From assembly GCA_031406795.1 (NCBI GenBank), contig JANOHV010000262.1, positions 723 through 64,722 of the forward strand: a DNA stretch of 64,000 nucleotides, read 5' to 3'. Position numbers and translations under genes: made by a program. Under the pieces are notes generated by a model. That model saw only the letters and a list, made by a program, of their open reading frames with translations. It did not search any database and was not told the DNA's origin. This document shows, piece after piece, positions 1 through 64,000 of this stretch. How positions within the stretch are numbered: position 1 is the stretch's first letter; every line of letters begins with the position of its first letter. Origin of the DNA: Candidatus Rokuibacteriota bacterium (GTDB lineage: Bacteria; JAUVQV01; DATDCY01).

Positions 1-1080
1 TCCCCAGACCGCAAGGAGGGAGATGCCGATGTGAGGGAGGTAGGTGTAGCGGTCTGCCCTGGACTGCCACCCGACCTGGACCAGCCCGATCATCGGCAGC
101 AGTCCGCCCAGGAACCAGAGCCAGCCCACCGGCAGCCAGGGTTGCCGGTGGCGAAGGCGCCAGAAGGCGGCGGTGACGGCACTGAGGGTCAGGAAGCTTG
201 CGGTCCAGGAGGGCCAGGGAGGCAGGCCGGTCGGGTGAGGATAGAACACCGCAAGGCGGAAGGGATAGAGCGTGGCGACGAGATACGCCCCATAGGCCAC
301 GACCGCATTGGCCGCGCGTGCCGCGAGCGGGATGGTCCCGCCAGAAACGACCGCCCCGCCACTGGTTTGTGCGAACAATGTCGCGGCACTCGAAGCGGCT
401 GCGAGAAGAAAGAGTGGGACCTTTTCTAGGAAAAGCCTCGCTGGCGGAAAAGCCCCGAGGTTGGCGGGGCGGGAACCCGTGGCTGTGTTGCGCCGAGACC
501 TCCAGCGGCCGAGCGGCCACCAGTCCAGGAGCAGCAGCAGGAAGGGGAGGGATACCGGCATCGGTTTCGCAAGAAGGGCGAGGCTGAAAAAAACCGCAGG
601 CGCCAGTTGCCACCCTGCAGCGGTGCGGCGGAGTCCGCGCACGTAGGCCAGAATCGCAAGGAGCGTGAAGACCATCGCGAGCACGTCCTTGCGCTCGCTG
701 GCCCAGGCCACGGACTCAACCCGCAGCGGGTGGACGGCGAAGAGGGCTGCAGCGAAGAAGCTTCGCCAGAGCGTGCCGGTGGTCGCGTTGAACACCGCAA
801 AAAGCAGGAGCGCGCAGCCGGTGTGGAGCGCCAGGCTCATCAGGTGGTGCCGTCCCGGATTCATTCCGAGCAGCTGGACATCCAGCATGTGCGAGAGCCA
901 GGTCAGCGGGTGCCAGTTGGCGGCGCGCGTCGTGGTGAACGCCCACGTGAAACCCTGTGCGGAGAGCCCCCGGGCGACCATCGGATTCGCCGTGATGTAC
1001 TCAGGGTCGTCGAGGGTGATGAAGCCGTTTTCCCCGACGCCGACAAAGGCGAAGAGACAGAGCAAAATGAGCAGGGCCAT
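1..1080 (-). CDS. TPR-containing GT-C membrane glycosyltransferase, DUF1736/PMT-like (partial; C-terminus lies beyond window start)
   Basis: Not in the ORF track because the frame runs off the window edge. Manual reverse translation of 1-1080 gives MALLILLCLFAFVGVGENGFITLDDPEYITANP..WAFTTTRAANWHPLTWLSHMLDV..FAVHPLRVESVAWASERKDVL..LLLLLDWWPLGRW..LPMIGLVQ..RADRYTYLPHIG. This is colinear with the paralogs at 6783-8483, 23431-25206 and 41735-43510. Confidence 0.75.
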   Translation of the reverse strand, partial: MALLILLCLFAFVGVGENGFITLDDPEYITANPMVARGLSAQGFTWAFTTTRAANWHPLTWLSHMLDVQLLGMNPGRHHLMSLALHTGCALLLFAVFNATTGTLWRSFFAAALFAVHPLRVESVAWASERKDVLAMVFTLLAILAYVRGLRRTAAGWQLAPAVFFSLALLAKPMPVSLPFLLLLLDWWPLGRWRSRRNTATGSRPANLGAFPPARLFLEKVPLFLLAAASSAATLFAQTSGGAVVSGGTIPLAARAANAVVAYGAYLVATLYPFRLAVFYPHPTGLPPWPSWTASFLTLSAVTAAFWRLRHRQPWLPVGWLWFLGGLLPMIGLVQVGWQSRADRYTYLPHIGISLLAVWG

Positions 1081-1342
1081 CGCGACCCCGCGCGCGCGGC
1101 CGCCGGGGATCTTCCATCGAGGGGCTGGCGGCTTCAACGCGCGCAACGACCTCCTGTGACGATTGCAGCTGATGCCCGGCGATTCTCCGGCAGGCAGGAT
1201 CCCCTGTCAAGATCACCAAACCGCGCTGTCAAAATGGTGGATTCTTGACTATCATCCGCGAAGCCCTGAAGATTTCCAATCTTCTAGATGAAAGGATCCT
1301 TCGGCCGGTGTTTCGCGGGAAGGGCTCCGGGGGCGGGACAAC

Positions 1343-2131
1343 GTGCCGGGAACTATGAAGAGGCCGAAACCTTCCGAGCGCGCCGGTGAATTCCGGGGCG
1401 TCGCTCCGGTGTGGCTGCCGGAGGTGCACCACGACGCCATCACGCACAGCCTGGCGATCCTCTCCACGGTCTATCAGTACAACCACTGGATCTTCGACAC
1501 CATCCGGGACTTCCTCGGGAGCCGCGTGCTGGAGGTCGGCTCCGGCACGGGCAACATCAGCCAATTTCTGCTCAACGCCGAGAAACTCGTGTGCCTGGAA
1601 CCCTTCGCCCCCTATCATGTCTACCTGACACAGCGCTTTTCCCAGCACCGGAACGTCTCGGTGCTTGGCATCCCCCTCGAGGAGTGCCCGAAGGGGGACG
1701 CCGCCGCGGGTGCGTTCGACTCGGTGGTCTGCCTCAATGTCCTGGAGCATCTCGAGGATGATGCGGGGGCCCTCGCGAAGATGCGCAGCCTCCTGGCCGT
1801 CGGCGGCCGGGTTGTCATCCTGGTCCCGGCCGCGCCGTGGGCATTCGGTTCGATGGACGCCGCGATGGGGCACCATCGGCGGTATTCCCGGAAAAACCTC
1901 GTGTCCCTCTTCAGAAGGTCCGGGCTACGGGTCGAAAAGGCCGCCTACATGAACATGCCGGGCCTGCTGGGGTGGTGGTGGCACGGCCGGCTGCTCAAAC
2001 GCAGCAAGCTGTCCCACGTTTCGGCGCGCGTCTTCGACCGCGTCGTCCCGTTCATCTCCGCGTTGGAGAGGTTGTTCCCGGTGCCGGCGGGGCAGTCGCT
2101 GGTGGTCGTGGGACGCCGGGACGCTGATTGA
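1343..2131 (+). CDS. class I SAM-dependent methyltransferase
   Basis: ORF track 262 aa. Motif LEVGSGTGN (SAM-binding motif I) and VVCLNVLEHLEDD (Methyltransf_11/23-like). GTG start. Confidence 0.8.
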   Translation: MPGTMKRPKPSERAGEFRGVAPVWLPEVHHDAITHSLAILSTVYQYNHWIFDTIRDFLGSRVLEVGSGTGNISQFLLNAEKLVCLEPFAPYHVYLTQRFSQHRNVSVLGIPLEECPKGDAAAGAFDSVVCLNVLEHLEDDAGALAKMRSLLAVGGRVVILVPAAPWAFGSMDAAMGHHRRYSRKNLVSLFRRSGLRVEKAAYMNMPGLLGWWWHGRLLKRSKLSHVSARVFDRVVPFISALERLFPVPAGQSLVVVGRRDAD

Positions 2132-2213
2132 CCTGGCGGTCGGCGAAAGCGGTCGCCGTGAAGAGGCTCCCCGGGTGTTGTGAGCCGCTGCTCGCCGCGC
2201 CTCCTGCCCGAGA

Positions 2214-3689
2214 TCAGAAGGGGCGCGCGGCGGTGTTGAAGGGGATATCCGCCTCCAGGTACCCGAGGGCGCGTGCTGCATCCGCATGGCCGGGCCAGAT
2301 CGCGAGGCAGGCCCGGTAGTCACGCTCCGCTTCTCCCAGACGCCCGAGCCGCACAAGCGTGTTGGCCCGATTGAAAAGCGCGAGCGGGTACGCGGGGAGG
2401 ATCTCAAGAGCGGTTCCATAGTGCGCGACGGCCTGCTCGTCCCGGCCGAGCCACTCGAGATAGGCGCCGCGCTGGTACCAGGCGTTGGCGCTCCGCGGGG
2501 CGGTGCCAAGCTGGGCGGCGGTGAAGCGGTCCGAGTCGGCCCAGGTCAGGTTCCGCGCGAACGTGGCGGTGCCGAGCGTCAGGGCGATTACGACGAGGAC
2601 GGCCCGCCAGCGGCTGCTCCGGGAGAGGAGTTCCGCCGCGCCGAGGGCGACTCCGAGACTCGGCAGGTAGGCCAGGCGTTCACCCATGATGGTGCCGATG
2701 GGGAGCAGAATATTCGCCGTCGGTGCGAAGAGGATCGCGGTGAGGACGACGGGCGTGCGCGCGGCCCGGACGCGGGCCGCCAGCAGCGCCGCCGAGGCCG
2801 CCAGCGCCATTCCCGCCCAGATGCGCGGGTCGGCGAGCGACACGACCGCCGGGATCTGGTTGTAGGAGTAGTCCGCGGACAGGCCGGCGGGGACGACGGT
2901 GCGCGCGAGGTAGAGAACCTGCACCCAGAGCGCGGTGGCGACGCGCCAGAGGACCGGCAGGGACGCGAGGGGGTTGAACAGAGCAAGAAACCCCGGTTCG
3001 TCCGTCATGATCCGATTGGCGGCGAAAGCCGCGGCCATCACGATCGCCGAGGCTGCCAGCGCCCCCCGATGGCGCTGGAGCGCGGCGCGTCCGTCGAAGG
3101 CGAGCAGGACGGCGAAGGGAAACACCACGGCACTCTCCTTCGTCAAAACTGCCCCGGCGAGCAACGCAAGTGCGACGCCCCCCCTGTCGTGCAGGTAGGC
3201 GAGGGCCGCGGCAAAGCACAACAGCGCGGCGAGAAGTTCCGAGGAGCCGACCGCAGGCGCGGTGGCCTCCGTGTGGATCGGCAGGAGCGCAAACAGTGCG
3301 GCGGCGATGAATGCGACGCGCCGCGTACAGCCGAACCGCAGCAGCGTGGCCCGCACGAGCAACACCACGCCGGACCCGAGGACGAGGTTCGCCAGGTGGA
3401 AGATCCAGGGGCGGCCCCCCCCGAGCGTCCACAGGGCTGCCCAGAGAGTCTTGGTGAGCGGCCGATAGAGCAGGCGTTCGCCGAGCGCTCCCGTTACGAA
3501 GGGCTCGGTCCAGATCCGGCCGATATCCGACAGGGAGTGGCCGCCCTCGTTGTCGACGATGTGCGGCAGGTCGTCCCAGACGAACGCGCCGCCGAGCGTG
3601 ACGAGATTCGGGAGCAGAAAGAGCGCGACGAGGAGGATTTGGTCGATCGGGACCTTCCTGCGCAGGGCTGAGAGCGTCAGCGTATGCAA
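2214..3689 (-). CDS. polytopic membrane protein with C-terminal TPR repeats (GT-C glycosyltransferase-like)
   Basis: ORF track 491 aa. Multiple hydrophobic helices, a VWDD motif near the N-terminus, and a C-terminal TPR-like region (AWYQRGAYLEWLGRDEQAVAHY..NRANTLVRLGRLGEAERDYRACL). Confidence 0.7.
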   Translation of the reverse strand: MHTLTLSALRRKVPIDQILLVALFLLPNLVTLGGAFVWDDLPHIVDNEGGHSLSDIGRIWTEPFVTGALGERLLYRPLTKTLWAALWTLGGGRPWIFHLANLVLGSGVVLLVRATLLRFGCTRRVAFIAAALFALLPIHTEATAPAVGSSELLAALLCFAAALAYLHDRGGVALALLAGAVLTKESAVVFPFAVLLAFDGRAALQRHRGALAASAIVMAAAFAANRIMTDEPGFLALFNPLASLPVLWRVATALWVQVLYLARTVVPAGLSADYSYNQIPAVVSLADPRIWAGMALAASAALLAARVRAARTPVVLTAILFAPTANILLPIGTIMGERLAYLPSLGVALGAAELLSRSSRWRAVLVVIALTLGTATFARNLTWADSDRFTAAQLGTAPRSANAWYQRGAYLEWLGRDEQAVAHYGTALEILPAYPLALFNRANTLVRLGRLGEAERDYRACLAIWPGHADAARALGYLEADIPFNTAARPF

Positions 3690-3720
3690 TGGCTGGTCCG
3701 GCCGGGATGTGACGGTCGGT

Positions 3721-3881
3721 CAGAAAAGCGTGTAAATGAACGGCGCCACGACCTGGTGATCCGCAAGCAGGACGAGCACTGCCAGCAAGAGCAGCACCAG
3801 AACGACGGGCATCAGGAAATAGTTCTTCCGCAGCGCCAGGAAACGAAGGAAATCGACGAACGCGAGAAGAGTCTTCAGCAT
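3721..3881 (-). CDS. small hydrophobic membrane protein (53 aa)
   Basis: Not in the ORF track (<60 aa). Reverse translation gives MLKTLLAFVDFLRFLALRKNYFLMPVVLVLLLLAVLVLLADHQVVAPFIYTLF. It sits in the 230-nt gap between two same-strand genes. The only listed ORF in this gap is an antisense low-complexity one. Confidence 0.4.
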
Positions 3882-3919
3882 CCCGAGTGCCTGGGTCGTC
3901 GGCGATTGCGATGCATCGG

Positions 3920-6487
3920 CTATCGGTTTGGCGGCCCGACCGCCTCCGTGTCGCGATAGTGCATGGCGGGAACTTGCTGCAGGAAGGACTCCCGCGACAT
4001 TTGCGGCGCCTCCAGGCGCCTGATGAGGTCGATGTACCGATCGTAGATTCTCCGGGCTTCTTCCTTGCTGAACACCTCTTCCAGTTCGCCGAGCTTCTCG
4101 GCCTGCAACAGGAGCGAATAGTCATGGAGCACCGGATGGATCTGGCGTATGATCTCCATCCCTTGGCGCGCGAACGGCTCCAGGGTGGGGTCTTCCCTCA
4201 TTGCCCGCTCCATGGTTTCGAGATACTGCCGGTACATCCCGTCGAGTTTGTCGTATTGGCGCATGATAAGATACTGGTTGTACAATGATTCGACGGCCCT
4301 TGCCTCGACCGCCGGTTGGAAGTCATACGGTGCCTCGGATTCCAGTTTCTCGACCGGAAGTGCCGGGCTGTCGGGGAGCATCGACCATGCGGTCATGACC
4401 CTGAGCATTTCAACGGCGATCGCTTCCTGGCTGGCGATCGTCGGATGCACATAATCGAGCAGCACGTCCAGGCCGAGGATTCCGTCGGGCGTCAATCGCT
4501 CCAGAGCGCCGATGCTGTCGACAAGGGGGACCCGGTGATCGACTGCAATCTCCCGCAACACCGCCTGCATGCGGGGCAGCGCCCTGAAAGGATAAGCATC
4601 CTTCTCCAGAGCCGAGGAAAAGGCGAGTTTCGCCTCTGCATTCCTGCCCGATCGAAGCAGCGCCACGCCGAGATGGTACCACGTCTCAGCGTGTTCCTCG
4701 TCGGCCGCAACTGCTTGCTCGAGAGAGACGACCGCCGCGGGGAATGCGCCCTGGGCGATCTGGACAACCCCCCTCTTGAATTCGCGCTGCCACACCTTCA
4801 GCGCCGCGGCAGAGAGCCCCGCTTGGTGCCGGGAAGCGTTGGGAATCCAGTCCCTGATATTGACCGGGACATTCAGCAGCAGCACCGGAATGCTCCGGTC
4901 CTGGCAGATTTTCACCATGCGGTCGACATTGTAACGGTATTTGGCCAGGACTTGGCGGTATTGTTCCTGGTCGCGCCGATAGGCGGATGACTTGCCGAAG
5001 GCGAACGCGATGCGATTGGATGCCTGATCTCTCGCCGTATACGTATCCACTTCGTAAGACGGCTTGTTCCGGTGGAAGTGGTCGTAGACGCTCCATCCCA
5101 GGCGGGCGACTGCCAAGCCATTCAGCACTCCCGGCAGGGGCCGCCTTTGAAAGAGAAATGTCTCGAGAAACTCATTGTTGCCGGTGTAAATAAGAACCAG
5201 ATCCGGCTGATAACCGATTACTTCGTCGAACACCGCCTTGACCCTGTGGCTGCCAAAGGTGCCTCCGGCAACGTTGAGTACCTCCACCTGCCGTCCGGGG
5301 AGCAACCGCGCGAGTTTGCGCTCGAGGAATCGTGCCAGATTGTACTTGCCCACGGCAAAAGGCCAGCCACCGGCGGCCGAACCGCCAAGCAGGAAGACCC
5401 GGTAGCCGTTCGGTGGCTTTTCTTTCAAGAAGGTCTGATTCCCGAGAATCAGCCGATGATGACTGGTGCGTCGGTAGACATGACGCCCGTTTTCCAGCAC
5501 CGATTCAAATACCGGCGCGGGATAACGCATTTCAAGATAGGGATTGCTCTCCTGCCCGAGGTAGTTGCGAACCTGCTCGATGACCCGGGCTCCCGCCTCC
5601 AGGAGCAGGAACGAAACAACGACGGCCGTCGCCGGAAAGATCCATCGCCGGTTCCCCGAGAGGCTATCCCGGGCAGCGGCGCCGCGATCCTCGCTCGGCA
5701 CCAAGGCGAACCTCAAACGCAGCCCGAGGGTCCCGAGAAACAAGAACAATCCCAGCCAGAAAAAGGGTCTGCCGGGCGTCTTCTTGACCCGCATAGCGGC
5801 CCGCAGGGTGCCATCGGCCGCATCCTCCCAACTCGCCAGCGAAATTCTGACTCCCCGCCAACCGAAGCTCTCACCCCGTTCCAGCCAGCTTTCGAGCACG
5901 ATATCCGCTCCCTCGAGCACGGCCAGCTGCACCCTGACCCGAGGCTGATCCAAAGCGAAACGGTGCGAGATGAGAGTCACCGTGTTTCCTTCGGCTTCGC
6001 TTCGCCGCACCTGTTGACCAGCCAGAGAGAAGATGAGTTCACGAGTCCCTGCGCCGGTGCGTGAGAGCAGGAAGATCTCACCCGTCTCGTCGTCGAACTT
6101 GTTCAGCTGCAGGTAGAAGTCCTGGCCGGGAACCTGTGTTTCCGCATGTCCCTCGGTGAGTCCGATCTCATGGGGTTCGCCCGCTGCGTCGGTCCTGTCG
6201 ATCCGGACCCGGATCGACAATGGGCCATAATCTGCGACCAAACGTTGCAGGAGCAGGCTGAAAGACCGAACGGACCTTTCTTCGATTTTCGGCGCGTCGG
6301 CGATGGCGGCGGACTCTCCAACGGAGAGCTTCCTGATGTCGTCAAACCCCATGCCGGCATTGACCAACCAACCGCAGAGCAGCGCCAGAATCGCTGCCGT
6401 GAGGCCGTACCTCGTCACGCGGTATGATTGGGGTGCCCCCAATCCGGCGTGCTGCTGTTGAGGGCTGGCCGTGACTTGATTCCTCAT
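3920..6487 (-). CDS. large membrane-anchored protein with SGNH/GDSL-like hydrolase fold region and TPR-like segment
   Basis: ORF track 855 aa. Two N-terminal hydrophobic segments. LLGGSAAGGWPF..VLIYTGNNEF resembles the SGNH hydrolase blocks I/III. AETWYHLGVALLRSGRNAEAKLAFSSALEKD is TPR-like. Confidence 0.6.
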   Translation of the reverse strand: MRNQVTASPQQQHAGLGAPQSYRVTRYGLTAAILALLCGWLVNAGMGFDDIRKLSVGESAAIADAPKIEERSVRSFSLLLQRLVADYGPLSIRVRIDRTDAAGEPHEIGLTEGHAETQVPGQDFYLQLNKFDDETGEIFLLSRTGAGTRELIFSLAGQQVRRSEAEGNTVTLISHRFALDQPRVRVQLAVLEGADIVLESWLERGESFGWRGVRISLASWEDAADGTLRAAMRVKKTPGRPFFWLGLFLFLGTLGLRLRFALVPSEDRGAAARDSLSGNRRWIFPATAVVVSFLLLEAGARVIEQVRNYLGQESNPYLEMRYPAPVFESVLENGRHVYRRTSHHRLILGNQTFLKEKPPNGYRVFLLGGSAAGGWPFAVGKYNLARFLERKLARLLPGRQVEVLNVAGGTFGSHRVKAVFDEVIGYQPDLVLIYTGNNEFLETFLFQRRPLPGVLNGLAVARLGWSVYDHFHRNKPSYEVDTYTARDQASNRIAFAFGKSSAYRRDQEQYRQVLAKYRYNVDRMVKICQDRSIPVLLLNVPVNIRDWIPNASRHQAGLSAAALKVWQREFKRGVVQIAQGAFPAAVVSLEQAVAADEEHAETWYHLGVALLRSGRNAEAKLAFSSALEKDAYPFRALPRMQAVLREIAVDHRVPLVDSIGALERLTPDGILGLDVLLDYVHPTIASQEAIAVEMLRVMTAWSMLPDSPALPVEKLESEAPYDFQPAVEARAVESLYNQYLIMRQYDKLDGMYRQYLETMERAMREDPTLEPFARQGMEIIRQIHPVLHDYSLLLQAEKLGELEEVFSKEEARRIYDRYIDLIRRLEAPQMSRESFLQQVPAMHYRDTEAVGPPNR

Positions 6488-6782
6488 GGTTGGTCAAACG
6501 TAAAGTTTGGCACTGATCCAGAGATTACTCGCACCCTCATGTGGAGTCAAACATCCTCGGAAAGCCACCAAAAACCAGCGGACAAGCCATCCGGGGCTGA
6601 AAGCAATTGATGCTTTTTCGCCCACAGGCAACGTGCAGGCGGGAGATGCAGCAGCTGACGACGACTGGCCGACCTTGACAAGCCGGTGGACTCCCGTGAG
6701 AGTTCCCGGACACGGGACGAAAGGATTCCCGGCGGCGGCGCCGGATAGGAGCAGCGCATTCGATGCCGAGGAGGTTGCATTG

Positions 6783-8483
6783 ATGAATTCGTCGGCGATG
6801 CGGGGGGGCGGTGCACTGATCCGGCTCGCGGTGCTCGCACTGGCCGCCGCGGCGCTCTACGCGGTCTTCGGCGAGGCGCGATCCTTCGGTTTCCTTGATT
6901 ACGATGACGGCGAGTACGTCTTCCGGAATCGGCACCTGATCGAGGGGGGAGCCGTCGAGCGCCTGCGCTGGGCGTTCACCTCCTTCCATGCGGCGAACTG
7001 GCACCCGCTCACCTGGATCTCATTCATCGCGGACCGTGCCCTCTTCGGGCTCGACCCGGAGTGGTATCACCTGGAGAACCTTCTGCTTCACGGTCTTAAC
7101 ACCCTCCTGGCGCTCTGGTTGCTGGTGCGCCTGACCGGGTCTCCGGGGAAGAGTGCACTGGTTGCGGCCCTCTTCGCGCTGCACCCGCTCCGCGTCGAAT
7201 CGGTCGCATGGATCACCGAGCGCAAAGGCCTGCTGATGGCGTTCTTCGCCATGCTGACGTTCCACGCTCACGTTTCTTACACCCGGCGGCCGGCACCCGC
7301 CCGTCTCCTGGCCGTTGCGCTCCTCTTTGCCGGCGCCCTGTTTTCCAAGCCCCAGGCGGTCGCCCTGCCCCTGGTCCTGCTGGTCCTCGACTGGTGGCCG
7401 CTCGGCAGGCTCGGACGGCGTACGGCAGCTGTGGCAGGCAGGGGCGTCGTGCGCGAGAAGGTGCCTCTGCTGCTGCTGGCTGCCGCCGTTACGGCGTTCA
7501 CGGTCGCTGCCCAGCGGCGGGCCGGGGCGATGGCGTCGCTCGAAGGGCTGGCGATCGGGAAAAGGCTGGCGGGCGCCGTGATCGGCCCGGCCGCGTATCT
7601 GGCGAAAACCCTCTGGCCATTCGGGCTCACACCCGAGTACCCGCTCCTCGACCCGCCCTTCTTGCAGGTTGCCGGCGCCGCCTTGACGCTCGCCGGCCTC
7701 ACCGTCGCGGCGGTGCGGGTGCGCGAAACGCAGCCGTGGGTCGCCGCGGGCTGGCTGGTGTTCCTCTTGTTTCTGGCCCCGGTCTCGAACCTTTTCCAGG
7801 CCGGAGGCCAGGCCATGGCGGACCGGTACACCTATCTGCCCCACATCGCGCTATTCTTCGCAGCGGTGTGGTCAGGAGGGCGCGCGCTGCGGAATCATCC
7901 ATGCGCGCGTAACGCAGCCGCCGCCGCCTGTGTCTTGCTCGCGCTCGCCTCAGGTTGGCTTGCGAGCCGGCAGGTGGGATTCTGGCGCGATGAGCTGACG
8001 CTCTTTTCCCACGCTGTCGCGGTGACGCGGGGAAACTGGAAAATGCACTACAACCTGGGCAACACCTTCGAGCGTCTGGGTCGGGACACGGATGCCGAAG
8101 CGCAGTACGGCCTCGCCCTGTCAGTCCGGCCGGATTATGCCGAAGCGCTCAACAATCTGGGAGCCATTCGCGCCCGACACGGCGATGCCGAGACCGCTGC
8201 CGACCTGTTCGCCCGCGCAGTGAGGGTCCGGCCCGAATACGGCCCCGGCTGGTTCAACCTGGGATTTCAGAGCGAACAGCAGGGAGATCTCGCCGCCGCG
8301 CTCCGACAGTACGGCCGGGCGGCAGCCCTGCAGCCCGACGCCGCGGAACCGCGTGTCAGGCTGGGACGGGTCCTCGCGAGGCTGGGGCGCCGGGACGAGG
8401 CAGCCGCTTCCTGTCGAGCGGCGCTGCGGCTCGACCCGTCCTCGGCCGGAGCCGCCGCCTGCCTGCGGGAGGTCTCACGGTGA
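6783..8483 (+). CDS. TPR-containing GT-C membrane glycosyltransferase, DUF1736/PMT-like
   Basis: ORF track 6507-8483. The first ~90 aa are low-complexity, so the start was moved to ATG 6783 (MNSSAMRGG), which is preceded by GGAGG 8 nt upstream. Motifs WHPLTWISF, HPLRVESVAWITERKGLL, LVLLVLDWWPLGRL, ADRYTYLPHIA and C-terminal TPRs (HYNLGNTFERLGRDTDAEAQYGLAL). Confidence 0.8.
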   Translation: MNSSAMRGGGALIRLAVLALAAAALYAVFGEARSFGFLDYDDGEYVFRNRHLIEGGAVERLRWAFTSFHAANWHPLTWISFIADRALFGLDPEWYHLENLLLHGLNTLLALWLLVRLTGSPGKSALVAALFALHPLRVESVAWITERKGLLMAFFAMLTFHAHVSYTRRPAPARLLAVALLFAGALFSKPQAVALPLVLLVLDWWPLGRLGRRTAAVAGRGVVREKVPLLLLAAAVTAFTVAAQRRAGAMASLEGLAIGKRLAGAVIGPAAYLAKTLWPFGLTPEYPLLDPPFLQVAGAALTLAGLTVAAVRVRETQPWVAAGWLVFLLFLAPVSNLFQAGGQAMADRYTYLPHIALFFAAVWSGGRALRNHPCARNAAAAACVLLALASGWLASRQVGFWRDELTLFSHAVAVTRGNWKMHYNLGNTFERLGRDTDAEAQYGLALSVRPDYAEALNNLGAIRARHGDAETAADLFARAVRVRPEYGPGWFNLGFQSEQQGDLAAALRQYGRAAALQPDAAEPRVRLGRVLARLGRRDEAAASCRAALRLDPSSAGAAACLREVSR

Positions 8484-10609
8484 CCGGCGGGCGGCGTCAC
8501 GTCGTCATCGGCTTCGCAGCGTCGTTGGCGGCGCTCGCCGGCGGATTTCTCTGGTTCGGCAATTTTCTCTACCGGGGCATGGACGGGGTGATGGCCGTCT
8601 CCCTCATCCGGGCCGCGCGCGTCTGGAGTTCGCCCTGGGCGCAAAGCCAGATCTCCCACCTCCAGGGGATGGGTGCCCAGCAGGCGCCGACGAATCCATG
8701 GCTCAACCCCGGGTACTCAATTTTCTTCATGGGGACAACGCTGCCGATGGCTGTAGGGTCGTACCTCTTCTTTGCAGCCTGCCTCTTTCTCGCCGTCTAT
8801 GCCTTCGGCCGCGCGCTCGGTCTGGGGCGGGTGATCACGATCCTCGCTGCCCAGGCGGCCTGCGTGCTGACGTTTCCCCCGCTGGAGATCTTCGCCGGCT
8901 TGTACATCCAGACCCGCCTCAACCCGGGCGTCGTCTACCCGATCGCCATCGCGATCGCCATGATTGCGCTGCTCATTCGCATCGGCGACTGTCCCGCGGC
9001 GATCCGCCAGGGGATCATGATCCTCGCCTTTCCCCTGCTCCTTCTCTACAGCCTGCTCTGCGATCCGATCTGGACGATCGTTCCGCAGGTTTCGCTCGCG
9101 ATTTTCTTCGCGGCCGCCCTCGCCTCCGGTCCCGACCGCGCCTCCTTCGGGCGGCGCGGCTTGACAATTCTCGCCACCGGAATCGGCCTCGTCGCACTAT
9201 CCGTCCCCTCCTATCTCCGGCTGCTGCTGGGATATACGGCGCGTAGCCGATTCCGCGTGGAGATCATCGGCGAGATCCAGGACCGCTCCTACGCCTTCTT
9301 GCCGTTCCTGAACTCGAAAGCGGCGGTGCTGTTCGCGCTGCTGCTCGCGGGGATCGTGCTGGCGGCCGCGCGGGGGGAGCGGCGCGTGCGGCTCTTTGCG
9401 GCCGCCGCGCTGGCGCACATGGCGCTGCTGACCGGGCTGAGCGCCGTCTACCTCTTCACCGGCGTCAACTGGACCTACCCGGTCCCGGCGTACTTCCAGC
9501 TCGGGGCCCTCCCCATCTACCTGCTGCTGGCCGCGGCGGGCTGGCATGCGGGCCTTCGTGAACTGCGGCAGAAATTCCCGGGGCTGCCGATGCCCTATTG
9601 GCTGCGCGTTCCGGCCTTGCTTGTCTGCCTCCTCCCGGCGGTCTGTCTGGTCTATATCACCGGGCGGGCACTGGTCGAGAAGCGAGTTCTGTTGCAGGAC
9701 CGCGACACGAACTATGCACAGCGGGTCCCGCTGGATCACCCGTATCTCTGGCTTCTCGAACAGCAATTGGCTGCGGAGCCCGGCCGGCCGTTTCGGGGAA
9801 GCCTCGCTATGGTCATCCCCGAGGCGAAGAACGCTCTGAAGCTGCAGATCATCATGTGGGGGGCGGGGATCCCGACACTCGAGGAGTACAACCAACTCGT
9901 CTCCCCCCCTCTGTACTACCTGGCCACCCGGGCTTTGGGAGAGGCGGGGGACGAGCCATCGGACCGCAATCGCCTGCGAGTGACCACCCCGCGGGTCGGC
10001 CTCCTCCGGGCGCTCGGGGTGCGGTATGTCTGGGCTTCCACATTCCGAAGCGCGCCTCTCGAGCGGTCGGCCGACGCGCGGCTTGCGGCCGCCCCTTTTT
10101 CGACGTACCAGCTCTATGAGCTGCGGGCTCCGAACACCGGGACCTTCTCGCCGGTGCGCGTGCTCACGGCTCGATCGGCGCGCGAAACCGTGCAGCTGCT
10201 GACCGCGTCGGATGTCGATCTGGAGCGGGACATCGTGCTGGACGAGCCGCTGGCGGGCCTCTTCGTGCCGGTGCGCCGCTCGGCGATCAGCTTCGGCGAC
10301 GGCAGCGTCCGGGTGACGGCGGAATCGGACGGTAGGTCGATCGTGCTGCTCCCTTTGCAGTTCTCGCACGCGCTGCGCCTGCGCGACGCGCGCGGCGGGG
10401 CACGTCTGCTACGGGCTAACCTGGCACAGACGGCGCTGGTGTTCGAGCGCGAGGTCGATGCCGTGATCTCGCTTGACTTCGGTTTTGGCCGGACGGCCGG
10501 CCGGGCACGGGACCTCGCCGACCTGGATTCGCTCGGCATCAGCGCGGATGAGCTGCCCCGCCGAATCGACCATCGCTTGCCGGCCATCCAAAAGCCGATA
10601 GAATACTGA
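8480..10609 (+). CDS. large polytopic membrane protein with C-terminal soluble domain (GT-C/YfhO-like architecture, function unknown)
   Basis: ORF track 709 aa. About 10-12 hydrophobic helices in the first 400 aa, then a ~300-aa hydrophilic domain. GTG start overlaps the upstream TGA (GTGA), suggesting translational coupling to the preceding glycosyltransferase. Confidence 0.5.
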   Translation: MTGGRRHVVIGFAASLAALAGGFLWFGNFLYRGMDGVMAVSLIRAARVWSSPWAQSQISHLQGMGAQQAPTNPWLNPGYSIFFMGTTLPMAVGSYLFFAACLFLAVYAFGRALGLGRVITILAAQAACVLTFPPLEIFAGLYIQTRLNPGVVYPIAIAIAMIALLIRIGDCPAAIRQGIMILAFPLLLLYSLLCDPIWTIVPQVSLAIFFAAALASGPDRASFGRRGLTILATGIGLVALSVPSYLRLLLGYTARSRFRVEIIGEIQDRSYAFLPFLNSKAAVLFALLLAGIVLAAARGERRVRLFAAAALAHMALLTGLSAVYLFTGVNWTYPVPAYFQLGALPIYLLLAAAGWHAGLRELRQKFPGLPMPYWLRVPALLVCLLPAVCLVYITGRALVEKRVLLQDRDTNYAQRVPLDHPYLWLLEQQLAAEPGRPFRGSLAMVIPEAKNALKLQIIMWGAGIPTLEEYNQLVSPPLYYLATRALGEAGDEPSDRNRLRVTTPRVGLLRALGVRYVWASTFRSAPLERSADARLAAAPFSTYQLYELRAPNTGTFSPVRVLTARSARETVQLLTASDVDLERDIVLDEPLAGLFVPVRRSAISFGDGSVRVTAESDGRSIVLLPLQFSHALRLRDARGGARLLRANLAQTALVFEREVDAVISLDFGFGRTAGRARDLADLDSLGISADELPRRIDHRLPAIQKPIEY

Positions 10610-10680
10610 GACTTGCCGTTTTCGGGGCAGCGCGGTAACCGAACCGCCGGCGCCGGTGTACCAGTCAAGAGGGAGCGAGC

Positions 10681-11643
10681 ATGGGAACGACGGGGAAGAG
10701 AGCAGTGAACGAGGCGGCGGACCCGGGCCGGCGCGAGGTGTGCCGGAGGCTGGGCCAGGTCGCGCTAGCCGGTGCGGCTGCGGCCGCGGCTTTTTCGCTG
10801 CGGGAGCTGGTGCCGGCCGCAGCGGCGCCCACGCCTCCGGGTCTGGCCGCCGTCAAAGGCGCCCCCGAGGCGGCCGCGCGCCGGGCCGTGGCGCTGCTCG
10901 GCGGGATGGGGCGGTTCGTCCGCCCCGGCCAGAAGGTCGTCGTCAAGCCGAACATCGGCTGGGACCGCACGGTGGAGCAGGCGGCGAACACCCACCCCGC
11001 GGTCGTCGTCGCGGTGGTGCGGCTGTGCCTCGAGGCCGGCGCCGGGGAGGTTCTCGTCTTCGACCGCACCTGCAACGACCAGCGCCTCTGCTATCGGCGC
11101 AGCGGGATCGAGGCCGCGCTCGAGGGGGTCGCCGACCGGAAGGTGCGGCTTTTCCACCCCGACGAGCGGCGCTACCGCTCGGTGCCGATCCCGGGCGGAA
11201 AGGCGCTGACCTCGTGGGAGTTCTACGAGGACGCGCTGGCCGCGGATGTCTTCATCAACGTGCCGATCGCCAAACACCACGGGCTGAGCGTCCTGACGCT
11301 GAGCCTGAAGAACATCATGGGCGTCGCGGGCGGCAACCGCGGCCGCCTCCACACGGATTTCGACGACAAGATCGTGGATCTGAACCTCGGGCGGCCTTCC
11401 GACCTCGTCGTGCTCGACGCGACGCGCATCCTGCTGGCGCACGGGCCGCAGGGGGGGAACCTGGCGGACGTCGGCCACCCCGGCGTCGTGGTCGCGGGGA
11501 CGGACGTCGTCGCCGTCGACGCGTATGCGACGCGCTTCTTCGCCAAGACGCCCCAGGACGTGCCCCACATCGTGCGGGCAGCCGAGCGCGGGCTCGGGAC
11601 GCTGGACCTGGCCCGGGTTGCGCCCAGGGAAGAGACCCTCTGA
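10681..11643 (+). CDS. DUF362 domain protein with twin-arginine (TAT) signal
   Basis: ORF track 320 aa. The N-terminal GRREVCRRLGQVALAGAAAAAAF looks like a TAT signal. KVVVKPNIGW..VFINVPIAKHHGLSVLTLSLKNIMG is typical of DUF362. The alternative-frame ORF 10656-11657 is rejected as low complexity. Confidence 0.75.
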   Translation: MGTTGKRAVNEAADPGRREVCRRLGQVALAGAAAAAAFSLRELVPAAAAPTPPGLAAVKGAPEAAARRAVALLGGMGRFVRPGQKVVVKPNIGWDRTVEQAANTHPAVVVAVVRLCLEAGAGEVLVFDRTCNDQRLCYRRSGIEAALEGVADRKVRLFHPDERRYRSVPIPGGKALTSWEFYEDALAADVFINVPIAKHHGLSVLTLSLKNIMGVAGGNRGRLHTDFDDKIVDLNLGRPSDLVVLDATRILLAHGPQGGNLADVGHPGVVVAGTDVVAVDAYATRFFAKTPQDVPHIVRAAERGLGTLDLARVAPREETL

Positions 11644-11712
11644 TCGCTGGCGAATGAACTCTTTCCGCATTGACGCAGTCAAAACAAGGATGGACATGAG
11701 ACCAGGTTCGAA

Positions 11713-13254
11713 ATGAGCCCCCGGCGCTGGCTTCTGCTGCGCCGTGTTTCGCAGCTGGTCTTTCTCGTCACGTTCGTCTTCCTGCTGCTGCGCACCGAAT
11801 ATCGCGGTTTCGACGTCATCCGCTACCCGGTCAACACCTTCTTCCAGCTCGACCCGCTGCTCGGTCTGGCTACCTTGATCGGACTGCGCGAGGCGATCGG
11901 GCACTTCTGGCCCGCGCTGCTGACCGTCGCGGTGACGCTTGCGCTCGGACGGGTCTTCTGCGGCTGGTTCTGCCCGCTGGGGGCGACGCTGGATCTGACG
12001 CGTCGCCTGCTCCGGACGCTCCCCGCGCCGCGCCGCCCGCTGCGCTGGGAGGGCCGCCGCGTGAAGTACTACCTGCTGGCCGCCGTGCTGGCCGCCGCGG
12101 TCTTCAACTGGCAAGCGGCGTGGCTGCTCGACCCCTTCAGCCTGCTCACGCGCGGACTCTCGGTCGGGGTCGTCCCGGCGGTCAACGGCGCAGTGAGCGC
12201 GGTCTTCAACAGCGTCTACTTCGGCCTGCCGGCGTTGCGCCCGCTCTCCGAGCCGGTGTTCGACCTGCTCAAGGCGCACGTGCTGACCTACGAGCAGCAG
12301 TACTTCCGCTGGGCCTGGCTCTCGCTCGGGGTGCTGCTCGCGGTGCTCGCGCTGGAGCGCTGGCAGCCGCGCTTCTGGTGCCGCAACCTCTGCCCGCTCG
12401 GCGGGCTGCTCTCGCTCTGCGCGCGAGGCCGGACGCTCTCCAGGAAGGTGAGCGGCGCCTGCACAGACTGCGGCACCTGCTGGGGCACCTGCCCGGTCGG
12501 CCTGATCGAGGATGGCACGCATCGCCGTTCACAGGCCGAGTGCACCGCCTGCATGCGCTGCCCGCCGGTTTGTCCCGAGGAAGCGATCGGCTTTGCGTGG
12601 GGGTATCGCCGCGCCGAGGCGCCGCTGGACATCGATCGCCGCCGCCTGATCGGCTCGGTCGTCGCGGGGATGGCGCTCGTGCCGTTGACGCGAATGCACC
12701 CGGCGCGCGCGACGGTGCCGCCCGAGCGGCTGCGGCCGCCGGGCGCGCGCCCGGAAGCGGACTTTCTCAACCGCTGTCTGCGCTGCGGGGCCTGCATGAA
12801 GGTCTGCATGCGCAATGCGATCCACCCGGCGCTGCACGAAGCGGGGTGGGAGGGCGTGTTCACCCCGATCATGGATTTCGAGATCGGCTACTGCGAGTAC
12901 AACTGCACGCTCTGCGGCCAGGTCTGCCCGTCGGAGGCGATCCGACGCCTGCCGCTGCAGCAGAAGCAGAAGTACGTCATCGGCACCGCGGTCTTCGACA
13001 AGGGCCGCTGTCTGCCGTGGGCCAATCACATCAACTGCCTGGTCTGCGAGGAGCACTGCCCGACCGGCGAGAAGGCGATCGTCTTCGAAGAGCAGGACGC
13101 CGTGGGGCGCGACGGCAAGACGATCCGCGTCAAACTCCCGATCGTGGTCCCCGAGCGCTGTATCGGCTGCGGGATCTGTCAGCAGAAATGCCCGGTCGAG
13201 GGGCGCGCTGCGGTCTTCGTCACTCCCCAGGGCGAGTCGCGGGCGGCCGGGTGA
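11713..13254 (+). CDS. membrane-bound polyferredoxin (NapH/MauN-like 4Fe-4S binding protein)
   Basis: ORF track 513 aa. N-terminal TM helices with a CGWFCPLG motif, then multiple CxxCxxCxxxCP ferredoxin motifs (CTDCGTCWGTCP, CTACMRCPPVCP, CLRCGACMKVCM, CTLCGQVCP, CLVCEEHCP, CIGCGICQQKCP). Confidence 0.85.
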   Translation: MSPRRWLLLRRVSQLVFLVTFVFLLLRTEYRGFDVIRYPVNTFFQLDPLLGLATLIGLREAIGHFWPALLTVAVTLALGRVFCGWFCPLGATLDLTRRLLRTLPAPRRPLRWEGRRVKYYLLAAVLAAAVFNWQAAWLLDPFSLLTRGLSVGVVPAVNGAVSAVFNSVYFGLPALRPLSEPVFDLLKAHVLTYEQQYFRWAWLSLGVLLAVLALERWQPRFWCRNLCPLGGLLSLCARGRTLSRKVSGACTDCGTCWGTCPVGLIEDGTHRRSQAECTACMRCPPVCPEEAIGFAWGYRRAEAPLDIDRRRLIGSVVAGMALVPLTRMHPARATVPPERLRPPGARPEADFLNRCLRCGACMKVCMRNAIHPALHEAGWEGVFTPIMDFEIGYCEYNCTLCGQVCPSEAIRRLPLQQKQKYVIGTAVFDKGRCLPWANHINCLVCEEHCPTGEKAIVFEEQDAVGRDGKTIRVKLPIVVPERCIGCGICQQKCPVEGRAAVFVTPQGESRAAG

Positions 13255-13277
13255 AGCGCCGTGAGGCAGGTTTCGGC

Positions 13278-14333
13278 ATGACACCGGGCGAAGGGATCCC
13301 CGGAACGCGGCTGCTGCTCGCGTGCGGCGTTCTGCTCGTCGGATTCGCCGCGTCGTGCTCCCGGATCGACGCGGATGCCGTCTATGCGGTGCGGCTCGCC
13401 GCGCCGCCGACCGACGCCGCGTGGGACCTGGCGATGCCGCGCCGCGTGAAGGCCGGCGGCGGCAGCGTGCACGGGCGGACCCCGGTGCTCGCCGGCCTCG
13501 AGCTGGACACCGACGCGGTGCACGGCGCGTCGGCCTCCTGCCACCACGGCCCGCCGGTCACCCACCCGACGCCGGTGCAGCTCCGGGCGTACCACACGGC
13601 TGCCGATCTCTATCTCGACGTGCGCTGGGAGGATGCCACGGCAGACCTCGTTCCCCGCTCCTGGAAGCGCACCGACGGCGGCTGGGAGATCGCGCCCGAC
13701 GACGAAGACGGCGTCGCGATCCTCTGGAGCAGCGGCGCCGGACGCTTCGGCTGCCAGGCGGCCTGCCACCAGAGCGATTTCGCCGTCCGCGGCGGCTCGC
13801 TGGTGGACGTGCGCTCGATGTTCCTCGCGGAGGAGGGGGTCCGGGAGGAGGCCTGGGTCTGGAAGCCGTCTCTCGGCGGCCGCCAGCTGCTGATTGACCG
13901 CACGGGTTTCGTGACCCCCGGCGGGGCGCCCTACAGCGCGGTGAATTCGCGGTTGGCTCACGACGCCGCGCTCGGGCCCGAGGCCAGGCGCGCCGGCATG
14001 TTCGGGAAGCAGGACGCACCGGTGACCGACGGGGAGGGGCGACCCGTCACGGCTGCCACGCGCACTGCCCCCGCTAGCCGCTGGGCCCCTGCGGGCGAGG
14101 AAAACCGCGTCACCGCCCGTGCCGAACGGTGGCGCCGGGGCTGGCGTGTGGTGTTCACCCGGCCTCTCGCCCCCGGGGACGGACTCGCGGCCTTCCGGCC
14201 CGGGGAGCGCCACCGGTTCGGCGTCGCGATCTTCGACGGCACCTCGGTGAACCACCACGTCGTCCGCGACACCCAGATCTTCGAGATCGTGGCGCCGCCT
14301 GCTCCGGGCGTGGCGTCGGAGGAGGCGGAGTGA
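13278..14333 (+). CDS. putative heme-binding lipoprotein (CxxCH motif; ethylbenzene-dehydrogenase-gamma/DOMON-like domain suspected)
   Basis: Embedded in track ORF 12120-14333; the real start is ATG 13278 (MTPGEGIPGTRLLLACGVLLVGFAASC). Lipobox-like AASC, and a CQAACH heme c motif. The rest is a hydrophilic periplasmic domain. Confidence 0.55.
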   Translation: MTPGEGIPGTRLLLACGVLLVGFAASCSRIDADAVYAVRLAAPPTDAAWDLAMPRRVKAGGGSVHGRTPVLAGLELDTDAVHGASASCHHGPPVTHPTPVQLRAYHTAADLYLDVRWEDATADLVPRSWKRTDGGWEIAPDDEDGVAILWSSGAGRFGCQAACHQSDFAVRGGSLVDVRSMFLAEEGVREEAWVWKPSLGGRQLLIDRTGFVTPGGAPYSAVNSRLAHDAALGPEARRAGMFGKQDAPVTDGEGRPVTAATRTAPASRWAPAGEENRVTARAERWRRGWRVVFTRPLAPGDGLAAFRPGERHRFGVAIFDGTSVNHHVVRDTQIFEIVAPPAPGVASEEAE

Positions 14334-15829
14334 CGGATCGTTTCCGACTCGCCGGCGCGCCGCTTGCATTCGCGCTGGCGACCTGCCTGACGCTCCACTC
14401 TGTGCCGTGCCGGGCGGCGTCCGATCCGCCGGTCCCGCTACCCATCCTCGCCGTCGACCCGCTGGTCCGCGGCACGGTCCTGGAAAACCACACCGACGCC
14501 CTCGCCCACTGGGTCGGGCGCGGCGATGCCCGCGCCGTTCTCCTTCATGTCGCCGCAGGCCACGGGATGAAGGTCCTCAGTGGCGAGAGCCTGTCCGCGC
14601 TCAAGGGACTTGCCGGACGCAAGGACCTTCCGGCACTGTCCCGGGCCGGGCGCGGCGGGAGCGAGGGGCTGTATGACGATGGGAACTTTATTCGAGCCGC
14701 CGCGGGGCTGGGGATCATCCGCGAGGTGGTCTGGATCGCCCCTATCCCGATGCCGGAGGGGAAGGACGCGGGGGTGCAGATGAAGAAGTTTCTGGGAAGA
14801 ACCGGTCTTTCGGCACTGGAGCAGGAAAGTTTCCACCCGGCGGCTGGCTGTTATCAGGGCAAAGCCGGGGGAATCCCTGTGAAAGTGTGCAGCCAGGAAC
14901 GGCTTCCCGCCCTCGGCGAAACCGTGCTGCTGAGCATCGGCGCCGACTACTTTCCGCACGCCGCCGGGCAGCGCGGGCTCACGCTGATCACCGAGATCCG
15001 GGCGCTCTTCAGGGCGCTGCGAAAAGCCCGTTACGCCGTCCGGGACACGGTGGTGGCCCACTCGGTGCTGGGAGGTTACCTCTCACCGGACCTGCGCTGG
15101 GTTGGCGAGTCGGTCCTGGAGGTGCTCAAAGATCCTTCGGTCACCCTGGCCGAGATGCCGCCTCAGCGGTGGAATGTCCTGCAGAAGCTCGCCGGCCTTG
15201 GCGCGGGAGGCGAGCCGGAGGGGGTCGAGATGCTGGGCCTCGCACTCTCGGCGCTGGAGGAGCAACCGCACGATCCCGCGTTGCTGCTGTACGCGGCGGA
15301 GGCCGCGGCCGGGCACACCGGCGCCGGCGACCGGGCGCTGGCGTACGCCGAGGAGGCCTGCCGGATCGACCGCGGCCGCTGTGTCGGCTTGCGCGAGGTC
15401 GGCCTCCGGTACCTGGAGCGCGGAGAGATCGAAACCGGACTGCGATTCATCGCCGCCGCGGAGAGCCACATGCCGGGGACGGAGTACGGCCAGCTCGACC
15501 TGGGAATTGCGCTGATGAAGGCGGGCAGAGACGAGGAGGCGGTGGCGGCTCTCGAGGTGCACCGGGCGCGGCACGGGAACTTCCCGTCCGGTTTTCTGAT
15601 TGGGGCTATCCATCAGTTCAAGGGCGATCGCGCGGCCGCGCGGCGCTCGTTCGATGGCGCCGTGGCCGCGATCGGGTCTGCCGACGGGCTCCAGGTCGTG
15701 CGGGGGGAGATCGCTCACGTCATTGCGACCGCCGCGGCGTTCTACCGCGAGGAAGGGCTGAAGCAGCAAGCCGAGCAGCTCGAGCGGGATCCGCGCCTGC
15801 GTCTTCCCTCACCGCGTGTCGGGCCCTAG
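14330..15829 (+). CDS. secreted hypothetical protein with C-terminal TPR-like repeats
   Basis: Track ORF 14129-15829. The N-terminal extension is low complexity, so I use GTG 14330, which overlaps the upstream TGA. From that start the protein begins VTDRFRLAGAPLAFALATCLTLHSVPCRAAS (signal peptide). The C-terminal region has TPR-like helices. Confidence 0.5.
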   Translation: MTDRFRLAGAPLAFALATCLTLHSVPCRAASDPPVPLPILAVDPLVRGTVLENHTDALAHWVGRGDARAVLLHVAAGHGMKVLSGESLSALKGLAGRKDLPALSRAGRGGSEGLYDDGNFIRAAAGLGIIREVVWIAPIPMPEGKDAGVQMKKFLGRTGLSALEQESFHPAAGCYQGKAGGIPVKVCSQERLPALGETVLLSIGADYFPHAAGQRGLTLITEIRALFRALRKARYAVRDTVVAHSVLGGYLSPDLRWVGESVLEVLKDPSVTLAEMPPQRWNVLQKLAGLGAGGEPEGVEMLGLALSALEEQPHDPALLLYAAEAAAGHTGAGDRALAYAEEACRIDRGRCVGLREVGLRYLERGEIETGLRFIAAAESHMPGTEYGQLDLGIALMKAGRDEEAVAALEVHRARHGNFPSGFLIGAIHQFKGDRAAARRSFDGAVAAIGSADGLQVVRGEIAHVIATAAAFYREEGLKQQAEQLERDPRLRLPSPRVGP

Positions 15830-15882
15830 CGGCGTGTGGTGCGCGGTATATACTGAGACGATGACCCGGGGGAGATGAAGAG

Positions 15883-16644
15883 ATGAGCATGGAAGGGATA
15901 CCGAAGCTGTCCGCGTCGGCCGCGCTGCTGCTCGCGGTTCTCGCTGCCACGGCGGCCTGCGGCGGGTCGAAGCAGGAGTCCGGCCAGGCGATGGTGCGGG
16001 GGAAGGCGCTGACGCCGCTGGCCGAGGCGTACGTCTCGGTCTACCGCGAGGGCATGGACCTGAAGGGCCCCCCCTACACGACCTCCCAGCCCACCGGGCC
16101 GGAGGGCGACTTCTCGATCTCGCTGCCGCCGGGGAAGTATTTCTTCGTGCTGCGCCAGCGGGCGGCGGGCGACAGCGTGGGCCCGGTGCGGACGGGGGAC
16201 CTTCACAGCGAGGTCGTCGGGCCGGTCACCGTGCGCGGCGGCGAGGACATCACCCGCGATCTGATCGCCGTGCGCAAGATCGGCGAGACGAAGGATCTCC
16301 CCTCCACGACCCCGGCGCCGACGACCACCGGGATCAGCGGGGTGATCACCGACCCCGACGGCAAGCCGGTCAAGGACGCGCGGCTCCACGCCTACACCTA
16401 CCCGCAGATGTCCGAGCGGCCGAAGTACGTCTCGGAGGCGACCGGTGCGGACGGGCGGTACGTGCTCTTCTTCCCCGAAGGGGGCACCTACTACCTGGCC
16501 GCGCGCAGCCGCTTCGGGGGGCCCCCGAAGATCGGCGAGTTGTACGGCCGCTACGACGACGGCACGGTCGAGCCCTCGGCGATCCACGTCAAGGACAACG
16601 AGATCATCGAGCATGTCGACATCACGGTCCACAAGATCTGGTAG
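15883..16644 (+). CDS. lipoprotein with two carboxypeptidase-regulatory-like (CarbopepD_reg) repeats
   Basis: ORF track 253 aa. Signal plus lipobox AACGGS. Repeats end in GKYFFVLRQRAAGD and GTYYLAARSRFGGPP, with a TGADGRY motif. An AT-rich TATATACT box lies about 25 nt upstream. Confidence 0.8.
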   Translation: MSMEGIPKLSASAALLLAVLAATAACGGSKQESGQAMVRGKALTPLAEAYVSVYREGMDLKGPPYTTSQPTGPEGDFSISLPPGKYFFVLRQRAAGDSVGPVRTGDLHSEVVGPVTVRGGEDITRDLIAVRKIGETKDLPSTTPAPTTTGISGVITDPDGKPVKDARLHAYTYPQMSERPKYVSEATGADGRYVLFFPEGGTYYLAARSRFGGPPKIGELYGRYDDGTVEPSAIHVKDNEIIEHVDITVHKIW

Positions 16645-16702
16645 ACCGGAGCCCACCTCTGATTCCCCCTTGGGCAAAGGGGGAGCAAGGGGGGGTGAAA
16701 AA

Positions 16703-17611
16703 ATGCGCCTTCTGCTCGTCTCGGCGTGCTGTGCGGTGCTCCTGCTCGCCGCGGGCGGTTGCGGCCGCGGTCTGTCCGACCGACCGCTCGCCGAGGTGAT
16801 CGCCGCTGCCGAGAAGGGTGGGGGACCGGCAATCCGCGAACTCGTCAACCGCTTCGGCGACCCGGACCCCGCGCTCGCCCAGCAGGCCTGGGAGGCCGCG
16901 GTGCAGATCGGCGCGCCGGTCGTCCCCGAGTGCATCCGCGCGCTCGCAGCCAGGGACCGGGTCATCGGCGAGCACGCCGCCGGGGCCCTCGGCGCGCTGC
17001 AGGCGAAGGAGGCGGTCGACGGGCTCGTTGCGGCGCTCGCCCGCCCCGACTTCCGGCGCTACGCGGCGGCCTGGGCGCTCGGCGAAATCGCCGACCCCCG
17101 CGCGATCCCGCCGCTGGTGCGCGCACTCGGCGACAGCGATCCCGAGACGCGCAAGTTCGCCACGCGTTCGCTGACCAAGTTCGGTCCGCTCGCCTCGGAC
17201 GCCCTGCTCGCGGCGCTGGCCGACCCGTCGGCGCCGGTGCGCCGGTACGCGGTGCGGGCGCTCGGCCAGATGCAGGAGCGCCGGGCGGTCGAGCCGCTGC
17301 TCGCACTCGAGGGGAAGGTCGACCTGGACGTGCTCCTCTGGGCCTTCGGGCGGCTCGGCGACCTGCGCGGGCTGCCGCTGCTCGAGCGAGAGGCCGGCGC
17401 GACCGACTGGAAGGTGCGCCTCGCCGCGGTGCAGGGCCTCGGGGACCTGGCGGATCCCGCATCGGTCCCGGCGTTGAAGAAGGCGCTCGCCGACCCGGAG
17501 TGGATCGTGCGCGAGTGGGCGGCGCGCGGGCTCGAGAGCGTGACCGGGGAGCGTTTCACCTACCGGGACCAGCATGGGCAGGACGTCGCCCCCTACAGCC
17601 TCTACCGCTAG
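16703..17611 (+). CDS. HEAT-repeat (PBS-lyase-like) lipoprotein
   Basis: Track ORF 16445-17611. Real start is ATG 16703 after GGGAGCAAGGGGGGTGA. MRLLLVSACCAVLLLAAGGCG lipoprotein signal, then repeated A(L/V)xALGxxxDPxAVxPLxxAL units. Confidence 0.8.
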   Translation: MRLLLVSACCAVLLLAAGGCGRGLSDRPLAEVIAAAEKGGGPAIRELVNRFGDPDPALAQQAWEAAVQIGAPVVPECIRALAARDRVIGEHAAGALGALQAKEAVDGLVAALARPDFRRYAAAWALGEIADPRAIPPLVRALGDSDPETRKFATRSLTKFGPLASDALLAALADPSAPVRRYAVRALGQMQERRAVEPLLALEGKVDLDVLLWAFGRLGDLRGLPLLEREAGATDWKVRLAAVQGLGDLADPASVPALKKALADPEWIVREWAARGLESVTGERFTYRDQHGQDVAPYSLYR

Positions 17612-19193
17612 CGCCGCCGCGCAGCTGCCCACGGCCGCGGCGGGGCGGCTCGTGCGCCTCTGGCGCTCGCCGGCCTTCCCGGCGGTTCTCCAGGCGGCGG
17701 CGCTCGCCGTGCTGATCGCGCTGATCGCGGCCGGCTGGGGCCGCACCGGGTTGCCCGGCAGCGGCGCCGCGGTGCCCCTGCTCTACACGAACCTCGCCGC
17801 TCTCGGCTTCTGGACGCTCTGGCTGATGAGCCTGATCCTGCTGCTGCCCGGCGTCGGGCGTCTCTGGTGCACGGTCTGCCCCGTCGGTTGGTGCAACGAC
17901 CTCGCCTCGCGCGCCGGCGCGAAGGCCGACTACCCGCGGCGGCTGCAGCACCTGGGCCTGATGGCGCTGCTGCTGTTCGGCTTCAACGCCGCCGCGGAAC
18001 TCTGGGCGCTGAACCGCTCGCCGGATGCGACCGCGAAGCTGCTGGCTCTCGCGCTCGCCGCAGCGGTCGTCGCCGGGCTGGCATTTCGCGGGCGCGTCTT
18101 CTGCCGCTACTGGTGCCCGGTCGGCGGGATGATCGCGCTGACCTCGCGCCTCGCGCCGGTGGAGGTCGCCGTCCGCGACCTCGGCGTCTGCCGCCGTTGC
18201 GAGACCAAGGCCTGCTTCTTCGGCTCGACCCGCTGGCACCGGCTCTCCTGGGCGGCTTGGCACACCGTCTTCCCCCACAAACGGCCGGGGTGTCCCGCGT
18301 ACCTCTTCCCCCCCGAGGCGGCCCAGGGCCCGCACTGCCTGATGTGCACCGGCTGCATCAAGAACTGCCCGCACGACAACGTCCGCTGGGGTTTGCGGCC
18401 CTTCGCGTCGGGGCTCTGGCCCGCCGCGGCGCGCGACCGGGGCGAGGCGCTGCTGCTGGTCGTGATGACGGGGCTGGTCTTCCACCGGCTGGCGCGGTTC
18501 TGGGGCGGGCTGCGCGCCGTCGTGGAGTGGCCGACGGAACTGCTGGCGGCCGCCGTCCCGTCGCTGCCGACGCTCGCGCTCAAGGGAGCGAACCTGCTCT
18601 GCGGCTTCGTGCTCTGGCCGCTCGCGTTCTACCTCGTCCTCGGGGTCGTCGCCCGGGCGGCCGCGCAGATCAGCGTCGCGCCGTGGCCCGCGCCGGGGGA
18701 GGAGCCGGACGGGTTGCTCTACGATGTCGCCGAGGTCGACCGCGAGCAGCGCGGACGCGAGAGCGGCTGGGCGGCGCGGCGACAGAGCGTCTGGGGCTTC
18801 ATCGCGGTCTACGGGTATGCGTTCGTCCCGCTCGTCGCCGGGGCCTACGCGGCGTTCGCTCTCGTCAAACTCAACGAGAAGGCGGGCTACCTGCCGCTGG
18901 CGCTCGCCGATCCCGCCGGCGTGAAGACCTCGGTCGCGATCAACCAGCTGCGCCTGCTCTCCGGCCCGGAGAGCATCGTGGCGCTCGCGGTGGCGCGCTG
19001 GGGCGCGGTGGCGCTCGCCGCGGCCGGGCTCGCGATCGGGCTCTGGTCCGCCGGGCGCATCGGCGCGCGGGCCTACGGCGAGGCCACGCCGGCGGCGCGT
19101 CGCGGCGCCGCGGTCTTTCGTGTCGGGCTGCTCGCGCTTGGCACGCTGCTGCTGCTCTGCTTGCGGGCCTGGCTGTTCCGCGGCGGGCGCTGA
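17574..19193 (+). CDS. membrane polyferredoxin, NapH/NosR-C-terminal-like 4Fe-4S binding protein
   Basis: ORF track 539 aa. CTVCPVGWC and CRYWCPVGG motifs within TM helices, and CLMCTGCIKNCP ferredoxin motif. The start may instead be GTG 17652 (VRLWRSPAFP), because 17574 overlaps the upstream gene by 38 nt. Confidence 0.75.
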   Translation: MGRTSPPTASTASAAAQLPTAAAGRLVRLWRSPAFPAVLQAAALAVLIALIAAGWGRTGLPGSGAAVPLLYTNLAALGFWTLWLMSLILLLPGVGRLWCTVCPVGWCNDLASRAGAKADYPRRLQHLGLMALLLFGFNAAAELWALNRSPDATAKLLALALAAAVVAGLAFRGRVFCRYWCPVGGMIALTSRLAPVEVAVRDLGVCRRCETKACFFGSTRWHRLSWAAWHTVFPHKRPGCPAYLFPPEAAQGPHCLMCTGCIKNCPHDNVRWGLRPFASGLWPAAARDRGEALLLVVMTGLVFHRLARFWGGLRAVVEWPTELLAAAVPSLPTLALKGANLLCGFVLWPLAFYLVLGVVARAAAQISVAPWPAPGEEPDGLLYDVAEVDREQRGRESGWAARRQSVWGFIAVYGYAFVPLVAGAYAAFALVKLNEKAGYLPLALADPAGVKTSVAINQLRLLSGPESIVALAVARWGAVALAAAGLAIGLWSAGRIGARAYGEATPAARRGAAVFRVGLLALGTLLLLCLRAWLFRGGR

Positions 19194-19215
19194 CGATGGG
19201 GGAGGTGGGCCTGCC

Positions 19216-20349
19216 ATGAGGTGCGGCGTGCTGTCGGGGACGGCTGTCCGGGCGGCGCTCTTCTGCCTGCTCTATGCGGCCGCCGGCCCGCGTGAGGCGC
19301 TCGGACAGGCGGCGGCCGAGAAGGCGCCCGGGACCGCGCGTCTCTTCGGAAAGATCACCCGGGACACGCGCGGCGTGGCCGGTGCCCGCGTGCTGGCGTA
19401 CGCCTCGTTCGCCGATCTGCTCGCCTTTCGCAGCGCCGCCGTCTCGGCGCCTTCCGGCGCGGACGGCAGCTATCAGCTTTCGCTCCCGGCGGGAACCTAC
19501 CAGCTCGTGGCCCGCGCGCAGGACGGGCCGCCCGACGGGCCGGTGCCGGTCGGGGGACTCCACGCATTCCACGGCTCCAACCCGTTCACCCTGTCCCCGG
19601 ACAGTTCGACCGGAGTCAATTTTTCGCTGGCTCGCAAGACGGCCGAGCCGGTCGTCAGGACGGCGGCCGACCCGGGTTCGGGGACGCTCGGCGGCGTCGT
19701 GACCTCGGAGGGCGCCGGAGTCGCCGGGGTCCAGGTCAAGCTCTACCTCGACCCGGAGAGCGCGTTTCGGGGCATGGGCTACGCCGCGGCCCCGCCGACC
19801 GACGAGCGCGGCGTGTTCAGCTTCGATTACCTGCCGCAGAGCGCTTACTACGTGGTCGCCCGCAAGCGGGCGGGGGGAGGGCCGGGTCCGCTCGTCGAAG
19901 GCGATTTCTACGGCTACTACCCCGACAACCCGGTGCAGGTGCGGGGCGGGACCGCCGTCGAGATCGCGCTGGAGCTCGTGACCCGGGGCCGCGAGGTCGG
20001 GACCGCCGACGGACGGCCCCACCCGTCGGAGACCCGCATCGCGGGCCGCATCACGGATGCCGCGGGGGGGGTCGTTCGGGGCGTCTACGCCTTCGCGTAC
20101 GAGGAGAAGGTCATGGCCCACAAGAAACCGGCGTTCATCTCGCCGGAGGTCGACGACCAGGGCCGCTATGTCATCCACCTGTCGCGGCCGGGCACCTTCT
20201 ACGTCGGCGCGCGCTCGGCCTACGGCGACTCCCCCGGCCGGGGGGAGTGGTACGGGCGCTATGACGGGACGAGCGATCACGGGGTGACGGTCGCGGCGGG
20301 CGCGAGTGCGGAGGGGATCGACATCCGTGTCGAGCGCATTCTGCCGTGA
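19216..20349 (+). CDS. secreted protein with three carboxypeptidase-regulatory-like repeats
   Basis: Track ORF 19120-20349. ATG 19216 is preceded by GGAGGTGGG. Signal peptide, then repeats ending TYQLVARAQDG, AYYVVARKRAGGGP and TFYVGARSAYGD. Confidence 0.8.
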   Translation: MRCGVLSGTAVRAALFCLLYAAAGPREALGQAAAEKAPGTARLFGKITRDTRGVAGARVLAYASFADLLAFRSAAVSAPSGADGSYQLSLPAGTYQLVARAQDGPPDGPVPVGGLHAFHGSNPFTLSPDSSTGVNFSLARKTAEPVVRTAADPGSGTLGGVVTSEGAGVAGVQVKLYLDPESAFRGMGYAAAPPTDERGVFSFDYLPQSAYYVVARKRAGGGPGPLVEGDFYGYYPDNPVQVRGGTAVEIALELVTRGREVGTADGRPHPSETRIAGRITDAAGGVVRGVYAFAYEEKVMAHKKPAFISPEVDDQGRYVIHLSRPGTFYVGARSAYGDSPGRGEWYGRYDGTSDHGVTVAAGASAEGIDIRVERILP

Positions 20350-20356
20350 GCGGCTG

Positions 20357-21208
20357 ATGCGCGCCGCGCGCCGGGGCCTGTTGCCGGCCGTCCTCGCGGC
20401 CGGTCTGCTTCCCGCGGCGGCCGCCGCCGGGGAGCTCGTCGTCCGCGGCGGCGTCGCGGCGGACGAGACCTGGGACGGAGCGGTGACCGTCGTCGGCCAG
20501 GTCGTCGTCAGAAAAGGGGTGACCCTGACGATCCGGCCGGGGACGACGGTGCGCTTCGCGTGGAGCGACGAGGACGGCAACGGCATCGGCGACGGGGAAC
20601 TCGCCGTCGAGGGGCGCCTGGTCGCCCGCGGCACCCGGGAGCAGCCGATCACGTTCACGTCCGCGCGGGAGCAGCCGGCGCCCAAGGACTGGACCTACGT
20701 GATCATCAGCACGAGCCGCGAGAGCCTCATGGAACGCTGCATCTTCGAGTACGGCTTCACCGGGCTGCAGGTGCACCTGTCGTCGGCAACGGTGCGCAAT
20801 TGCCGCTTCCGACGCAACTTCGAGGCGCTGCGGTTTTCGACCTCCGAGATCCTCGTGGAACGCAACGAGATCGCGGAGAACACCTACGGCATACGCTACG
20901 AGTCCCGGGGCTCGAGCGGCAGTATCACCCGCAACACCATCTCCCAGAACGAGTACGGCTTCTTCCCGGTCGTCAAGAACGCGGCAGGGGTGCGGATTTT
21001 CGAGAACAACGTCGTCAACCGCGAGTACAATGTCAAGATGGGCGCCGAGCAGCGAGAGGACCTCGATTTCAGCGCAAACTGGTGGGGCACCACCGTCCCG
21101 GAGGAGATCGCGGCAGGATTCTTCGACGGGCGGCGGGAAGCGTCGATCGGCCGGGTGCTTTTCGAGCCGTTCCTGGACAAGGCGGTCGTGCCGTGCGGAC
21201 CCTTCTGA
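20357..21208 (+). CDS. right-handed parallel beta-helix repeat protein (NosD-like), secreted
   Basis: Track ORF 20306-21208; internal ATG 20357 (MRAARRGLLPAVLAAGLLPAAAAAG signal). Repeated ..N.I..N..G motifs (VRNCRFRRNFEALRF, VERNEIAENTYGIRY, ITRNTISQNEYGFF, FENNVVNREYNV). Its closest paralog in this window is 57163-58005. Confidence 0.8.
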   Translation: MRAARRGLLPAVLAAGLLPAAAAAGELVVRGGVAADETWDGAVTVVGQVVVRKGVTLTIRPGTTVRFAWSDEDGNGIGDGELAVEGRLVARGTREQPITFTSAREQPAPKDWTYVIISTSRESLMERCIFEYGFTGLQVHLSSATVRNCRFRRNFEALRFSTSEILVERNEIAENTYGIRYESRGSSGSITRNTISQNEYGFFPVVKNAAGVRIFENNVVNREYNVKMGAEQREDLDFSANWWGTTVPEEIAAGFFDGRREASIGRVLFEPFLDKAVVPCGPF

Positions 21209-22296
21209 TAGGTCTGGCAGTTTCCGTGGCGGTTGCGCTCTGGCAGCCGGCAGCTGCCGTGTCTGCGACCCACCCCGCCGGCCCGCTGCCGGCCCCGCTG
21301 CCCGGGGTCGTCGGACCCGGGGTCGAGGGACTGGCGGCGCTGCGCGGCGAGTTCGTCCCCGGCGTGGTCGTGCTCGCCTTCACCGAGCCGGGACCGGGGC
21401 CGAAGGCCGTCCCGCTCGCGGTGTCGGGAGAGACCGACGAGAGCGGCCGCTACCGGCTTGCCCTCAAGCCGGGCAGCTACTACCTCGTCGCGGTGAAGTC
21501 TGCCGGGGCGCCGTGGCCGTTTTCGGGAAAGAAGGGCGACCTGTTCTGCTACTACCTCGGCAATCCGATCGTCGTCGAGCCCGGGAAGATGACGCGGGTC
21601 GGCTTCAACATGGTCCGGGTCGGCGAGATGCAGGCGCCGATCGCGGGCGAGGGCGCCGGGATCGCCGGACAGGTGCTCTTCGAGGACAAGCCGCTCGGCC
21701 GCGCCTACGTCCACGTGTACAGCGACGCCGGCACGAATTTCCGCGGGATGGGCCTGGCGTCCGTCCCCACCGGCGAAGATGGGCGCTTCCGGATCAAGCT
21801 GCCGCCGGGCAGCTATTACGTGCTCGCGAGGAAGCGCCAGGGCGGCGGGATGTACGGCCCGCCGGGCAAGGACGACTACATCGGTTATCTGCCGGGAAAT
21901 CCCGTCACGGTGCGCCCGGGGGTGTTCTCGCCGCTGCGGTTGGAGGCCACGACCCGGGTCGATTTGCTCGAGGAGATCTGGTTCACCGAAGGGGCGAGCG
22001 CGGGGTGGTTCGAAGGGAGCGTGACCGATCCCGCGGGGAAGCCGGCCGCCGGTCTGTACGTGCTGTTCTACACCGACGCGGCGATGACCGGGACGCCGGC
22101 TTTCGTCGCCGGCCCGACCGACGCGAAGGGGCACTTCAAAGTCCGCGCCGCCGCGGGAAAGTTCCACCTGCTCGCCCGCTCGAACCTCGGGGGGCCGCTC
22201 GAGGCCGGGGAGTGGTTCGGCAAAGCCATCCTTGCCGGCGGCACCGCACCGGCGGAGGGGATCCGGATCGGCGTTTCGCGCTTCACCGGCAAGTGA
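21193..22296 (+). CDS. secreted protein with three carboxypeptidase-regulatory-like repeats
   Basis: In-frame part of track ORF 20560-22296. GTG 21193 (VRTLLIGLAVSVAVALW signal) overlaps the upstream gene by 16 nt. Repeats end in SYYLVAVKSAGAP, SYYVLARKRQGGG and KFHLLARSNLGGP. Confidence 0.75.
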   Translation: MRTLLIGLAVSVAVALWQPAAAVSATHPAGPLPAPLPGVVGPGVEGLAALRGEFVPGVVVLAFTEPGPGPKAVPLAVSGETDESGRYRLALKPGSYYLVAVKSAGAPWPFSGKKGDLFCYYLGNPIVVEPGKMTRVGFNMVRVGEMQAPIAGEGAGIAGQVLFEDKPLGRAYVHVYSDAGTNFRGMGLASVPTGEDGRFRIKLPPGSYYVLARKRQGGGMYGPPGKDDYIGYLPGNPVTVRPGVFSPLRLEATTRVDLLEEIWFTEGASAGWFEGSVTDPAGKPAAGLYVLFYTDAAMTGTPAFVAGPTDAKGHFKVRAAAGKFHLLARSNLGGPLEAGEWFGKAILAGGTAPAEGIRIGVSRFTGK

Positions 22297-22317
22297 ACCA
22301 CCGATGATGGTTCGCCC

Positions 22318-23370
22318 GTGAAGCACGGCCGCGGTGCCCTCGCGGCGCTGGGAATGATCGTTGCCTTCTCTGCCGGTCTCGCGGCGGGGCGGCTGATCGA
22401 GTTCGGGGAGACGCCTCAGAACGGCGAGGATTTCCAGATTCGGGAAGGCCGGCAGGGATACACGAACCCGCTGCTGGAGTGCGAGATCGCCAACGAGCGG
22501 CTCGTCGCGCCGCTGCGGCCGTTCGGCAGCCGGCTGAGGGAGCTGGTAGCGTCTCTCGAGCAGGACGAGCGGACCGCCAGGGTGGCCGTCTACTTCCGCG
22601 ACCTGAACAACGGGCCCTGGGTCGGGCATCGCGAGAAGCGGCCCCACGCACCCGCCAGCCTGGCCAAGGTGCCGATCGTGATTGCCGGCTTCCGCCAGGC
22701 CGAAATCGATCCGGGCTTCCTCTCCCGCGGGATGGTGTACGAAGGGAGCGAATCGGAGCGGGAGCCCGGTTTCCTGAACCCGGAATCGAATCTGCAGCGG
22801 GGAAGGACCTACACCGTCAACGAGTTGCTGCTGCAGATCGCCAAGTACTCGGACAACGCCGCTGCGCAGTTGCTGCAGCAGGCGATTCCCCCGCGGCTGC
22901 TGCAGAAGGTCTATTTCGATCTCGGCATCGACCCGGAGCGCCTGAAGGACCCGCAGTTCGCGCTCTCGCCGAAAGAGTACGGCGCGTTCTTCCGGGTCCT
23001 GTACAACGCGAGCTACCTGAGCCGGGAGTTTTCCGAGCGGGCCCTGAGCTACTTCGACCAGAGCACGTTCGAACTCGGTCTTGTCGCCGGGGTCCCGGCG
23101 GGGCTTCCCGTGGCGCACAAGTTCGGTGTCTGGGAGGATCCGGCGCCCGGTTCGCGCCCCCCGCTTCAACTCCACGACTGCGGCATCGTCTATCACCCGC
23201 GTCGCCCCTACCTGCTGTGCGTGATGACAACAGGGGAAAACTACGTGCAGATGGCGTCGGCCATAGCCGCCGTCTCCCGCTTCGTCTACGGGGAGGTCGA
23301 CAGCGATCCGCGGCGGCCCGGCGAGAGGGCCGGGCTGCCGGACGGTGCGGACACCGTTGGTGGTCGGTAA
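22318..23370 (+). CDS. serine hydrolase, class A beta-lactamase-like
   Basis: ORF track 350 aa. SxxK (ASLAK), SDN (YSDNAAA) and K(T/F)G-like (HKFGVW) motifs in the canonical order. Confidence 0.75.
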   Translation: MKHGRGALAALGMIVAFSAGLAAGRLIEFGETPQNGEDFQIREGRQGYTNPLLECEIANERLVAPLRPFGSRLRELVASLEQDERTARVAVYFRDLNNGPWVGHREKRPHAPASLAKVPIVIAGFRQAEIDPGFLSRGMVYEGSESEREPGFLNPESNLQRGRTYTVNELLLQIAKYSDNAAAQLLQQAIPPRLLQKVYFDLGIDPERLKDPQFALSPKEYGAFFRVLYNASYLSREFSERALSYFDQSTFELGLVAGVPAGLPVAHKFGVWEDPAPGSRPPLQLHDCGIVYHPRRPYLLCVMTTGENYVQMASAIAAVSRFVYGEVDSDPRRPGERAGLPDGADTVGGR

Positions 23371-23430
23371 CGGGTCGCGGGAATCGGCCGGCGCACTATT
23401 TCGTGGCGGCACCGCGGGCGAGCCCGGGGG

Positions 23431-25206
23431 TCAGGGCCCGCCCCGCTTCGCCAGACCGGCCGCGAGTTGTGCCTTGGCCACAGCGAGGTGCTCGCGGATC
23501 GACGGGTTCCCCGGTTCAAGCGCCGCCGCCTTCTCGAGGAGCGGCACGGCCTCCCAAGCTCGTCCGGTCCGGGCGAGCGCTACTCCCAGCGCATCCAGCG
23601 TGCGCGAATTCCCCGGCTCGAGCAGCAGCGACTCGCGGTAGGCGCCGATCGCCTCGGCAGGGCGGCCGAGCCGCTCGAGCGACCTGCCGCGAAGGCGGTA
23701 CGGCGCGGGGTCGTCCCCGTCGCGGGCGCTGGCGTCGGCATACCAGGAGAGGGCCTCCTCGTGTCGCCCGAGATCCGAGAGCGCGCGGCCGAGGTTGAGA
23801 TAGCCCTTTGCTGATTCGGGGGCCAGCCGGACCGTTTCTTCAAAGTGGGGCAGTGCGGCCCGGGCGTCCCCGCGCGCGAGAAGAGCGGTGCCGAGATTGT
23901 TGTGCGCGATCCGGTTGCCCGCAGTCACCTCGAGCGCCCGCGTGAACAGCGTCACGCCGTCGCGCCAGGTGGCAACTTGCCGCGCGGTGACGACACCGAG
24001 GCACCCGACGGCGACCAGGGACGCTGCGGCGAAGGCCGGCCCCAGTCGCCCCCGCCCTGCGATCTCTCCCAGCCCCCAGGCCGCGGCCACGAAAACGCCG
24101 ACGAGCGGGAGATAGGTGTAGCGGTCGGCCATGGCCTGCACGCCGACCTGTACGATACCGATCACCGGCACGAGTGACACGAGGTACCAGAGCAGCCCCA
24201 CGAGGATCCAGGGCCTTTGGCGGGACTGACGGATGCCGATTGCGGCCAGCGTGGACAACAGAGCCAACGAGACCACGAATACGAGCGGCGGGTGCCCGTC
24301 CCAGGGGTATGGGTAGAAGACCGCGAGATCTTCGGGCCAGAGCGCCTTGCGCAGATAACCGGCCCAGGCGACAACCGCGTTGACGGCGCGCGCCGGCAGG
24401 GGAATACCCGTGGCGGCCAGCATCGCGCCGGCGCCGGCCTGCACCACCCAGGTGACGATCGCTGAAGCAACGGTGAGCACCAGCAGGGGCGCTTTTTCGA
24501 GCCAGAGGCGCGCCGGCGGCAGAGAGCCGACGAGAGGGCCGGCTGCTCGCGCGGCGCCGGGCGTCGACGCCCACCGGCCGAGAGGCCACCAGTCGAGCAT
24601 CAGCAGCAACAGCGGGAGCGTCAGCGGCATCGGCTTGGCCAGCAGCGCCAGCGCAAAGAGCAGCGGCGTCGCGAGCTTCGGAGCAACGCTGTCCGGGCGG
24701 CGCACGCCCCGGACGTACGCGAGGGCCGCCCCGAGAGCGAAGAGCGTCGAGAGCACGTCCTTTCTCTCAGCCGCCCAGGCGACGGACTCGACGTGCAGCG
24801 GGTGGACGGCGAAGAGAGCGGCAACGAGGGCGCTCGGCCAGAGCGCGCCGGTGAGGCCGCGCAGCAGCGCGAACAGCAGCACGGCGTTGACGCTGTGGAG
24901 CCCGAGACTGACCGCGTGGTGCGCTCCCGGGTTCAGGCCGAAGAGTCGCACGTCGATCTGATGCGAAATCCACGTGAGCGGGTGCCAATTCCCGCCCCGG
25001 GTCGTCGTGAAGGCCCACTTCAGCCCGGCGAGGCTCGGGCCGTTGGCGAGGTTGGGATTCGCCGTCAGGTACAGATCGTCGTCGTAATTGACGAACCCGT
25101 TGCGCAGGACCCCGCCGAGGGCGGCCCAAGTCAGCAGGACGAGAACGAGGGAAACCGTCCAACCGGATCGCCCGGCAGTCGAACGAGGCCTCGGGTCGCT
25201 GGTCAT
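23431..25206 (-). CDS. TPR-containing GT-C membrane glycosyltransferase, DUF1736/PMT-like
   Basis: Track ORF 23431-25380; trimmed to ATG 25206 (MTSDPRPRSTAGRSGWTVSLVLVLL). Motifs WHPLTWISH, HPLHVESVAWAAERKDVL, LLLMLDWWPLGRW, ADRYTYLPLVG, and C-terminal TPRs (AHNNLGTALLARGDARAALPHFEETVRLAP..). Confidence 0.8.
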   Translation of the reverse strand: MTSDPRPRSTAGRSGWTVSLVLVLLTWAALGGVLRNGFVNYDDDLYLTANPNLANGPSLAGLKWAFTTTRGGNWHPLTWISHQIDVRLFGLNPGAHHAVSLGLHSVNAVLLFALLRGLTGALWPSALVAALFAVHPLHVESVAWAAERKDVLSTLFALGAALAYVRGVRRPDSVAPKLATPLLFALALLAKPMPLTLPLLLLMLDWWPLGRWASTPGAARAAGPLVGSLPPARLWLEKAPLLVLTVASAIVTWVVQAGAGAMLAATGIPLPARAVNAVVAWAGYLRKALWPEDLAVFYPYPWDGHPPLVFVVSLALLSTLAAIGIRQSRQRPWILVGLLWYLVSLVPVIGIVQVGVQAMADRYTYLPLVGVFVAAAWGLGEIAGRGRLGPAFAAASLVAVGCLGVVTARQVATWRDGVTLFTRALEVTAGNRIAHNNLGTALLARGDARAALPHFEETVRLAPESAKGYLNLGRALSDLGRHEEALSWYADASARDGDDPAPYRLRGRSLERLGRPAEAIGAYRESLLLEPGNSRTLDALGVALARTGRAWEAVPLLEKAAALEPGNPSIREHLAVAKAQLAAGLAKRGGP

Positions 25207-25292
25207 CCGGGGATTCTCGACGCGGGGGCCGGGGTTGTCAACGACACCCGTGGCCACTGAGGGGACCAGGCGGGGTGCGTCGGTGGAGGGGC

Positions 25293-25321
25293 TTGACAAT
25301 GATGCGGATTGGCGAAAAGAT
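25293..25321 (+). promoter_or_regulatory. candidate sigma70-like promoter (perfect TTGACA, 17-nt spacer, weak -10 AAAGAT) upstream of the tiny ORF
   Basis: TTGACA at 25293-25298 in a locally lower-GC intergenic island, followed 17 nt later by AAAGAT. Confidence 0.3.
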
Positions 25322-25366
25322 GGTGCCAGACGTGAAAAAAAACACCGTGGACAAGGAGGATGGCGC

Positions 25367-25429
25367 ATGCGCAAGGTCAAGTACGTGAAGCCCGGCGTGG
25401 TGGGCGGCTCCAGCGTTCACCCCTGCTGA
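25367..25429 (+). CDS. tiny 20-aa ORF MRKVKYVKPGVVGGSSVHPC with near-consensus Shine-Dalgarno
   Basis: AAGGAGG sits 7 nt upstream of the ATG, which is unusual strength for this genome. It lies about 100 nt upstream of a four-gene coupled operon. Below the ORF-track length cutoff. Confidence 0.35.
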   Translation: MRKVKYVKPGVVGGSSVHPC

Positions 25430-25532
25430 GCCTGGTTTCGGTCGCGTTTTCCGGGCCGGCCCCCCGCGGTGTGCCGGCTCGTCTCACCTCATGAATTCTT
25501 CCGAGGCCCTCTCGGATGCGGAGGGCGCCATC

Positions 25533-26135
25533 GTGTCTCGTCTTCTGCGCCTCGTCGCCTCGCTCTGTTTCGGCGTCGTCGCGGTCGCGCTGTGTGCCGG
25601 CGGCAGCCTGGCGCACGGCGGTCCGCCGCTGCGTATCGGGGTGACGCCGGACCCCGTCGTTTCAGCCGTGGCTAGGCTCGCCCTGGTGCACCTGCGCGAG
25701 GGAGTCGGGTTCGCGGTCGACTGGCGCGAGTTCCCCGACGAAGCCGCGCTGCGGGCAGCTTTTGCCGGCGGCAAGCTCGACATCGCCGTCGCGCTGGCGG
25801 AGCCCGCACCTCCTGCACAGCCGCAGCCGGCAGCCGATTGCCCGCGCGAGACGCTTGCCGCTCTGGGCGAAGGCCTGGGCCGGCGCTGGGGCGGCGAGGC
25901 GTTTCTTCTCGGGTTCTCCGTCGGCCCGTCGGTCTGCGCCCGGCCGGCGCTGATCGTCTCTCGCGCCGTGTTGGAGGACCTGCGCTTCGGCATCCTCCGG
26001 AAAGAGAGCGGGAGGATGGCGGCGCTCATCACGCGGGAGGACGTCGCCGCGGTCCGGGCCGCGGCCGGGAGCGGCGGCGAAAGAACGGCCACGGCTGCCG
26101 CGCGCGCGGCGCTGGCGACGAAGCCGAAACCGTGA
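25533..26135 (+). CDS. secreted substrate-binding-like protein (hypothetical)
   Basis: Track ORF 25491-26135. ATG 25491 is preceded by CACCTC (the anti-SD sequence), whereas in-frame GTG 25533 is preceded by GGAGGG 7 nt upstream. Signal peptide LLRLVASLCFGVVAVALCAGG. LRIGVTPDPV..GFAVDWREFPDEAALRAAFAGGKLDIAV resembles periplasmic binding proteins. Confidence 0.5.
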   Translation: MSRLLRLVASLCFGVVAVALCAGGSLAHGGPPLRIGVTPDPVVSAVARLALVHLREGVGFAVDWREFPDEAALRAAFAGGKLDIAVALAEPAPPAQPQPAADCPRETLAALGEGLGRRWGGEAFLLGFSVGPSVCARPALIVSRAVLEDLRFGILRKESGRMAALITREDVAAVRAAAGSGGERTATAAARAALATKPKP

Positions 26136-27088
26136 AGATCCTCTGTCCGGTCGACTCGGCCGCCGAGGCCGAGACGCTCGCGGGGCTCGGCGCCGACGAA
26201 CTTTACGGCGGCTACCTGCCGGCTCAGTGGACGGAGCGGTTCGCCCTTGCGGCACCGCCGAACCGGCGAACCTTCGCCGAGGCTCAGATCAGCGACGCCG
26301 GGGAGCTGCGTGCGGTCGTCGCGGCCGCGCACGCCGGCGGGGCGGAGTTCTTTCTGACGGTCAACAGCCCGTTCTACGCGAGCGGGCAATATCCGGCGCT
26401 GCTGGCGCTGGCCGAGGAGGCTCTGGCCGCCGGGACCGACGCCTTCATCGCCGCCGACCCCGGATTCATCCTCGCGGCCCGGGCTCGCTGGCCGGGGGTG
26501 CGCATTCACCTCTCGACGCTCGCCGACGCTGCCAACAGCGGCGCGGCGGCGTTCTGGGGCCGGCTCGGCGTGGAGCGCATCACCCTGCCGCGGCATCTGA
26601 CGCTGGCCGCGACCGCCGCGCTTCTTGCCGCGAGCCCCGGCCGGCGTTTCGACGCTTTTGTGCTGTATGGGCAGTGCCCGAACGACGAGGGGCAGTGCAC
26701 CTTCTCGCACGATCACCCTGGCCGCGTCTGGCCTTGCGTCCAGCCGTACACGGCGACCCCGCTGCCGGACACCCCCCGGGCGCGCCGGGCGGCGGCCGCG
26801 CACGCCGGCTGGGCGGGCCTCTCCCGCGCCGACGCCTGCGGGCTCTGCGCGCTCTGGGATCTGGAGCGCCTCGGCGTCGAGGCCGCGAAGATCGTCGGCC
26901 GTGGGACGCCGACCGGGCGCAAGGCCTGGGCGGTGACCACGGTCAAGGAGTTGCTCGGAATTATCGCCGCCGGCTGCGGCCGCGAGGAGTTCCGCGCCGA
27001 GGCGCGGCGGCGCTCGCACGGTCGTTTCGCGCACCGGTGCGATCCGCGGCTCTGCTACGTACCGGAACTGATCCCGGTCGAGGGGTGA
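26132..27088 (+). CDS. peptidase U32 family protein (UbiU/RlhA/PrtC-like)
   Basis: In-frame part of track ORF 25838-27088. GTG 26132 overlaps the upstream TGA. N-terminal KILCPVDSAAEAETLAGLGADELYGG matches the U32 N-terminal block. Cys cluster QCPNDEGQCTFS, plus CGLCALWD. Confidence 0.7.
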   Translation: MKILCPVDSAAEAETLAGLGADELYGGYLPAQWTERFALAAPPNRRTFAEAQISDAGELRAVVAAAHAGGAEFFLTVNSPFYASGQYPALLALAEEALAAGTDAFIAADPGFILAARARWPGVRIHLSTLADAANSGAAAFWGRLGVERITLPRHLTLAATAALLAASPGRRFDAFVLYGQCPNDEGQCTFSHDHPGRVWPCVQPYTATPLPDTPRARRAAAAHAGWAGLSRADACGLCALWDLERLGVEAAKIVGRGTPTGRKAWAVTTVKELLGIIAAGCGREEFRAEARRRSHGRFAHRCDPRLCYVPELIPVEG

Positions 27089-27876
27089 GCGTGGAGCGCG
27101 CCGTCTTCGTGGCCGATCTGGACAGGCTCCCCCCCGAGGGCGAGCCGTATGACCGTCTCTACCTCGGCAGCGAGTTCTGCGCCTGGCGCCTCCCGGAGGA
27201 ACGCGAGCTCCAGGAGGCGCGCGGTGTCGCCGCCCGCAGGGGGGTCGGCTTTTCGCTGGTGACACCCTTCCTCGACGAGCCCGGCCTGGCGCGCACGCTA
27301 GCACTGGTTCGCGCGCTCCCGGAGGACCCGGCGACCGAAGTCGTCGCCAACGACCTCGGCCTGATCGAGGTGCTGCGCGGTGCCGGGTGGGGAGGGACGG
27401 TGGTCGCCGGCCGCCTGCTCACGCGCCAGCGCCGGGGCCCGGGGTTCCAATCGTTCGGCGACGTCACCGCCGCGGCAGCAGCCGCGCTGCGCGGTTCCGC
27501 CCTCGACTCGCCGGCCTTCGTCGAGCTGCTCGGTTCGTACGGCGTCAAGCGCTTCGAGCTCGACGACCTCGTCCAGGGCGCTTCGATCCCCGTTCTGCCC
27601 GCGGGAGTCCACCTCTCGCTCTACCGGCCGTACCTGCTCGTCACCGCGACCCGCAACTGCCCGTGGATCTTCGACGGCCGCACCTGGGACCGCAGTCGCG
27701 GCTGCGCCCGCCCCTGCCGCGGTCAGGAGCTTCACCTGGTTCCGCAGCGACGGGACCCCGAAGCCCAGCACGGTCTCCACCTGGGCGGCTGCGCGCAGTT
27801 TCTCGAGCATCGGAGCGATGCCCCGCCCCCGGCGGGCGTCGACAGGATCGTCTGGCAACCGGAGATACCGGCGTGA
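27085..27876 (+). CDS. second U32-family-like protein (UbiV-like partner)
   Basis: In-frame part of track ORF 26227-27876. GTG 27085 overlaps the upstream TGA. DRLYLGSEFCAWRLP is U32-like. Cys cluster RNCPWIFDGRTWDRSRGCARPCRG. Confidence 0.6.
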   Translation: MSVERAVFVADLDRLPPEGEPYDRLYLGSEFCAWRLPEERELQEARGVAARRGVGFSLVTPFLDEPGLARTLALVRALPEDPATEVVANDLGLIEVLRGAGWGGTVVAGRLLTRQRRGPGFQSFGDVTAAAAAALRGSALDSPAFVELLGSYGVKRFELDDLVQGASIPVLPAGVHLSLYRPYLLVTATRNCPWIFDGRTWDRSRGCARPCRGQELHLVPQRRDPEAQHGLHLGGCAQFLEHRSDAPPPAGVDRIVWQPEIPA

Positions 27877-28811
27877 TGAATCTCGACTGGAGTCGTTTCT
27901 GGCTCGTCCTGCTTGATGAGGCCACCCGGATGTGGTGGGTCTTCGGCCTCGGCGTGCTCGTGGCCGCGCTGATCAAGACTTTCAAGTGGGACAAGAAGAT
28001 CCGCAAGCGGCTCAAGGGGAGCCGGCACGGGGCGATTGCGCTGGCGACCGGCGTCGGCCTCGTCTCGCCGCTCTGCTCCTGCGGCATCGTGCCGCTCGTG
28101 ATCTCGCTGATCTTCGGCGGCGTCCCGCTCGCGCCGGTCTTCGCGCTGCTGATCACCTCGCCGCTGATGAGCATCGACGCGTTCGTGATCACGCTCGGCG
28201 GCCTCGGCCCGACCCTGGCCTGGGGCAAGCTCGCGAGCGCCGTCTTCGCCGGCCTCGCGGGCGGCTACGCGGTGCTCGGGATGCAGAGGCTCGGGTGGAT
28301 CCGGGAGGAGGGCCTTCTCGGCCGCGAGCGCCCGAACATCCGCGAGAAGTGCCTCGACGACGCCGCGCCCGACGACCCCCGCCGCGGCCTCGAGGTCCCG
28401 GAGCGGCGGCTCTGGTACTTCGGCCTGATGGTCAAGGACATGACCTGGATCATCGGCCGCTTTCTCGTGCCCGCGCTCGTGCTGGAGGCAGCGATCGTCG
28501 CGTTCGTCCCGCTCGGCTGGATGAAGGCGCTGGCCGGTGCGCCCGAGCCGGTCGCGGTGATCGTCGGCGCGTTCGCCGGCATCCCGGTGCCGCTGCCCCA
28601 GATCGCCGCGGTGCCGCTGCTGCGCGGGCTGCGCGAGCTGGGCCTGGGGGACGCCGGGGCGATGGCGCTGCTGGTCTCCGGCCCGGTGACCAGCATCCCG
28701 GCGATCGCGCTGCTCGCGGCGGTCTTCCAGCGCCCGGTGCTCGCGCTGTACGTCACCACCGGACTGACCACCGCCCTTCTCGCAGGTTTCACGATCCTCG
28801 CGCTCGGTTAG
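27876..28811 (+). CDS. permease, ArsP/DUF318 (YraQ-like) family
   Basis: In-frame part of track ORF 27387-28811. ATG 27876 overlaps the upstream TGA (TGATG). About 8 TM helices, and an SPLCSCGIVP motif like the ArsP TPxCSC motif. Confidence 0.75.
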   Translation: MNLDWSRFWLVLLDEATRMWWVFGLGVLVAALIKTFKWDKKIRKRLKGSRHGAIALATGVGLVSPLCSCGIVPLVISLIFGGVPLAPVFALLITSPLMSIDAFVITLGGLGPTLAWGKLASAVFAGLAGGYAVLGMQRLGWIREEGLLGRERPNIREKCLDDAAPDDPRRGLEVPERRLWYFGLMVKDMTWIIGRFLVPALVLEAAIVAFVPLGWMKALAGAPEPVAVIVGAFAGIPVPLPQIAAVPLLRGLRELGLGDAGAMALLVSGPVTSIPAIALLAAVFQRPVLALYVTTGLTTALLAGFTILALG

Positions 28812-28921
28812 CACTCCAGCAGATGATTCGGTCCTTTTTCGTCATTCCCGACTACAACCTCGGGAACGACGGGAAGGTCTGCTGTAGTGTTCGCCTGGCT
28901 TCAGGCTCGAAGGACCGTCCT

Positions 28922-29014
28922 GGCGGAGGGGTGGCGCGGAGGGGAGGTCTCCGTCGCGCGGAGCGAAGGGAGCACGATGGAGTCCCGCAGCGACAGGACC
29001 CCGCAGCCTGCACG
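28922..29014 (+). repeat. conserved ~93-nt intergenic element, copy A (about 85% identical to 60448-60539)
   Basis: Direct sequence comparison: GGCGGAGGGGTGGCGCGGAGG ... GGTCTCCGTC ... AGGGAGCACG ... TCCGCAGCG ... GCCTGCACG is shared. The CTCCG/CGGAG stem is conserved, with a different loop in each copy. Confidence 0.6.
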
Positions 29015-29030
29015 GGAACGGTCGAACGGC

Positions 29031-29805
29031 TCAGCCGACGTCCGTGACCTCGAGCTTCCTGCCTCCCGGCGAGAACAGCCCACCTCCGCCGATGCCCGCC
29101 CGGTGCAACACGAACTTCGCGGTCGTCGCGAGCACCCCCAGGCCGTACTGCACGCTGCGGCGGAAGTTGATCGAGGAGGCCTCGGGGAAGTACTTGGTCG
29201 GGCAGCTGACCTCGCCGATCGTGAAGCCGAAGGCGACGGCCTGCACGAGCAGCTCGTTGTCGAAGACGAAGTCGTCCGAGTTCTCGCCGAGCGGGAGCGT
29301 CTCGAGCACGCTGCGGCGGTAGGCGCGAAAGCCGGTGTGGTACTCCGACAGCTTCACCCCCAGCGCGAGGTTCTCGACGAGGGTCAGGAACCGGTTCGCG
29401 AGGTACTTGTAGCGCGGCATCCCGCCGAGCAACGCCCCCCCCGCCGAGGATGCGCGAGCCGAGCACGATGTCGTAGTGGCCGGAGGCGACCATCGAGGCC
29501 ATCGCGGTGACCAGGCGCGGCGAGTACTGGTAGTCGGGGTGGAGCATCACGACGATGTCCGCCCCCGCGGCCAGCGCCGCGGCGTAGCAGGTCTTCTGGT
29601 TGCCGCCGTAGCCGCGATTGGCCGGGTGGATGATCGTGCGCGGCCCCAGCTCGCGGGCGACCGCCGCGGTTGCGTCCGGCGAGGCGTCGTCGACGAGGAT
29701 CGTCTCGTCCACGTAGTCGTGCGGCAATTCGGCGTGCGTCCGCCGCAGGGTGCGTTCGGCGTTGTACGCCGGCATTACCACGAGGAGCCGTTGTCCGTTG
29801 ATCAT
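29031..29805 (-). pseudogene. GT2 family glycosyltransferase (DPM1/GtrB-like polyprenyl-phosphate sugar synthase) interrupted by a frameshift in a C8 homopolymer
   Basis: N-terminal part is in track ORF 28852-29805 ([38 protein letters not shown]). C-terminal part is in track ORF 29031-29432 in another frame ([24 protein letters not shown]). Removing one C from the run at 29445-29452 restores [16 protein letters not shown] strong GAGGAGGG RBS precedes ATG 29805. Confidence 0.75.
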
Positions 29806-29905
29806 GTCCCTCCTCGGGGCGCGTTTCTGCTAGATTATAGAGACTTTGCCCGGGGCGAGATAGCGCGAAGGCGCACCGTGCCGGTTGCCGCGCAGGGAGG
29901 GTGAG

Positions 29906-30877
29906 ATGCAGGACGGGGAGGTGTTCGACCGCGGCCGGCTGCGGCTGCAGCCGCTCGCAGAGCGGTCCCACGATCTGGCCGCGGCGGATCTGCAGCCGCT
30001 CGGCTGGGAGGGACCGATTCCCGGCGAACTGCGCGCGCTCTCCCGGCGCATCCTGGCCGCCCGGGACGCGGGCCGCCCCGTGATCCTGATGATTGGCGCC
30101 CACGTGCTGCGCGCCGGGGTGCAGCGCCACCTGATCGATCTGCTCGAGCGCGGGCTGATCACCCTGGTCGCGATGAACGGCGCCGGCGTGATCCACGACT
30201 ACGAGCTCGCCCTCGTCGGGGCCACGACCGAGAGCGTGGCGCGCTACATCGCCACCGGGGAATTCGGTCTCTGGGAGGAGACGGGGCGGATCAACGACAT
30301 CGTGAACGCCGCCCACGCCCGGGGGGGCGCCGGCATGGGCGAGGCGGTTGGCGCGGCGATTCTTGCCGGCGAATTCCCCCACGCCGACATCAGCGTCCTG
30401 GCGGCCTGCCGGCGCCTCGGTGTGCCGGCGACGGTCCACGTCGGCATCGGCTACGATATCATCCACGAGCATCCGAACTTCGACGGCGCGGCCGCCGGCG
30501 CGACCTCCTACCGCGATTTCCTGCGGTTTGCCGCCGAAGTCGAGCGCCTCGAGGGCGGCGTGCTGCTGTGCTTCGGCAGCGCCGTGATGGCGCCCGAGGT
30601 GTTTCTCAAGGCGCTGGCGATGGCACGCAACGTCGCCGCAGGGGAGGGCCGGGTGATCAGCCGGTTCGACGTGCTCGTCGCCGACATCCGGGAGCTGCGC
30701 GGCGATCTTGCCGCGGAGCCCGACCGCGCCGACCCCGCCTATTATTTCCGCCCCTGGAAGACGCTGCTGGCGCGCACCGTGGCCGGGGGCGGCGAGAGCC
30801 GCTACCTGCGGGGCAGGCACGAACAGACGATTCCGGCCCTCTGGCGCGCGCTCGCCGCGGCGGCGCAGGACGCCTGA
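29906..30877 (+). CDS. deoxyhypusine-synthase-like family protein (putative)
   Basis: Track ORF 29885-30877; ATG 29906 follows GGGAGGG. VILMIGAHVLRAGVQRHLIDLLERGLITLVAMNGAGVIHDYELAL and GGVLLCFGSAVMAPEVF resemble the DHS/homospermidine-synthase NAD-binding blocks. This assignment comes from pattern memory only. Confidence 0.4.
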   Translation: MQDGEVFDRGRLRLQPLAERSHDLAAADLQPLGWEGPIPGELRALSRRILAARDAGRPVILMIGAHVLRAGVQRHLIDLLERGLITLVAMNGAGVIHDYELALVGATTESVARYIATGEFGLWEETGRINDIVNAAHARGGAGMGEAVGAAILAGEFPHADISVLAACRRLGVPATVHVGIGYDIIHEHPNFDGAAAGATSYRDFLRFAAEVERLEGGVLLCFGSAVMAPEVFLKALAMARNVAAGEGRVISRFDVLVADIRELRGDLAAEPDRADPAYYFRPWKTLLARTVAGGGESRYLRGRHEQTIPALWRALAAAAQDA

Positions 30878-31365
30878 TGCGCGAGGGCAAGGTCGTGACC
30901 GTCGGGGAGCTCGCGGAGCGGGTGGCCGCGCTTCGCGCCGCCGGCAAGCGCGTGGCGCACTGCCACGGCTGCTTCGACCTCGTGCACCCCGGCCACATCA
31001 AGCACCTGCAGGCCGCCCGCCGGCTCGCGGACGCGCTGGTGGTTACCGTGTCCCCCGACCGCTTCGTCGACAAGGGCCCGGGGCGCCCGGCGTTCCCCGA
31101 GCTGCTGCGCGCCGAGTCGGTCGCCGCGCTGGAGTGCGTGGACTACGCCGCCGTGAACCAGTGGCCCACCGCCGAGGAGACGATCCGCCTGCTACGGCCG
31201 GACTACTACGTCAAGGGGCAGGAGTTCGAGCGCACGGAGGATCGGACCGACAAGCTGCGGCGCGAGGTCGATGCGGTGCGCGAAGTGGGGGGAGAGATGC
31301 GCTTCACGCACGAATTCGTTTCATCATCAACGGCGCTGCTCAAGAAGCATTTCGGCGGTGCGTAG
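30877..31365 (+). CDS. cytidylyltransferase-like nucleotidyltransferase (RfaE domain II / HldE C-terminal-like, HxGH motif intact)
   Basis: In-frame part of track ORF 30568-31365. ATG 30877 overlaps the upstream TGA. Motif HCHGCFDLVHPGHIKHL. Confidence 0.8.
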   Translation: MREGKVVTVGELAERVAALRAAGKRVAHCHGCFDLVHPGHIKHLQAARRLADALVVTVSPDRFVDKGPGRPAFPELLRAESVAALECVDYAAVNQWPTAEETIRLLRPDYYVKGQEFERTEDRTDKLRREVDAVREVGGEMRFTHEFVSSSTALLKKHFGGA

Positions 31366-31393
31366 CAGTTCTTCAAGGAAGGCACGGGAGACC

Positions 31394-32914
31394 ATGGGAT
31401 CGATTCTGACGCTCGCGGAGGCCGGGGCGCGCTGCGCGGCGCACCGGGCCGCCGGCAAGACCGTAGTCCAGAGCCACGGGGTCTTCGACCTGGTGCACCC
31501 GGGGATCGTCCGCCACCTCGAGGGGGCCCGGCGCCAGGGAGACGTCCTCGTCGTGACCGTCGCCGGCGACCGCGCGCTCGCCGAGGGGCCGGTGCGGCCG
31601 ATCTTCCCCGAGCAGCTGCGGGCCGAGAACGCGGCCGCTCTCTCTCCGGTGGACATCGTCTGCATCGTGGACGAGGCGGCCCCCCGCGAGAGCTTGCGCG
31701 TGCTCAAGCCCGACGTCTTCGCCCAGGGTCAGCCCGTGACGAGCGCGGAGCGGCGCATGCACCAGCACCTCTTCGGCGGCTCCGGCACGGGGTTCGAGCT
31801 CGGGGCGACCGGGCTCTACGAGACGCTCGAGCTGATCACGAGCTCGCCGACCCTGCTCGGGACGTTCCTCGACATCTACCCCGACGAGACCCGCGGCTTT
31901 CTCCAGGACTTCTCGCGGCGCCATACCTTCGAGCAGGTGCGCGCGGGCATCGACGCGCTCGGCGAGCTGTCGGTCACGCTGGTCGGCGACACGATCATCG
32001 ACGAGTATCACTACTGCCGGGCGCTCGGCAAGTCCGCGAAGTCGAACCTCGTGGTGAACCAGTACCTCTCGCACGAGGTCTTCGCCGGCGGCGCCCTCGC
32101 GATCGCCAACCATCTCGCCGGCATCTGCCGCGAGGTCCGGCTCGTGACGCTTCTCGGCGACACCGACCCGCGGGAGGAGTTCATCCGCGCGCACCTGCGG
32201 CCGAATGTCGCCCCGGTCTTCTTCCGCCGCCCGGACGGCCCGACGATCGTGAAGAAGCGCTACCTGGACCTTTACCTGAACCAGAAGCTCTTCGAAGTGA
32301 ACTACCTGAAGACCCAGCCGGTCGGCGCGGCGGTCGAAGGGGCGCTGCTCGAGCACCTCACGGCGGCGCTGCCGGCCACCGACCTGGTGCTCGTCTCGGA
32401 CTACGGGCACGGCTTCATCACGGCGCCGGTGATGCGCGCGCTCGAGCGCCAGGCGCCGGCGCTCGCCGTGAACACGCAGAACAACGGCGCGAACGTCGGC
32501 TACAACATGATCACGAAGTACCGGAACCCGACGTTCGTCTGCCTCGACGAGTCCGAGCTGCGGTGGGCCGCCCAGGACAAGGAGGGCCCGATCGAGGAGG
32601 TGCTCGAGCGGATGGCCGCGGCCGTGGGCTGCGACTGCCTGATCACGACGCTCGGCAAGAGCGGCTCGATCGGCGTCAGTCGCGGGGGCGCCGTCAACCG
32701 GACCCCGATCTTCTCGTCCAAGGTGGTCGACACGATCGGCGCCGGGGACGCGTACTTCGCCTTCACGGCGCCGCTCGCGCTGCGCGGCGTCCCGCTCGAC
32801 CTGGTCTCGTTCGTCGGCAACGCCGCCGGGGCGATCGCCGTCAAGATCGTCGGCAACCGCCGCCCGGTCGAGAAGGGCGAGCTGCTCGAGTTCGTCGCGA
32901 CGCTGTTGCGCTAG
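31394..32914 (+). CDS. bifunctional-type protein: N-terminal cytidylyltransferase-like domain (degenerate HxGH) fused to C-terminal PfkB/RfaE-domain-I sugar kinase
   Basis: In-frame part of track ORF 31271-32914; ATG 31394. N-terminal QSHGVFDLVHPGIVRHL. Kinase motifs LVGDTIIDEYHYC and VVDTIGAGDAYFA. Confidence 0.8.
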   Translation: MGSILTLAEAGARCAAHRAAGKTVVQSHGVFDLVHPGIVRHLEGARRQGDVLVVTVAGDRALAEGPVRPIFPEQLRAENAAALSPVDIVCIVDEAAPRESLRVLKPDVFAQGQPVTSAERRMHQHLFGGSGTGFELGATGLYETLELITSSPTLLGTFLDIYPDETRGFLQDFSRRHTFEQVRAGIDALGELSVTLVGDTIIDEYHYCRALGKSAKSNLVVNQYLSHEVFAGGALAIANHLAGICREVRLVTLLGDTDPREEFIRAHLRPNVAPVFFRRPDGPTIVKKRYLDLYLNQKLFEVNYLKTQPVGAAVEGALLEHLTAALPATDLVLVSDYGHGFITAPVMRALERQAPALAVNTQNNGANVGYNMITKYRNPTFVCLDESELRWAAQDKEGPIEEVLERMAAAVGCDCLITTLGKSGSIGVSRGGAVNRTPIFSSKVVDTIGAGDAYFAFTAPLALRGVPLDLVSFVGNAAGAIAVKIVGNRRPVEKGELLEFVATLLR

Positions 32915-32923
32915 GGGCAGGCG

Positions 32924-33499
32924 ATGACGACGACCCTCTCCCAGACCCTCGAGGCCCTGGCCGCGCTCGCGCGCAGCGCCGCGTGCACCGACCGCGCCGG
33001 GGCGGCCTGCGACCCCGATGCCGCGTTCGACCGCTGCGTCGACCTGCTCGCCGGCTGCGGCGGCGCCGGCGGCACCGTGCTCTGGATCGGCAACGGCGGC
33101 AGCGCCGCACTGGCGAGCCATTTCGCGGTGGACGTCTTCAACGCCGGGGTGCGCAGCACCGCCTTCAACGACGCGGCGCTGCTGACCTGCATGGGCAACG
33201 ACTGCGGGTACGAGCAGGTGTTCGCCCGGCCGGTCGCGCTGTTCGCCTCCCCCGGCGATGTGCTGATCGCGATCAGCAGCTCCGGGCGCTCGCCGAACAT
33301 CATCGCGGCGGTCGGCGCCGCCCGCGAGCGCGGCTGCGCGGTGATCACCCTCTCCGGCTTCTTGCCGGACAACCCGCTGCGCGGCCTGGGCGACTGGAAC
33401 TTCTACCTGCCGTCCGGGTCCTACGGTCCGGTCGAGATGGCCCACGCGTTCATCTGCCACGCGCTCGTGGACGCGCTGAAGGAGCGGCGCCGTGGCTGA
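32924..33499 (+). CDS. gmhA: D-sedoheptulose 7-phosphate isomerase (SIS domain)
   Basis: ORF track 191 aa. SIS-domain blocks WIGNGGSAALASHFAVD, ISSSGRSPNI and VITLSGF. Confidence 0.8.
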   Translation: MTTTLSQTLEALAALARSAACTDRAGAACDPDAAFDRCVDLLAGCGGAGGTVLWIGNGGSAALASHFAVDVFNAGVRSTAFNDAALLTCMGNDCGYEQVFARPVALFASPGDVLIAISSSGRSPNIIAAVGAARERGCAVITLSGFLPDNPLRGLGDWNFYLPSGSYGPVEMAHAFICHALVDALKERRRG

Positions 33500-34562
33500 C
33501 CGCTTCCGCATCGACGGCCACAAGCTGATGTACCACCTGCCGCGGGTCGCCGCGTGGGTTGAGGGCCGGCCGGTCTACCCGATCGCGATGGAGGTCGGCC
33601 CCTCCGGTTCCTGCAACCACCGCTGCCTCTTCTGCGCGGTCGACTACCTCGAGTACCAGCCGCGCTTCCTCGACGCGGCGGTCCTCGGGCAGCGGCTGAG
33701 CGAACTGGCCGGGCTCGGCCTCAAGAGCGTGATGTTCGCCGGCGAGGGCGAGCCGCTGCTGCACCGGGAGATCGCCGGGATCGTCGCGCACACGCGCGCC
33801 GCGGGCATCGAGGCCGCGCTCGTCTCCAACGCCGTGCTGCTGGGCGAGGAGCTCTGCCGCGCGCTGCTCCCGAACCTCACCTGGCTCAAGGTCAGCTGCA
33901 ACGCCGGCACGCCCGCGACGTACGCCGCGGTGCACCGCACGCGACCGGAGGACTTCGAGCGGGTCATGGCGAACCTCGCCGCCGCGGTCCGGATCCGGCG
34001 CGAGGCGGGGCTCGCCTGCACGATCGGGATCCAGCTGCTGCTGCTGCCCGAGAACGCGCACGAGGTGGCTGCGCTCGCCGCGCGCGCCCGGGAGATCGGG
34101 CTCGACTATCTGGTGATAAAGCCCTACTCGCACTTCGACCGCAGCCGCACCACCCGGTACCGCGACATCCGCTACGAGGAGTACCGCGGTCTGGCCGCCG
34201 CGGTGAGGGCCTGCGCGACGGCGTCGTTCGACGTGGTCTTCCGCGAGGAGACGATGCGCCTGCACGACGAGGGGGAGCGCACCTACGGCCGCTGCCTGGC
34301 GCTGCCGTTCTACTCCTACATCGACGCCGGCGGCACGGTCTGGGGGTGCAAGGAGTACCTCGGCGACGAGCGCTTCGCCTTCGGGAACATCAACGAGCAG
34401 AGTTTCCGCGAAATCTGGGACGGGCCGCGCCGCGCCGCGGTGCTGCGGTTCGTCGCCGAGGAGCTCGACGTGCGCGGCTGTCGCACCAACTGCCGCCTCG
34501 ACAAGATGAACCGCTGGCTCTGGGAGATCTCCCACCCGGCCGAGCACGCGAACTTTATTTAG
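33492..34562 (+). CDS. radical SAM protein
   Basis: ORF track 356 aa. CNHRCLFC (CxxxCxxC) and GEGEPLL motifs. The GTG start overlaps the gmhA 3' end by 8 nt. Confidence 0.8.
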   Translation: MADRFRIDGHKLMYHLPRVAAWVEGRPVYPIAMEVGPSGSCNHRCLFCAVDYLEYQPRFLDAAVLGQRLSELAGLGLKSVMFAGEGEPLLHREIAGIVAHTRAAGIEAALVSNAVLLGEELCRALLPNLTWLKVSCNAGTPATYAAVHRTRPEDFERVMANLAAAVRIRREAGLACTIGIQLLLLPENAHEVAALAARAREIGLDYLVIKPYSHFDRSRTTRYRDIRYEEYRGLAAAVRACATASFDVVFREETMRLHDEGERTYGRCLALPFYSYIDAGGTVWGCKEYLGDERFAFGNINEQSFREIWDGPRRAAVLRFVAEELDVRGCRTNCRLDKMNRWLWEISHPAEHANFI

Positions 34563-34576
34563 GCAGGCGGCTGAAA

Positions 34577-35575
34577 ATGACCCATCTGCGGCGGGTTTTC
34601 GTGCTGGGCAGCAACTCGTTTTCGGGGAGCGATTTCGTCGACCTGCTCCTCGAGCGCGGCGGCTACGAGGTCCACGGGGTCAGCCGCTCGCCCGAGAAGT
34701 CAGCGCTCTTCCTGCCCTACCTGCGACGCGCGGGCGCCCCGTTCACGTTTCACCGCCTCGATATGAACGGCGACCGCCCGCGGCTGCTGTCGCTGCTCGA
34801 TCAGCTGCAGCCGGCGTTCGTCGTGAACTTCGCGGCGCAATCCGAGGTGGCGCCGAGCTGGGAGCACCCCGAGCAGTGGTTCCAGACGAACGCGGTGGCC
34901 CTCACCGGGCTCGTGCACCACCTGGCGCGCCGCGCCTGGCTGCGCCGCTACGTGCACATCTCCTCGCCCGAGGTCTACGGCGCCTGCGTCGGCACCGTGC
35001 GCGAGGACGCGCCGCTGAACCCCTCGACCCCGTACGCCGCCTCCAAGGCGGCGGGGGACCTCTCGATCTTCACGTACCACAAGCAGTACGGCTTCCCGTA
35101 CGTGATGATCCGCGCGACGAACGTCTACGGCGCCCACCAGCAGCTCTTCAAGATCATCCCGCGCGCCTTCATCAGGATCCGCCGCGGCGAGCCGATCGAG
35201 CTGCACGGCGGCGGCAGCGCGGTGAAGTCGTACATCCACATCCGGGACGTCTCGCGCGGCGAACTCGCGGCTCTGGAGTCCGGCCGGCCCGGCGAAATCT
35301 ACCACCTCTCCCCGGACGCCGGGATCAGCGTGCGCGAGCTGGTGGGCCGGATCTGCACGCTCTCGGGCGTCGCATTCGCGGCGGCGACCCGCGACGTGGG
35401 CGAGCGCCCGGGGCAGGATGCGGCCTACGTGATCGACTCCGCGAAGGCTCGGGCCGAATTCGGCTGGGCGCCGCGCGTCGGGCTCGACGAAGGGCTCGCC
35501 GGGGTGCGCGACTGGATCGACGCGAATTGGGCCGCGATCGAGCGCGAACCGCACGAGTACCGCCACCAGCCGTAG
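34577..35575 (+). CDS. NAD-dependent epimerase/dehydratase (extended SDR)
   Basis: In-frame part of track ORF 34346-35575; ATG 34577. VLGSNSFSGSDF Rossmann motif and YAASK catalytic YxxxK. Confidence 0.85.
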   Translation: MTHLRRVFVLGSNSFSGSDFVDLLLERGGYEVHGVSRSPEKSALFLPYLRRAGAPFTFHRLDMNGDRPRLLSLLDQLQPAFVVNFAAQSEVAPSWEHPEQWFQTNAVALTGLVHHLARRAWLRRYVHISSPEVYGACVGTVREDAPLNPSTPYAASKAAGDLSIFTYHKQYGFPYVMIRATNVYGAHQQLFKIIPRAFIRIRRGEPIELHGGGSAVKSYIHIRDVSRGELAALESGRPGEIYHLSPDAGISVRELVGRICTLSGVAFAAATRDVGERPGQDAAYVIDSAKARAEFGWAPRVGLDEGLAGVRDWIDANWAAIEREPHEYRHQP

Positions 35576-35579
35576 CCTG

Positions 35580-36188
35580 ATGCACATCGGGCTGGATTTC
35601 GACAACACGATCGTCATCTACGACCGTCTCTTCCACGGCGCCGCCCTCGAGCGCGGGCTGATTGCCGCCGGCGTGCCGCAGAGCAAGCGCGCGGTGCGCG
35701 ACGCGATCCGGCTGCTCCCCGGGGGCGAGAGCGCCTGGACCGAGTTGCAGGGCGTGGTCTACGGGCGGCGCATGGCGCAGGCCGAGGCCGCCCCGGGGGT
35801 GGAGGCCTTCCTTGCCGCCTGCAGCGCCGCCGGCGTCCGGGTCTCGATCATCAGCCACAAGACCGAGTTCCCGGCGCTCGGCGCGCGGGTGAACCTGCGC
35901 GATGCGGCGCGGGCGTGGCTCGCGGCGCGGGGGCTCCTCGCCCGCCACGGCATCGCCGCCGACGACGTCCTCTTCCTCGACACGCTTGCCGAGAAGCTCG
36001 CCGCGATCGCCGCTCGCGCCTGCACGCACTTCGTCGACGATCTCATCGAGGTCCTCGGGCACCCGGCGTTCCCCCCCCGGGTGGAGCGCATCCTCTACGC
36101 CCCCGTGGGCGGCGAGCTTCCGCCGGGCGTCATCGCGTTCGACACCTGGGAGAGCATCCGGGGCCACCTGCTCGGGGGGAGGCCGTGA
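35580..36188 (+). CDS. HAD superfamily hydrolase (candidate sugar-phosphate phosphatase)
   Basis: ORF track 202 aa. N-terminal LDFDNT (DxDxT) motif. Confidence 0.7.
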   Translation: MHIGLDFDNTIVIYDRLFHGAALERGLIAAGVPQSKRAVRDAIRLLPGGESAWTELQGVVYGRRMAQAEAAPGVEAFLAACSAAGVRVSIISHKTEFPALGARVNLRDAARAWLAARGLLARHGIAADDVLFLDTLAEKLAAIAARACTHFVDDLIEVLGHPAFPPRVERILYAPVGGELPPGVIAFDTWESIRGHLLGGRP

Positions 36189-37204
36189 CGCCGTTGCCCG
36201 GGGGCGTCCGCGAGGCGCTCGAGCGGGCGTACGGCGAGACGGTGAGCGCCGCGCACTCTCGCGCCGCCGGGGCGAACAGCGAGGTCTGGGAGGTCGCGAC
36301 GGCCGCCGGGGCGCGGTATCTCGTCAAACGCTATCCGCCGGCAAGAGCGGGGGAGTCCGATCGCCTCGCCACCGAGTGCGCGGCGCTCGCCTTCATGGCC
36401 CGGCACGGGGTGCTCCCGGTGCCCGCTGTCGTCTGCACGCTCCCGGCGGCGCGGGTCGGGATTTTCAGCTTCGTCGCCGGGACGCCGCTCGAGCCGGGCG
36501 ACGTCGGGGAGAGCGAGGTGGCCGCGGCCGCCGGTTTTCTCGCGCGGCTGCACGGGCTGCGCGGCGCCGCGCGCGCCCGCGAGCTGCCGGTGGCGAAGGA
36601 GGCCTGTTTCTCGATCGCCGCGCACGAGGCGCTCGTGCGCGCGCGGCTGGCGCGGCTGCGCGAGGGGGGGAGCTGCTCCGGCCTGCGGGATTTTCTCGAC
36701 CGGGACCTCGCCCCGCACCTCGAACGCGTCGGTGCCTGGATCGGCGCGACGGCCGACGCGGGCGCGGTCGACCCGCGCGCCGAGCTGCCCGATGCCGCCC
36801 GGACGTTGAGCCCGTCGGATTTCGGTTTTCACAACGCGCTGCGCCTGCCCGACGGGACCCTCGTCTTCATCGACTTCGAGTATTTCGGGTGGGACGACCC
36901 GGCGAAAACCGTGGCCGATTTCCTGCTCCAGCCCGCCGTTCCGTTGCCGGAGCGGCTCCGGGGCCCCGCGTGCGTCCGGCTAAGCGGCATCTACGGGCCG
37001 GAGGCCGATCTCGACTGCCGGCTGCCGCCGGTCTACGCGCTGCTGTCCGTCAAGTGGTGCCTGATCGTCCTGAACCCCTTTTTGCGTGCCGCGCCGGAAG
37101 CCGCCGCCTCGGTGCGCTCCGAGCGTCTGGCCCGGGCGCGCGGCCTGCTCGGTCGCGCCCGGCGCGAGTTCGAGTCCCGGGCGTTCCCATTCGCTGGGAT
37201 TTGA
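36185..37204 (+). CDS. phosphotransferase (APH/choline-kinase-like kinase family)
   Basis: In-frame part of track ORF 35915-37204. GTG 36185 overlaps the upstream TGA. Motifs DFGFHNAL and FIDFEYFGWDD. Confidence 0.7.
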   Translation: MTPLPGGVREALERAYGETVSAAHSRAAGANSEVWEVATAAGARYLVKRYPPARAGESDRLATECAALAFMARHGVLPVPAVVCTLPAARVGIFSFVAGTPLEPGDVGESEVAAAAGFLARLHGLRGAARARELPVAKEACFSIAAHEALVRARLARLREGGSCSGLRDFLDRDLAPHLERVGAWIGATADAGAVDPRAELPDAARTLSPSDFGFHNALRLPDGTLVFIDFEYFGWDDPAKTVADFLLQPAVPLPERLRGPACVRLSGIYGPEADLDCRLPPVYALLSVKWCLIVLNPFLRAAPEAAASVRSERLARARGLLGRARREFESRAFPFAGI

Positions 37205-37210
37205 ATTAGC

Positions 37211-38089
37211 ATGGCGCCCGCAATGATCGGCCCACAGGCGAAACGAGGCGAGAGCCGGGCGGCGTTGGATGCGCGCTCTGCGCACCTGCGCCGCGCGATC
37301 CTCGACGTGGTCCGCAGCGCCCGCCGCGGCCACGTCGGGTCCGCGTTCTCCATCGTCGAGATCCTGCGGGTGCTCTACGACGAGATCCTGCGGGTCGACC
37401 CCGCCCACCCGGACCGCCACGACCGTGACCGCTTCATCCTGAGCAAGGGGCACGGCTGCCTGGCGCTGTACGTCCAGCTGGCCGAGCGGGGCTTCTTCCC
37501 GCGCGAGGCACTCGCGAGCTTCTGCGAGGACGGGTCGCTGCTCGGGGGCCACCCGCAGGCCGGGAAGGTCCCCGGGGTGGAGGCCTCCACCGGGTCGCTC
37601 GGCCACGGCCTGCCGGTCGGGGTCGGCATCGCGCTTCACGGCAAGCTCACCGGCCGCGACTTCCGCACCGTCGTGCTGCTCGGCGACGGGGAGTGCAACG
37701 AGGGCTCCGTCTGGGAGGCGGCCCTCTGCGCCGCCAAACACCGGCTCGAGAATCTCGTCGTCCTGGTGGACTACAACAAGATGCAGTGCTACGCCGCCAC
37801 CGCCGAGGTGCTGGACCTGGAACCCCTCGCCGCCAAGTGGCGCAGCTTCGGTTTCGCCGTGCGCGAGGTCGACGGGCACGCGCTGCCCGCGCTGCGCCGC
37901 GCGCTGCGCGCGCTGCCCTTCGCGGCGGGGCGTCCGTCGGCGCTGATCTGCCACACCGTCAAGGGGCGGGGGATCGCGCGGTGCGAGGGCAACCCGCACT
38001 GGCACCACAAGAGCCGGATCTCGGACGCCGAGCTCGGCGAGCTCGAGGGCGAGCTCGAGGCCGGGCGCGACGGGAGGTGCGCGTCGTGA
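37211..38089 (+). CDS. transketolase, N-terminal (TPP-binding) subunit
   Basis: ORF track 292 aa. HVGSAFSIVEIL, LSKGHG and GSLGHGLPVGVGIA motifs. Confidence 0.9.
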   Translation: MAPAMIGPQAKRGESRAALDARSAHLRRAILDVVRSARRGHVGSAFSIVEILRVLYDEILRVDPAHPDRHDRDRFILSKGHGCLALYVQLAERGFFPREALASFCEDGSLLGGHPQAGKVPGVEASTGSLGHGLPVGVGIALHGKLTGRDFRTVVLLGDGECNEGSVWEAALCAAKHRLENLVVLVDYNKMQCYAATAEVLDLEPLAAKWRSFGFAVREVDGHALPALRRALRALPFAAGRPSALICHTVKGRGIARCEGNPHWHHKSRISDAELGELEGELEAGRDGRCAS

Positions 38090-39021
38090 GAAAGGCCTGT
38101 CTCGAGAGCATCCACGAGCTCGCGCGCCGCGACCAGCGCGTGCTCTTCTTCGGCTCGGACATCGGCGCCGGCACGCTCGAGGGCTTCCGCACGGAGTTCC
38201 CGGCGCGCTTTTTCATGGAGGGGGTTTCGGAGGCGAACATCGTCGGGGTCATGTCCGGCCTCGCGATGAACGGCTGGATCCCCTACCTGAACACGCTCGC
38301 GGTCTTTTTGACCCGGCGCTGCTACGAGCAGACGCTCCTCGACGCGGCGATGCACCGGCTGCCCGTGCGCCTCTGCGGCAGCGGCGGCGGCGTGGTCTAT
38401 GCGCCGCTCGGGCCGACCCACCTGGCATTCGAGGACCTGGCGCTGATGCGCGCGATCCCCGGCATGACGATCCTTGCCCCCTGCGACGCCGGGGAGATGC
38501 GCCGGCTGATGGCGCAGACCCTCGACTGGGAAGGGCCCGTCTACGTCCGCCTCGCCAAGGGCGGCGACGCAGTCGTCAGCGACGCGGCGCTGCCCTGCCG
38601 CATCGGGCGCGGCGTGCTGATGCGCGGCGGCGCCGACGCGCTGCTGGTGACCACCGGCATCACCGCGCAGATCGCGCTGGCGGCGCACGCGCAGCTGGCG
38701 CGGGACGGGATTGCCGCGGGAGTGCTGCACCTGCACACCGTCGCGCCGCTCGACACGGCGCTGCTGCTCGAGAGCGCCGCCGGCGTGCGCGCCGTGGTCA
38801 GCGTCGAGGAGCACAACCTCACCGGGGGGCTCGGCAGCGCGGTGGCCGAGGTCCTCGCCGAGGCGAACTTGCCGCGTGCGCCGCGGTTCCGGCGGATCGC
38901 GCTCGCCGACGGCTTCCACCCGGAGTACGGCTCCCAGGCGAGCCTGCTGCGCCGCGGCGGCGTCACGGCCGAGGCGGTCGCGGGCGCCGTGCTGACGCTT
39001 CTCGAAACGAAGGAGGGCTGA
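38086..39021 (+). CDS. transketolase, C-terminal subunit
   Basis: In-frame part of track ORF 37693-39021. GTG 38086 overlaps the upstream TGA. Pyrimidine-binding and C-terminal domain pattern (FFMEGVSEANIVGVMSGLAMNGWIPY). Confidence 0.9.
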   Translation: MRKACLESIHELARRDQRVLFFGSDIGAGTLEGFRTEFPARFFMEGVSEANIVGVMSGLAMNGWIPYLNTLAVFLTRRCYEQTLLDAAMHRLPVRLCGSGGGVVYAPLGPTHLAFEDLALMRAIPGMTILAPCDAGEMRRLMAQTLDWEGPVYVRLAKGGDAVVSDAALPCRIGRGVLMRGGADALLVTTGITAQIALAAHAQLARDGIAAGVLHLHTVAPLDTALLLESAAGVRAVVSVEEHNLTGGLGSAVAEVLAEANLPRAPRFRRIALADGFHPEYGSQASLLRRGGVTAEAVAGAVLTLLETKEG

Positions 39022-39683
39022 TGGCCTACGTGGATTTTCTGTCGGCGATTCACACGAGCACGAAGCGCGATTACCTGGCGCGCGTCAACGAGTACCCGAA
39101 GGCGGAGGCGATGAAGATCGCCCGGCGCTACGACCAGGAGTACTGGGACGGCGACCGCAAGTTCGGCTACGGCGGCTACCGCTACGACGGCCGCTGGCGC
39201 AAGGTCGCCCGCGCGATGGCCGACCACTACGGGCTCAAGGCCGGCGACCGCATCCTCGACGTCGGTTGCGGCAAGGCCTTTCTGCTGCACGACCTCACGC
39301 TCGAGGTGCCGGGCGTCGAGGTCGTCGGCATCGACATCTCGGCGTACGGTATCGCCCACGCCAAGGAGGAGGTCCGTCCGCACCTGCAGGTCGCCGACGC
39401 GAAGCAGCTGCCCTTTCCCGACAAGAGCTTCGACTTCGTCTACTCGATCAACACGCTGCACAATCTCTACGCCTTCGACATGGTGGCGGCCGTCAAGGAG
39501 ATCGAACGCGTGAGCCGCCGGCACAAGTACATCGTGGTCGAGTCCTTTCGCAACGAGGAGGAGCAGGTGAACCTGATGTACTGGGTGCTCACCGGGCGCT
39601 GCTTCCTGGCGCCGGTGGAGTGGGACTGGTTCTACGGCCTCGCCGGCTACACCGGCGACCACTCCTTCATCTACTTTGAATAA
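39021..39683 (+). CDS. class I SAM-dependent methyltransferase
   Basis: ORF track 220 aa. ILDVGCGKAFL motif. ATG overlaps the upstream TGA and is preceded by AAGGAGGG. Confidence 0.85.
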   Translation: MAYVDFLSAIHTSTKRDYLARVNEYPKAEAMKIARRYDQEYWDGDRKFGYGGYRYDGRWRKVARAMADHYGLKAGDRILDVGCGKAFLLHDLTLEVPGVEVVGIDISAYGIAHAKEEVRPHLQVADAKQLPFPDKSFDFVYSINTLHNLYAFDMVAAVKEIERVSRRHKYIVVESFRNEEEQVNLMYWVLTGRCFLAPVEWDWFYGLAGYTGDHSFIYFE

Positions 39684-39827
39684 GCCGATGCCGCTTCATC
39701 GGCCTGCAACTGCGTTGCACTCCTCGTGCCGTCCTGCGACGTACGCTCGTACGTCTCGGCCATCACTCGTCGTGCGCCTTGTTTCGGCTCAATGCTGCGA
39801 CATCGGCGGGCAGATTCAGGTGCTGCG

Positions 39828-40856
39828 ATGAAGGCGGCGATCCTCGTCGAGTCCGGGAGGCCGCTCGTGGTGGCACAGTTAGAGCTGCCGGAGCGCCTCG
39901 AGTACGGCCAGGTGCTCGTGCGGGTGCACGCGAGCGGGATCTGCGGCTCCCAGATCGGCGAGATCGACGCCGTGAAGGGGCCGGACAAGTTCCTGCCGCA
40001 CCTGCTCGGGCACGAGGGGGGCGGCGTCGTCGAGGAGATCGGCCCGGGAGTGCGCTTCGTCAAGCCGGGCGACCGCGTCGTGCTGCACTGGCGCAAGGGC
40101 CGGGGCATCGAGTCGCCGACGCCGCGCTACCGCTGGGGCGACCGTACGGTCAACGCCGGCTGGGTCACGACCTTCAACGAGCGCGCCGTCGTCTCCGAAA
40201 ACCGCGTGACGCCGATCCCCGACGACATCGACTTCGGCGTGGCGGCCCTGCTCGGCTGCGCGGTCACGACCGGCCTCGGGGTGGTCGTCAACGACGCGAA
40301 GCTGCGGATCGGCGAGTCGATCGCCGTCTACGGCGCCGGCGGGGTCGGCCTCTCGGTCGTGCAGGGGGCGGCGCTCGTTTCGGCCTGGCCGATCATCGCG
40401 ATCGACCGCGACGAGGCGAAGCTGGCGATGGCGAAGGCCTTCGGGGCGACCCACGTGATCAACACCGCGACGGGCGGCACCGCGGAGCAGGTGCGCGGGA
40501 TCGCCGGGGCGGCCGGCGTGGACGTCGCGGTGGACACCACCGGGGCGGTCGCGCTGATCGAGGAGGCCTGGGGGGTGACGTCGGCGCGGGGGCGGACCGT
40601 GCTGGTCGGGGTGCCGCGGGCAGGCGAGCGCGTGCGGATCAACACCCTGCCGCTGCACTTCGAGAAGCGGATCGTCGGCTCGCACGGCGGCCAGGCCGAG
40701 CCGGCCGAGGACATCCCGCGGTACGTGAATCTCGTGCGCCAGGGGCGACTGCGCCTCGCCGGGATGATCACCCACACGTTCGCGCTGGATCAGATCAACG
40801 ACGCGGTAGCGCTGATGCGCGCCGGCGGGGGCGGCCGGTGCCTGATCAAGCTGTGA
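39828..40856 (+). CDS. zinc-dependent alcohol dehydrogenase (MDR family)
   Basis: Track ORF 39726-40856; ATG 39828 (MKAAILVE). GHEGGGVVEEIGPGV and GAGGVGLSVVQGAAL motifs. Confidence 0.85.
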   Translation: MKAAILVESGRPLVVAQLELPERLEYGQVLVRVHASGICGSQIGEIDAVKGPDKFLPHLLGHEGGGVVEEIGPGVRFVKPGDRVVLHWRKGRGIESPTPRYRWGDRTVNAGWVTTFNERAVVSENRVTPIPDDIDFGVAALLGCAVTTGLGVVVNDAKLRIGESIAVYGAGGVGLSVVQGAALVSAWPIIAIDRDEAKLAMAKAFGATHVINTATGGTAEQVRGIAGAAGVDVAVDTTGAVALIEEAWGVTSARGRTVLVGVPRAGERVRINTLPLHFEKRIVGSHGGQAEPAEDIPRYVNLVRQGRLRLAGMITHTFALDQINDAVALMRAGGGGRCLIKL

Positions 40857-41641
40857 GCGCGGGCGCGGCGCCGGCGACTCCGGCCCCGGCGCCCCGGTCC
40901 CCGGGCCTGGGCGTCGACAGCATCCCCTACGGCTGCGACATCAGCTTCTTCGTCCCCGCCCTCAACGAGCAGGACCTCATCGTCCCGACCCTCGAGACGC
41001 TGCTCGGCGCGCTCTCGCGCTTTCGCCACTCCTACGAGATCATCGTCGTGGACGACGGCTCGACCGATGCCACCGCGGCCCGGGTCGGGCAGTTCATCGC
41101 CGCGCATCCCGGCGAGCCGGTCCGCCTGATCCGCAACCCGGCCAACCGCGGGCTGGGGCGCAACTACGTCGACGCCGCGTTCGTCGCCACCGGCCGGTAC
41201 TACAAGCTCGTCTGCGGCGACAACCCGGAGCCGCAGCACACGATCGAGGCCCTTCTCGCGCACCTGGGCGAGGCGGACATCATCACCCCGTACCTGCGCG
41301 CCGACCCGCGGGACTGGCAGCGCCGGCACCTCTCGGTGCTCTTCACGAAGCTCGTCAACCTGGTCGGCGGCTACCGGCTGCGCTACTACAACGGGACGGC
41401 GATCCACCTGCGCTACAACGTGATGCGCTGGCACTCGGACACCTACGGCTTCGCGTTCAACGCGGAGATTCTCACGCGGCTGCTCAACGAGGGGGCGAGC
41501 ATCATCGAGGTGCCGATCGACGTCGTCGAGGCGCCCGGCAGGACATCGCGCGCCTTCAGCTTCCACAACATCCTCTCCGTCCCGCACAGCCTCCTGCAGA
41601 TCTTCCTCCGTCGCCTCCGCCGCGCACTGTTTCACGTGTAA
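40853..41641 (+). CDS. GT2 family glycosyltransferase (DPM1/GtrB/CsbB-like)
   Basis: In-frame part of track ORF 39779-41641. GTG 40853 overlaps the upstream TGA. DISFFVPALNEQD, IIVVDDGSTD and NRGLGRNYVDA motifs. Confidence 0.8.
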   Translation: MSAGAAPATPAPAPRSPGLGVDSIPYGCDISFFVPALNEQDLIVPTLETLLGALSRFRHSYEIIVVDDGSTDATAARVGQFIAAHPGEPVRLIRNPANRGLGRNYVDAAFVATGRYYKLVCGDNPEPQHTIEALLAHLGEADIITPYLRADPRDWQRRHLSVLFTKLVNLVGGYRLRYYNGTAIHLRYNVMRWHSDTYGFAFNAEILTRLLNEGASIIEVPIDVVEAPGRTSRAFSFHNILSVPHSLLQIFLRRLRRALFHV

Positions 41642-41734
41642 CCTGACCGCGTAACCTGGACGGCGCGCTTGCGCCGGGTCTGCCGGCGCTGCTCGGCGCA
41701 GCGCGTCTCCCCTGTGCTATTCTTTCGACAGACC

Positions 41735-43510
41735 ATGAATTATCGTGCCCTCGTCGTCGTGCTGGGGTTGATCGCCCTGGCGGCATTGGTGTATGCGCCC
41801 GCGGTGCACCACGGCTTCATCTCTCTCGACGACGAGGTCTACGTCACCGGCAATCCGCCGGTGCAGGCCGGCCTCACGGCAGCGGGTGTCCGATGGGCCT
41901 TCTCGTCGTTCCGGGCCGGCTTCTGGATTCCCATGACGTGGCTTTCCCTGATGGCCGACGCCACGATCTACGGCGGGTGGCCGGGGGGGTATCACCTGAC
42001 CAACCTGCTCCTGCACGCGGCCGGGGCTGCTTTGTTGTTCCTGGCACTTCGCTCGCTGACCGGCTCCACCTGGCGAAGCGCGGCGGCGGCGGCCCTCTTC
42101 GCGGTCCACCCCATCCACGTGGAGTCGGTGGCCTGGGTCACCGAGCGAAAGGACGTGCTGGCGGGAGTGTTCTTTATGGCGACCCTGTTGGCCGCGGACC
42201 GCTACGCGCGACGGCCGGGCCGGGCGCGCTACCTGGTGCTGGCTGGGCTTTTCCTCCTCGGCCTGATGTCCAAGCCGATGCTGGTGACCCTGCCGTTCGT
42301 GCTGCTGCTGCTGGACTGGTGGCCGCTCGGGAGGTTCGTCCCGGGCGCCGCTGTGCGCCTCCTGGCTGAAAAGCTGCCGCTCCTGCTCCTGTCGATCGGC
42401 GCGTCCGTGATGACCCTCGTCGCCCACCGACACGTGCAGGGTCTGGTCTCGGTGGAGAGCATTCCCATAGCCGCGCGGGTGACCAACGCCCTGGTTTCGC
42501 CAGTCCGTTACCTGCAAAAGCTGGTACTGCCCTGGGATCTCGCGCTTTACTATCCGCACCCCAAGGAGGCGCTGCCGCTCCTGACGGTGGCGGGAGCGGC
42601 GGCCCTGCTCGGGCTCTTCACCTGCCTCGCTCTTGCCGGCAGGAGGAATCGGCCGTTCCAGGCGGTCGGGTGGCTCTGGTTTCTCGTCATGCTCCTCCCG
42701 GTCATCGGACTCGTGCAGGCGGGGGGTCAGGCGCTGGCCTATCGCTTCGTCTACCTGCCGCTGATCGGTGTCTACCTTGCGCTCACCTGGAGCGTCGCCT
42801 CCTGGCCGCCGGCCGGCAATGTGCTGAAGCGGCTTCTCCCCGTGGCGGCCTTCGGGGTGATCGCGGCCCTCGCCGTGGGCGCCAGGGCGCAACTGCGCTA
42901 CTGGGAGGACAGCGTCGAGCTCAGTCTCCACACCATCGCCCTGACGGGCGACAACAGTTTCATCCGTCACAATCTCGGCCTCGAACTCGTCCGCCGGGGC
43001 CGCTACGCCGAGGCCGTCACCCACCTCGCCGAGGAAGTCCGCATGGTGCCGCGATCACCGGAGGCGCGCACGGCGCTTGCCATGTCCCTGCTGCGCGCCG
43101 GGAGAATCGAGGAGGCCAGCCGGCAGCTCGAGATCTCGCTTCAGCTCGATTCGAAGAATCCTGAGACCTTGTTTCTCGGGGGCGTCCTGCTGACCAGACA
43201 GGGCCGGTTCGCCGATTCGATTCCGTGGTTCTCCCGCACGCTCGCCCACCGTCCCGACCATGCCGACGCGCGCTACAATCTCGCTCGGGCGCTCAAACTC
43301 GCCGGGAGAACGCCGGAGGCGGTCGAGGCCTATCGGAACGCGGTCCGGCTTCGACCCTCGGACAGCGATGCCCGGCTCGAACTGGGAGCTCTTCTGGCCG
43401 GTCTGGGCCGGTTCGACGAAGCGGCCGAACACTATCGCGCCGTGCTTCGGAAGAAGCCTGACAGCGAAGCGGCCCGGACCGGGCTGCGGGAGATCGGCTT
43501 TGGACGCTGA
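41735..43510 (+). CDS. TPR-containing GT-C membrane glycosyltransferase, DUF1736/PMT-like
   Basis: Track ORF 41669-43510; ATG 41735 (MNYRALVVVLGL). Motifs FWIPMTWLSLM, HPIHVESVAWVTERKDVL, LLLLDWWPLGRF, AYRFVYLPLIG, and 5-6 C-terminal TPRs. Confidence 0.8.
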   Translation: MNYRALVVVLGLIALAALVYAPAVHHGFISLDDEVYVTGNPPVQAGLTAAGVRWAFSSFRAGFWIPMTWLSLMADATIYGGWPGGYHLTNLLLHAAGAALLFLALRSLTGSTWRSAAAAALFAVHPIHVESVAWVTERKDVLAGVFFMATLLAADRYARRPGRARYLVLAGLFLLGLMSKPMLVTLPFVLLLLDWWPLGRFVPGAAVRLLAEKLPLLLLSIGASVMTLVAHRHVQGLVSVESIPIAARVTNALVSPVRYLQKLVLPWDLALYYPHPKEALPLLTVAGAAALLGLFTCLALAGRRNRPFQAVGWLWFLVMLLPVIGLVQAGGQALAYRFVYLPLIGVYLALTWSVASWPPAGNVLKRLLPVAAFGVIAALAVGARAQLRYWEDSVELSLHTIALTGDNSFIRHNLGLELVRRGRYAEAVTHLAEEVRMVPRSPEARTALAMSLLRAGRIEEASRQLEISLQLDSKNPETLFLGGVLLTRQGRFADSIPWFSRTLAHRPDHADARYNLARALKLAGRTPEAVEAYRNAVRLRPSDSDARLELGALLAGLGRFDEAAEHYRAVLRKKPDSEAARTGLREIGFGR

Positions 43511-43530
43511 CCTCGCGGACCCGCCGCTGG

Positions 43531-45024
43531 TCAGTGCTGCGGCGTCCCCGGTGCCGGTTCCTTGGCCGTCGCGACATGCACCCCGAGCTTGCGGCGGGTC
43601 TGGCGGCGGTGTTCGGCGAGCTCCTCGAGCGTCATGTTCATCATCCGGGCGGCCTTCGCGGTCCGCTCCGGGGTGCAGAAGTTGATCCGGTCCCACTCGA
43701 ACGCGCGCAGCACCATCAGCTCGAACGGCGTGAACTCGTCCGTCGCGATGAACGCCTGGGCGTAGCCGAGGTACTTCGGGTCGCGGAAGTCGAAGTCCGC
43801 GGGCAGCACGCCGGCGTCCTTCGCGAGGCGGTAGAGGTCGGTCTTCGGCAGCGGCGTGGCGATGTGGAAGTGCACGAGGTCGAACGCACACCGGTCGGCG
43901 AACGCGAAGGTCATCCGCAGCTCCTCCCAGGTTTCCCCGGGGAAGCCGATCACGAAGTTCGCGCCGAGATCGATGCCGATCTCCCTGCACCAGCGCACGA
44001 CCGGCTCCACGCTCGCCAGCTTGAGCGGCTTGCGGATCACCTGGTTGAGCACGCGCGGACTGCCCGACTCCACCGAGATCGTCAGCTGCACGCAGCCGCT
44101 GGCCTTCATCAGCTTGAGCAGCGGCTCGTCGAGGTGCCAGGCCGCGACGCTCGCGGCCTTCCAGGTCAGGCCCCAGCCGCGCGACAGCATCGCGCCGAGC
44201 AGCGCCTCGATGCGCGGCCGGTTGCCGAGCAGGCAGTCGTCGATGAAGACCAGGTGGCGTACGCCGAACTTCGTGCGCAGGAAGTCGATCTCCTCGAGGA
44301 CCTCCTCGACGGGCCGGTAGACCACGCCGCGGCCGCTGATCGTGCGCGTCGCGCAGAAGAGGCAGTTGTACGGGCACCCGTACGAGGAGATGATCGGCGC
44401 CGAGCGCTCGCGGGCGTTAAACTGGTAGTCCTTCGAGGCCTGGTCGACGTAGGCCGCGACGTCGATCAGCGAGTAGTCCGGCCGCTCGAGCTTCTTGACG
44501 GCGGTGATGTAGCTCGCCACCGGGTTGATGACCGGCTCGCCGCGCTCGTCGCGGTAGCCGACGCCCGGCAGCGCCCGGACGCGTTCGGTCTCGCCGGCGA
44601 GCACCTGCTTCAGGAAATCAACGGCGCGCTCCTCGGCGTGGCCGACGAAGATCCAGTCGATGTTCGGGTCGCGGAGGACCTCCTCGCCGAGGACGGTCGG
44701 GTAGACGCCGCCGAGGATGGTGACGGCGTCCGGGCAGCTCTCCCGCACCAGCGCGGGGACCGCGTGGTACTGCCGGTGGTACTCCACCGCGAGCGCCGAG
44801 ACCAGCACCGCGCGCGGCTGGTGCTCGCGCAGCCAGGAGCGCACGTCGTCCTCGGAGAGGTCGGCGGCGTTGGCGTCGAGGATCCGGAAGTCGAACTCCT
44901 CCTTGAGCAGGGCGGTGAGGATCAGCGCTGCGTGCGGCAGGATCATCCAGCCCTTCTTCCCCTGCCAGCGCGAGTTGGGGATCACCAGCGCGACCAGCGC
45001 GGCCTGGTGCGGGACGGTAGTCAT
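43531..45024 (-). CDS. B12-binding radical SAM protein (class B radical SAM, probable methyltransferase)
   Basis: ORF track 497 aa. N-terminal cobalamin-binding-like domain, CPYNCLFC radical SAM motif, and GGAGGAG RBS. Confidence 0.85.
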   Translation of the reverse strand: MTTVPHQAALVALVIPNSRWQGKKGWMILPHAALILTALLKEEFDFRILDANAADLSEDDVRSWLREHQPRAVLVSALAVEYHRQYHAVPALVRESCPDAVTILGGVYPTVLGEEVLRDPNIDWIFVGHAEERAVDFLKQVLAGETERVRALPGVGYRDERGEPVINPVASYITAVKKLERPDYSLIDVAAYVDQASKDYQFNARERSAPIISSYGCPYNCLFCATRTISGRGVVYRPVEEVLEEIDFLRTKFGVRHLVFIDDCLLGNRPRIEALLGAMLSRGWGLTWKAASVAAWHLDEPLLKLMKASGCVQLTISVESGSPRVLNQVIRKPLKLASVEPVVRWCREIGIDLGANFVIGFPGETWEELRMTFAFADRCAFDLVHFHIATPLPKTDLYRLAKDAGVLPADFDFRDPKYLGYAQAFIATDEFTPFELMVLRAFEWDRINFCTPERTAKAARMMNMTLEELAEHRRQTRRKLGVHVATAKEPAPGTPQH

Positions 45025-45100
45025 GGACGCTTCACTCCTCCTGCCCGTTTCTCGTTTTCAGAATCTTCATAGTCTACCAGATGCCCGGCGCGCCGCGCCC

Positions 45101-45640
45101 TCACCCTCCCGGCGGCTCGAATTCGCTGCGGGTCCCGAGGAACAGCACTTTGAGCAGGATGATGACGCGCGCCGCGGTCAGCAGCAGCGGCGCGCCGATC
45201 GTGTAGCGTCCGCCCGACTCGCGGACCTGCCCGCCGGCCAGCAGGCGGCCGAGGCGGGCGTGGACCATCTGTGCCGCGCCATAGCGCTGCAGGATCTCCT
45301 CCCAGCAGAGGCCGCCGGGGGCCTCGAGCAACTCGATCAGCAGCCGGATCCGCCGCGCGGTGATCCCGAGGTTCAAAAAATTGAAGTAGCAGTAGGAGAG
45401 GCAGAGGTACGCGAGCAGGTCCGCCAGCGCGGTCGCGGCGCCGTCGAGCAGGGTCGCCGGCGCTCCGGCGGGGGGGAATGCCGCCCCGGCGGCGACGGCG
45501 ACGAGCCCGGCGAGAAAGCCCCCCCCGATCGAGGGCGCAATGCCCCGCCCCGGGAAGCTCCGGACCAGCAGCAGCTGCGTCGCGGCGTTGACCGCGAGGG
45601 CGGCCACCGGGAGCAGGGGCGCGAGCAGTGCGGCGCTCAC
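45101..45640 (-). CDS. small membrane protein with C-terminal winged-helix-like domain (hypothetical)
   Basis: ORF track 179 aa. About 4 TM helices, then GRLLAGGQVRESGGRYTIG. Confidence 0.45.
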   Translation of the reverse strand: MSAALLAPLLPVAALAVNAATQLLLVRSFPGRGIAPSIGGGFLAGLVAVAAGAAFPPAGAPATLLDGAATALADLLAYLCLSYCYFNFLNLGITARRIRLLIELLEAPGGLCWEEILQRYGAAQMVHARLGRLLAGGQVRESGGRYTIGAPLLLTAARVIILLKVLFLGTRSEFEPPGG

Positions 45641-45644
45641 CTGC

Positions 45645-46172
45645 TCACCCCCCGCGCACCGGCAGCCGCATCAGCAGCCGGTAGCGGGCGAAGAGCGTCG
45701 CGTAGCGCCGGCCCGGCCCGGTCAGGGCGTACCGGCCGCGGCGGAGCTCGACCATTTCCTCCCGAACGAGGTCCGCGAGGCGGGGCCGCACGAGCACCTC
45801 GTCGGTCAGCAGGCGCTCCAGATCGGCGGCGGGCAGCCCGGCGGGTCCGGCTGCGGCGATGTTCAGCAGCATCGTCAGCGAGGGGCTGTCGACCGGCAGC
45901 GCGGTGTAGGTGACGATCCAGGCGAGGGCGAGCGCGATGAAGAGCACGCCGACGTGGATCAGCTCGGCGGCCGTGCGCGGCGGCGGCACGCCGAGCAGCG
46001 ACACCCGCGTGGGGAGCAGCGGCAGCGCCAGCAGCCCGGCCGCCAGGACGCCGGCATGCAGCCGCAGCAGCACCGCGATGTGGTGGCGCGGCAGGTGCAC
46101 CCGCCAGAGGGCGAGGTGGGCGAAAAAGGCGATCAGGAAGAGCGCGAGGCCCCAGACGAGGACCGTCATGTC
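45645..46172 (-). CDS. small membrane protein, tandem paralog of 45101-45640 (hypothetical)
   Basis: Track ORF 45645-46217; start at MTVLVWGLALFL (46172). The C-terminus ADLVREEMVELRRGRYALTG parallels the downstream paralog. Confidence 0.45.
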   Translation of the reverse strand, partial: DMTVLVWGLALFLIAFFAHLALWRVHLPRHHIAVLLRLHAGVLAAGLLALPLLPTRVSLLGVPPPRTAAELIHVGVLFIALALAWIVTYTALPVDSPSLTMLLNIAAAGPAGLPAADLERLLTDEVLVRPRLADLVREEMVELRRGRYALTGPGRRYATLFARYRLLMRLPVRGG

Positions 46173-46339
46173 CCCGGCCGAACCCGAGCCGGCGGGTCCA
46201 GCCCCACCCCGATGCACCGCGGCTCGAAGGGGATGCTGCCGGAATCCGGGGTCCCTGATGTTTTCATCATCCGTGCGGCGAAGAATAGTGCGCGGCGCCG
46301 CCGCCTGTCAACGCCGCCCCGCCGGCGGGGGAGCCGGAA

Positions 46340-48214
46340 TCACGGCGGCGCGCCGCCGCGTCTGGCGCCGTGCCGCGCGCCATGGATCCCGATCGCCGCG
46401 GCCATGACGATGAGGAGATAAACGGGGTCCGAGTAGCGCTGGTGGGCCTGGGCCATGACGCTGACGACCGCGTACTGGGAGAAGCCGAGGAGCAGCAGCA
46501 GGCACAGCAGCGGGCGTGCGCGGCCGGCCCAGCCGAAGGGGAGGAAGATCAGGCACGCCGCAAGGACGAGCGGCTTGAGGAGGTAGCCGCCGCGATACAG
46601 AAAATCGAAGAAAGGGGTGGAAGGCTTCCCGCCGCTGACCTCGGCCCGCAGCTCTTCCGGCAGCTTTTCGAGACCGGAGCTCAGATAGGGGATTCCCGCC
46701 AGGTCGGTGGTGCGCACCGCCTTCCCGTACCGTACGTCGTTCGGGCCGGCCGCGAGCATCAGGAAATTGTCCCAGAAGAGCAGGGCGCTCTTCGGGTAGG
46801 CCCGCAACGCCTCGAATGCCACGTCCTTCAGGAGCCGATCGGCTGCGGCCGATCCGTACAGCTGCCAGGCGGCGTTCCAGATCAAGGGATAGTAGCCGGC
46901 CTCTTGGTCCTCAATGAACAGAGGGGCGTCTGCGCTGTCGTAACCTCCCGAGGACATGCCGTAGTTCGCGACCGCCTGATACAGCTGTCGCGTGGCCGGA
47001 CCGTTTTCCGGCCTGATCAGCCGGAATGGCCGGTCGGGATCGTAGGCCCCGTGGTGGCGCCCCGCGACGTACACTTCCCAGAACAGACTCGCGCCACCCA
47101 GGCGGCTGGGAACGCCCAGTGAGAGATGGGCGCCGAGCCCCCGCAACCCGGTCTGGCCGTACTCGCCGGGAATGGCGGCGAACAGATCCGCGGCCCCCTT
47201 CGGGCCCAGTTCCGCCGCGGCCACGACAGACATGAAGCGGAAGTATTCGGCGTTCGGCCTGAGGAAGATCTCCCTGAGCAACCCGTCGGGGTCCCCGGCA
47301 TAGGCGGCGAACCACGGCTGCGGCGTGCGGAAGCTCCACAACCCCGGCTTCTCGTGCAGGAAGCGCGACAGGCAATCGTACAGCGCCCGGCTCGCCGGCC
47401 CCCGCTCCGGGGTGATGAGCGGCCGCGGCTGCTCGTAATCCCGGAAGTTCTTCGACCAGGTCGAGTAGTAGGTCTCCACGAATCGCTGCTCGGTGAGCTC
47501 GCGAGAGAGGCGCAGTTCATGGGGCAGCCGGTCGCAGTGGCCGAGCAGGAGCCAGTCCACCCCGGACCACGCCACCAGGAGGGAGCAGTACAGGCCCGCG
47601 GCCAGCAGCGGGTGCCTGATGCGGCGCGGAGCGGCCAGCATCGCGACGGGGAGGAACACCCAGAAGACCAGGCCGGCGGCGGGCCGCGTGAACACCATGG
47701 CGAACGCCGTCAGGGTGGCGAGGTACAGGAAGATCGGCGCGCGCCGCCCGGAGAAGTAGCGCGAGGCGAGGAAGACGAAGAGGAACTGGAGGAACAGGTT
47801 CAGGTGGTCGGTCATCACCATGTTGGCGTAGATGAAGGGGATCGGCACGCCGATCGCGACGAGCGCCGCCGCACGCGCCGCCGTTCGGCCGACCGGGAGC
47901 AGCGTGCCGTAGATCAGCAGGGGAATGGCCAGGCCCAGCAGAGCCTGGACCGCCACCAGGCCCCGGAACGTGTCGAACCAGGTGACGCCGGTCAGGACCA
48001 GGAAGAGGGGATACCCCGGCGGACGGTGGTCGGCGTAGTTCTGGTGGGGGTTTGCCGCGAGGTTCCTGGCATTGGCGAGGTACTGGGTGGAGTCCATGGT
48101 GAAATGCGTGTGGGTGGTCGCCAGCCACCAGAGCATCATCGCCGAGCCGAGGGCGACAAGGATGACGAGGTCCCTGCCGGATGCTGCGGCGGATGCACGG
48201 GGCGCTTCAGCCAT
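46340..48214 (-). CDS. GT-C membrane glycosyltransferase (GT39/GT83, PMT_2/ArnT-like)
   Basis: Track ORF 46340-48241; ATG 48214 is preceded by AGAGGAA. The N-terminal motif DSTQYLANARNL..HRPPGYPLFL resembles the GT39/83 D(E)..Y....KPPL block. More than 10 TM helices. Confidence 0.6.
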   Translation of the reverse strand: MAEAPRASAAASGRDLVILVALGSAMMLWWLATTHTHFTMDSTQYLANARNLAANPHQNYADHRPPGYPLFLVLTGVTWFDTFRGLVAVQALLGLAIPLLIYGTLLPVGRTAARAAALVAIGVPIPFIYANMVMTDHLNLFLQFLFVFLASRYFSGRRAPIFLYLATLTAFAMVFTRPAAGLVFWVFLPVAMLAAPRRIRHPLLAAGLYCSLLVAWSGVDWLLLGHCDRLPHELRLSRELTEQRFVETYYSTWSKNFRDYEQPRPLITPERGPASRALYDCLSRFLHEKPGLWSFRTPQPWFAAYAGDPDGLLREIFLRPNAEYFRFMSVVAAAELGPKGAADLFAAIPGEYGQTGLRGLGAHLSLGVPSRLGGASLFWEVYVAGRHHGAYDPDRPFRLIRPENGPATRQLYQAVANYGMSSGGYDSADAPLFIEDQEAGYYPLIWNAAWQLYGSAAADRLLKDVAFEALRAYPKSALLFWDNFLMLAAGPNDVRYGKAVRTTDLAGIPYLSSGLEKLPEELRAEVSGGKPSTPFFDFLYRGGYLLKPLVLAACLIFLPFGWAGRARPLLCLLLLLGFSQYAVVSVMAQAHQRYSDPVYLLIVMAAAIGIHGARHGARRGGAPP

Positions 48215-48632
48215 GCTCGGTTCCTCTTCTCGGTGGCACACGATCCCGCGACGGGACTGCGATCCCGCCCTGGTTCTTGTACTTGAAACGGTTCCGGCGC
48301 GTCAAAGCAATACTGCCGGTCCGCATTCCGCGCGCAACGCGGATGAGTGAAGGCAGCTTGTCAAATCGGCCTGAAATCGCTGGCTTCTTCTGTTGCACGA
48401 CCGACCTTCATGACCCACGTGTTCCTTGATCTGAACAAAGTCAGGTTTCAGGAGGTTGAAATGCGGTCGACCGCAGGCCGGCAAGTTCCGGCGGCGCTCT
48501 GCGCCCAAATCCGCGCGTAACGCGCGGTTCAGTCGAGGCAGGCTGCGCGATTCCCGTTGACAAGACGTGTCCCGACGGAGAAAACTTCACAATTCGGTAT
48601 ACGGCAGGTCCGCGGCAGGCGGGAGGGATGCG

Positions 48633-49337
48633 ATGGCCGGTGGCGAGGGGAAGATGAAAGAGGCGCAGTACGATTTTCTTCTCGATCAGGAGGCGTCCGC
48701 GGGAGCGGAGACGCTGGGCCTGATGGCCAGCCACGTCTGGCGGGACGACCCGAAGCGGCTCTGCTTCCTGCTCGCCCGCTACAAGTTCGTCGCCAAGATG
48801 CTCGCCGGCTCCGCGTCGGCGCTCGAGGTCGGGTGCGCCGACGCCTTCGGCACGCGCCTGGTGCGCCAGGAGGTCCCCCGGGTGGTGGCCACGGACTTCG
48901 ACCCGGAATTCATCGAGCGCAACCGGGCGCGCGACCAGGGGCGCTGGGGCATCGAGTTCCGCGTGCACGATCTGCTCGCCGGGCCGGTGGCAGAGGGCTT
49001 CGACTCCGCCTACGCCGTGGATGTCCTCGAGCACGTCCAGGCCGCGGACGAGGAGCGCTTCGTGGCCAATCTCGCGGCGTCGCTCGGCCCGCACGGCGTC
49101 GGGATCATCGGCACGCCGACGATCCAGTCCCAGGCCTACGCCTCCGCCGCCAGCCGCGCGGGCCACGTCAACTGCAAGGACGCGCCCGGCCTTTCGCGCC
49201 TGCTGCGGGGCTTCTTCCGCAACGTCTTCATCTTCTCGATGAACGACGAGGTGGTGCACACCGGCTTCACGCCGCTGGCCCACTATCTCTTCGCGTTGTG
49301 CTGCGGTCCGGTCCCGGGCGGCCTGCCGCGGCGCTAG
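48633..49337 (+). CDS. SAM-dependent methyltransferase
   Basis: Track ORF 48567-49337; ATG 48633 follows GGGAGGG. ALEVGCADAFGTRL and AYAVDVLEHV motifs. Confidence 0.75.
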   Translation: MAGGEGKMKEAQYDFLLDQEASAGAETLGLMASHVWRDDPKRLCFLLARYKFVAKMLAGSASALEVGCADAFGTRLVRQEVPRVVATDFDPEFIERNRARDQGRWGIEFRVHDLLAGPVAEGFDSAYAVDVLEHVQAADEERFVANLAASLGPHGVGIIGTPTIQSQAYASAASRAGHVNCKDAPGLSRLLRGFFRNVFIFSMNDEVVHTGFTPLAHYLFALCCGPVPGGLPRR

Positions 49338-49353
49338 CGGCGGGGGAGGAGGG

Positions 49354-51858
49354 GTGACGCAACCGGCCGCGGCGACCCGATCCGCCGCCCTGCCAGCCGC
49401 CGGTCTGCCCGCCGCCCGTCAGCACCTGCTGGCGCTCGCCGTGCTGCTCGCGATCACTCTCGGCTTCTTCTCCCCCTACCTCTTCCAGGGGAGAGTCTTC
49501 CTCGCGGGCGACGCGCTGTACTCCTACCTGCCCTGGAGCGGCTACGCGACGCCGGGCCAGCGGCCGAAGAACACCCTGATCACTGATCCGGTCAACGCGA
49601 ACTTCGCGGGTCTCTACAACGAGCAGCTCAAGTCCGGTGGCCTGCAGCACTGGAACCCCTGGATTCTGACCGGGCTGCCGAGCACCGGGGTGACGTCGAT
49701 GAGCGGCGGCGCGCCCGGCCGCTATTACCCGCTCAAGCTGCTGCTGCACCGCTGGCTGCCGACTCTCCACGCGTTCATGTGGCTGCTGATCATCCACGTG
49801 TTCCTCGCCGGCGCCCTCCAGTACTGGTACCTGCGGGAGATCGGCGCGGGCTTCGCGGGAGCGCTCTTCGGCGGGGTTGCGTTCATGCTCAACGGCTACG
49901 CGCTGGTCTGGCTGGAGTTCGAGAGCGTGGTCGCCGTCGCGGCCTTCCTGCCGCTGCTGCTGCTGATCATGGAGCGCTACCGGCGCCGGCCGGCGCGCTA
50001 CGGGCTGCTCGGGGCGGTGGTGCTCGGCATCGTCGCCCTCTCCGGCCAGATCCAGTACCTGATCTACACCGCGCTGCTGCTGCTCTGCTACGCCGCCTTC
50101 CTGCTCGTCCGCTCCTGGCGCGAGCGCCGCGACCCCCGCGAACTGCGCGCGATCGCGCTGGCCTTCTGCGGCACCTGCGCGCTCGGAGCGCTGATCGGGG
50201 CCGTGGAGCTGCTGCCGACGCTCGACCTGATCCAACACAGCAGCCGCATCGCGCGCACTTTCACGTTTTCGACCTTCTTCGAGACCCTCGGGCGGGTCCC
50301 CTGGCGCTATTTCGTCACGCTGCTCTTCCCGGATTTCTTCGGCAGCCCGGTCCTCGGCTTCAACCTCGTGCCCCGCCTGCCGACCCAGGAGTACATGAAC
50401 TACAACGAGCTTTGCGTCTATCTCGGGGTGCCGACTCTCTTCGCGCTGGTGGCGCTCCCGCTGGGCCCGAAGCGGCCCCACGCGCAGCTGTATCTCGCGC
50501 TGACGGCGGTCGTGGCGCTGCTGCTGGCCGGGACGGTCCTGTACTACCCGCTCTTCGCCCTCTTCCCGGGGATGGACAGGATGAATCCGACGCGGCTGAT
50601 CTTCCTGTTCGTCTTCGTCGCCTCCGCCGCGGCGGGGCTCGGCCTCGACGGGCTCGCGGGGCTCTCGCGGCGACGCCGGCTCGTCTTCTCGGCGCTGGCG
50701 CTCGCGCTGCTGGGGGGGGCGGCGGCCCTGGCCGTTGCGGGAGGGTCGAGCGGGGCTCTGGCCGTCTGGTTCAACGCCGAGGCGTTTGCCGGCGGCACCG
50801 ACCCGGTCCTGCTCGACGCGCTGGTGCGCCTGCGGGCCTGGCCCGCGGCGCTGGTGGTCAAGCCGGTGCTGCTCGCTCTTAGCGCCGCCGCGCTGCTGAT
50901 CGCGTACGCCTGGTGGCAAAACCGCGCGGCGCGCCAGGCGGCACTGGCTCTGCTCGTCGCGCTGCTCGGCTACGACCTGGGGAGCTTCGGCTGGGGCTAC
51001 AACGCGATCGTCGAGCCGCGGCAGGTCTACCCGCGCACGCCCGCCATCGATTTTCTGACCAGCCGGCCCGGGCCGTTCCGGGTCGTGCTCGACGGCCGGC
51101 AGCCGTTCCTGATCAACTCGCTGGCCCCGTACGGCATCCAGGAGGTGGGTGGCTACAGCAGCTTCTACCCGGCGGCAGCCGGACGCTATCTCTCGTTCAT
51201 GCAGTACGGGGAGGACGCGGCGCGCGGCGCGCGGTTCGACCGGTGGGTGGCGTTCAGCCGCCCGCAGGCCGCGCTGCTCAACCTGGCGAACGCCCGGTAC
51301 CTGCTCACCGCGCCCGGCGTCGTCGTGAACAATCCGATCTATCGCCTCGTCTTCCGCGAGGACCTGGCGGTCTACGAGAACACCGCGGCCCTGCCCCGGG
51401 CCTTTGCGGTGCACCGCGCGCGGGCGGTCCCCGACGCCGACCAGGCGCTGCGCCTGCTCGGGTCCGGCGGTGTCGATCCCGGCGCGGAGGTCATCCTCGA
51501 GCGGCTGCCCGACGCGGCCTTTCTCGCCGGGGTGCGCGAGGGGGCGGGTGGCGATCGGGTGAGCATCGAGCGGTACACGCCGGACCGCGTCGAGGTGCTC
51601 GCGGAGCTGGGAGCGGCGGGGTGGCTGGTGCTCTCCGACGCCTGGGACCCCGGGTGGCGCGCCGAGGTCGACGGCTCGCCGGCCGCGATTGAGCGGGCCG
51701 ATACCTGTTTCCGGGCGGTGGCGCTCGGCCCGGGGCGGCACACGGTGACGTTTGCCTACGTCCCCCGCGCCTTTCACCTCGGCCTGCTGCTCACCGGCGT
51801 CGCACTGGCGCTCGTCGCCGGCGGGATCGCCTGGGACTCGCGCGGGCGGCGGGCGTGA
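49354..51858 (+). CDS. YfhO family membrane protein (GT-C glycosyltransferase of GtrB/GtrA/YfhO-type three-component systems)
   Basis: ORF track 834 aa. GTG start after GGGGGAGGAGGG. Many TM helices, and a characteristic YfhO C-terminus (GWRAEVDGSPAAIERADTCFRAVALGPGRHTVTFAYVP). Confidence 0.8.
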   Translation: MTQPAAATRSAALPAAGLPAARQHLLALAVLLAITLGFFSPYLFQGRVFLAGDALYSYLPWSGYATPGQRPKNTLITDPVNANFAGLYNEQLKSGGLQHWNPWILTGLPSTGVTSMSGGAPGRYYPLKLLLHRWLPTLHAFMWLLIIHVFLAGALQYWYLREIGAGFAGALFGGVAFMLNGYALVWLEFESVVAVAAFLPLLLLIMERYRRRPARYGLLGAVVLGIVALSGQIQYLIYTALLLLCYAAFLLVRSWRERRDPRELRAIALAFCGTCALGALIGAVELLPTLDLIQHSSRIARTFTFSTFFETLGRVPWRYFVTLLFPDFFGSPVLGFNLVPRLPTQEYMNYNELCVYLGVPTLFALVALPLGPKRPHAQLYLALTAVVALLLAGTVLYYPLFALFPGMDRMNPTRLIFLFVFVASAAAGLGLDGLAGLSRRRRLVFSALALALLGGAAALAVAGGSSGALAVWFNAEAFAGGTDPVLLDALVRLRAWPAALVVKPVLLALSAAALLIAYAWWQNRAARQAALALLVALLGYDLGSFGWGYNAIVEPRQVYPRTPAIDFLTSRPGPFRVVLDGRQPFLINSLAPYGIQEVGGYSSFYPAAAGRYLSFMQYGEDAARGARFDRWVAFSRPQAALLNLANARYLLTAPGVVVNNPIYRLVFREDLAVYENTAALPRAFAVHRARAVPDADQALRLLGSGGVDPGAEVILERLPDAAFLAGVREGAGGDRVSIERYTPDRVEVLAELGAAGWLVLSDAWDPGWRAEVDGSPAAIERADTCFRAVALGPGRHTVTFAYVPRAFHLGLLLTGVALALVAGGIAWDSRGRRA

Positions 51859-51886
51859 GCCCGGGCGCAACGGCAGCGGCCTCGCC

Positions 51887-53011
51887 GTGACCGAACCGAT
51901 CCGCTCCCTCGACGAGATCCCCCGCGGGCTGCGCCTCTGCCTCTACGGCGCGGGAGAGGGGGGCGCGCACTTCCTCGAAGTGCTCCGGGCGCAGCGGCCC
52001 GACCTGGCCGTCGTCCGGTTCGTCGACGACGAGCGCCGCGGCGCGCGCGGTGGCGTGCCGATCGCTTCCCCCGGCGACGAGGGGGCGCTCACGGCGGTCG
52101 ATCTGGTGCTGATCACCTCCTCCTGGTGGCGTGCAATCGTAGCCCGTCTCGCCGGGCAGGGCGTTGCCGGCTTCCGCGTGGTGGACCCGTCGCTCTTCTT
52201 TCTCCAGCACGTCTTCACCGCCGCGGAGCAGGCGGCGGCGGCCCCGCTCGCCGTGCGCGCCGAAGCCCTCCTCGCGTTGCCGGAGGACCGCGCGCTCTAC
52301 CGCGCAGTGCTCGCCAATCGCGGTCTGTTCGGGAGCGGCGGCGCGGTCGACCCGTACCGGCTTTTCACCGCGGGCGCTCCCCCGCGGGCGGAGTACCTCG
52401 ATTTCATCGTCTGGGAGCGCGTGCGCCGTGCCGTCGACGGGGGGGCGCTCGACGGGAAGAACACGCTCGAATTCCTCGGCCGCATGCCCCCGGGCGGCGA
52501 GGTCTGGGCGTTCGAGCCGGGAGCCGACGCACTGCGGCACGGCCCGCACGCTGCGGCGCTCGCCCGCTCGCCGGGCGCGCATCTGTGTCCCGCGGCGCTC
52601 TGGAGCAGCTCGGGTTCGGTCGTCTTCCGCGCGGACAGCGGCAACCCCGCCGGCTCGACGGTCCTCGGCGGCGGGTCGGCCCCGGCGGCGGGCCGCACGG
52701 TGCCGGCGGTGGCGATCGACGACTTCGCCGCCGCCCCCGGGATCGGCCGCCTCGACTTCATCAAGCTCGACGTGGAGGGGGCGGAGCCGGAGGTCCTCGC
52801 CGGGGCTGCCCGGACGCTCGCATTGTGCCGGCCGCAGCTGGCCGTCTGCATCTACCACCGCAAGGAACACCTCTACGGCATCCCGCTGCAGCTCGCCGCG
52901 CTGCTGCCGCGGTACGTGCACCGCATCGGGCACTACTCGCCCTCGTTCTGGGACACGGTCTGGTACGCGATCCCCGCGGAGCTGCTCGACGGCGGGGGGG
53001 GCTCGCCGTGA
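51887..53011 (+). CDS. FkbM family methyltransferase
   Basis: In-frame part of track ORF 51752-53011; GTG 51887. FIKLDVEGAEPEVL is the FkbM signature region. Confidence 0.75.
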   Translation: MTEPIRSLDEIPRGLRLCLYGAGEGGAHFLEVLRAQRPDLAVVRFVDDERRGARGGVPIASPGDEGALTAVDLVLITSSWWRAIVARLAGQGVAGFRVVDPSLFFLQHVFTAAEQAAAAPLAVRAEALLALPEDRALYRAVLANRGLFGSGGAVDPYRLFTAGAPPRAEYLDFIVWERVRRAVDGGALDGKNTLEFLGRMPPGGEVWAFEPGADALRHGPHAAALARSPGAHLCPAALWSSSGSVVFRADSGNPAGSTVLGGGSAPAAGRTVPAVAIDDFAAAPGIGRLDFIKLDVEGAEPEVLAGAARTLALCRPQLAVCIYHRKEHLYGIPLQLAALLPRYVHRIGHYSPSFWDTVWYAIPAELLDGGGGSP

Positions 53012-53934
53012 GCGGCAGCGCGCCGGCGCCGCTGCCGCTGCCGGCGGGGTTGCCCCGCACCGCGATCATCGGCGCGGCGGGTTTTCTCGGCCGGGCCTTC
53101 CTCGCGGCCTACCGGCGCGAGCACCCCGGCACGATCGGGGCCGCGCGGGCGGCCGGGCCGGGGCTGCTGCCGCTGGACCTGGCGTCGCCGGGACCCCTGG
53201 CAGCCCGGCTGGCCGAGACCGGGCACCGCGAGGCGCTGATTCTCGCCGGCGTCGCCTCGATCGTGCGCTGCGAGCGCGACCCGGCAGGAACGCGCGCGGT
53301 CAACGTCGAGGGGACGCTGCGGCTCACCAAAGCGCTGCGGGCGGTCGGGGTCCGCCCGGTCTTCGCGTCGAGCGACTACGTCTTCGACGGTGCGCGCGGG
53401 GGCTACCGCGAGGGGGACCGCCCGGCGCCGGGCACCGAGTACGGGCGGCAGAAGGCCGAGACCGGGGCGCGCCTGCTCGAGGCCTGCGGGGGGGATTGCC
53501 GCATCCTGCGCCTGAGCAAGGTCTTCGCCCTCGAGCGCGGCGGGGGGACCCTGCTCGACGAGCTGGCCGCGCGGCTGGTCTCGGGCGCGGGTGTCGACGC
53601 CGCGGACGACAACATCTTCTGCCCGACGCGGCTCGAGGATCTCATCACTGCGGTCGCGCTCGTCCAGGCGCGCGATCTGCGCGGCCTCGTCCACGTCTGC
53701 GGCTCCGAGGCGCGCTCCTGGCACGATCTGGCCGCCGCGCTGGCGGCGGCGCTCGGCGTCGATCCGCTGCTCGTGCGCCGCTGCTCGATCGACGACATCC
53801 AGCGCGACCCGCGGCGGCCGAAGGACATCAGCATGAACAACGAGCGGCTCGTGCAGGCGACCGGGTGCGCCTTCACGCCGGTCGCGGCCAGCGTCGAGCG
53901 CGTCGCCGCGCAGTGGCGGGAGCCTGGCCGGTGA
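53008..53934 (+). CDS. NAD(P)-dependent sugar-nucleotide reductase/epimerase, RmlD-like
   Basis: In-frame part of track ORF 52126-53934. GTG 53008 overlaps the upstream TGA. AIIGAAGFLGRAF Rossmann motif and YGRQK (YxxxK). Confidence 0.7.
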   Translation: MSGSAPAPLPLPAGLPRTAIIGAAGFLGRAFLAAYRREHPGTIGAARAAGPGLLPLDLASPGPLAARLAETGHREALILAGVASIVRCERDPAGTRAVNVEGTLRLTKALRAVGVRPVFASSDYVFDGARGGYREGDRPAPGTEYGRQKAETGARLLEACGGDCRILRLSKVFALERGGGTLLDELAARLVSGAGVDAADDNIFCPTRLEDLITAVALVQARDLRGLVHVCGSEARSWHDLAAALAAALGVDPLLVRRCSIDDIQRDPRRPKDISMNNERLVQATGCAFTPVAASVERVAAQWREPGR

Positions 53935-54362
53935 GTCCGCGCAGGCTCGTCCGGCGGCTCGCGCACTCGACACTGGCGCGCTTCGTCGCGGTCGGCGTGC
54001 TCAATACCGCGTTCAGCTACCTGCTCTATGCGGCGCTCGTGCTCGCCCGCATCGACTACCGCTGGGCCCTGACGATCTGCAGCGCCGTCACGATCATCTG
54101 GAACTTCAACACGACCGGGAGGCTGGTCTTCGGCAACCGGCGCCAGGCGCTGATCTTCAAGTTCATCGCCGGCTACGGCGCGATCTATCTGGTCAACCTC
54201 GGGCTGCTGATCCTGCTGGCCCGCCTCGGGGTCGGCGAGCTGGCCCGCCAGGCGGTCGCGCTGCCGTTCATCGTCGTCTTCTCCTTCATCCTCAACCGCG
54301 CCTGGGTCTTCCGGGATCACCGCCACCCGACGTTCGGACACCGGCACCCGCCCGTCGGCTGA
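53931..54362 (+). CDS. GtrA family membrane protein (lipid-linked sugar flippase-like)
   Basis: In-frame part of track ORF 52164-54362. GTG 53931 overlaps the upstream TGA. Four TM helices and a GtrA-like pattern (RFVAVGVLNTAFSYLLY..IIWNF). Confidence 0.8.
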   Translation: MSPRRLVRRLAHSTLARFVAVGVLNTAFSYLLYAALVLARIDYRWALTICSAVTIIWNFNTTGRLVFGNRRQALIFKFIAGYGAIYLVNLGLLILLARLGVGELARQAVALPFIVVFSFILNRAWVFRDHRHPTFGHRHPPVG

Positions 54363-54472
54363 TGTAACCGCCGCCCCCCGGAGGCGTACTATCTATTGTG
54401 AAATTGACCCGCGGGATTCCGCGGTGGTATGGTGTTTCCGGGGTAGTCAGGCTGGCACGAAAGGAGCAGAGC

Positions 54473-55996
54473 ATGGCGAAGTCAAAATCTCTTGTCTTTT
54501 TAGGCATGTACCTTGTCGTAGCCGCATTCGTCGCCGGACCGGCCCTGGCTCTGTCGTTCACGGACGTGACCAAGGGGTCCGGCGCCGACGACAAGGGGCG
54601 CGGCAAGGGCGTGGCCTTCGCCGACATCGACGGTGACGGCGATTACGACCTCTACGTCTCGAACAAGGGGGGCGCCAACAAGCTCTACCGGAACGACAGC
54701 ACCCCCGGGGACATCAAGTTCACCGACATCACGGCTGCGGTCGGCGACAACCTCGGCGACGTCGGCTTTTCCATGGGTTCCGCCTTCGCCGACGTCGACA
54801 ACGACGGCCGGCCGGACCTGTTCATTGCCAAGGGCGGTCAGGGCGAAGTCGAGGCCAACCGGCTCCTCCGCAACGTGAGCACCCCCGGACGCATCAAGTT
54901 CGTCGACATCTCCGTCGAGGCCGGCGTCAACACGAAGGACTTCACCTATCAGGGCGCTTTCGCGGACTACGACAACGACGGCCGGCTCGACCTGTTCATG
55001 GCGAACTACGGCGTCGGCGTCAAGAACCGCCTCTTTCACAACGACAGCACGTCCGGCCGCGTCAGGTTCACCGAGGTCAGCGCCAAGGCGGGCGTCGGCG
55101 CACCGGGCTGGTCCTGGGCGGCGACCTGGGCCGACGTCGATGGTGACGGCTTCCAGGATCTCTATGTCGTTCGCGGGCGCTATCCGGCCGGCGAGCCGAA
55201 CCTGATGTACCGCAACAACCACGACGGCACGTTCACCGAGATCGGTCGCGAGACCGGCCTGAACGACCCGAACTGGGGTCTCGGCGCCGCGTGGGCCGAC
55301 GTCGACAACGACGGCGATTTCGATCTCTATCTCTCGAACTACGTCGGCGGCAACAAGCTCTTCCTCAACGAGGGCGGCTGGAAGTTCACGGACGCCACGA
55401 AGACCGCGAAGCTCGACTTCCACGGCTGGGGCAAGGGCCCGACCTTCGCAGACGCCGACCACGACGGCGACCTCGACCTTTACGAGGGGGACTGCAAGAT
55501 CGGCAACCAGCTGTACATCAACGACGGCCGTGGGACGTTCGCGAACGTCATCGAGAAATTCCCCTTCATGAAGAACGAGGGCGTCCGCACGAAGGGCACC
55601 GCGTTCACCGATCTCGACAGCGACGGCGACATGGATCTCTTCGTCGTGCAGTGGAACGTGCCGAACAAGATTTACCGCAACGACCAGAACGACAAGGGCT
55701 TTCTCAAGGTGCGTCTCGCCGGGACGATCAGCAACCGGATGGCGATCGGCAGCCTCGCCCGGGTCTATGACGCCGGGTTCGCCGAGGACCAGAAGCACTT
55801 CCGCGGCGTCCGCGAGCTGCGCACGGCCACCGGTTTCTGCGCCCAGGAGGGCCAGGAGCTGCACTTCGGCGTGCCCGCTGCCGGGACCTACGACGTGGTC
55901 GTGAACTTCCCGAGCGGCGTGAAGGTCATCCAGCGCGGCGTGAAGGCCGGCCAGGTCCTGAGGATCGAGGAGCCGAACGCCATCGCCAGCAAGTAG
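54473..55996 (+). CDS. secreted FG-GAP/VCBS repeat protein with C-terminal ASPIC/UnbV domain (CRTAC1-like)
   Basis: Track ORF 54398-55996; ATG 54473 follows AAGGAG. Repeated FADIDGDGDYDLYV, FADVDNDGRPDLFI, WADVDGDGFQDLYV motifs. Confidence 0.8.
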   Translation: MAKSKSLVFLGMYLVVAAFVAGPALALSFTDVTKGSGADDKGRGKGVAFADIDGDGDYDLYVSNKGGANKLYRNDSTPGDIKFTDITAAVGDNLGDVGFSMGSAFADVDNDGRPDLFIAKGGQGEVEANRLLRNVSTPGRIKFVDISVEAGVNTKDFTYQGAFADYDNDGRLDLFMANYGVGVKNRLFHNDSTSGRVRFTEVSAKAGVGAPGWSWAATWADVDGDGFQDLYVVRGRYPAGEPNLMYRNNHDGTFTEIGRETGLNDPNWGLGAAWADVDNDGDFDLYLSNYVGGNKLFLNEGGWKFTDATKTAKLDFHGWGKGPTFADADHDGDLDLYEGDCKIGNQLYINDGRGTFANVIEKFPFMKNEGVRTKGTAFTDLDSDGDMDLFVVQWNVPNKIYRNDQNDKGFLKVRLAGTISNRMAIGSLARVYDAGFAEDQKHFRGVRELRTATGFCAQEGQELHFGVPAAGTYDVVVNFPSGVKVIQRGVKAGQVLRIEEPNAIASK

Positions 55997-56023
55997 CCGG
56001 TCGGTTCCCCGGCTCGTTCATCC

Positions 56024-56064
56024 GGCTGCCCGCGTGTTCACGAAACGCGGGCAGCTTTCTTTTC
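56024..56064 (+). terminator. rho-independent terminator
   Basis: GGCTGCCCGCG-tgttcacgaaa-CGCGGGCAGC hairpin followed by TTTCTTTTCG, immediately after the 55996 stop. Confidence 0.75.
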
Positions 56065-56086
56065 GCCTTCCGGCAAGGGGGAGTAG

Positions 56087-57166
56087 TTGACGACGCATAT
56101 CCCCGCCAATCCCGCCATCGCAGTTGCCGCGCTCTTTGCCGTCGCTCTCGCCGGCTGCGCCGTGAACCGGCCGCCGGTTGCGAGCACCGTCCCGACCGTT
56201 GGCCTGGTGCAGGTCCGGCTCATGCACCGGGAGCACGCGGTCCCGGGAATCAGGGTGACCGCGGTGCGAAACCTCGGGGTCGCCCTGCTGGAGGAGCGGA
56301 TCGTCGCTGACGCCACCGCGGACGGCCCTGCGCGACTCGGCCTCGCGCCGGGGAGCTGGTATCTCTCGGCGTCGACCGGCGAGCCGGCGCTCTTCGGCTG
56401 GTACGGATCAAATCCCGTCATGGTCCGCGCCGGGGAGACGGTCGAGGTCACTATCCCGGCGGTCCCCGCTCCAGGCGCCATCACGGTGACCTCCGTCTCG
56501 CCGGGAGAGGAAGCGGTCGCGGGAGAGGTCCTTGGCGACACCGGAGCCATCCCCGGAGCCGGGGTGGCATTCTATCTGGACGCGTCGACCCAGTTTCGGG
56601 GGCCGGGTTACATCGAGGCCCGGGCGGACGAGCGCGGTATCTTCGAGACGCGCCTCTCCCCGGGGCGCTACTGGATCTTTGTCCGCCGCCGCTCGAGACC
56701 GCAGGTTTTCGGTCCGCTGGAGGCGGGAGACGACTTCGGCTCCTACCCCGGCAACCCACTCGAGATCCGGGCGGGGGAGCGGGTGGCGATCCGCATCCCG
56801 ACCGTGCGCGTCCTGAAGAAGAGCGGCTGGAGCGCCCCCTCGGCGTTGCGCACCCGCGTCAGCGGCACGATTCGCGACACGGCCGGGCGCCCGCTCCCCG
56901 GGTTCCGCGCCTTTCTCCACGCGAAAACTACGATGCTCGGCAAGCCGGAGTTCGTTTCGGAGCCGAGCGGGGCGGACGGCTCCTACCTGGTCTGGGTCGA
57001 CCGCGAAGGCGTCTATTACCTGGGCGCGCGAGCGGAGATTGGGCGTGCACGCGAGGAGCGCGAGCTGATCGGCCTCTACGCGGGCTCCCCCGACCACGCG
57101 ATCGAGGTGCGGCTGGACGCGGGCGCGCTCCCGGCGATGGACATTGTCGTGGGCGGCGCGCCATGA
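56087..57166 (+). CDS. lipoprotein with three carboxypeptidase-regulatory-like repeats
   Basis: ORF track 359 aa. TTG start after AAGGGGGAG. Lipobox LAGC. Repeats end in SWYLSASTGEP, RYWIFVRRRSRP and VYYLGARAEIGRA. Confidence 0.75.
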   Translation: MTTHIPANPAIAVAALFAVALAGCAVNRPPVASTVPTVGLVQVRLMHREHAVPGIRVTAVRNLGVALLEERIVADATADGPARLGLAPGSWYLSASTGEPALFGWYGSNPVMVRAGETVEVTIPAVPAPGAITVTSVSPGEEAVAGEVLGDTGAIPGAGVAFYLDASTQFRGPGYIEARADERGIFETRLSPGRYWIFVRRRSRPQVFGPLEAGDDFGSYPGNPLEIRAGERVAIRIPTVRVLKKSGWSAPSALRTRVSGTIRDTAGRPLPGFRAFLHAKTTMLGKPEFVSEPSGADGSYLVWVDREGVYYLGARAEIGRAREERELIGLYAGSPDHAIEVRLDAGALPAMDIVVGGAP

Positions 57167-58005
57167 GGTATTTATGGGTGTGCTTTGTCGCGGCCTGCCT
57201 GGCTCCCCTGACGGGGTGTGCTACGAACCAACCGCGTAACGGCTCTGCCCCGGGGGCGATTTGGACTTGGTCGGGCGAGCGCCGGATCGCCAACTACGTC
57301 GAGATCCCCGCCGGCGTCACGCTGCTGATCGCGCCGGGCACTACCCTGCGCTTCGCTTTCATCGACCGCGACGGTGACGGCATCGGAGACGCGGGCCTGC
57401 ACGTGCTCGGTCGCATCGAGGCCGTCGGGACGCCGACCGCACCGATTGTCTTCACCTCGGCGGAGGCCGACCCCCAGCCCGGCGACTGGCAGGGATTGGT
57501 CTTCGACGCATCGAAAGACAATCTCTTCCTGGAGAGCCGTTTCGAGTACGCGCAGCACGCGCTGCACGCGCACTTCTCCTCGGCGCGCCTGGAGCGCTGC
57601 CGGCTCGAACGCAACATCGAGGGAACCCGCCTCGGCAATTCAAGCTTCACGCTCGAGCGCTGCCTCGTGCGCGGCAACATCAGCAAGGGGCTCAATTTCT
57701 TCGGCTGCTCGAACATCATCCGCCGCAACTTGATCACCGGCAACACGGACGGGGTGTTCCTCTTCGAGACCGACACCAACTCGGTCGTCGAGGCCAACAA
57801 CATCGTCGGCAACCTGCGCTTCGACGTGCGTCTCGGCGATTTCTATCGCGGGGGCAAGACCATCGGCGAGAACTGGTTCGGGACCACCGATGTCGCCGCG
57901 ATCCGGGAGCGGGTTTTCGACGGGAAAAACGACCCGGGTCTCGGCCGGCTCGATTTCATCCCCGCGCCGCTGCCCTTCGACACCGGATGGGAGGGCGAAC
58001 CGTGA
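57163..58005 (+). CDS. right-handed parallel beta-helix repeat lipoprotein (NosD-like), paralog of 20357-21208
   Basis: ORF track 280 aa. Lipoprotein signal LTGC. TLRFAFIDRDGDGIGDAGLHV..IVFTSAE is colinear with TVRFAWSDEDGNGIGDGELAV..ITFTSAR in the paralog. Confidence 0.8.
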   Translation: MRYLWVCFVAACLAPLTGCATNQPRNGSAPGAIWTWSGERRIANYVEIPAGVTLLIAPGTTLRFAFIDRDGDGIGDAGLHVLGRIEAVGTPTAPIVFTSAEADPQPGDWQGLVFDASKDNLFLESRFEYAQHALHAHFSSARLERCRLERNIEGTRLGNSSFTLERCLVRGNISKGLNFFGCSNIIRRNLITGNTDGVFLFETDTNSVVEANNIVGNLRFDVRLGDFYRGGKTIGENWFGTTDVAAIRERVFDGKNDPGLGRLDFIPAPLPFDTGWEGEP

Positions 58006-60416
58006 GCACCCCGGCGCTCGCGGGCTGGAACCAGCGACTCGGCGTCGGGCTGCTGATCAGCTCGCTCTGCCTGCTGGCTCTGGAACTGACGCTCTCGCGC
58101 ATCTTCTCGGTGCTGATGTGGTACCACTTCGTCTCGCTCATCGTCTCGCTGGCGCTCTTCGGCATCACGGTCAGCGGGCTGGCGGTCTTTCTCGTCCCTG
58201 AGCGCTTCCCCCGCGAGGCGACGGCCACCTGGATGGGGCGAGCCTCGCTGGCGCTGACCCTCGCGCTGCTCGCGCTCTGGACCTTCTTCCTGCTGCTCGC
58301 CCGCTCGCCGCAGCTGGCCTACCGCATTCTCGCCCCCTTTCACCAACCGCAGTACGAGCCCTTCGGCGCCGACAAGGTCACGCTCCTGGACGGCGGCCAG
58401 ATTCTGCCGCTGGCGGTGCTCTACCTGGTCTCCGCGCTGCCCTTCATTTTCGGCGGGTTCGTCGCGACGCTGGCCCTGACGCGGTATCAGGAACGAGTCG
58501 CGTCGGTGTACGCCTGGGACCTGGTCGGCGCCGGCCTCGGCTGCGTCGCGGCCTTCGCCCTGCTGACCTGGCTCGACCCCTTCGCCACGCTGGCGGCGCT
58601 GGCCGTTTTCGCGGCGCTTGCGGCCTGGGTCTTCTTCCGGGAGAGCGGCGGCCGCGGCGGCGCGCTCGGCGCGCTGGCGCTCGGGGCGCTCTCGCTCGCT
58701 CTCGTCGCGGCGACCGCGAGCGGCGGGATCGTGGAGTTGAAGTTCGTGCGCGGCCGCTATCAGCCGGACCTGCTGCTGACGCGCTGGAACTCCTACTCCC
58801 GGGTCGCGGTCTGGCCGCTGCGCACCGGCCAGGGCGAGGCCTCGTGGGGGATGAGCCGCGGCTACCGCGGACCGATCCCGGAGCAGTACGGTCTGGTGGT
58901 CGACGACACCGGCTACACCACGATCGCGCGCTACCGCCCCGGCGACGACCTGGGCTGGGCCCGCGCGAACCTGCTGTCGCTCCCCTACGCGGTTCGCGAG
59001 GACGCGCGGGCGCTGATCATCGGACCGGGTGGCGGCAAGGACATCCTGATCGCGCTGGCGAGCGGGGCAGCCGCGGTGCGTGCGGTCGAACTCAACCCGC
59101 TGGTCGTGCGCGCCGTCCAGGACGACTTCGGGGACTTTTCCGGCCGCCCGTACACGCTGCCGGGCGTCGAGAAGGTCGTGGACGAGGGGCGCACCTTCCT
59201 CGCGCACGACACCTCGCTCTACGACGTCATCCAGGCCACGGTCGTCTACGGCCGGCTCGCCCCGGCGGCCGGGGCTTTCACGTTCACCGAAGACCACCTC
59301 TACACGACCGAGGCGTTCCAGACCTACCTCGACCGGCTGGCGCCCGGGGGGATGCTGGCCTTCTCGCGCTTCATCTACGAGAAGCGCATCCTGCGGCTGG
59401 TTGCAACGGCGCGGGCGGCGCTCGAGGCGCGCGGTATCGCGGCGGCTCCCGGGTGCATCTTCATCGCGGCCGAGCGCGGCCTGGCCTCGGTGCTCATCAA
59501 GAACGCGCCGTTCACGGCGACGGAGCTTGCGGAGCTGCAGGGCCGCTGTCGCGAGCTGGGCTTCCAGGTGCTCTATGCTCCCGGCGGAGCGGGCGACAGC
59601 GCCATTGCCGACCTGCTGCGCGCGCCGGATCCGGCGGCGTACCTGGCCGCGCTGCCCTTCGACGCCACGCCGGTCGGCGACGACCGGCCGTTCTTCTACT
59701 ACCTGATGCGGCCAGGGGATTTCCTGCGCAGCGGCGCCGCCCGAGCGCCCGATTTCGAGGACCGGGGTCTGCTGCTGATGCGCAATCTGCTCGGCACGGT
59801 GTTTGGCCTGGTCATGCTGTGTATCGCGCTGCCGCTGGCGCGCTACGGTCGCCTGCGAGAGATCCGCTGGGGGCGCGCCTGGGCTGCGGTCGGGTATTTC
59901 GCGGCGATCGGACTGGGGTTCATCGTCGTCGAGATCGGCCTGCTCAAGCGCTTTCTGCTGCTGCTCGGCAAGCCGGCGTACACGCTGGCCGTGACGCTGG
60001 CGATCTTTCTCGCGGCCGGCGCGTTGGGCAGCGCCCGGGCCCGGTTGATGGCGGGAAACGCGCGCCTCGTTCGCCGCAGCTGCGCGCGCCTGACCATCGT
60101 CCTGCTCCTCACGGCCGTTCTGTTGCCGCCGCTGCTCGAGACGCTGCTTGCCGCGCCGCTCTGGGCCCGGCTTGCTGCGACCGTGGCGGTCATGGCGCCG
60201 CTGGGGTACCTCATGGGCCAGCCGTTGCCGGCCGGCCTCTCGCTGCTGCGCCAGCAGCGTCTCGTTCCCTGGGTCTGGAGCATCAACGGGGCGCTCTCGG
60301 TGCTCGGCTCGGTCGGGGCGCTCGTCCTCGCGGTCAACTTCGGCTACACGACGACGATGCTCGTCGGCCCGGCCTGCTACCTCGTCGCCGGCGCCCTCGC
60401 CGAACTGGTCGAATGA
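58002..60416 (+). CDS. spermidine-synthase-like (aminopropyltransferase/methyltransferase fold) domain fused between two polytopic membrane domains
   Basis: In-frame part of track ORF 57987-60416. GTG 58002 overlaps the upstream TGA. About 7 N-terminal and 7 C-terminal TM helices flank ALIIGPGGGKDI..VELNPLVV..GGMLAF (spermine/spermidine synthase-like). Confidence 0.65.
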   Translation: MSTPALAGWNQRLGVGLLISSLCLLALELTLSRIFSVLMWYHFVSLIVSLALFGITVSGLAVFLVPERFPREATATWMGRASLALTLALLALWTFFLLLARSPQLAYRILAPFHQPQYEPFGADKVTLLDGGQILPLAVLYLVSALPFIFGGFVATLALTRYQERVASVYAWDLVGAGLGCVAAFALLTWLDPFATLAALAVFAALAAWVFFRESGGRGGALGALALGALSLALVAATASGGIVELKFVRGRYQPDLLLTRWNSYSRVAVWPLRTGQGEASWGMSRGYRGPIPEQYGLVVDDTGYTTIARYRPGDDLGWARANLLSLPYAVREDARALIIGPGGGKDILIALASGAAAVRAVELNPLVVRAVQDDFGDFSGRPYTLPGVEKVVDEGRTFLAHDTSLYDVIQATVVYGRLAPAAGAFTFTEDHLYTTEAFQTYLDRLAPGGMLAFSRFIYEKRILRLVATARAALEARGIAAAPGCIFIAAERGLASVLIKNAPFTATELAELQGRCRELGFQVLYAPGGAGDSAIADLLRAPDPAAYLAALPFDATPVGDDRPFFYYLMRPGDFLRSGAARAPDFEDRGLLLMRNLLGTVFGLVMLCIALPLARYGRLREIRWGRAWAAVGYFAAIGLGFIVVEIGLLKRFLLLLGKPAYTLAVTLAIFLAAGALGSARARLMAGNARLVRRSCARLTIVLLLTAVLLPPLLETLLAAPLWARLAATVAVMAPLGYLMGQPLPAGLSLLRQQRLVPWVWSINGALSVLGSVGALVLAVNFGYTTTMLVGPACYLVAGALAELVE

Positions 60417-60447
60417 GCCCGGTGATGGAATTCGATTGCGAGAGTCA

Positions 60448-60539
60448 GGCGGAGGGGTGGCGCGGAGGTGTGGTCTCCGTCGGCGGACCGGAGGGAGCAC
60501 GCTGGAGGTCCGCAGCGTCAGGATCCCGGAGCCTGCACG
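60448..60539 (+). repeat. conserved ~93-nt intergenic element, copy B (5' of CarbopepD lipoprotein gene)
   Basis: About 85% identical to 28922-29014. Ends 17 nt before ATG 60557. Confidence 0.6.
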
Positions 60540-60556
60540 AGCCCGGGGGGACAAAG

Positions 60557-61618
60557 ATGAATCGTGCTATCGCGGTGATGGTCTCGATCTTGGTGCTGAC
60601 TGCGTCCGGGTGCGGCGCGCGGCCCGGAAACATCGAGGGGCGCGCTGTGTCGCGCGGGACCGCGGTCGCGGGCGCCACGGTGGAGGTCTATCTCTCCGGC
60701 GGACGCGGCAGGGAGTCCGTTCCCTTTTCCACCGCGTCGACGGCAGCAGACGGTTCGTTCCGGCTGGAGCTTCCCGCCGGGAGTTATTGGGTCTGGGTGA
60801 AAGATCTTGCGAGCACCCAGGGGCCTCGTCGCCTGGCCGAGTACGCTGGCAACCCGGTGAACCTTGCGGCCGGGACGGCACGGCCTCTCGGTGAAATCGA
60901 ACTGCACGCCGTCGGTGCTTCGCGCGAGTCGTCGGCCAGTCCCGGCGCCGGCGTCCGCGGGCGCGTCCTGTACGCCGGCCTCCCCGCCGACGAGACGGCT
61001 GTCATGATCTATGACCCCGCCAGTACCAGGTTGGCCGGCCCCGGTTACGTCGCGCTGGTGCGCACCGATGCGGAAGGTCGCTTTCAGATCGATCTGGCAC
61101 CGGGCCCCTATCGATTCGCTGCTCGCCGGCGTCGCGACGGAGCGACGTCGGGGCACCTGCAGGGAGGTGACCTGAGCGCAACGGCGTCCATGGACCCGAT
61201 CGTCGTCCCCGCGAACGGTTACCTCGACCTTGGCGACCTGCCGCTGCACGAGGTCAACGCCGAGCGGCTGGCTGCGAACGGAGCGCAGAGGCTTCAGGAG
61301 CCGGCGACGACCGTGCTCGAGGGGCGCGTCCTCGATCCCGAGGCCAGGCCGCGCATCGGACAATTCGTGTTCGCCTACCGGGACGAGGGGATGATCGGAA
61401 GGCCCGAGTCGATGGCCCGCACTGGCGTCGACGGCGAGTTCGCACTCTCGCTCCCCGGGGGGGGCAAATACTACCTAGGGGCCCGCAGCCGCCACGGCGG
61501 GCCGCGCCAGCCCGGCGAGTGGGCGGGCAAATTGGCCGGTTCGTCCGACAGCGGTCTGTCCGTGCTCGCCGGCAGACGGGTGAAGGGTTTGACGATCGTC
61601 ATGGAGCAGGTGTGGTAA
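60557..61618 (+). CDS. lipoprotein with three carboxypeptidase-regulatory-like repeats
   Basis: In-frame part of track ORF 58844-61618; ATG 60557. Lipobox TASGCG. Repeats end in SYWVWVKDLAST, PYRFAARRRRDG and KYYLGARSRHGGP. Confidence 0.8.
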   Translation: MNRAIAVMVSILVLTASGCGARPGNIEGRAVSRGTAVAGATVEVYLSGGRGRESVPFSTASTAADGSFRLELPAGSYWVWVKDLASTQGPRRLAEYAGNPVNLAAGTARPLGEIELHAVGASRESSASPGAGVRGRVLYAGLPADETAVMIYDPASTRLAGPGYVALVRTDAEGRFQIDLAPGPYRFAARRRRDGATSGHLQGGDLSATASMDPIVVPANGYLDLGDLPLHEVNAERLAANGAQRLQEPATTVLEGRVLDPEARPRIGQFVFAYRDEGMIGRPESMARTGVDGEFALSLPGGGKYYLGARSRHGGPRQPGEWAGKLAGSSDSGLSVLAGRRVKGLTIVMEQVW

Positions 61619-61688
61619 AGAGCGATTGGGGAGCTTATATTATAAAAGAGCCGGAAAAATCCCGGCGCAGAATTGCTGGAGGGCTTCG

Positions 61689-62312
61689 ATGAAGAGGGTT
61701 CTTCTGACGGTGGTTGCGGCGGGGCTGGTTGCGGCGATGGCGGCGATGAGCTGGCCGGTTGAGGCCTGCGTCGGCAAGACGGTGTTCCTCGGGCGTCTGC
61801 CGGGCCGGGAGCAGGAAATCCTGACGGAGATGTTTTCCTGGATGGTCAGCGAGCGAACCGGGACCACGATCCAGGTCAAGGCGCTGCCGGACAGCCGGGC
61901 GATGCACGCTGCGCTGCAGACCGCCGATGTCGATTTGTACCTCGAGGACCAGAGCCTGGCGTTGCGCGAGTTGCTCGGCCAGCCTGCGAGCGGCACCGTC
62001 ATGGACCAGCGTGAGACGGTCCGCCGGGAATACGAGCAGCGGTTCAACCTCATCTGGCTCGAGCCGTGGGGCATGATCGGGCGGCCCGCACCCGTCGCCG
62101 TGGCGGGACCCGGCGGGCCGGTCGCGCCCGGATTCGTGGCTCCGGTGATCCGTAAAGATACGCTGAAGAAGTTTCCGGCGCTGAGCCGGCTCGTGAACAA
62201 GCTCTCGGGCGTGGTCGACAACGCCACGCTGGCGCGGCTCGTACAGGAGAGCGAGAAGCGGCCGGCACGCGAGGTCGCGAAGCAGTTTCTGAAGGAAAAG
62301 CGGCTGATCTAG
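61689..62312 (+). CDS. periplasmic substrate-binding domain protein (OpuAC/glycine-betaine-binding-like)
   Basis: Track ORF 61626-62312; ATG 61689 follows GGAGGG. Signal peptide. An AT-rich TTATATTATAAAAG box lies 35 nt upstream. Confidence 0.55.
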   Translation: MKRVLLTVVAAGLVAAMAAMSWPVEACVGKTVFLGRLPGREQEILTEMFSWMVSERTGTTIQVKALPDSRAMHAALQTADVDLYLEDQSLALRELLGQPASGTVMDQRETVRREYEQRFNLIWLEPWGMIGRPAPVAVAGPGGPVAPGFVAPVIRKDTLKKFPALSRLVNKLSGVVDNATLARLVQESEKRPAREVAKQFLKEKRLI

Positions 62313-62335
62313 CTGGCTGCGGATTCTGTCACCGC

Positions 62336-63990
62336 GTGTCCAGAATCCTCGTCTTCGTCGCGCTGATTCTCTGCGGGGCCTGCGCAGCTTCGCGGAACCT
62401 GGTCCCGGAGAACGTCGCGTCGCCGGTGACGGTTCAGGGCACGCTCGTTGCCGATGGCGTCTGGAGCGGCACCATTGTCGTTGCCGATGATTTTCAGGTG
62501 CCGCGCGGCCGCACGCTGCGGATTCTCGCCGGGACACGGGTTCTCGTCCGTCCGGCCGACACTACGAAGACCGAGCCGGAATTCCTCGACAACGCCACGG
62601 AGTTCCTGATCCGCGGCCGACTGCTCGTCGAAGGGACCGCGGCTCGTCCGGTGGTCTTCGAGCCTCTCGCCGTCGAGGCGGGAGGGGAGGCAGCGGTCCG
62701 CTGGGGCGGCCTGATTTTCGATGGGGGAGAAGGACAGATTCGCCACGGGCGGCTCTCCGGCGCCGAAACCGGGGTCACGCTGCTTGGTTCATCGCCATCC
62801 ATCGCCGACCTGCTGATCTCCGGTGCTCGCCAGGGCATCGTCGTTCACGCCGGTTCCGCCCCACGCCTGGCACGGGTCACCGTGGCCGCCGAGGATGGCG
62901 GTGTGGCTTGCTGGTCCGGGTCGAGTCCGATTCTGGAATCGGTCACCGTTCATGCCGGCGAACACGAGGGCCTGCTGGTCGCGCCGGGTGCCGCCCCGCA
63001 CATCAAGGGCTCCTCGTTCCGGGGGAAGTCCTTCGACGTTCTCTGGGGCGCGAGCGGCGCTCCGCCGACGGAGCTGACGGGGGCCCGGGTGCTCAGGACG
63101 CGCCCCGCGGTTCATCAACCGGGCGAACGGGAGGGTGGCCGGAGTCAGGACCTCGCCGATGCGGACGGCCCGCTGCTTCCGCCGCCGCTGCCGTTCGCAC
63201 CGCAGGTGCCGCCTCCGGGCGCCGTCCCGACGCGGGTTTACCGCGGCGAGCGCTTCATCGGCGAGGACACGACCTGGGAGGGGGAGATCCTGATCGACGG
63301 CACCGTCATGGTGTCGCCGGTCGCGCGCCTGACGATCGCGCCGGGAACGATTGTCCGGTTCGGCTTCGTCGACACGGACGCCGACGGCGTCGGCGAGAGC
63401 GAACTCTTCATCCAGGGCCGCCTGCTCGCCGAGGGGACGCGCGAGGCGCCGATCGTCTTCACCGCGGTCGACGGCGAGGGACGCGGGCGCTGGGGCGCGA
63501 TCAACCTGATGGGGACCGACGCCGAGGAGAGCCGTCTGGCGTGGTGCCTGGTGGAGAAGGGGTTCCGCGGCCTGCACAGCCACTTTTCGCGCTTTCGCGC
63601 CGAACACTCGATCTTCAGGAACAACTACCGCTCGATCCAGTTTCAGGAGTCGACTGCGGCGATCACGGACTGTGCGGTGACCGGCAGCGCCAGCGCGCTG
63701 CGCTTTCGCGACTCGACCGCCGCGATCGATGGGCTGGTCGTCTTCGGCAACACCCTGGGGATCCAGATCCTGAGATCGTCCTTTTCGCTGGTCGGATCGA
63801 GCCTCATCGGCAATGCGCTCGCCGGGATGCACGTGCGCGAGTCCGAGGGGACGATTGCCGGCAGCCGCTTCGAGTCGAACTCGCCCGGCCTGCGCGTCAG
63901 CGACTGCCGCGTGAGCATCGAAAGCAGCCGGTTCCGGGCGAACAATGGCGCCGGCCTGCAATTGCGCCGCACGCAGGGGCGCGTCGAGGG
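62336..63990 (+). CDS. large right-handed parallel beta-helix repeat protein (NosD-like), 3' partial at window end
   Basis: Not in the ORF track because it runs off the window end. Translation from GTG 62336 gives VSRILVFVALILCGACAAS.. then repeated beta-helix units (TLRILAGTRVLVRPAD; PGTIVRFGFVDTDADGVGESELFIQGRLLAEGTREAPIVFTAVDGEGRGRWGAINLMG; ..SRFESNSPGLRVSDCRVSIESSRFRANNGAGLQL). Colinear with the 20357 and 57163 paralogs. Confidence 0.75.
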
Positions 63991-64000
63991 GAACCGGATC

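Follow-up and report, generated by a model that had tools for sequence, protein, structure and literature searches.

Fourteen consecutive genes (g1 to g14) occupy the plus strand between positions 29906 and 43510 of the window, the whole 64,000-nt stretch of DNA analyzed here, as determined by a GC3 frame plot and ORF analysis and with the same limits as in the preliminary description. These genes and their neighbors are as follows.

29906..30877, +: g1, GSU2086-family protein, 323 aa; deoxyhypusine-synthase / LOR-SDH-like Rossmann fold
30877..31365, +: g2, stand-alone HldC-like nucleotidyltransferase, 162 aa; Pfam CTP_transf_like 59 bits
31394..32914, +: g3, nucleotidyltransferase-like N-domain and HldA-like PfkB kinase C-domain, 506 aa; Pfam PfkB 64.9 bits, CTP_transf_like 31.3 bits
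32924..33499, +: g4, GmhA-like SIS-domain ketose/aldose phosphate isomerase, 191 aa; Pfam SIS_2 62 bits
33492..34562, +: g5, radical SAM enzyme, 356 aa; Pfam Radical_SAM 64 bits, SPASM 36 bits
34577..35575, +: g6, extended SDR, RmlB-like, 332 aa; Pfam GDP_Man_Dehyd and Epimerase, about 157-159 bits
35580..36188, +: g7, HAD-superfamily phosphatase, 202 aa; DxDxT motif LDFDNT
36185..37204, +: g8, APH / choline-kinase-type small-molecule kinase, 339 aa; Pfam APH 60.6 bits
37211..38089, +: g9, split transketolase-like ThDP enzyme, N-terminal (PP-domain) subunit, 292 aa; Pfam Transketolase_N 147.7 bits
38086..39021, +: g10, split transketolase-like ThDP enzyme, Pyr and C-terminal subunit, 311 aa; Pfam Transket_pyr and Transketolase_C
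39021..39683, +: g11, class I SAM-dependent methyltransferase, 220 aa; Pfam Methyltransf_11 70 bits
39828..40856, +: g12, Zn-dependent medium-chain dehydrogenase/reductase, 342 aa; Pfam ADH_zinc_N 86 bits, ADH_N 60 bits
40853..41641, +: g13, GT2 glycosyltransferase, 262 aa; Pfam Glycos_transf_2 63.6 bits
41669..43510, +: g14, TMTC-like membrane protein with C-terminal TPR repeats; Pfam TPR, TM prediction
43531..45024, -: B12-binding radical SAM enzyme, convergent, 497 aa; Pfam B12-binding and Radical_SAM
45101..45640, -: small membrane protein, 179 aa; TM prediction
45645..46217, -: small membrane protein of 190 aa, paired with the 179-aa protein
46340..48241, -: polytopic membrane protein, 633 aa; TM prediction, weak PMT_2
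49354..51858, +: YfhO-family membrane protein, 834 aa; Pfam YfhO 62 bits
51752-53011: FkbM methyltransferase

An operon-like block that recurs in other genomes

Six of the junctions between g1 and g14 are overlaps of 1-8 nt and five are gaps of 4-28 nt, leaving two wider spacers of 144 nt (g11/g12) and 93 nt (g13/g14), the latter if g14 starts at ATG 41735, which is its probable start. The block shows no excess of terminator- or promoter-like sites (nine terminator-like sites vs. 5.5 +/- 2.6 in shuffles); internal promoters could lie inside the two wider spacers. The Pfam families of g2 to g6 and g8 to g14 score above their gathering thresholds. The preliminary description of 14 packed plus-strand genes with named domains is thus borne out by the frame plot, the ORFs and Pfam, with g7 and g14 supported by other means, and the B12-radical SAM and FkbM methylases that it placed nearby are both present. 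At the level of sequence, the block is confirmed as a real operon-like unit.

The same gene order was found in two related MAGs, one of them labeled Ca. Methylomirabilia. Because the order recurs in locus L005 (68-94% amino-acid identity) and in L087 (g1 85% identical), and parts of it recur across phyla, the arrangement is more than a chance grouping. Many anaerobic bacteria and some archaea carry versions of the cassette, and in these related loci three modules are separable: activation (module A), skeleton tailoring (module B) and transfer by a GT2 and a GT-C enzyme (module C). A minimal locus from Kiritimatiellae (L089) holds only SIS, NT-PfkB, GSU2086, HAD, GT2 and PMT_2 GT-C genes, i.e., modules A and C, and no transketolase. 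An Acidobacteria locus (L088) combines module A with SDR, transketolase, ADH and methyltransferase genes and has no radical SAM gene, while a Desulfobacterota locus (L086) carries radical SAM, E1 alpha/beta, GT2 and B12-radical SAM genes together with a GT9 heptosyltransferase-family gene, and lacks module A.

Activation genes related to heptose pathways

Heptose enzymes were the top match of the GmhA-, HldA- and HldC-like proteins in every search. The top PDB match of g4 is E. coli GmhA (2i22, E=2.6e-24), and g4 keeps the equivalents of H61 and H180 and an SSSGRS phosphate loop, with E65 replaced by Asp and Q172 by Glu. The best PDB match of g3, which starts at ATG 31394 (giving 506 aa, as in relatives; the alternative is GTG 31358), is heptose 7-phosphate kinase 4e84 (E=2.1e-18), and g3 has a GAGD motif. 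The full length of g2 can be aligned to Burkholderia HldC (5x9q, E=2.4e-13), and the alignment extends through the C-terminal S(S/T)TALLKK. All three proteins nevertheless score far under the equivalog cut-offs of NCBIfam (g4, 86 bits vs. 209 for TIGR00441 gmhA; g3, 102 vs. 345 for rfaE_dom_I; g2, 98.3 vs. 181.5 for TIGR02199 rfaE_dom_II), which makes them diverged paralogues and not orthologues. The GmhA- and RfaE-like assignments of the preliminary description, which it had made dependent on HMM thresholds, therefore pass those of the Pfam domains and fail the NCBIfam/TIGRFAM equivalog cut-offs. Since every heptose-pathway assignment lies under these cut-offs, a different ketose phosphate could serve as substrate; sedoheptulose-7-P is the most likely one.

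Two cytidylyltransferase-like domains had been proposed; both are present and only one looks active. The HxGH motif of g2 is intact (HPGH), and g2 is probably the active sugar-1-P nucleotidyltransferase, whereas the N-domain of g3 reads HPGI and is, judged by its motif, a degenerate copy. The fused domain is likewise degenerate (HxG[IVL]) in 18 of 20 loci with a separate g2, and keeps HxGH in 25 of the 26 that lack a separate g2.

The HAD phosphatase claim for g7 also stands, although not by HMM, which gave no hit; the assignment comes from the DxDxT motif, the NCBI name of one homologue ('HAD family hydrolase') and an AlphaFold model (pLDDT 96) whose best 47 Foldseek matches all belong to the HAD superfamily. 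Invariant residues are D6, D8, T10, S92, K139, D153 and D154. Heptose-1,7-bisphosphate phosphatase ranks 19th among the Foldseek matches, and the GmhB-type step is a candidate role for g7. g1, which had gone unnamed, can now be assigned to the GSU2086 family, whose namesake sits between hldE and gmhA in Geobacter, and one homologue (P0183) is a fusion with a CTP_transf domain; we place g1 in the sugar-activation module, with a probably NAD-binding fold and possibly an NAD-dependent catalytic role.

A tailoring module anchored by a radical SAM enzyme

g5, around which the conserved tailoring module is anchored, combines a CX3CX2C motif with a SPASM/twitch-type domain at its C-terminus. Its invariant cysteines are 41, 45, 48, 268, 286, 330 and 334, the last four of which suggest one auxiliary cluster. 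The nearest solved relatives, DesII, BlsE and viperin, act on nucleotide-linked sugars or nucleotides. Across phyla, orthologues share about 55% identity, and the family comprises 448 clusters at E<=1e-30.

A split transketolase had been proposed as a supplier of sedoheptulose-7-P. The enzyme itself is present: g9 scores 245 bits against NF004559 with a visible GDG...N ThDP motif, and g10 finds its top PDB match in the C-chain of the split transketolase from Carboxydothermus (6yaj, E=4.7e-53). In g10, however, THAG...GEDGASHQ is replaced by GSGG...APLGPTHL, so that two conserved acceptor-site residues, E. coli H461 and D469, are missing and read Gly and Leu; this altered pocket is kept in in-cluster homologues. 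A ThDP enzyme was found in 73 of 83 loci, and in 52 of 71 related loci its alpha gene comes directly after the g5 orthologue (29 of pyruvate-dehydrogenase-E1 type and 23 of transketolase type). A transketolase acting before activation would also fit, as 24 of 27 loci with the transketolase type carry module A, but an E1-type enzyme takes its place beside the radical SAM gene in related loci and the minimal locus manages without it. Because the acceptor residues are missing and the ThDP gene, often of E1 type, adjoins the radical SAM gene, g9/g10 is more likely a tailoring enzyme, and a simple sedoheptulose-7-P supply is unlikely. The order of radical SAM followed by ThDP gene is not obligatory, since L088 has the transketolase without the radical SAM gene.

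The proposal of an extended-SDR dehydratase/epimerase holds for the extended SDR and probably not for the dehydratase. g6 scores 179 bits against TIGR01181 (cut-off 365), and in alignment with 8shh the STDEVYG stretch reads SSPEVYG in g6, i.e., the 4,6-dehydratase Asp is lost (SPE for TDE) while YxxxK is retained, making g6 a probable NDP-sugar oxidoreductase or epimerase. With this aspartate missing, the radical SAM enzyme is the more likely source of any deoxygenation.

Among the remaining tailoring genes, g8 shows D-x4-N and IDFE motifs and is accompanied by g7 in 6 of 6 loci. g11 is 46-54% identical to, and syntenic with, genes 3' of the transketolase genes in about 10 loci of other phyla, Methanoperedens among them. 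g12 starts at ATG 39828 (the ORF is open from 39726), its relatives likewise having 342 aa. The convergent B12-radical SAM protein reached no NCBIfam equivalog and is probably a C-methyltransferase; it often accompanies the cassette, with a homologue within 10 kb in 47 of 85 loci.

Transfer genes and a proposed pathway

In 47 of 85 loci the cassette comes with a GT2. The top PDB match of g13 is weak (ArnC 9hwj, E=1.7e-6), followed by DPMS and GtrB, and a hydropathy scan found no TM helix; g13 is a candidate polyprenyl-phosphate sugar synthase, a role against which the weak match and the missing membrane anchor count. For g14, about 8 TM helices are predicted, the first loop carrying a DD motif. 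The protein shares 39% identity with 23431-25380(-), and its membrane domain resembles 2214-3689(-), a TMTC_DUF1736-bearing paralogue in the window (hhalign probability 97.6%, E=3e-12). Of the TPR-GT-C transferase proposed for g14, the TPR part is supported by Pfam and the GT-C part transitively, via this paralogue, and we consider it a putative GT-C transferase. g14 belongs to a multi-copy family with at least five paralogues in the window. As L005, a close relative, has no gene at the corresponding position, g14 may be a lineage-specific addition.

Further membrane proteins lie downstream. The 179-aa protein has no Pfam or NCBIfam hits and the 190-aa protein no significant match in either; in eight loci of other phyla they are always paired beside the cassette, at 44-54% and 29-41% identity, respectively. 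The 633-aa protein matches positions 2-154 of 160 of the PMT_2 profile below the cut-off (E=0.0075; 16.9 bits vs. 26.1) and may be a GT-C (PMT_2-like) transferase. The YfhO protein is a further GT-C candidate; in a Scalindua locus (L001) the cassette ends in a 1333-aa YfhO directly 3' of its B12-radical SAM gene. For both the 633-aa and the YfhO protein, membership of the system is uncertain here.

From the family and fold assignments, motif states, synteny and co-occurrence statistics observed above, we infer a pathway, including its substrate, nucleotide, step order, the chemistry of g5 and g9/g10, lipid carrier and acceptor, in which the three modules cooperate, a reading to which we give a probability of roughly 60%. 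In module A, g4 would turn a ketose phosphate, most likely sedoheptulose-7-P, into an aldose, the HldA-like PfkB domain of g3 would phosphorylate C1, g7 would remove the distal phosphate and g2 would make the NDP-sugar. In module B, g5 and g9/g10 would form a functional pair, g5 generating a carbonyl or deoxy-aldehyde center and the ThDP enzyme adding a two-carbon unit, giving a chain-extended or branched sugar; g6 and g12 would adjust keto and hydroxyl groups, g11 would contribute an O-methyl and the convergent B12-radical SAM enzyme a C-methyl group, and g8 would add or recycle phosphate. In module C, g13 would load the sugar onto polyprenyl phosphate, and a GT-C enzyme (g14, possibly the nearby PMT_2-like or YfhO proteins) would move it to a protein or glycan acceptor outside the cytoplasmic membrane.

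The preliminary reading of a tailored, nucleotide-activated heptose-type sugar made by an operon-like block ending in GT2 and GT-C genes is thereby retained, with sedoheptulose-7-P supply and SDR deoxygenation corrected. Its statement that a pathway of such composition is undescribed agrees with the searchable literature, in which we found no description of such a cassette. Judging from sequence, the block most likely builds a remodeled, nucleotide-activated sugar of seven-carbon type that is handed to membrane transferases for the cell surface.

Gene layout of the block

Because the G+C content of the window is about 70%, genes were called from third-position GC (GC3) together with ORF structure. 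This calling placed uninterrupted coding for 14 genes on the + strand between 29906 and 43510, and both the limits and the gene number given in the preliminary description are thus correct.

Genes of the block, as called from GC3 and ORF structure
29906-30877, + strand: g1, GSU2086-family protein
30877-31365, + strand: g2, stand-alone nucleotidyltransferase (NT)
31394-32914, + strand: g3, NT-like domain followed by PfkB kinase
32924-33499, + strand: g4, SIS-domain protein
33492-34562, + strand: g5, radical SAM protein
34577-35575, + strand: g6, SDR
35580-36188, + strand: g7, HAD protein
36185-37204, + strand: g8, APH
37211-38089, + strand: g9, Transketolase_N
38086-39021, + strand: g10, Transket_pyr and Transketolase_C
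39021-39683, + strand: g11, methyltransferase
39828-40856, + strand: g12, Zn-ADH
40853-41641, + strand: g13, GT2
41669/41735-43510, + strand: g14, TPR protein

Neighboring genes overlap at six junctions and lie 4-28 nt apart at five; the only larger spacers, which precede g12 (144 nt) and g14 (93 nt), could contain promoters. Promoter- and terminator-like sites were no more frequent in the block than in shuffled sequence; this absence of excess terminators and the gene spacing are compatible with co-transcription as a single operon. The g11-g12 spacer (39684-39827) is non-coding and may be an internal promoter or an insertion remnant; at the same junction close relatives have 4-8 nt. A search of 39684-39827 for an RNA element returned two short hairpins lacking a T-tract, with a fold that was not significant (z = -1.2). 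No RNA gene in the window was matched by Rfam, and a 69-nt tRNA-Ser(GCT) called by ARAGORN at 37120-37188 (+) was discarded as a false positive, as it lies inside the g8 coding sequence and has no Rfam tRNA match. A horizontally acquired island was likewise dropped as an explanation, given a uniform GC content of 0.68-0.74.

The same gene order occurs in two close relatives: the metagenomic locus L005, with 68-94% amino-acid identity, and L087 from a Ca. Methylomirabilia MAG, whose g1 homologue is 85% identical; on this synteny the window probably derives from the same lineage. Upstream of g1, a divergent GT2 gene (28852-29805, -) probably contains a frameshift, whether because it is a pseudogene or because the assembly is wrong there: the long ORF turns into Arg-rich nonsense in its C-terminal half, the GC3 signal shifts frame at 29031-29432, and the counterparts in L005 and L087 are 256-257 aa long. 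Farther upstream (25491-28811, +), a 214-aa protein, hydrophobic in an N-terminal segment, a U32-family protein, an unnamed protein and an ArsP-type permease are syntenic with the operon in both relatives; the U32 family includes O2-independent hydroxylases.

Candidate activation enzymes

The preliminary description had read the block as an operon for a tailored nucleotide-activated heptose, and of the domains that it named for activation these were recovered above Pfam thresholds: CTP_transf_like in g2 and the N-terminal part of g3, PfkB in the C-terminal part of g3, and SIS in g4. The GmhA/RfaE-like assignments thus stood at the domain level and failed at the equivalog level, where NCBIfam/TIGRFAM cut-offs were missed. 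Specifically, g4 scored 86.3 bits against GmhA (TIGR00441; equivalog cut-off 209.45) and fell far under the cut-offs of PRK13936, PRK00414 and PRK13938, g3 scored 102 bits against HldE/HldA (TIGR02198; equivalog cut-off 345), and g2 scored 98.3 bits against TIGR02199 (equivalog cut-off 181.5). Because all three lie so far below equivalog level, g2, g3 and g4 form a separate paralogous set of heptose-type activation enzymes.

Structural and motif comparisons nevertheless lead back to heptose enzymes, in that precisely GmhA, HldA and HldC enzymes come out as the top matches of g4, g3 and g2, in the databases and in the PDB alike. The closest PDB match of g4 is E. coli GmhA (2i22, E=2.6e-24), and the alignment retains the equivalents of H61 and H180 and an ISSSGRS loop, with E65 replaced by Asp and Q172 by Glu; we take these four positions to be the Zn/catalytic residues of E. 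coli GmhA and the Ser/Thr loop to be phosphate-binding. The g3 kinase (Pfam PfkB, 64.9 bits) carries the GAGD catalytic motif as DTIGAGD and finds its closest PDB match in the Burkholderia heptose-7-phosphate kinase HldA (4e84, E=2.1e-18). In g3 the NT-like domain (residues 41-128) precedes the PfkB domain (206-505), the reverse of the kinase-N/adenylyltransferase-C order of bifunctional HldE. The g2 protein can be aligned over its full length with Burkholderia HldC, its HEFVSSST and ALLKK segments falling on FEHDRSTT-ALLKK; of the C-terminal motif (F/L)xxGxSTT of HldC and HldE domain II (PMC11461863), only the S(S/T)T core is kept.

Two cytidylyltransferase-like domains had been claimed, and both are present, but the HxGH nucleotide-binding motif is intact only in g2 (HPGH), the g3 N-domain having lost it (HPGI). 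The two are 44% identical. The related loci counted here and below include the best 80 of more than 462 loci. Among the loci listed, the fused NT domain is degenerate in 18 of the 20 that have a separate g2 and intact in 25 of the 26 that do not, a clear pattern of duplication and degeneration.

The HAD phosphatase named in the preliminary description was confirmed as g7, which has the DxDxT nucleophile motif as LDFDNT and homologues named HAD hydrolase; its AlphaFold model (pLDDT 96) agrees, as the 47 best Foldseek matches all belong to the HAD superfamily. Searches of g7 against Pfam and NCBIfam gave no match, and the PDB sequence search likewise returned nothing usable. It is not specifically GmhB-like, in that GmhB (4pnh) appears only at Foldseek rank 19 (E=4e-4), behind generic HAD phosphatases.

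The g1 protein exceeds the cut-off of the GSU2086 family (NF052581; 361.6 bits against 250) and covers profile positions 2-300 of 301. In Geobacter sulfurreducens the namesake of this family is flanked by heptose-activation genes, hldE-GSU2086-gmhA (GSU2085-2087), and disrupting any of the three by transposon insertion impaired growth on electrodes in a similar way (PMC5585712). Radical SAM, ThDP, methyltransferase and GT-C genes, by contrast, are not mentioned there (PMC5585712). GSU2086 is a member of the activation module. In one 495-aa protein (P0183) a GSU2086-family domain is fused to CTP_transf_like, which would tie g1 to g2 in Rosetta-stone fashion; this fusion could be a gene-calling artefact because g1 and g2 overlap by 1 nt here. 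An SDR found in Omnitrophota was dropped as an HldD equivalent, having only a generic GalE-like score.

The same set of enzymes serves canonical GmhA/HldE-type activation, namely an SIS-type isomerase, an anomeric kinase of the PfkB family, a HAD phosphatase and an NT of cytidylyltransferase fold. The present genes differ from it not only in their sub-equivalog scores and NT-kinase order but also in pairing a fused NT without HxGH with a separate NT copy, in having a GSU2086-family DHS-fold protein and no HldD, and in the attachment of radical SAM, ThDP and B12-radical SAM enzymes.

The radical SAM and ThDP gene pair

Both Pfam assignments for g5, Radical_SAM (64.4 bits) and SPASM (36 bits), are above cut-off. 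Its cluster motif CX3CX2C reads CNHRCLFC and is accompanied by four more invariant Cys; its closest solved relatives are DesII, BlsE and viperin, which act on nucleotide-linked sugars or nucleotides. No curated family was reached, the top NCBIfam score being 71 bits against 380. Full-length orthologues (48-58% identical) occur in at least 80 species-representative genomes, with hosts that include Nitrospirota, anammox and other Planctomycetota, Thermodesulfobacteriota, Omnitrophota, Elusimicrobiota, Fibrobacter and Methanoperedens, and the family comprises 448 cluster representatives at E<=1e-30 in a 50%-identity protein library.

The split transketolase (TK) named in the preliminary description is borne out by Transketolase_N in g9 and Transket_pyr plus Transketolase_C in g10, all above Pfam thresholds. 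The ThDP-binding GDG...N motif (GDGECNEG) and the PP, Pyr and C domain architecture are present, NCBIfam transketolase NF004559 is matched by g9 and g10 with 245 and 202 bits, and the closest PDB match of g10 is a split transketolase (6yaj, E=4.7e-53). In the alignment, THAG...GEDGASHQ of 6yaj corresponds to GSGG...APLGPTHL of g10, so that the equivalents of E. coli H461 and D469, which we take to bind phosphate and the acceptor C2-OH, respectively, are Gly and Leu. The canonical THxx...GEDG signature was kept in none of the in-cluster TK-like homologues, with similar replacement throughout.

Among the loci listed, a ThDP enzyme is present in 73 of 83, and its alpha subunit directly follows the g5 orthologue in 52 of the 71 with enough downstream sequence, being of the pyruvate-dehydrogenase-E1 type (E1) in 29 and of the TK type in 23. 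The recurrent cassette reads [GSU2086 or SDR] - [NT] - [NT-PfkB] - [SIS] - radical SAM - ThDP alpha/beta, continuing with [methyltransferase or GT2] - second radical SAM - B12-radical SAM - two small membrane proteins, and a GT-C gene often follows, such as that for a 1333-aa YfhO in Scalindua. In most related loci (e.g., L001/L002, L010, L020 and L059) another radical SAM/SPASM paralogue, with about 28% identity to g5, lies a few genes downstream; it is absent from the window and its close relatives.

Modules could be separated by anchoring contexts on g1 instead of g5. A minimal Kiritimatiellae locus (L089) contains only GT2, HAD, SIS, PMT_2 GT-C, NT-PfkB and GSU2086, that is, activation and transfer. 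An Acidobacteria locus (L088) has NT-PfkB, SIS, GSU2086, SDR, TK alpha/beta, ADH, a 201-aa protein and a methyltransferase and lacks radical SAM, while in Desulfobacterota (L086) radical SAM, E1 alpha/beta, GT2, B12-radical SAM, a GT9 of the heptosyltransferase family and another radical SAM occur without activation genes. The common thread is heptose.

Because the E1 type cannot supply sedoheptulose-7-phosphate, because the acceptor pockets of the in-cluster TKs are altered and because the minimal locus has no TK, our reading is that the ThDP enzyme has a tailoring role, in which it would donate two carbons and work as the functional partner of the radical SAM enzyme. If the acceptor were an aldehyde lacking a 2-hydroxyl, for example the product of a radical diol dehydration, a hydrophobic residue in place of Asp469 would be fitting. 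A more far-reaching reading, to which we give a probability of roughly 0.3, is that the radical SAM enzyme and a TK- or E1-like ThDP enzyme form a fixed pair that rebuilds the skeleton of an activated heptose, with radical dehydration or oxidation giving a carbonyl to which two carbons are added, and that cobalamin-dependent C-methylation then yields a new higher-carbon or branched sugar. GT-C enzymes would place this sugar on envelope proteins or glycans in many anaerobes (Methylomirabilota, Nitrospirota, anammox Planctomycetota, Desulfobacterota, Omnitrophota, Elusimicrobiota and Methanoperedens-type archaea), and GSU2086 would be a new NAD-dependent heptose-activation enzyme. Precedents for sugar tailoring by such enzymes include DesII, AprD4, BlsE, GenK-type B12 methylases and two-carbon branching by YerE, in which ThDP catalysis attaches C2 units to a sugar; unlike YerE, an acetolactate-synthase-type flavoenzyme, the ThDP enzyme here is of the split transketolase or E1 type. 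To our knowledge, a fixed pairing of radical SAM and ThDP genes has not been described for any pathway. A pathway to phosphonates centered on a split ThDP decarboxylase was dropped, as there is no PEP mutase.

The preliminary description had instead assumed that the split TK only boosts the supply of sedoheptulose-7-phosphate, tailoring being limited to deoxygenation and methylation with the seven-carbon skeleton unchanged. The affinity of g10 to the genuine split transketolase 6yaj and the NF004559 scores of g9 and g10 speak for such a role, as does the isomerase/kinase module found in 24 of the 27 TK-type loci among those listed, and hosts that hold little sedoheptulose-7-phosphate, as archaea may, would favor it too. 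We nonetheless consider it unlikely, because the Gly/Leu replacements recur in that no in-cluster TK-like protein keeps the canonical signature, because the slot after radical SAM is taken by an E1 type in the 29 listed loci, and because L089 would activate its sugar without any TK.

In a second alternative the ThDP enzyme would begin the pathway, using a sugar phosphate to make an unusual higher or deoxy ketose phosphate (octulose, nonulose) from an acceptor possibly prepared by the radical SAM enzyme; g4, g3, g7 and g2 would then follow, and the activated sugar would not be a heptose. The precedent is the lincomycin cluster, in which the transaldolase LmbR, the GmhA-like isomerase LmbN, the phosphatase LmbK and the nucleotidyltransferase LmbO lead to GDP-octose (PMC12945683). 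That cluster, with its LmbP kinase, resembles the present one in placing a pentose-phosphate-type C-C bond-forming enzyme amid heptose-activation logic; it differs in using a transaldolase (C3 transfer) rather than a ThDP transketolase (C2 transfer), in lacking a radical SAM partner, and in that its product goes to an antibiotic and not to GT2/GT-C. The octulose phosphate made by LmbR enters the isomerase/kinase/phosphatase/nucleotidyltransferase sequence, and the kinase belongs to a different family from g3. A longer substrate would agree with the divergence of isomerase, kinase and NT from the heptose equivalogs, with the two substitutions in g4 and with the co-occurrence of TK and activation module; g10 apparently keeps the equivalent of R358 and has Lys for R520, which may leave phosphate binding partly intact. 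This alternative leaves unexplained the E1-type loci that have radical SAM, GT2, B12-radical SAM and GT9 but no activation module. Furthermore, the GSU2086 family sits beside canonical hldE and gmhA in Geobacter and occurs in the TK-free L089, which argues that the module handles a normal heptose, and on balance we find it improbable that the ThDP step comes first.

The tailoring model proposed here is itself weakened by the sub-equivalog scores of all heptose assignments and by L088, where a transketolase occurs without a radical SAM gene. TK action before activation, as supply or as formation of a longer ketose phosphate, would also fit the 24 of 27 TK-type loci, among those listed, that have the activation module.

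Proposed further tailoring and transfer, and significance

Additional tailoring candidates were recovered as named: extended SDR (g6), APH (g8), methyltransferase (g11) and Zn-ADH (g12) are all above Pfam thresholds, and the nearby methylases are confirmed as a B12-radical SAM enzyme (43531-45024, -), which resembles class B methylases, and an FkbM methyltransferase (51752-53011). The call of g6 as a dehydratase/epimerase held for its extended SDR fold and not for the dehydratase triad: this RmlB-like protein keeps YxxxK as YAASK but has SPE for TDE, and with 179 bits it is below the TIGR01181 cut-off of 365, so that oxidoreductase or epimerase activity is more likely for g6 than 4,6-dehydration. 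No curated family was reached by the B12-radical SAM enzyme, g7, g8 or two small membrane proteins of 179 and 190 aa (45101-46217, -). This pair, without family assignment, could be flippase-like; it lies beside the cassette in L006, L021, L022, L024, L049, L065, L067 and L078, from Nitrospirota, Omnitrophota, Planctomycetota and Deltaproteobacteria, with identities of 44-54% and 29-41%. Weak, sub-threshold matches were the only trace of ladderane, hopanoid, arsenosugar and mycofactocin pathways, which were dropped.

As claimed, the operon ends in a GT2 (g13) and a TPR protein (g14), both above Pfam thresholds. The best PDB matches of g13 are ArnC (1.7e-6), DPMS and GtrB, all weak, and no TM helix is predicted. 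Gene g14 encodes C-terminal TPR matches and about eight TM helices; no direct DUF1736 match and no usable PDB match of the membrane domain were found, and hhalign relates it to a window protein carrying Pfam TMTC_DUF1736 with 97.6% probability (E=3e-12). The naming of g14 as a TPR-GT-C protein therefore agrees with a TMTC-like polytopic domain, recognized through this paralogue, plus TPR, with a putative transferase role. At least five TMTC-like paralogues lie within the 64 kb, at 1-1146(-), 2214-3689(-), 6507-8483(+), 23431-25380(-) and 41669-43510(+), being 37-55% identical to g14 and to each other except for the more distant 2214-3689 copy, which carries TMTC_DUF1736; the putative GT-C transferases are thus strikingly expanded here. 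The candidate GT-C enzymes are g14 and possibly the product of 46340-48241, with a weak PMT_2 match, or of the YfhO gene at 49354-51858. Elsewhere in the window, two similar gene sets (15883-21208 and 56087-60416) encode CarboxypepD_reg-domain and NosD/beta-helix proteins, the former set also HEAT-repeat and Fer4_5 membrane proteins; the products may be secreted or envelope proteins and are conceivable glycosylation targets.

With moderate confidence, we propose that a heptose-type sugar would be activated by g4, the g3 kinase, g7 and g2, with g1, that it would be remodelled by g5, g9/g10, g6, g12, g11, g8 and the B12-radical SAM enzyme, and that the product would be handed via g13 to GT-C enzymes in the pattern of ArnC/ArnT, GtrB/GtrV and CsbB/YfhO. 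The assignments, motifs and co-occurrence figures are observations; the substrate, nucleotide, step order, radical and ThDP chemistry, lipid carrier and acceptor are what we infer. With three-component glycosylation (ArnC/ArnT, GtrA/GtrB/GtrV, CsbB/YfhO, DPM1 with PMT/TMTC) the block shares a GT2 nearest to ArnC/DPMS/GtrB and a GT-C beside sugar-activation genes, but g13 lacks the usual C-terminal TM helices, no recognizable GtrA or ArnE/F flippase is found here, and the donor would be a modified heptose-type sugar rather than glucose, mannose, GlcNAc or Ara4N.

The product might alternatively be a soluble metabolite, a cofactor-like molecule or a lipid head group, with the GT2 acting on a small-molecule acceptor next to unrelated GT-C neighbors. 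The absence of a TM segment from g13 and its weak similarity to glucosyl-3-phosphoglycerate synthase and to mycofactocin and arsenosugar glycosyltransferases would suit such a product, and the combination of three radical SAM-type enzymes with a ThDP enzyme and B12 is reminiscent of pathways to cofactors or natural products. The place of g14 is also less than firm, as it has at least four paralogues in the window and its counterpart is missing at this position in L005, which weakens our model as well. A product that stays off the surface nevertheless seems to us very improbable, since GT-C proteins stand beside the cassette in unrelated phyla (YfhO in Scalindua, PMT_2 in L089 and a TPR membrane protein in L086), a GT9 gene occurs in 14 of the 32 E1-type loci among those listed, and the best solved relatives of g13 are polyprenyl-phosphate transferases.

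GDP-heptose tailoring in the Campylobacter jejuni capsule and the Yersinia O-antigen involves C4 dehydrogenase, epimerases, reductases, the DmhA/WcbK 4,6-dehydratase and O-methylation, after activation by a GHMP kinase (HddA) and the GDP-forming HddC. As there, SDR-type oxidoreductases and methyltransferases would act on an NDP-heptose before glycosyl transfer here; unlike DmhA/WcbK, the g6 SDR lacks the dehydratase Asp, and radical SAM, ThDP or cobalamin enzymes are not known to us from those pathways.

Systems that make nucleotide sugars for extracytoplasmic transfer are a known kind, and we know of none in which a radical SAM and ThDP pair occurs together with cobalamin methylation, a DHS-fold protein and a pseudo-nucleotidyltransferase. 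The claim that a pathway of this composition is undescribed was upheld: the open literature yielded no description of the cassette or of GSU2086-family function, and papers on the anammox S-layer glycan do not mention radical SAM genes. What is known of NDP-heptose metabolism comes mainly from LPS cores, capsules and a small number of antibiotics, and if the model holds, a large unexplored branch of this metabolism would be at hand, with the radical SAM and ThDP pair, a protein of deoxyhypusine-synthase fold linked to heptose activation, a pseudo-nucleotidyltransferase domain and a transketolase with a remodelled acceptor pocket as targets for enzymology. Because NDP-heptoses are innate-immune agonists (PMC11461863), modified NDP-heptoses may be of interest to innate immunity too. 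Importantly, the model predicts a new surface sugar in environmentally important, mostly uncultured groups, for example anammox bacteria, nitrite- and nitrate-dependent methane oxidisers and sulfate reducers.

Follow-up and report, generated by a model that had tools for sequence, protein, structure and literature searches.

The DNA analysed here (64,000 nucleotides, hereafter the window) carries at 48633-54362 a group of genes described in an initial annotation as a three-component GT2/GtrA/YfhO module, and the question raised by this locus was whether its products load a sugar onto a membrane lipid, flip it and attach it outside the cytoplasm. Gene calling from third-position GC together with a codon-usage model delineated a single compact plus-strand operon of five co-directional genes, and the same five genes with identical coordinates were present in an independent public gene call on an identical contig; the operon coordinates of the annotation were reproduced by both. 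The first two junctions are gaps of 16 nt and 28 nt; at the next two, start and stop overlap by 4 nt (GTGA), the second overlap joining the start of the GtrA gene to the upstream stop. The FkbM and RmlD-like genes lie downstream of YfhO and upstream of GtrA, with translational coupling to GtrA. The locations of all features are shown in Table 1; homologous loci in other genomes are designated L with a number.

Table 1. Features of the operon and of the surrounding window
Feature	Coordinates	Strand	Family match or characteristic
Operon: class-I SAM methyltransferase, YfhO, FkbM, RmlD-like, GtrA (in this order)	48633-54362	+	
Class-I SAM methyltransferase (MT11), first operon gene	48633-49337	+	Methyltransf_11, 41 bits
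YfhO-family GT-C glycosyltransferase, 834 aa	49354-51858	+	PF09586
FkbM-family methyltransferase, third gene	51887-53011	+	PF05050, TIGR01444
RmlD-like NAD(P)-dependent sugar reductase (SDR)	53008-53934	+	PF04321, 118.6 bits
GtrA-family small membrane protein, putative lipid-linked-sugar flippase, 143 aa	53931-54362	+	PF04138
GT2 type A (GT2A), 262 aa, candidate polyprenyl-phosphate sugar synthase	40853-41641	+	PF00535, 63.6 bits
GT2 type B (GT2B), DPM1-like, frame broken	29031-29805	-	G8 run 29435-29442
h174, small membrane protein, three predicted TM helices and soluble C-terminal part	45645-46169	-	no family
h179, distant paralogue of h174	45101-45640	-	motif LSYCYFxFxNLGxTARRIRLL conserved
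B12-binding radical-SAM enzyme, last gene of minus-strand operon	43531-45024	-	PF02310, PF04055
Multi-pass membrane protein, possibly GT-C, first gene of divergent operon	46340-48214	-	PMT_2, sub-threshold
TMTC-like membrane protein with C-terminal TPR repeats, immediately 3' of GT2A	41669-43510	+	TPR families
TPR membrane proteins with YDD/LDD N-terminal motif (n=5)	1-1080 (partial), 2214-3689, 6783-8483, 23431-25206, 41669-43510		
HldE-like nucleotidyltransferase and kinase, then GmhA-like isomerase (heptose-nucleotide-type pathway)	31157-33499	+	rfaE domains I, II; gmhA 86 bits
NDP-sugar 4,6-dehydratase-like SDR	34577-35575	+	GDP_Man_Dehyd, 159 bits
Intergenic region between divergent operons, 418 nt	48215-48632	.	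GC lower than in flanking genes
Secreted FG-GAP/UnbV_ASPIC protein, conserved downstream flank of cassette	54473-55996	+	HMM

The initial annotation had staked its reading on the YfhO and GtrA assignments, and both proteins scored above the curated Pfam cut-offs. YfhO matched PF09586 with 62.2 bits against a gathering cut-off of 28.5, in two stretches of which the better was C-terminal, and all ∼60 of its orthologues carried a precomputed annotation for the same family. GtrA matched PF04138 with 70.9 bits against a cut-off of 26.1. In NCBIfam, YfhO matched only PgfM2 and PgfM1, scoring 26 bits where the cut-off is 1,500, and over the C-terminal 65 residues. Comparison at the level of the fold was needed because the profile built from orthologous YfhO sequences hit none of the solved structures, even with the threshold at E<=1. 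An AlphaFold2 model was generated (pLDDT 87.5, pTM 0.88), and the top 14 matches of this model in the PDB with Foldseek were without exception GT-C enzymes, of the kind that takes its sugar from a lipid-linked donor, led by AftD (E=7.7e-7), ArnT (E=3.1e-5, TM-score 0.50), AftA and EmbB and also including AglB, STT3 and PglB. AftD, ArnT, AftA and EmbB are all users of polyprenyl-monophosphate donors. Residues D53 and D78 were invariant in all of the 16 orthologues compared, the most distant of which have 30% identity, and are located in the first loop after TM1, between a helix at 20-38 and one from 126 onwards; they are candidate residues of the catalytic type. The C-terminus was modelled as a beta-rich domain (∼571-802) followed by a terminal helix (805-833). 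The model therefore combines the GT-C fold, the acidic loop after TM1 and the large C-terminal domain with a final membrane helix by which the YfhO family is recognized. YfhO is a putative transferase of sugar from a polyprenyl-phosphate sugar to an envelope polymer or protein.

Two GT2 genes are available within the window for the synthesis of such a donor, at distances of 7.7 kb (GT2A) and 19.5 kb (GT2B) from YfhO, neither being adjacent to it. No TM segment was found in GT2A, whose best PDB match was ArnC (9hwj, E=1.7e-6), a weak match of 31 bits followed by DPMS (5mlz, 6yv7) among others; similar scores were obtained against the non-lipid GT2s PgaC and chondroitin synthase. GT2B is the more clearly DPM1-like of the two, yet is frameshifted in the window. 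The frameshift, which had been noticed previously, is real: the intact 252-aa GT2 of locus L032 aligns with one half at 72% identity and with the other at 62%, and the frame switches at the run of eight G residues. This intact orthologue matched DPMS 5mlz (E=3.4e-8) as well as AglJ, PpgS, a Dol-P-hexose transferase, PgfS and ArnC, while its scores against the DPMS, AglJ and PpgS models (37-71 bits) were all under the equivalog cut-offs. Among solved structures and curated models, both GT2s come nearest to polyprenyl-phosphate glycosyltransferases (ArnC, DPMS, AglJ, PpgS), and they are candidate sugar synthases of this type; the description of the pair as DPM1-like is qualified by the weak match of GT2A and the broken frame of GT2B.

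Linkage of GT-A and GT-C genes was found in relatives, rather than by adjacency in the window. A small GT2 is next to YfhO in at least seven related loci. The gene order in L031 is YfhO-GT2A-h174-h179::GtrA, a GT2A-h174-h179 operon lies beside YfhO in L033, and the GT2B orthologue adjoins YfhO in five loci (L004, from Desulfonema magnum, L020, L032, L039 and L063). GtrA is encoded 2 kb downstream of YfhO in the same operon, and this linkage is kept in L030, L031, L034 and L040. The exact composition of the operon is lineage specific. In a tblastn search with the neighbours from the window against YfhO loci of ∼30% identity, mostly from Desulfobacterales, the FkbM and RmlD-like genes were not conserved and GtrA was found at just one locus (L012).

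Additional GT-C enzymes had been proposed in the neighbourhood. For the product of the divergent gene at 46340-48214 this proposal is suggested by multiple TM segments and a short N-terminal motif (MDSTQY...RPPGYP) but not supported by PMT_2, which scored 17 bits (E=0.007), under the cut-off of 26.1; no counterpart of this gene was present in L030. The five proteins described as TPR-PMT-like do carry TPR repeats and the YDD/LDD motif, the one next to GT2A having eight TM-like segments and the N-terminal motif SLDDEVY, but Pfam gave TPR repeats only, plus TMTC_DUF1736 in one. Such neighbours bear on the alternative that YfhO acts, as a ligase, polymerase or oligosaccharyltransferase, on a polyprenyl-diphosphate oligosaccharide of the Wzx type, while GtrA and the GT2s work for the remaining GT-Cs. 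The window encodes no fewer than five further GT-C-like proteins to which a donor flipped by GtrA could go, and the list of YfhO homologues holds many proteins of 1,300-1,460 aa in which a Wzx-type flippase domain (PF01943, PF13440) is fused to YfhO. Those named (in the range P0065-P0110) are from Chloroflexi-type MAGs. The fusion proteins are just 25-39% identical to YfhO of the window. Furthermore, no Wzx, Wzy, WaaL, initiating phosphoglycosyltransferase or Leloir GT1/GT4 was found among the genes of the window, YfhO shares its operon with GtrA, and the small GT2 adjoins YfhO in the related loci described above, so that a role in a Wzx-type pathway appears quite unlikely.

Two tailoring functions, FkbM and RmlD-like, had been assigned within the operon. 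The FkbM assignment stands for the third gene, which matched PF05050 with 64.2 bits (cut-off 22.7) and TIGR01444 with 71.1 bits (cut-off 37.7), the N-terminal ∼180 aa having no Pfam match; for the first gene it was rejected, as the match was to the generic Methyltransf_11. In L081 an orthologue of this first gene product, MT11, with 57% identity adjoins a homologue of GT2A, a Bryobacteraceae MAG has MT11 and GT2A side by side, and in other genomes the two form one polypeptide (P0376, P0340); judged from this gene order and these fusions, MT11 is functionally tied to GT2 type A. For the reductase, membership of the domain family was confirmed by PF04321, but identity with RmlD proper (dTDP-4-dehydrorhamnose reductase) was rejected, the score with TIGR01214 being 113 bits, below the equivalog cut-off of 224. 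Its best PDB matches were MAT2B and then RmlD, and its translation contains the motifs GAAGFLG, SSDYVF and YGRQK, which we take, from established knowledge of RmlD, to represent nucleotide binding and the catalytic S/T...YxxxK.

The upstream genes would make the sugar. Every match to a sugar-pathway model (rfaE I/II, gmhA, dehydratase, RmlD) was under its equivalog cut-off, the 4,6-dehydratase-like SDR for example scoring 179 bits with TIGR01181 (dTDP-glucose 4,6-dehydratase) against a cut-off of 365, and the identity of the sugar is for this reason a guess. The 4-keto compound reduced by the RmlD-like enzyme likely comes from the dehydratase-like SDR.

Alternatively, the reductase and one or both methyltransferases might edit the lipid-linked sugar after loading and before flipping, instead of the nucleotide sugar. 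DprE1/DprE2 and the ORF13 epimerase of Citrobacter youngae O2 edit the donor on its carrier lipid. Consistent with this, an SDR editing undP-pentose within a three-component system provides a precedent (PMC11127046), the FkbM and RmlD-like genes are positioned between YfhO and GtrA and coupled to translation of the latter, and the fusion of MT11 to GT2 in other genomes would fit action on the GT2 product. Against it, there is no DprE1-like oxidase present to make the keto group on a lipid-linked sugar, whereas the conserved upstream 4,6-dehydratase-like SDR offers an ordinary 4-keto substrate at the nucleotide level, and L031 carries an aminotransferase and an acetyltransferase in place of the FkbM and RmlD-like genes. 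These two enzymes correspond to the classic other route open to an NDP-4-keto-6-deoxy sugar. Editing on the lipid is considered unlikely, and editing of the nucleotide sugar is preferred.

Two small membrane proteins, h174 and h179, are encoded on the minus strand between GT2A and YfhO. Neither figured in the initial description of the module. No significant family was identified for either protein in Pfam (to E<=10) or NCBIfam (to E<=1). Membership of the GacJ family was excluded by this search, as there was no match to DUF2304 even at E<=10, while a similar role is possible. At E<=1e-3 the h179 family takes in 1,955 cluster representatives (clusters at 50% identity). h174 is directly upstream of h179 in every case, the pair is always within biosynthetic operons and travels with the GT2 lacking membrane helices (GT2A), and in L031 h179 is fused in frame to GtrA. 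The pair was also present on contigs without a visible YfhO (L077-L080); it is therefore tied to the GT2 and to sugar-synthesis genes and not to YfhO, and a role as a YfhO-specific partner was rejected. The B12-radical-SAM gene comes after the pair, or after GT2A, in L030, L078 and L080; this gene, likewise absent from the initial description, belongs to the module along with h174 and h179.

The soluble part of these proteins suggested another interpretation, that h174 and h179, instead of being glycosylation machinery, control transcription of the cluster as winged-helix regulators tethered to the membrane. The soluble C-terminal part of h174 appears winged-helix-like, its best Pfam match being a weak one to the winged-helix domain HVO_A0261_N (E=0.007), and in the AlphaFold2 model of h179 (pLDDT 84.6) three membrane helices are followed by a helix-helix-hairpin segment for which the closest PDB entries were winged-helix DNA-binding domains (IclR, CRP and MarR types, MotA). 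These fold matches were non-significant (best E=0.06), and the best-conserved residues (Y83, Y85, N90, R97, R99, E103) lie within or just after the third membrane helix and not in a recognition helix. A regulatory role is very unlikely in view of this, of the in-frame fusion to GtrA and of the constant location in biosynthetic operons.

GacJ is thought to present the lipid phosphate for GacI, and by analogy h174 and h179 may play this role for GT2A. A tentative extension is that they form a large undescribed family of heterodimeric membrane adaptors, joining GT2A, with its fused or adjacent methyltransferase, to GtrA; sugar synthesis, editing and flipping on polyprenyl phosphate would then take place within a single complex, with the lipid phosphate presented by the arginine-rich juxtamembrane motif, and the unit as a whole would act as a serotype-like surface-glycan cassette. 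This last suggestion comes from the joint exchange of the pair with GT2, GtrA and YfhO among genomes that are otherwise almost identical.

The genes for YfhO, GT2, the small proteins and GtrA constitute a variable cassette with 33-60% identity, set between flanks with 84-92%. A named MAG with flanking genes at this 84-92% identity places the host, an uncultured bacterium of high GC, probably in Methylomirabilota. The secreted protein of the downstream flank, preceded by a promoter-like site at 54404-54433, is 83-87% identical in L030, L031 and L048. At the other end, a divergent promoter island had been placed at 48242-48632. A gap between divergent genes does exist, but a consensus scan of 48215-48632 gave no sigma-70 match, and promoters would be placed here by the gene arrangement. 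Rfam identified no RNA family anywhere in the window, hence there is no riboswitch or leader to explain the 418-nt gap. A 15-nt repeat, TCCGCGCGYAACGCG, occurs in this region at 48327 and 48510; it was dropped as a regulator site, there being two copies only, a number equalled in 2/100 shuffles.

The proposed three-component logic is supported by the fold of YfhO, the affinities of the GT2s and the gene context in relatives, and it is rather probable that the module loads sugar onto a membrane lipid, flips it and attaches it to an extracytoplasmic target. Homology and gene context are the support for this reading: HMMs place the proteins in their families, the YfhO model has a GT-C fold, and the operon structure and the conserved or shuffled gene neighbourhoods were observed directly. 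The chemistry of every step, the nature of sugar, carrier lipid and acceptor, and the part played by h174 and h179 are inferred. A nucleotide-activated sugar, which may be of the 6-deoxy-heptose type, would be made by the conserved upstream genes (a split transketolase, the GmhA-like isomerase, the HldE-like kinase/nucleotidyltransferase, a HAD-like phosphatase and the 4,6-dehydratase-like SDR). The RmlD-like reductase would reduce the 4-keto intermediate, which the FkbM and Methyltransf_11 enzymes would then methylate. Loading onto polyprenyl phosphate at the inner membrane face would be performed by the GT2 without membrane helices, GT2A and/or the DPM1-like GT2B if intact, probably assisted by h174 and h179. 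GtrA would move the lipid-linked sugar to the periplasmic face, where YfhO would transfer it to an acceptor outside the cytoplasm, and the neighbouring TPR-bearing GT-C-like proteins may use the same donor. Extensive extracytoplasmic glycosylation of a protein or polymer, a putative acceptor in either case, is plausible.

To our knowledge, work on YfhO-type glycosylation has been confined to Firmicutes, where teichoic acids and adhesins are decorated. The YfhO of this locus represents a clade that is well conserved among Methylomirabilota and Desulfobacterota and is wired to GtrA and small GT2s. These lineages should lack teichoic acids, and the clade therefore points to an unfamiliar target of periplasmic glycosylation in uncultured diderms that are abundant in the environment. 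The widespread, uncharacterized h174/h179 pair may explain how GT2s without membrane helices reach their lipid substrate, and the MT11-GT2 fusion suggests that methylated lipid-linked sugars exist. A variable cassette between conserved flanks is a signature of diversifying surface antigens; if h174 and h179 were indeed adaptors, surface glycans in Methylomirabilota and other uncultured diderms would vary by a serotype-like cassette. These data extend a known mechanism to new lineages and add candidate components, and do not overturn current ideas.

Among known systems, CsbB/GtcA/YfhO of Bacillus subtilis and Staphylococcus aureus, which decorates lipoteichoic acid with GlcNAc (PMC5836110, PMC8035078), shares with the module a GT2, a small membrane protein of the GtrA family, a YfhO-family GT-C whose large C-terminal domain is extracytoplasmic and is followed by a last membrane helix, and the predicted order of loading, flipping and transfer outside. 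The acceptor must differ, because the host is probably a diderm without teichoic acids. The classic systems have a membrane-linked GT-A enzyme (PMC8035078), whereas the GT2 here is without membrane helices, and the operon of the window incorporates methyltransferases and a reductase. Similarity to characterized Gram-positive YfhO relatives is low, the streptococcal PgfM1/PgfM2 models matching the C-terminal end only.

In GacI/GacJ/GacK/GacL of Streptococcus pyogenes and PpgS/Rv3632 of Mycobacterium tuberculosis, the GT-A enzyme is accompanied by a separate small membrane protein (10.1101/180810; PMC8035078). The likeness lies in a GT-A without membrane helices and a three-helix membrane protein, encoded by adjacent and sometimes fused genes (10.1101/180810). 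Unlike GacJ, h174 and h179 have no DUF2304 match, are a paralogous pair and possess a soluble winged-helix-like part, and the fusion observed is to GtrA and not to GT2. The PgfS/PgfM1/PgfE/PgfM2 system for protein glycosylation in Streptococcus mutans likewise combines YfhO-type GT-Cs, a GT2 and a sugar-modifying SDR, and makes protein a possible acceptor, but it comes from another phylum with another gene set, and the PgfM matches were far under the cut-off.

[quoted passage not shown] Finally, the serotype-converting GtrA/GtrB/GtrC, which glucosylates O-antigen in Shigella and Salmonella, has the same three-component logic and a variable, specificity-determining GT-C in a cassette that differs between related genomes. 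The module described here is not phage-borne, its GT-C is of the YfhO family and not Gtr*, its sugar is probably not glucose, and its cassette also swaps tailoring genes.

The window is ~70% G+C, so that six-frame ORF lists are crowded with spurious frames; gene calling used third-position GC together with codon usage modelled on the window itself, and a 6.2-kb public contig of identical sequence, a Logan assembly of SRR20217198, shows the same calls. MT11 (a Methyltransf_11 enzyme), YfhO, FkbM, an RmlD-like reductase and GtrA form a plus-strand operon: 16 and 28 nt separate the first three genes, the last two junctions are GTGA start/stop overlaps, and the YfhO start is preceded by a strong ribosome-binding site, GGAGGAGGGG. 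The YfhO and GtrA assignments of the initial annotation were borne out by scores above the family cut-offs, and the FkbM and RmlD-like genes that it placed in the module were recovered (Table). The downstream FG-GAP/UnbV_ASPIC secreted-protein gene has a promoter-like site of its own and is better regarded as distinct from the operon.

Table. Coordinates of the module and surrounding features, with protein identity to locus L031 for the cassette genes.
Feature	Position	Strand	Family match	Identity to L031
709-aa multi-pass protein	8480-10609
Redox cluster	10705-19193
Partial duplicate of secreted set	19228-22296
GT2B (GT2 type B, DPM1-like)	29031-29805	-
GT2B eight-G run	29435-29442
Sugar-synthesis block	29906-40856	+
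GT2A (GT2 type A)	40853-41641	+	PF00535, 63.6 bits	41-44%
B12-radical-SAM (divergent operon, fourth)	45024-43531	-
h179 (divergent operon, third; 179 aa)	45640-45101	-		43%
h174 (divergent operon, second; 174 aa)	46169-45645	-		33%
Possible GT-C (divergent operon, first)	48214-46340	-	PMT_2, E=0.007 (sub-threshold)
Repeat copies	48327-48341, 48510-48524
YfhO operon	48633-54362	+
MT11	48633-49337	+	Methyltransf_11, 41 bits
YfhO	49354-51858	+	PF09586, 62.2 bits (cut-off 28.5)	52%
FkbM	51887-53011	+	PF05050, 64.2 bits; TIGR01444, 71.1 bits
RmlD-like	53008-53934	+	RmlD_sub_bind PF04321, 118.6 bits
GtrA	53931-54362	+	PF04138, 70.9 bits (cut-off 26.1)	60%
Promoter-like site	54404-54433
Secreted/lipoprotein set, from FG-GAP gene start	54473-62312

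A divergent promoter island had been proposed upstream of the operon; the divergent gap is present (418 nt), but it contained no match to the sigma-70 consensus, nor to any Rfam family. This intergenic region alone holds two copies, 183 nt apart, of a GC-rich, near-palindromic 15-nt repeat (TCCGCGCGYAACGCG). The copies are a possible operator pair, though two matches were also reached in 2 of 100 shuffles and are statistically weak.

A profile of 16 YfhO orthologues identified no solved relative by sequence. An AlphaFold2 model built from the same alignment was confident (pLDDT 87.5, pTM 0.88) and comprises a membrane helix (residues 20-38), a structured loop (39-125), further membrane helices in a bundle, a beta-rich domain (~571-802) and a last helix (805-833). 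When this model was compared with the PDB using Foldseek, places 1-14 were all GT-C glycosyltransferases: AftD (E=7.7e-7), ArnT (E=3.1e-5, TM-score 0.50 on the target), AftA (E=5.4e-5) and EmbB (E=5.1e-4), with weaker matches to AglB, STT3, PglB, DPY19, Pmt4 and Pmt1. The catalytic acidic residues of GT-C enzymes sit in the loop after the first helix (PMC8035078); in YfhO this loop carries D53 and D78, which are invariant in orthologues down to 30% identity. Among the homologues (P0065-P0110) are proteins of ~1,300-1,460 aa in which a Wzx-type flippase (PF01943/PF13440) is fused to a YfhO domain, the named examples coming from Chloroflexi-type MAGs. This architecture suggests that some YfhO enzymes act directly on Wzx-flipped donors.

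Both GT2 genes of the initial annotation were confirmed. GT2A has no predicted membrane helix, and its best solved match is ArnC (E=1.7e-6, residues 30-247), with DPMS and an archaeal GT2 among the weaker matches; its scores to the polyprenyl-phosphate type are low, and other GT2s reach similar values. GT2B, described as frameshifted, aligns in two frames with the intact 252-aa GT2 of a related contig (72% and 62% identity for the halves), and the frame switch falls inside a run of eight G, a kind of tract in which assembly errors or phase variation arise; the break could be an assembly error, a pseudogene mutation or a phase-variable switch. The sole PDB match of the intact orthologue is DPMS (E=3.4e-8), and its best NCBIfam matches (AglJ, PpgS, dolichyl-phosphate hexose transferase, PgfS and ArnC) are all polyprenyl-phosphate glycosyltransferases. 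GT2A and GT2B lie 7.7 and 19.5 kb away from YfhO in the window; despite these distances the proposed three-component logic is supported, because both types adjoin YfhO in relatives. L031, from a 'Candidatus Methylomirabilia' MAG, has the order YfhO, GT2A, h174, h179::GtrA, the last an in-frame fusion, and in L033 (YfhO 81% identical) an operon GT2A-h174-h179 adjoins YfhO. GT2B is next to YfhO, or almost so, in L004 (Desulfonema magnum), L020, L032, L039 and L063, where GT2B is 59-79% identical and YfhO only 28-46%. MT11 is fused to a type A GT2 in single proteins of 405-406 aa (P0376, P0340) and adjoins one in a Bryobacteraceae MAG.

The small proteins h174 and h179 each begin with three membrane helices and end in a soluble part, and gave no significant match in Pfam or NCBIfam searches. 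They are distant paralogues (cross-profile E ~1e-5 to 1e-6), and are adjacent wherever both were captured (window, L030, L031, L033, L061 and L076-L080). An exhaustive h179 profile search recovered 1,955 cluster representatives at E<=1e-3 and 1,345 at E<=1e-10, the ~1,950 clusters being counted at 50% identity. Conservation is highest in and just past the third helix (LSYCYFxFxNLGxTARRIRLL). In the h179 model (pLDDT 84.6) the third of three membrane helices reaches into the cytoplasm, after which come a helix-helix-hairpin unit and, last, a hydrophobic helix. The PDB matches of this model were winged-helix domains, none significant, and the suggestion that h174 and h179 might be regulators is placed well below their reading as partners of the GT2, the type A gene of which accompanies the pair in L031, L033, L077, L078 and L080. 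Other companions are B12-radical-SAM and radical-SAM/SPASM genes, split transketolase/E1-type TPP enzymes, and HldE-like and SIS genes.

Comparison with L031 delimits a variable cassette. Upstream, the radical-SAM/SPASM, SDR, HAD-like, transketolase halves, methyltransferase and Zn-dehydrogenase products are 84-92% identical and the APH-family kinase 72%, and the FG-GAP product in the downstream flank is 86% identical; values for the cassette are given in the Table. FkbM and the RmlD-like reductase are shared by the window and the loci closest to it (L030, L034 and L040), while L031 carries instead a DegT aminotransferase, a hexapeptide acyltransferase, a methyltransferase and DUF6016. L033 mixes window-type YfhO and FkbM (80-81%) with L031-type GT2A, h174 and h179 (37-46%), which indicates cassette shuffling. 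A third version, L048, lies beside the same FG-GAP gene in the order GT2B, nucleotidyltransferase, aminotransferase, dehydratase, epimerase, YfhO (46% identical), carbamoyltransferase, FkbM. An NDP-4-keto-6-deoxy sugar is classically either reduced or transaminated, and the conserved upstream SDR resembles dTDP-glucose-4,6-dehydratase (179 bits, below cut-off). From the tailoring variants and this SDR we infer that the cassette sets the sugar substituent together with the transferase, flippase and GT-C enzyme that suit it.

The RmlD-like protein retains a glycine-rich nucleotide motif, SSDYVF and YGRQK, but was rejected as a true RmlD (equivalog model 113 bits, cut-off 224). Its best solved relative, above bacterial RmlD structures, is the human MAT2B regulatory subunit (E=6e-15). 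Its gene is translationally coupled to that of the SAM-dependent FkbM methyltransferase; the MAT2B match probably reflects no more than family resemblance.

The conserved sugar-synthesis block encodes, in order, a 323-aa protein without assigned function, an HldE-like protein with its two domains reversed, a GmhA-like SIS protein, the radical-SAM/SPASM enzyme, the 4,6-dehydratase-like SDR, a HAD-like protein, the APH-family kinase, the split transketolase, the methyltransferase and the Zn-dehydrogenase. This combination recurs around h174/h179 on unrelated metagenomic contigs (L077-L079). The block may make an unusual higher-carbon sugar, and sub-threshold GmhA-like, HldE-like, HAD-like and split transketolase matches suggest a heptose-type origin.

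All five TPR membrane proteins of the initial annotation carry a YDD/LDD motif at the N-terminal end, with the TPR repeats at the C-terminal end. The further GT-C of the initial annotation, a membrane protein encoded at the head of the divergent operon, is a possible GT-C with a PMT_2 match below threshold. Genes nearby encode several lipoproteins as well as secreted proteins of beta-helix and Ig-like type. The secreted/lipoprotein set, the order of which is kept in L030 and L031, includes FG-GAP/UnbV_ASPIC, CarboxypepD_reg and NosD-like beta-helix proteins and an 804-aa protein with ~15 TM-like segments; neither this nor the 709-aa multi-pass protein matched any family. An unrelated redox cluster (DUF362, polyferredoxin-like 4Fe-4S, EB_dh ethylbenzene-dehydrogenase-type haem and HEAT-repeat proteins) lies between TPR GT-C genes.

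In the proposed pathway a nucleotide sugar would be made and tailored in the cytoplasm, loaded onto polyprenyl phosphate by a GT2 without membrane helices aided by h174/h179, flipped by GtrA, and passed by YfhO to an acceptor in the periplasm or further out; the same donor may serve the TPR-bearing, GT-C-like proteins nearby. Family searches of the window genes found no Wzx, Wzy, WaaL, initiating phosphotransferase or GT1/GT4 enzyme, which favours a predicted single-sugar decoration over polymer assembly. Use of a diphosphate-oligosaccharide donor by YfhO, for which the fusion of some distant homologues to Wzx flippases speaks, is considerably less probable than this pathway. The same holds for editing of the lipid-linked sugar by the reductase and the methyltransferases, for which the Citrobacter pentofuranose system (PMC11127046) offers a parallel. 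The TPR domains hint at protein acceptors.

In GacI/GacJ and PpgS/Rv3632 a three-helix membrane protein binds the GT-A enzyme and strongly lowers its Km for undecaprenyl phosphate (10.1101/180810; PMC8035078). Like GacJ and Rv3632, h174 and h179 are three-helix membrane proteins alongside a GT2, but no homology to DUF2304, the GacJ family, was found, and the parallel is thus one of analogy, not membership. The module represents an established type of system, in lineages where it has gone unstudied. Three features are novel: the GT2 lacks membrane helices, the small membrane proteins are an unrelated pair, one of which occurs fused to the flippase, and the genes form a cassette that can be swapped.

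Follow-up and report, generated by a model that had tools for sequence, protein, structure and literature searches.

A remodelled spermidine-synthase-fold domain, predicted to face the periplasm, in the signature membrane protein of a conserved envelope operon

The stretch of DNA analyzed here (the window) comprises 64,000 nucleotides of a Candidatus Rokuibacteriota contig (JANOHV010000262.1); its relevant features are collected in Table 1. Genes of the locus at 54.4 to 64 kb all lie on the plus strand and are closely spaced or overlapping. The first beta-helix gene of this locus is orthologous to the N-terminal part of a Geopsychrobacter NosD+propeller gene, the second beta-sandwich gene is of a type that follows the membrane protein gene in nearly all loci, and the large beta-helix protein has a homologue of 617 aa in another locus (L003). 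A preliminary description of the window had the gene for the 809-aa membrane protein start at 58002, which is an in-frame GTG five codons downstream of 57987; the gene itself is real. A 903-aa open reading frame at 57843-60554, antisense to this gene with its 502 homologues, is most likely a high-GC artefact.

The same description had noted that the gene order at 56087-63990 is that at 19216-22296 with the membrane protein inserted. Sequence comparison bears this out for 56087-62312, with paralogy far beyond chance for the first (31% identity; E = 8e-35), second (38%; E = 7e-46), and third (32%; E = 9e-32) gene pairs. The term “lipoprotein cassette” holds for the second locus, where lipoboxes are present, but not for the first, whose three proteins have signal peptides without a lipobox Cys and are, as judged from their sequences, exported but not evident lipoproteins. 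The cassette had also been read as a duplicated glycan cassette with an insertion. Instead, the two “copies” are modules that diverged long ago and belong to a single operon, which is uninterrupted in other phyla. In Desulfuromonadales, the contiguous order begins with an ArsP-type permease, an FG-GAP propeller, a beta-helix protein, and an 809-aa-type protein and continues with lipoprotein/beta-helix pairs, an OpuAC-like protein, DUF362, and a polyferredoxin; this order recurs in Geopsychrobacter and a close relative. Gene-by-gene comparison established the orthology of the scattered parts in the window (about 10.7 to 22.3 kb, 27.9 to 28.8 kb, and 54.4 to 64 kb) to this operon. The operon is split in this genome, and the cassette therefore looks duplicated. 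Among 84 loci compared, beta-sandwich genes were present in 70, beta-helix genes in 66, ArsP in 37, FG-GAP in 34, and OpuAC in 33. These comparisons identify the 809-aa protein as the signature membrane component of a conserved envelope operon of 12 to 17 genes. A literature search found no paper on any member of the 809-aa protein family and did not turn up an arrangement of three to four diverged beta-helix/triple beta-sandwich pairs.

Table 1. Operon-related genes and protein segments in the window
Position	Strand	Feature	Basis or remark
10681..11643	+	DUF362 protein	54% identical to DUF362 closing the Geopsychrobacter operon
11713..13254	+	Membrane polyferredoxin (Fer4_5 plus several 4Fe-4S domains)	43% identical to Geopsychrobacter operon gene
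15883..16644	+	Extra, shorter exported CarboxypepD_reg/DUF4198 protein	
17574..19193	+	Second Fer4_5 polytopic membrane protein, directly upstream of first cassette	Homologues near cassette in 8 loci
19216..20349	+	Exported three-domain beta-sandwich protein	Orthologue of third such gene in contiguous operon
20306..21208	+	Exported beta-helix protein	Orthologue of last beta-helix gene in contiguous operon
21205..22296	+	Exported three-domain beta-sandwich protein (start codon approximate)	Orthologue of second such gene in contiguous operon
27900..28811	+	ArsP_1-family permease, displaced in this window	PF03773, E = 7e-34; heads operon in 37 other loci
54398..55996	+	Exported FG-GAP/ASPIC-UnbV beta-propeller, CRTAC1-like; heads locus	Pfam; PDB 9etn, E = 1.9e-15
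56087..57166	+	Lipoprotein, three beta-sandwich (CarboxypepD_reg/transthyretin-like) domains	Lipobox LAGC
57163..58005	+	Beta-helix lipoprotein (NosD/Beta_helix, CASH-like)	LTGC; overlaps both adjacent genes
57987..60416	+	809-aa inner-membrane protein, operon signature gene	Homologues; AlphaFold2 model; Foldseek PDB
58032..58724	+	Residues 16-246, TM1-TM7	TM1-6 transporter-like module; conserved E33, R38, H47, D178
58725..59762	+	Residues 247-592, spermidine-synthase-fold domain, predicted periplasmic	Profile, Foldseek, topology analysis
59763..60410	+	Residues 593-808, TM8-TM14	Hydropathy, AlphaFold2
60557..61618	+	Lipoprotein, three beta-sandwich domains (CarboxypepD_reg x2, DUF4198)	Pfam, synteny
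61689..62312	+	Short (207 aa) exported OpuAC-like binding protein	PF04069, 50.7 bits versus cutoff of 21.2
62336..>64000	+	Large beta-helix protein, possible lipoprotein, two NosD/Beta_helix regions	Runs past window end

AlphaFold2 modelled the 809-aa protein (pLDDT, 82.8; pTM, 0.85; N-terminal half modelled separately, pLDDT 90.3) as seven transmembrane (TM) helices, a 345-residue domain, and seven further TM helices. Hydropathy yielded the same count, which is also that of the preliminary description, and the spermidine-synthase fold proposed for the intervening domain was likewise confirmed. On its own, the window sequence had no match in Pfam, NCBIfam, or PDB sequences. A profile of the family, which exceeds 5,490 clusters (50% identity, E < 1e-30), matched the SpeE structures 1inl (E = 1.5e-8) and 1uir (E = 1.4e-9), and PF01564 was matched in 17 of 21 relatives. 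In a Foldseek search of the PDB, the best 50 matches to the domain were all spermidine or thermospermine synthases (E from 5e-8; TM-score on target, 0.55 to 0.62). The membrane domain had no Pfam match, and Foldseek found nothing significant in the PDB for its N-terminal half (best E, 0.18), the top TM-scores (0.40 to 0.44) being to MFS, ENT, and NTT transporters; its transporter-like character, as modelled, is weak. The internal repeat was not significant by hhalign. From the model and the positive-inside reading, TM7 takes the chain to the outer face and TM8 returns it to the cytoplasmic side; TM9 to TM14 form the second membrane module (E649, GMPLPxG, PWxWxxNG). Conserved polar residues (E33, D178, E649, N767) are found at either face of the membrane as well as in its middle.

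The domain resembles SpeE (PF01564; 1inl, 1uir, 3o4f, 2o05) in its two-part fold of an N-terminal beta-sheet domain and a Rossmann core, its glycine-rich loop, the Glu after strand 2 for ribose, the acid-Gly after strand 3, the flexible lid loop after strand 4, and the LYTxEaF motif. Unlike SpeE, it has an extra beta-alpha subdomain and a DDRPFF motif and is embedded between TM helices, where it is predicted to be extracytoplasmic. The catalytic Asp, the second Asp, and the GGG(E/D)G acid were mapped by ungapped profile alignment to Thermus thermophilus SpeE. The window protein retains the GPGGGKD loop, E368, E400-G401, R402, D413, Q416, E435, and DDRPFF (residues 565 to 570), and E368, D/E400-G401, R402, D413, E435, and D565 are conserved; the acids contacting ribose and adenine and the glycine loop are kept. 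The clade shows no variation in the residues of the nucleoside pocket or in the lid loop (P426, G429, A430, E435), and no element of the whole family is more conserved than DDRPFF, which adjoins the membrane. The catalytic positions, in contrast, are substituted. The GGG(E/D)G acid of SpeE aligns with G349 (Gly in 131 of 132 sequences; GGGDG has become GPGGG(K/R)D), its catalytic Asp with S/T418 (T418 in the window protein), its second Asp (DxxD) with position 421 (Tyr/Phe in this clade, here Y421); the Tyr79 equivalent is R/K326 (here R326), and the roles of Asp173 and Tyr79 are taken from PMC12812037. Two acids kept in the wider family are lost in this clade (D421 to Y/F and D328 to N). Residues that in SpeE bind the aminopropyl amine and deprotonate the acceptor have thus gone from acidic or aromatic to neutral or basic; any chemistry would therefore not be polyamine synthesis, and a cationic amine is an improbable acceptor. 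Remodelling of the active site goes together with the operon: (S/T)(F/Y)G(R) occupies positions 418 to 423 in 70/70 loci with the cassette, and the ancestral SDTW motif is found in 5/5 loci without it, where the remodelled site occurs in 0/5. The clade also has its own conserved, predicted periplasmic loop of 31 residues (FHQPFYQPFQQG), at a place where other sequences have a median of 7.

By its alignment to SpeE, the 809-aa protein is not a spermidine synthase, and the aminopropyltransferase role suggested earlier falls with these replacements. If the protein were a true spermidine or polyamine synthase bound to the membrane, in a glycan locus with a polyamine theme, this would account for the fold and for the database name “spermidine synthase” on some relatives. 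It would also suit the distant, colinear resemblance of relatives to membrane-anchored SpeE of the PRK03612 type (NF002956; Ralstonia solanacearum AXW13211.1, 525 aa), in which the SpeE-like domain comes after a multi-helix membrane domain carrying a (Y)E(L/I)xLxRxF...GxG motif; residues 7 to 419 of one relative (P0174) align with model positions 19 to 414, and TM2-4 of Ralstonia SpeE aligns to the C-terminal membrane half of the 809-aa family as well. However, the Ralstonia type retains GGGDG, YRYHE, and VDFPDP, has no C-terminal membrane module, has a short seventh hydrophobic segment (15 uncharged residues), and shows no link to the beta-helix/beta-sandwich cassette. Scores against SpeE models were 17 to 46 bits versus cutoffs of 250 to 472 (at most 46 versus 472 for NF002956), and no speD/SAM decarboxylase gene was seen in the two loci with Pfam-annotated genes. 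The gene at 29885-30877, previously called deoxyhypusine-synthase-like, has no HMM support for that name: it did not match PF01916 even at an E value of 10 and gave only an ArgZ-like Rossmann match (E = 0.004). It encodes a GSU2086-family protein (NF052581; E = 4e-108; 361 bits versus a cutoff of 250). The next genes are CTP_transf_like and CTP_transf_like+PfkB (hldE-like), a heptose context that it shares with GSU2086 of Geobacter sulfurreducens (PMC5585712). A polyamine theme is therefore lacking, and a genuine spermidine synthase, refuted at the sequence level, is extremely improbable.

Orientation was assessed by the positive-inside rule, with Lys plus Arg counted in short loops. The two sides had 18.1 versus 2.8 such residues in 21 relatives and 14.8 versus 1.7 in 132 representatives, all of which (132/132) had the excess on the same side. 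Each membrane half, N-terminal or C-terminal, independently yielded this orientation. Loops L8-9 and L10-11 contain 3.3 and 3.1 Lys/Arg, and in TM7 and TM8, both hydrophobic and long, the uncharged runs measure 21.5 and 26.2 residues. This bias therefore places the spermidine-synthase-fold domain on the periplasmic side, which, by the positive-inside rule alone, it probably faces. The products of all neighboring genes bear signal peptides or lipoboxes, and the earlier suggestion of a periplasm-facing or lipid-linked substrate fits a domain on the Lys/Arg-poor side. Motif-intact membrane-anchored SpeE of the Ralstonia type shows the same Lys/Arg pattern but is an ambiguous control, its seventh hydrophobic segment being borderline (15-residue uncharged run in 17/22; best 19-residue hydropathy, 1.73). 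If that segment spans the membrane, the positive-inside rule would place the canonical enzyme outside too. Formally, the domain could instead be a cytoplasm-facing SAM-dependent methyl or alkyl transferase acting on a lipid or lipid-linked intermediate held by the helices, with the exported neighbors acting later on the same product. To our knowledge, SAM and decarboxylated SAM (dcSAM) are made only in the cytoplasm, which as their sole source favors this placement. The glycine loop, E368, and E400 are compatible with adenosyl binding, and loss of the GGGDG Asp together with gain of K/R351 would favor SAM over dcSAM, a logic known from putrescine N-methyltransferase versus spermidine synthase; the similar loop charge pattern of motif-intact relatives points the same way. 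However, the Lys/Arg-rich loops would then lie outside in every representative, and the long TM7 and TM8 and the agreement of the two membrane halves argue for an outside domain. We consider a cytoplasmic transferase distinctly unlikely.

The domain could also be catalytically dead and serve as the periplasmic ligand-binding or docking domain of a 12- to 14-TM transporter or receptor; it could capture or sense a small molecule moved by the membrane domain or anchor exported partners. The loss of all aminopropyl-transfer residues, extended in this clade by D421 and D328, is consistent with such a pseudoenzyme, as are the best, though weak, fold likeness of the membrane half to transporters, the distribution of its conserved polar residues, and the OpuAC-like binding protein of the operon. 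However, an invariant nucleoside pocket and lid loop are more usual in functioning active sites than in docking surfaces, and the conservation of the membrane-adjacent DDRPFF also weighs against it; we regard it as unlikely but worth keeping in view. We give still less credence to a periplasmic metal-center or sulfur-handling machine of the NosD/NosL/NosH type, with the membrane protein as an accessory, the beta-helix proteins as NosD-like scaffolds, the beta-sandwich proteins as NikK/NikL-like metal binders, and a polyferredoxin as the electron source. Pfam NosD/Beta_helix matches on every beta-helix gene recall NosD/CASH-domain proteins, as the FG-GAP/ASPIC matches of the propeller recall CRTAC1-type propellers. 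DUF4198 and weak NikL matches on the beta-sandwich proteins, the Fer4_5 polyferredoxins and DUF362, and the ArsP-family permease that heads the operon would also fit. However, the NosD subfamily model scored 19 to 20 bits (cutoff, 300) and NikL 19 to 22 (cutoff, 100), nosZ, nosF, nosY, and nosL were not found in the window or in syntenic loci, and the translations of the beta-sandwich proteins contain almost no conserved His, Cys, or Met. Unlike in NosD/CASH systems, the beta-helix genes of the operon form three to four diverged pairs with genes for triple beta-sandwich proteins.

We tentatively favor, with a probability of about 0.45, a periplasm-facing transferase or ligand-handling module that is supplied via its own transporter-like membrane domain and works within an envelope operon. 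Lnt (apolipoprotein N-acyltransferase) and EptA/LtaS-type transferases are polytopic membrane enzymes with a periplasmic soluble-enzyme fold; like them, the 809-aa protein has helices through which a donor from the membrane could reach a catalytic domain in the periplasm, although no relationship in sequence or fold is known. An adenosyl-binding fold outside the cytoplasm, with no obvious donor there, is a difficulty for the favored reading. On this reading, TM1-6 and TM9-14 would form two transporter-like six-helix modules, joined by TM7 and TM8 as an extra helix pair that displays the 345-residue domain in the periplasm, and the domain would bind an adenosyl ligand by its ribose and adenine. 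We infer that the membrane domain may take a small donor or substrate from the bilayer or the cytoplasm and hand it over to the periplasmic domain. This domain would then transfer or present it to a substrate in the envelope that is held by the partner proteins of the operon with beta-helix and beta-sandwich folds.

Between 54.4 and 64 kb of the window, closely packed genes on the plus strand all run in one direction. This region had been described as repeating the gene order of the first cassette of exported beta-sandwich (CarboxypepD_reg) and beta-helix (NosD-like) genes at 19216-22296, with the gene for a membrane-embedded, 809-aa protein also present, and our comparison agreed: the cassette proteins of the two regions matched in the same order, at 31% (E = 8e-35), 38% (E = 7e-46), and 32% (E = 9e-32) identity. 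Both kinds of beta-sandwich protein were related to one another by sequence. When PDB sequences were searched with the cassette proteins, the only match was CRTAC1, for the FG-GAP gene. Most beta-sandwich domains (those of 19216-22296, 56087-57166, and 60557-61618) carry the motif A-R-(K/R/S)-R-x-G-G...G-(D/E)-(F/Y/W)-x-G-Y-x-(P)-G-N-P-V, which joins a basic patch to a glycine-rich loop and GNPV; no metal site built from His, Cys, or Met is evident. A 903-aa antisense open reading frame (ORF) lies opposite the 809-aa gene; other very long antisense ORFs occur window-wide, and these are probably non-genes, a consequence of high G+C.

The reading of this region as a duplicate cassette was not supported. 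In Geopsychrobacter electrodiphilus, the operon genes are contiguous and overlapping and encode, in order, an ArsP_1 permease, an FG-GAP/ASPIC propeller, a NosD-like beta-helix protein, and an 806-aa homologue of the 809-aa protein; three beta-sandwich genes follow, with a beta-helix gene after each (a small DUF3467 gene precedes the last of these), and the operon ends with genes for an OpuAC-like protein, a DUF362 protein, and a polyferredoxin. Reciprocal mapping paired every window gene with a different orthologue in the contiguous operons of other genomes. On that ground we rejected a recent tandem duplication of the cassette; the "second copy" is thus a single module of a conserved system that is split here. 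Three regions that lie apart in the 64 kb make up this one system, with the remaining operon parts, the displaced ArsP gene among them, outside the 54.4- to 64-kb row. The two Fer4_5 membrane iron-sulfur proteins differ, and only the first is a clear polyferredoxin orthologue; homologues of the second adjoin the cassette in 8 other loci. The window gene order is kept in a close relative (86% identity). A pattern scan of species-representative genomes retrieved 80 loci, the nearest being from Rokubacteria (88, 82, and 60% identity) and the others mostly from Desulfuromonadales but also from Deferrisomatales, Gemmatimonadota, Anaerolineae, and others. When the window proteins were compared by tblastn with 84 loci, beta-sandwich genes were found in 70, beta-helix genes in 66, ArsP in 37, FG-GAP in 34, and OpuAC in 33. 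Directly 5′ of the displaced ArsP_1 gene are three genes, encoding a 214-aa exported protein without a Pfam match, a peptidase-U32 protein, and a 262-aa product that likewise has no Pfam match. Between the first cassette and the lipopolysaccharide (LPS) genes lie a class-A-type beta-lactamase-family gene and a gene for a 649-aa polytopic membrane protein, which has C-terminal TPR repeats and an N-terminal part that Pfam does not recognize.

Features of the window, in whole-stretch coordinates
Feature	Coordinates	Strand	Remarks
DUF362 protein	10681-11643		Remaining operon part
Polyferredoxin	11713-13254		Remaining operon part; Fer4_5
Extra beta-sandwich protein	15883-16644		
Second Fer4_5 protein	17574-19193		
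First cassette	19216-22296		
Beta-lactamase-family gene and 649-aa membrane protein gene	22318-23370 and 23431-25380	-	
214-aa exported protein	25491-26135		Upstream of peptidase-U32 gene
Peptidase-U32 protein	26135-27088		
262-aa ORF	within 26135-27876		Follows peptidase-U32 gene
ArsP	27900-28811		Displaced
GSU2086-family gene	29885-30877		
hldE-like heptose nucleotide-sugar block	29885-32914		Includes GSU2086-family gene
FG-GAP/ASPIC propeller	54398-55996	+	Pfam
Lipoprotein, CarboxypepD_reg	56087-57166	+	Lipobox LAGC
Lipoprotein, NosD/Beta_helix	57163-58005	+	LTGC; overlaps gene on either side
809-aa membrane protein	57987-60416	+	
Loop L3-4 of 809-aa protein, FHQPFYQPFQQG	58305-58397		Residues 107-137
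903-aa antisense ORF	57843-60554	-	Opposite 809-aa gene; probably a non-gene
Lipoprotein, CarboxypepD_reg x2 + DUF4198	60557-61618	+	
OpuAC-like protein	61689-62312	+	
Further beta-helix protein	62336->64000	+	Interrupted by window end

Searched alone, the 809-aa protein had no match in Pfam, NCBIfam, or PDB sequences, and PF01564 was absent even at an E value of 10; a family profile was therefore required. A word-indexed search returned 502 homologues of ~800 aa each, and an exhaustive search returned 21,338 clusters at 50% identity, at least 5,490 of them with E < 1e-30. The proposal that a spermidine-synthase fold sits between seven plus seven transmembrane (TM) helices was borne out by several approaches. 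An AlphaFold2 model built from a 21-sequence alignment (pLDDT 82.8, pTM 0.85) showed seven helices (residues 16 to 246), a mixed alpha/beta domain (~250 to 592), and seven further helices (593 to 808), and the helix count was matched by hydropathy. The family profile matched structures of the spermidine synthase SpeE (1inl, E = 1.5e-8; 1uir, E = 1.4e-9 with a broader profile), PF01564 was matched by 17 of the 21 close relatives at E ≤ 1 (best, 6.5e-7), and its cutoff of 22.9 bits was passed by 5 of 10 wider-family representatives (25.2 to 30.8 bits). In a Foldseek search of the PDB, the best 50 matches were all spermidine or thermospermine synthases (E values from 5e-8; TM-score on target, 0.55 to 0.62), and both parts of that fold, the N-terminal beta domain and the Rossmann core, were present. 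Ten longer family members had no additional Pfam domain.

The membrane modules were less readily placed. Modelled alone, the N-terminal half (pLDDT 90.3) had no significant match among PDB folds (best E, 0.18); its highest TM-scores, 0.40 to 0.44, were to NorA, ENT1, POT, XylE, and NTT1 (MFS, ENT, and NTT transporters), and the Pfam MFS family had no match in the relatives. An E-x-x-L-x-R-x-F...G-x-G motif is common to both halves, in register, and the hhalign probability of an internal repeat was <1% with both alignments, leaving an internal duplication of the membrane halves suggestive only. As a working model, we arrange the protein as [six-helix module]-TM7-[outside domain]-TM8-[six-helix module], with conserved polar residues at both membrane faces and at mid-membrane. 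NF002956, the 522-position model for membrane-anchored SpeE, did not match the 809-aa protein and matched 7 of 10 wider-family representatives at 17 to 46 bits against a cutoff of 472. With the corresponding PRK03612 model, one wider-family representative was colinear across the membrane and catalytic regions. TM2-4 of the membrane-anchored SpeE of Ralstonia align to the C-terminal half of the 809-aa family.

In SpeE, the acid of the GGG(D/E)G motif binds the aminopropyl amine of decarboxylated S-adenosylmethionine (dcSAM). In the human enzyme, Asp173 deprotonates the attacking amine and directly precedes the gatekeeping loop, and Tyr79 helps to position that amine (PMC12812037). Residue equivalences were taken from a profile of 132 wider-family representatives aligned with Thermus thermophilus SpeE (1uir), with no gaps through YDVVIIDLTDP. 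Position 418, which corresponds to the catalytic Asp closing strand 4, is Ser in 83 and Thr in 30 of the 132 representatives and Ser or Thr in the clade formed by the 809-aa protein and its operon-linked relatives. The second Asp of DxxD, position 421, is kept in 111/132 and is Tyr or Phe in the clade. The GGG(D/E)G acid, position 349, is Gly in 131/132 and in the clade, and the Tyr79 equivalent of the YHE motif, position 326, is Lys or Arg in 85/132 and Arg in 20 of 21 clade members; the H and E that follow R326 are replaced by A and N. Judged by these residues, the domain cannot carry out canonical aminopropyl transfer, and its acceptor pocket is shifted from acidic to neutral or basic. Other features are conserved, namely, Glu (124/132) or Asp (8/132) at position 368 after strand 2, where ribose is bound; Glu (94/132) or Asp (36/132) at the adenine position 400 after strand 3, followed by Gly or Ala at 401; and the glycine loop, R402, D413, Q416, a lid loop with E435, and a DDRPFF motif adjoining TM8. 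Since the glycine loop, E368, and D/E400-G401 are kept, the domain appears capable of binding an adenosyl ligand. A true spermidine synthase, to which fold and profile matches might point, is essentially excluded by the replacements at 418, 421, 349, and 326 and by speE equivalog models scoring 17 to 41 bits against cutoffs of 250 to 304. The preliminary description had named missing catalytic residues as grounds for refutation; the 809-aa protein did not pass this check, and polyamine chemistry is not supported for it.

To predict topology, we counted Lys and Arg in short loops, using the AlphaFold helices as boundaries. Among 21 relatives, the mean Lys+Arg count was 18.1 on the N-terminal side and 2.8 on the face bearing the central domain; among 132 diverse representatives the means were 14.8 versus 1.7, and the bias had the same direction in 132/132. 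The Lys/Arg-rich loops are those between helices 2 and 3, 4 and 5, and 6 and 7 in the N-terminal half and between helices 8 and 9, 10 and 11, and 12 and 13 in the C-terminal half, and the two halves independently gave one orientation. Both TM7 and TM8 are hydrophobic and long: their uncharged runs average 21.5 and 26.2 residues, respectively. The control set was Ralstonia AXW13211.1 and 21 relatives, membrane-anchored SpeE proteins in which GGGDG, YRYHE, and VDFPDP are intact. These have six clear helices and a charge pattern like that of the 809-aa family, and their seventh hydrophobic segment is short (15 uncharged residues in 17/22; best 19-residue hydropathy, 1.73). If this segment does not span the membrane, the catalytic domain of the control is cytoplasmic and the 809-aa family would differ by a lengthened, true TM7 that carries its domain out; were it to span, a canonical enzyme would by the positive-inside rule lie outside too. 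This control is ambiguous, and we put the predicted orientation, with the N terminus in, the domain out in the periplasm, and the C terminus in, at roughly three in four; the earlier suggestion of a periplasm-facing domain is plausible by the positive-inside rule and is left ambiguous by motif-intact SpeE. Betaproteobacteria very commonly encode membrane-anchored "polyamine aminopropyltransferases" of ~503 aa with the motifs intact, and loop charges put the catalytic domains of a Ralstonia solanacearum megaplasmid protein (L086:2092-3669) and of the retrieved proteins P0267 to P0386 outside if the seventh segment spans. Two family members of ~1,100 aa (P0200 and P0218) have an N-terminal extension made up of a signal-anchor, a domain of ~150 residues that is predicted to lie outside, and three more helices; the domain has a conserved F-R-W-S/T motif, and the extension has no Pfam match. 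As read from the sequence, the P0200 extension looks to fit the proposed orientation and is not independent evidence for it.

We then compared active-site motifs with gene neighborhoods in loci having at least 3 kb of flank, a sample that the clade-derived scan patterns skew in favor of the clade. The cassette was present in 70/70 loci with Tyr or Phe at 421, mostly as (S/T)(F/Y)GR, and in 0/5 loci with the ancestral (S/T)DTW; in four of these five, the neighbors recognized by Pfam were unrelated genes. The cassette was also absent from around distant family members (31 to 35% identity), which neighbor two-component systems, P-type ATPases, and GNAT genes. Within this clade-biased sample, remodelling of the active site appears to go hand in hand with the large exported-protein operon. 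The clade also has Asn in place of Asp at 328 and a conserved loop (FHQPFYQPFQQG...) of 31 residues, where the wider-family median is 7. AlphaFold modelled this loop with low confidence; it is predicted to be periplasmic and is a candidate contact site for partner proteins. In two loci, an Acetyltransf_6 (GNAT) gene lies directly 5′ of a distant, TDTW-type family member, overlapping the membrane-protein gene in one (L079:8772-9953) and ending 9 nt short of it in the other (L082:8807-9979), and may encode a functional partner of the non-cassette branch.

In the best-supported reading, the central domain faces the periplasm and is a module that acts as a transferase or handles a ligand. It would be fed by the transporter-like membrane domain of the same protein and would act on an envelope substrate together with the exported beta-helix/beta-sandwich pairs, and the polyferredoxin and DUF362 protein may supply reducing power. 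One rival holds that the domain is dead and serves a transporter or receptor, in keeping with the replaced catalytic residues and the weak resemblance of the N-terminal half to transporter folds; the retained adenosyl-site residues speak for a working ligand site. Another is a cytoplasm-facing SAM transferase. The domain has the GxGxG loop and the acid after strand 2 of class I SAM-methyltransferases, with weak Methyltransf_23 matches in 3/21 relatives (best E, 0.0012), and the loop charges point to the other side of the membrane. The beta-helix genes might instead suggest a NosD-like metal or sulfur machine, but they scored only 19 to 20 bits with TIGR04247 (NosD) against a subfamily cutoff of 300, and nos genes (nosZ/nosFY/nosL context) were absent from the window cassette and the syntenic loci.

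The central domain probably lies across the membrane from all known SAM or dcSAM chemistry; dcSAM is produced in the cytoplasm. A bolder reading, which we consider improbable, is that the whole membrane-anchored SpeE-like lineage works outside the cytoplasm, its transporter-like membrane modules moving an adenosyl-sulfonium donor (SAM or one of its derivatives) through the inner membrane to the periplasmic Rossmann domain of the same protein, and that the clade has been re-tooled to a noncationic envelope substrate; amine alkylation would have given way to modification of a substrate held by the beta-helix/beta-sandwich pairs.

The preliminary description had also linked the locus to polyamines through a deoxyhypusine-synthase-like gene (29885-30877), and this link is removed. 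PF01916 (deoxyhypusine synthase) did not match the gene even at an E value of 10, whereas the GSU2086 family model (NF052581) matched it well above its cutoff (361.5 versus 250 bits; E = 4e-108). The gene matched ArgZ-like_C_2nd at E = 0.0037, and a PDB sequence search returned only ArgZ-type chains (E = 0.4 to 0.8); the sole resemblance of the GSU2086 family is a weak one, to the C-terminal Rossmann domain of ArgZ. On its 3′ side are a 162-aa CTP_transf_like gene and a 507-aa CTP_transf_like+PfkB gene, and the three genes together form an hldE-like block for heptose nucleotide sugars. In Geobacter sulfurreducens, GSU2086 has the same setting, with hldE on one side and gmhA on the other (PMC5585712); a literature search on GSU2086 yielded a Tn-seq table only. 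The gene belongs to the heptose/LPS genes between the cassette regions and not to polyamine metabolism.

For the clade, the catalytic residues contradict the name "spermidine synthase," and thousands of database proteins with the same architecture are named "spermidine synthase" or "hypothetical." The orientation, if true, leads one to ask how a fold that binds adenosyl ligands could be supplied beyond the cytoplasm. The improbable lineage-wide reading, if true, could make this the first bacterial SAM-type transferase system to be described outside the cytoplasm, because our literature search, which covered the protein family, the operon, and periplasmic methyltransferases, found no description. 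As it stands, this variant within a known fold family, encoded in a conserved operon, is an interesting lead. Conservation of the operon of exported proteins extends from Desulfuromonadales to Rokubacteria and Gemmatimonadota, and cultured carriers exist among Geopsychrobacter, Geoalkalibacter, and Geothermobacter species, which thus offer a defined, genetically tractable entry point to this envelope machine.
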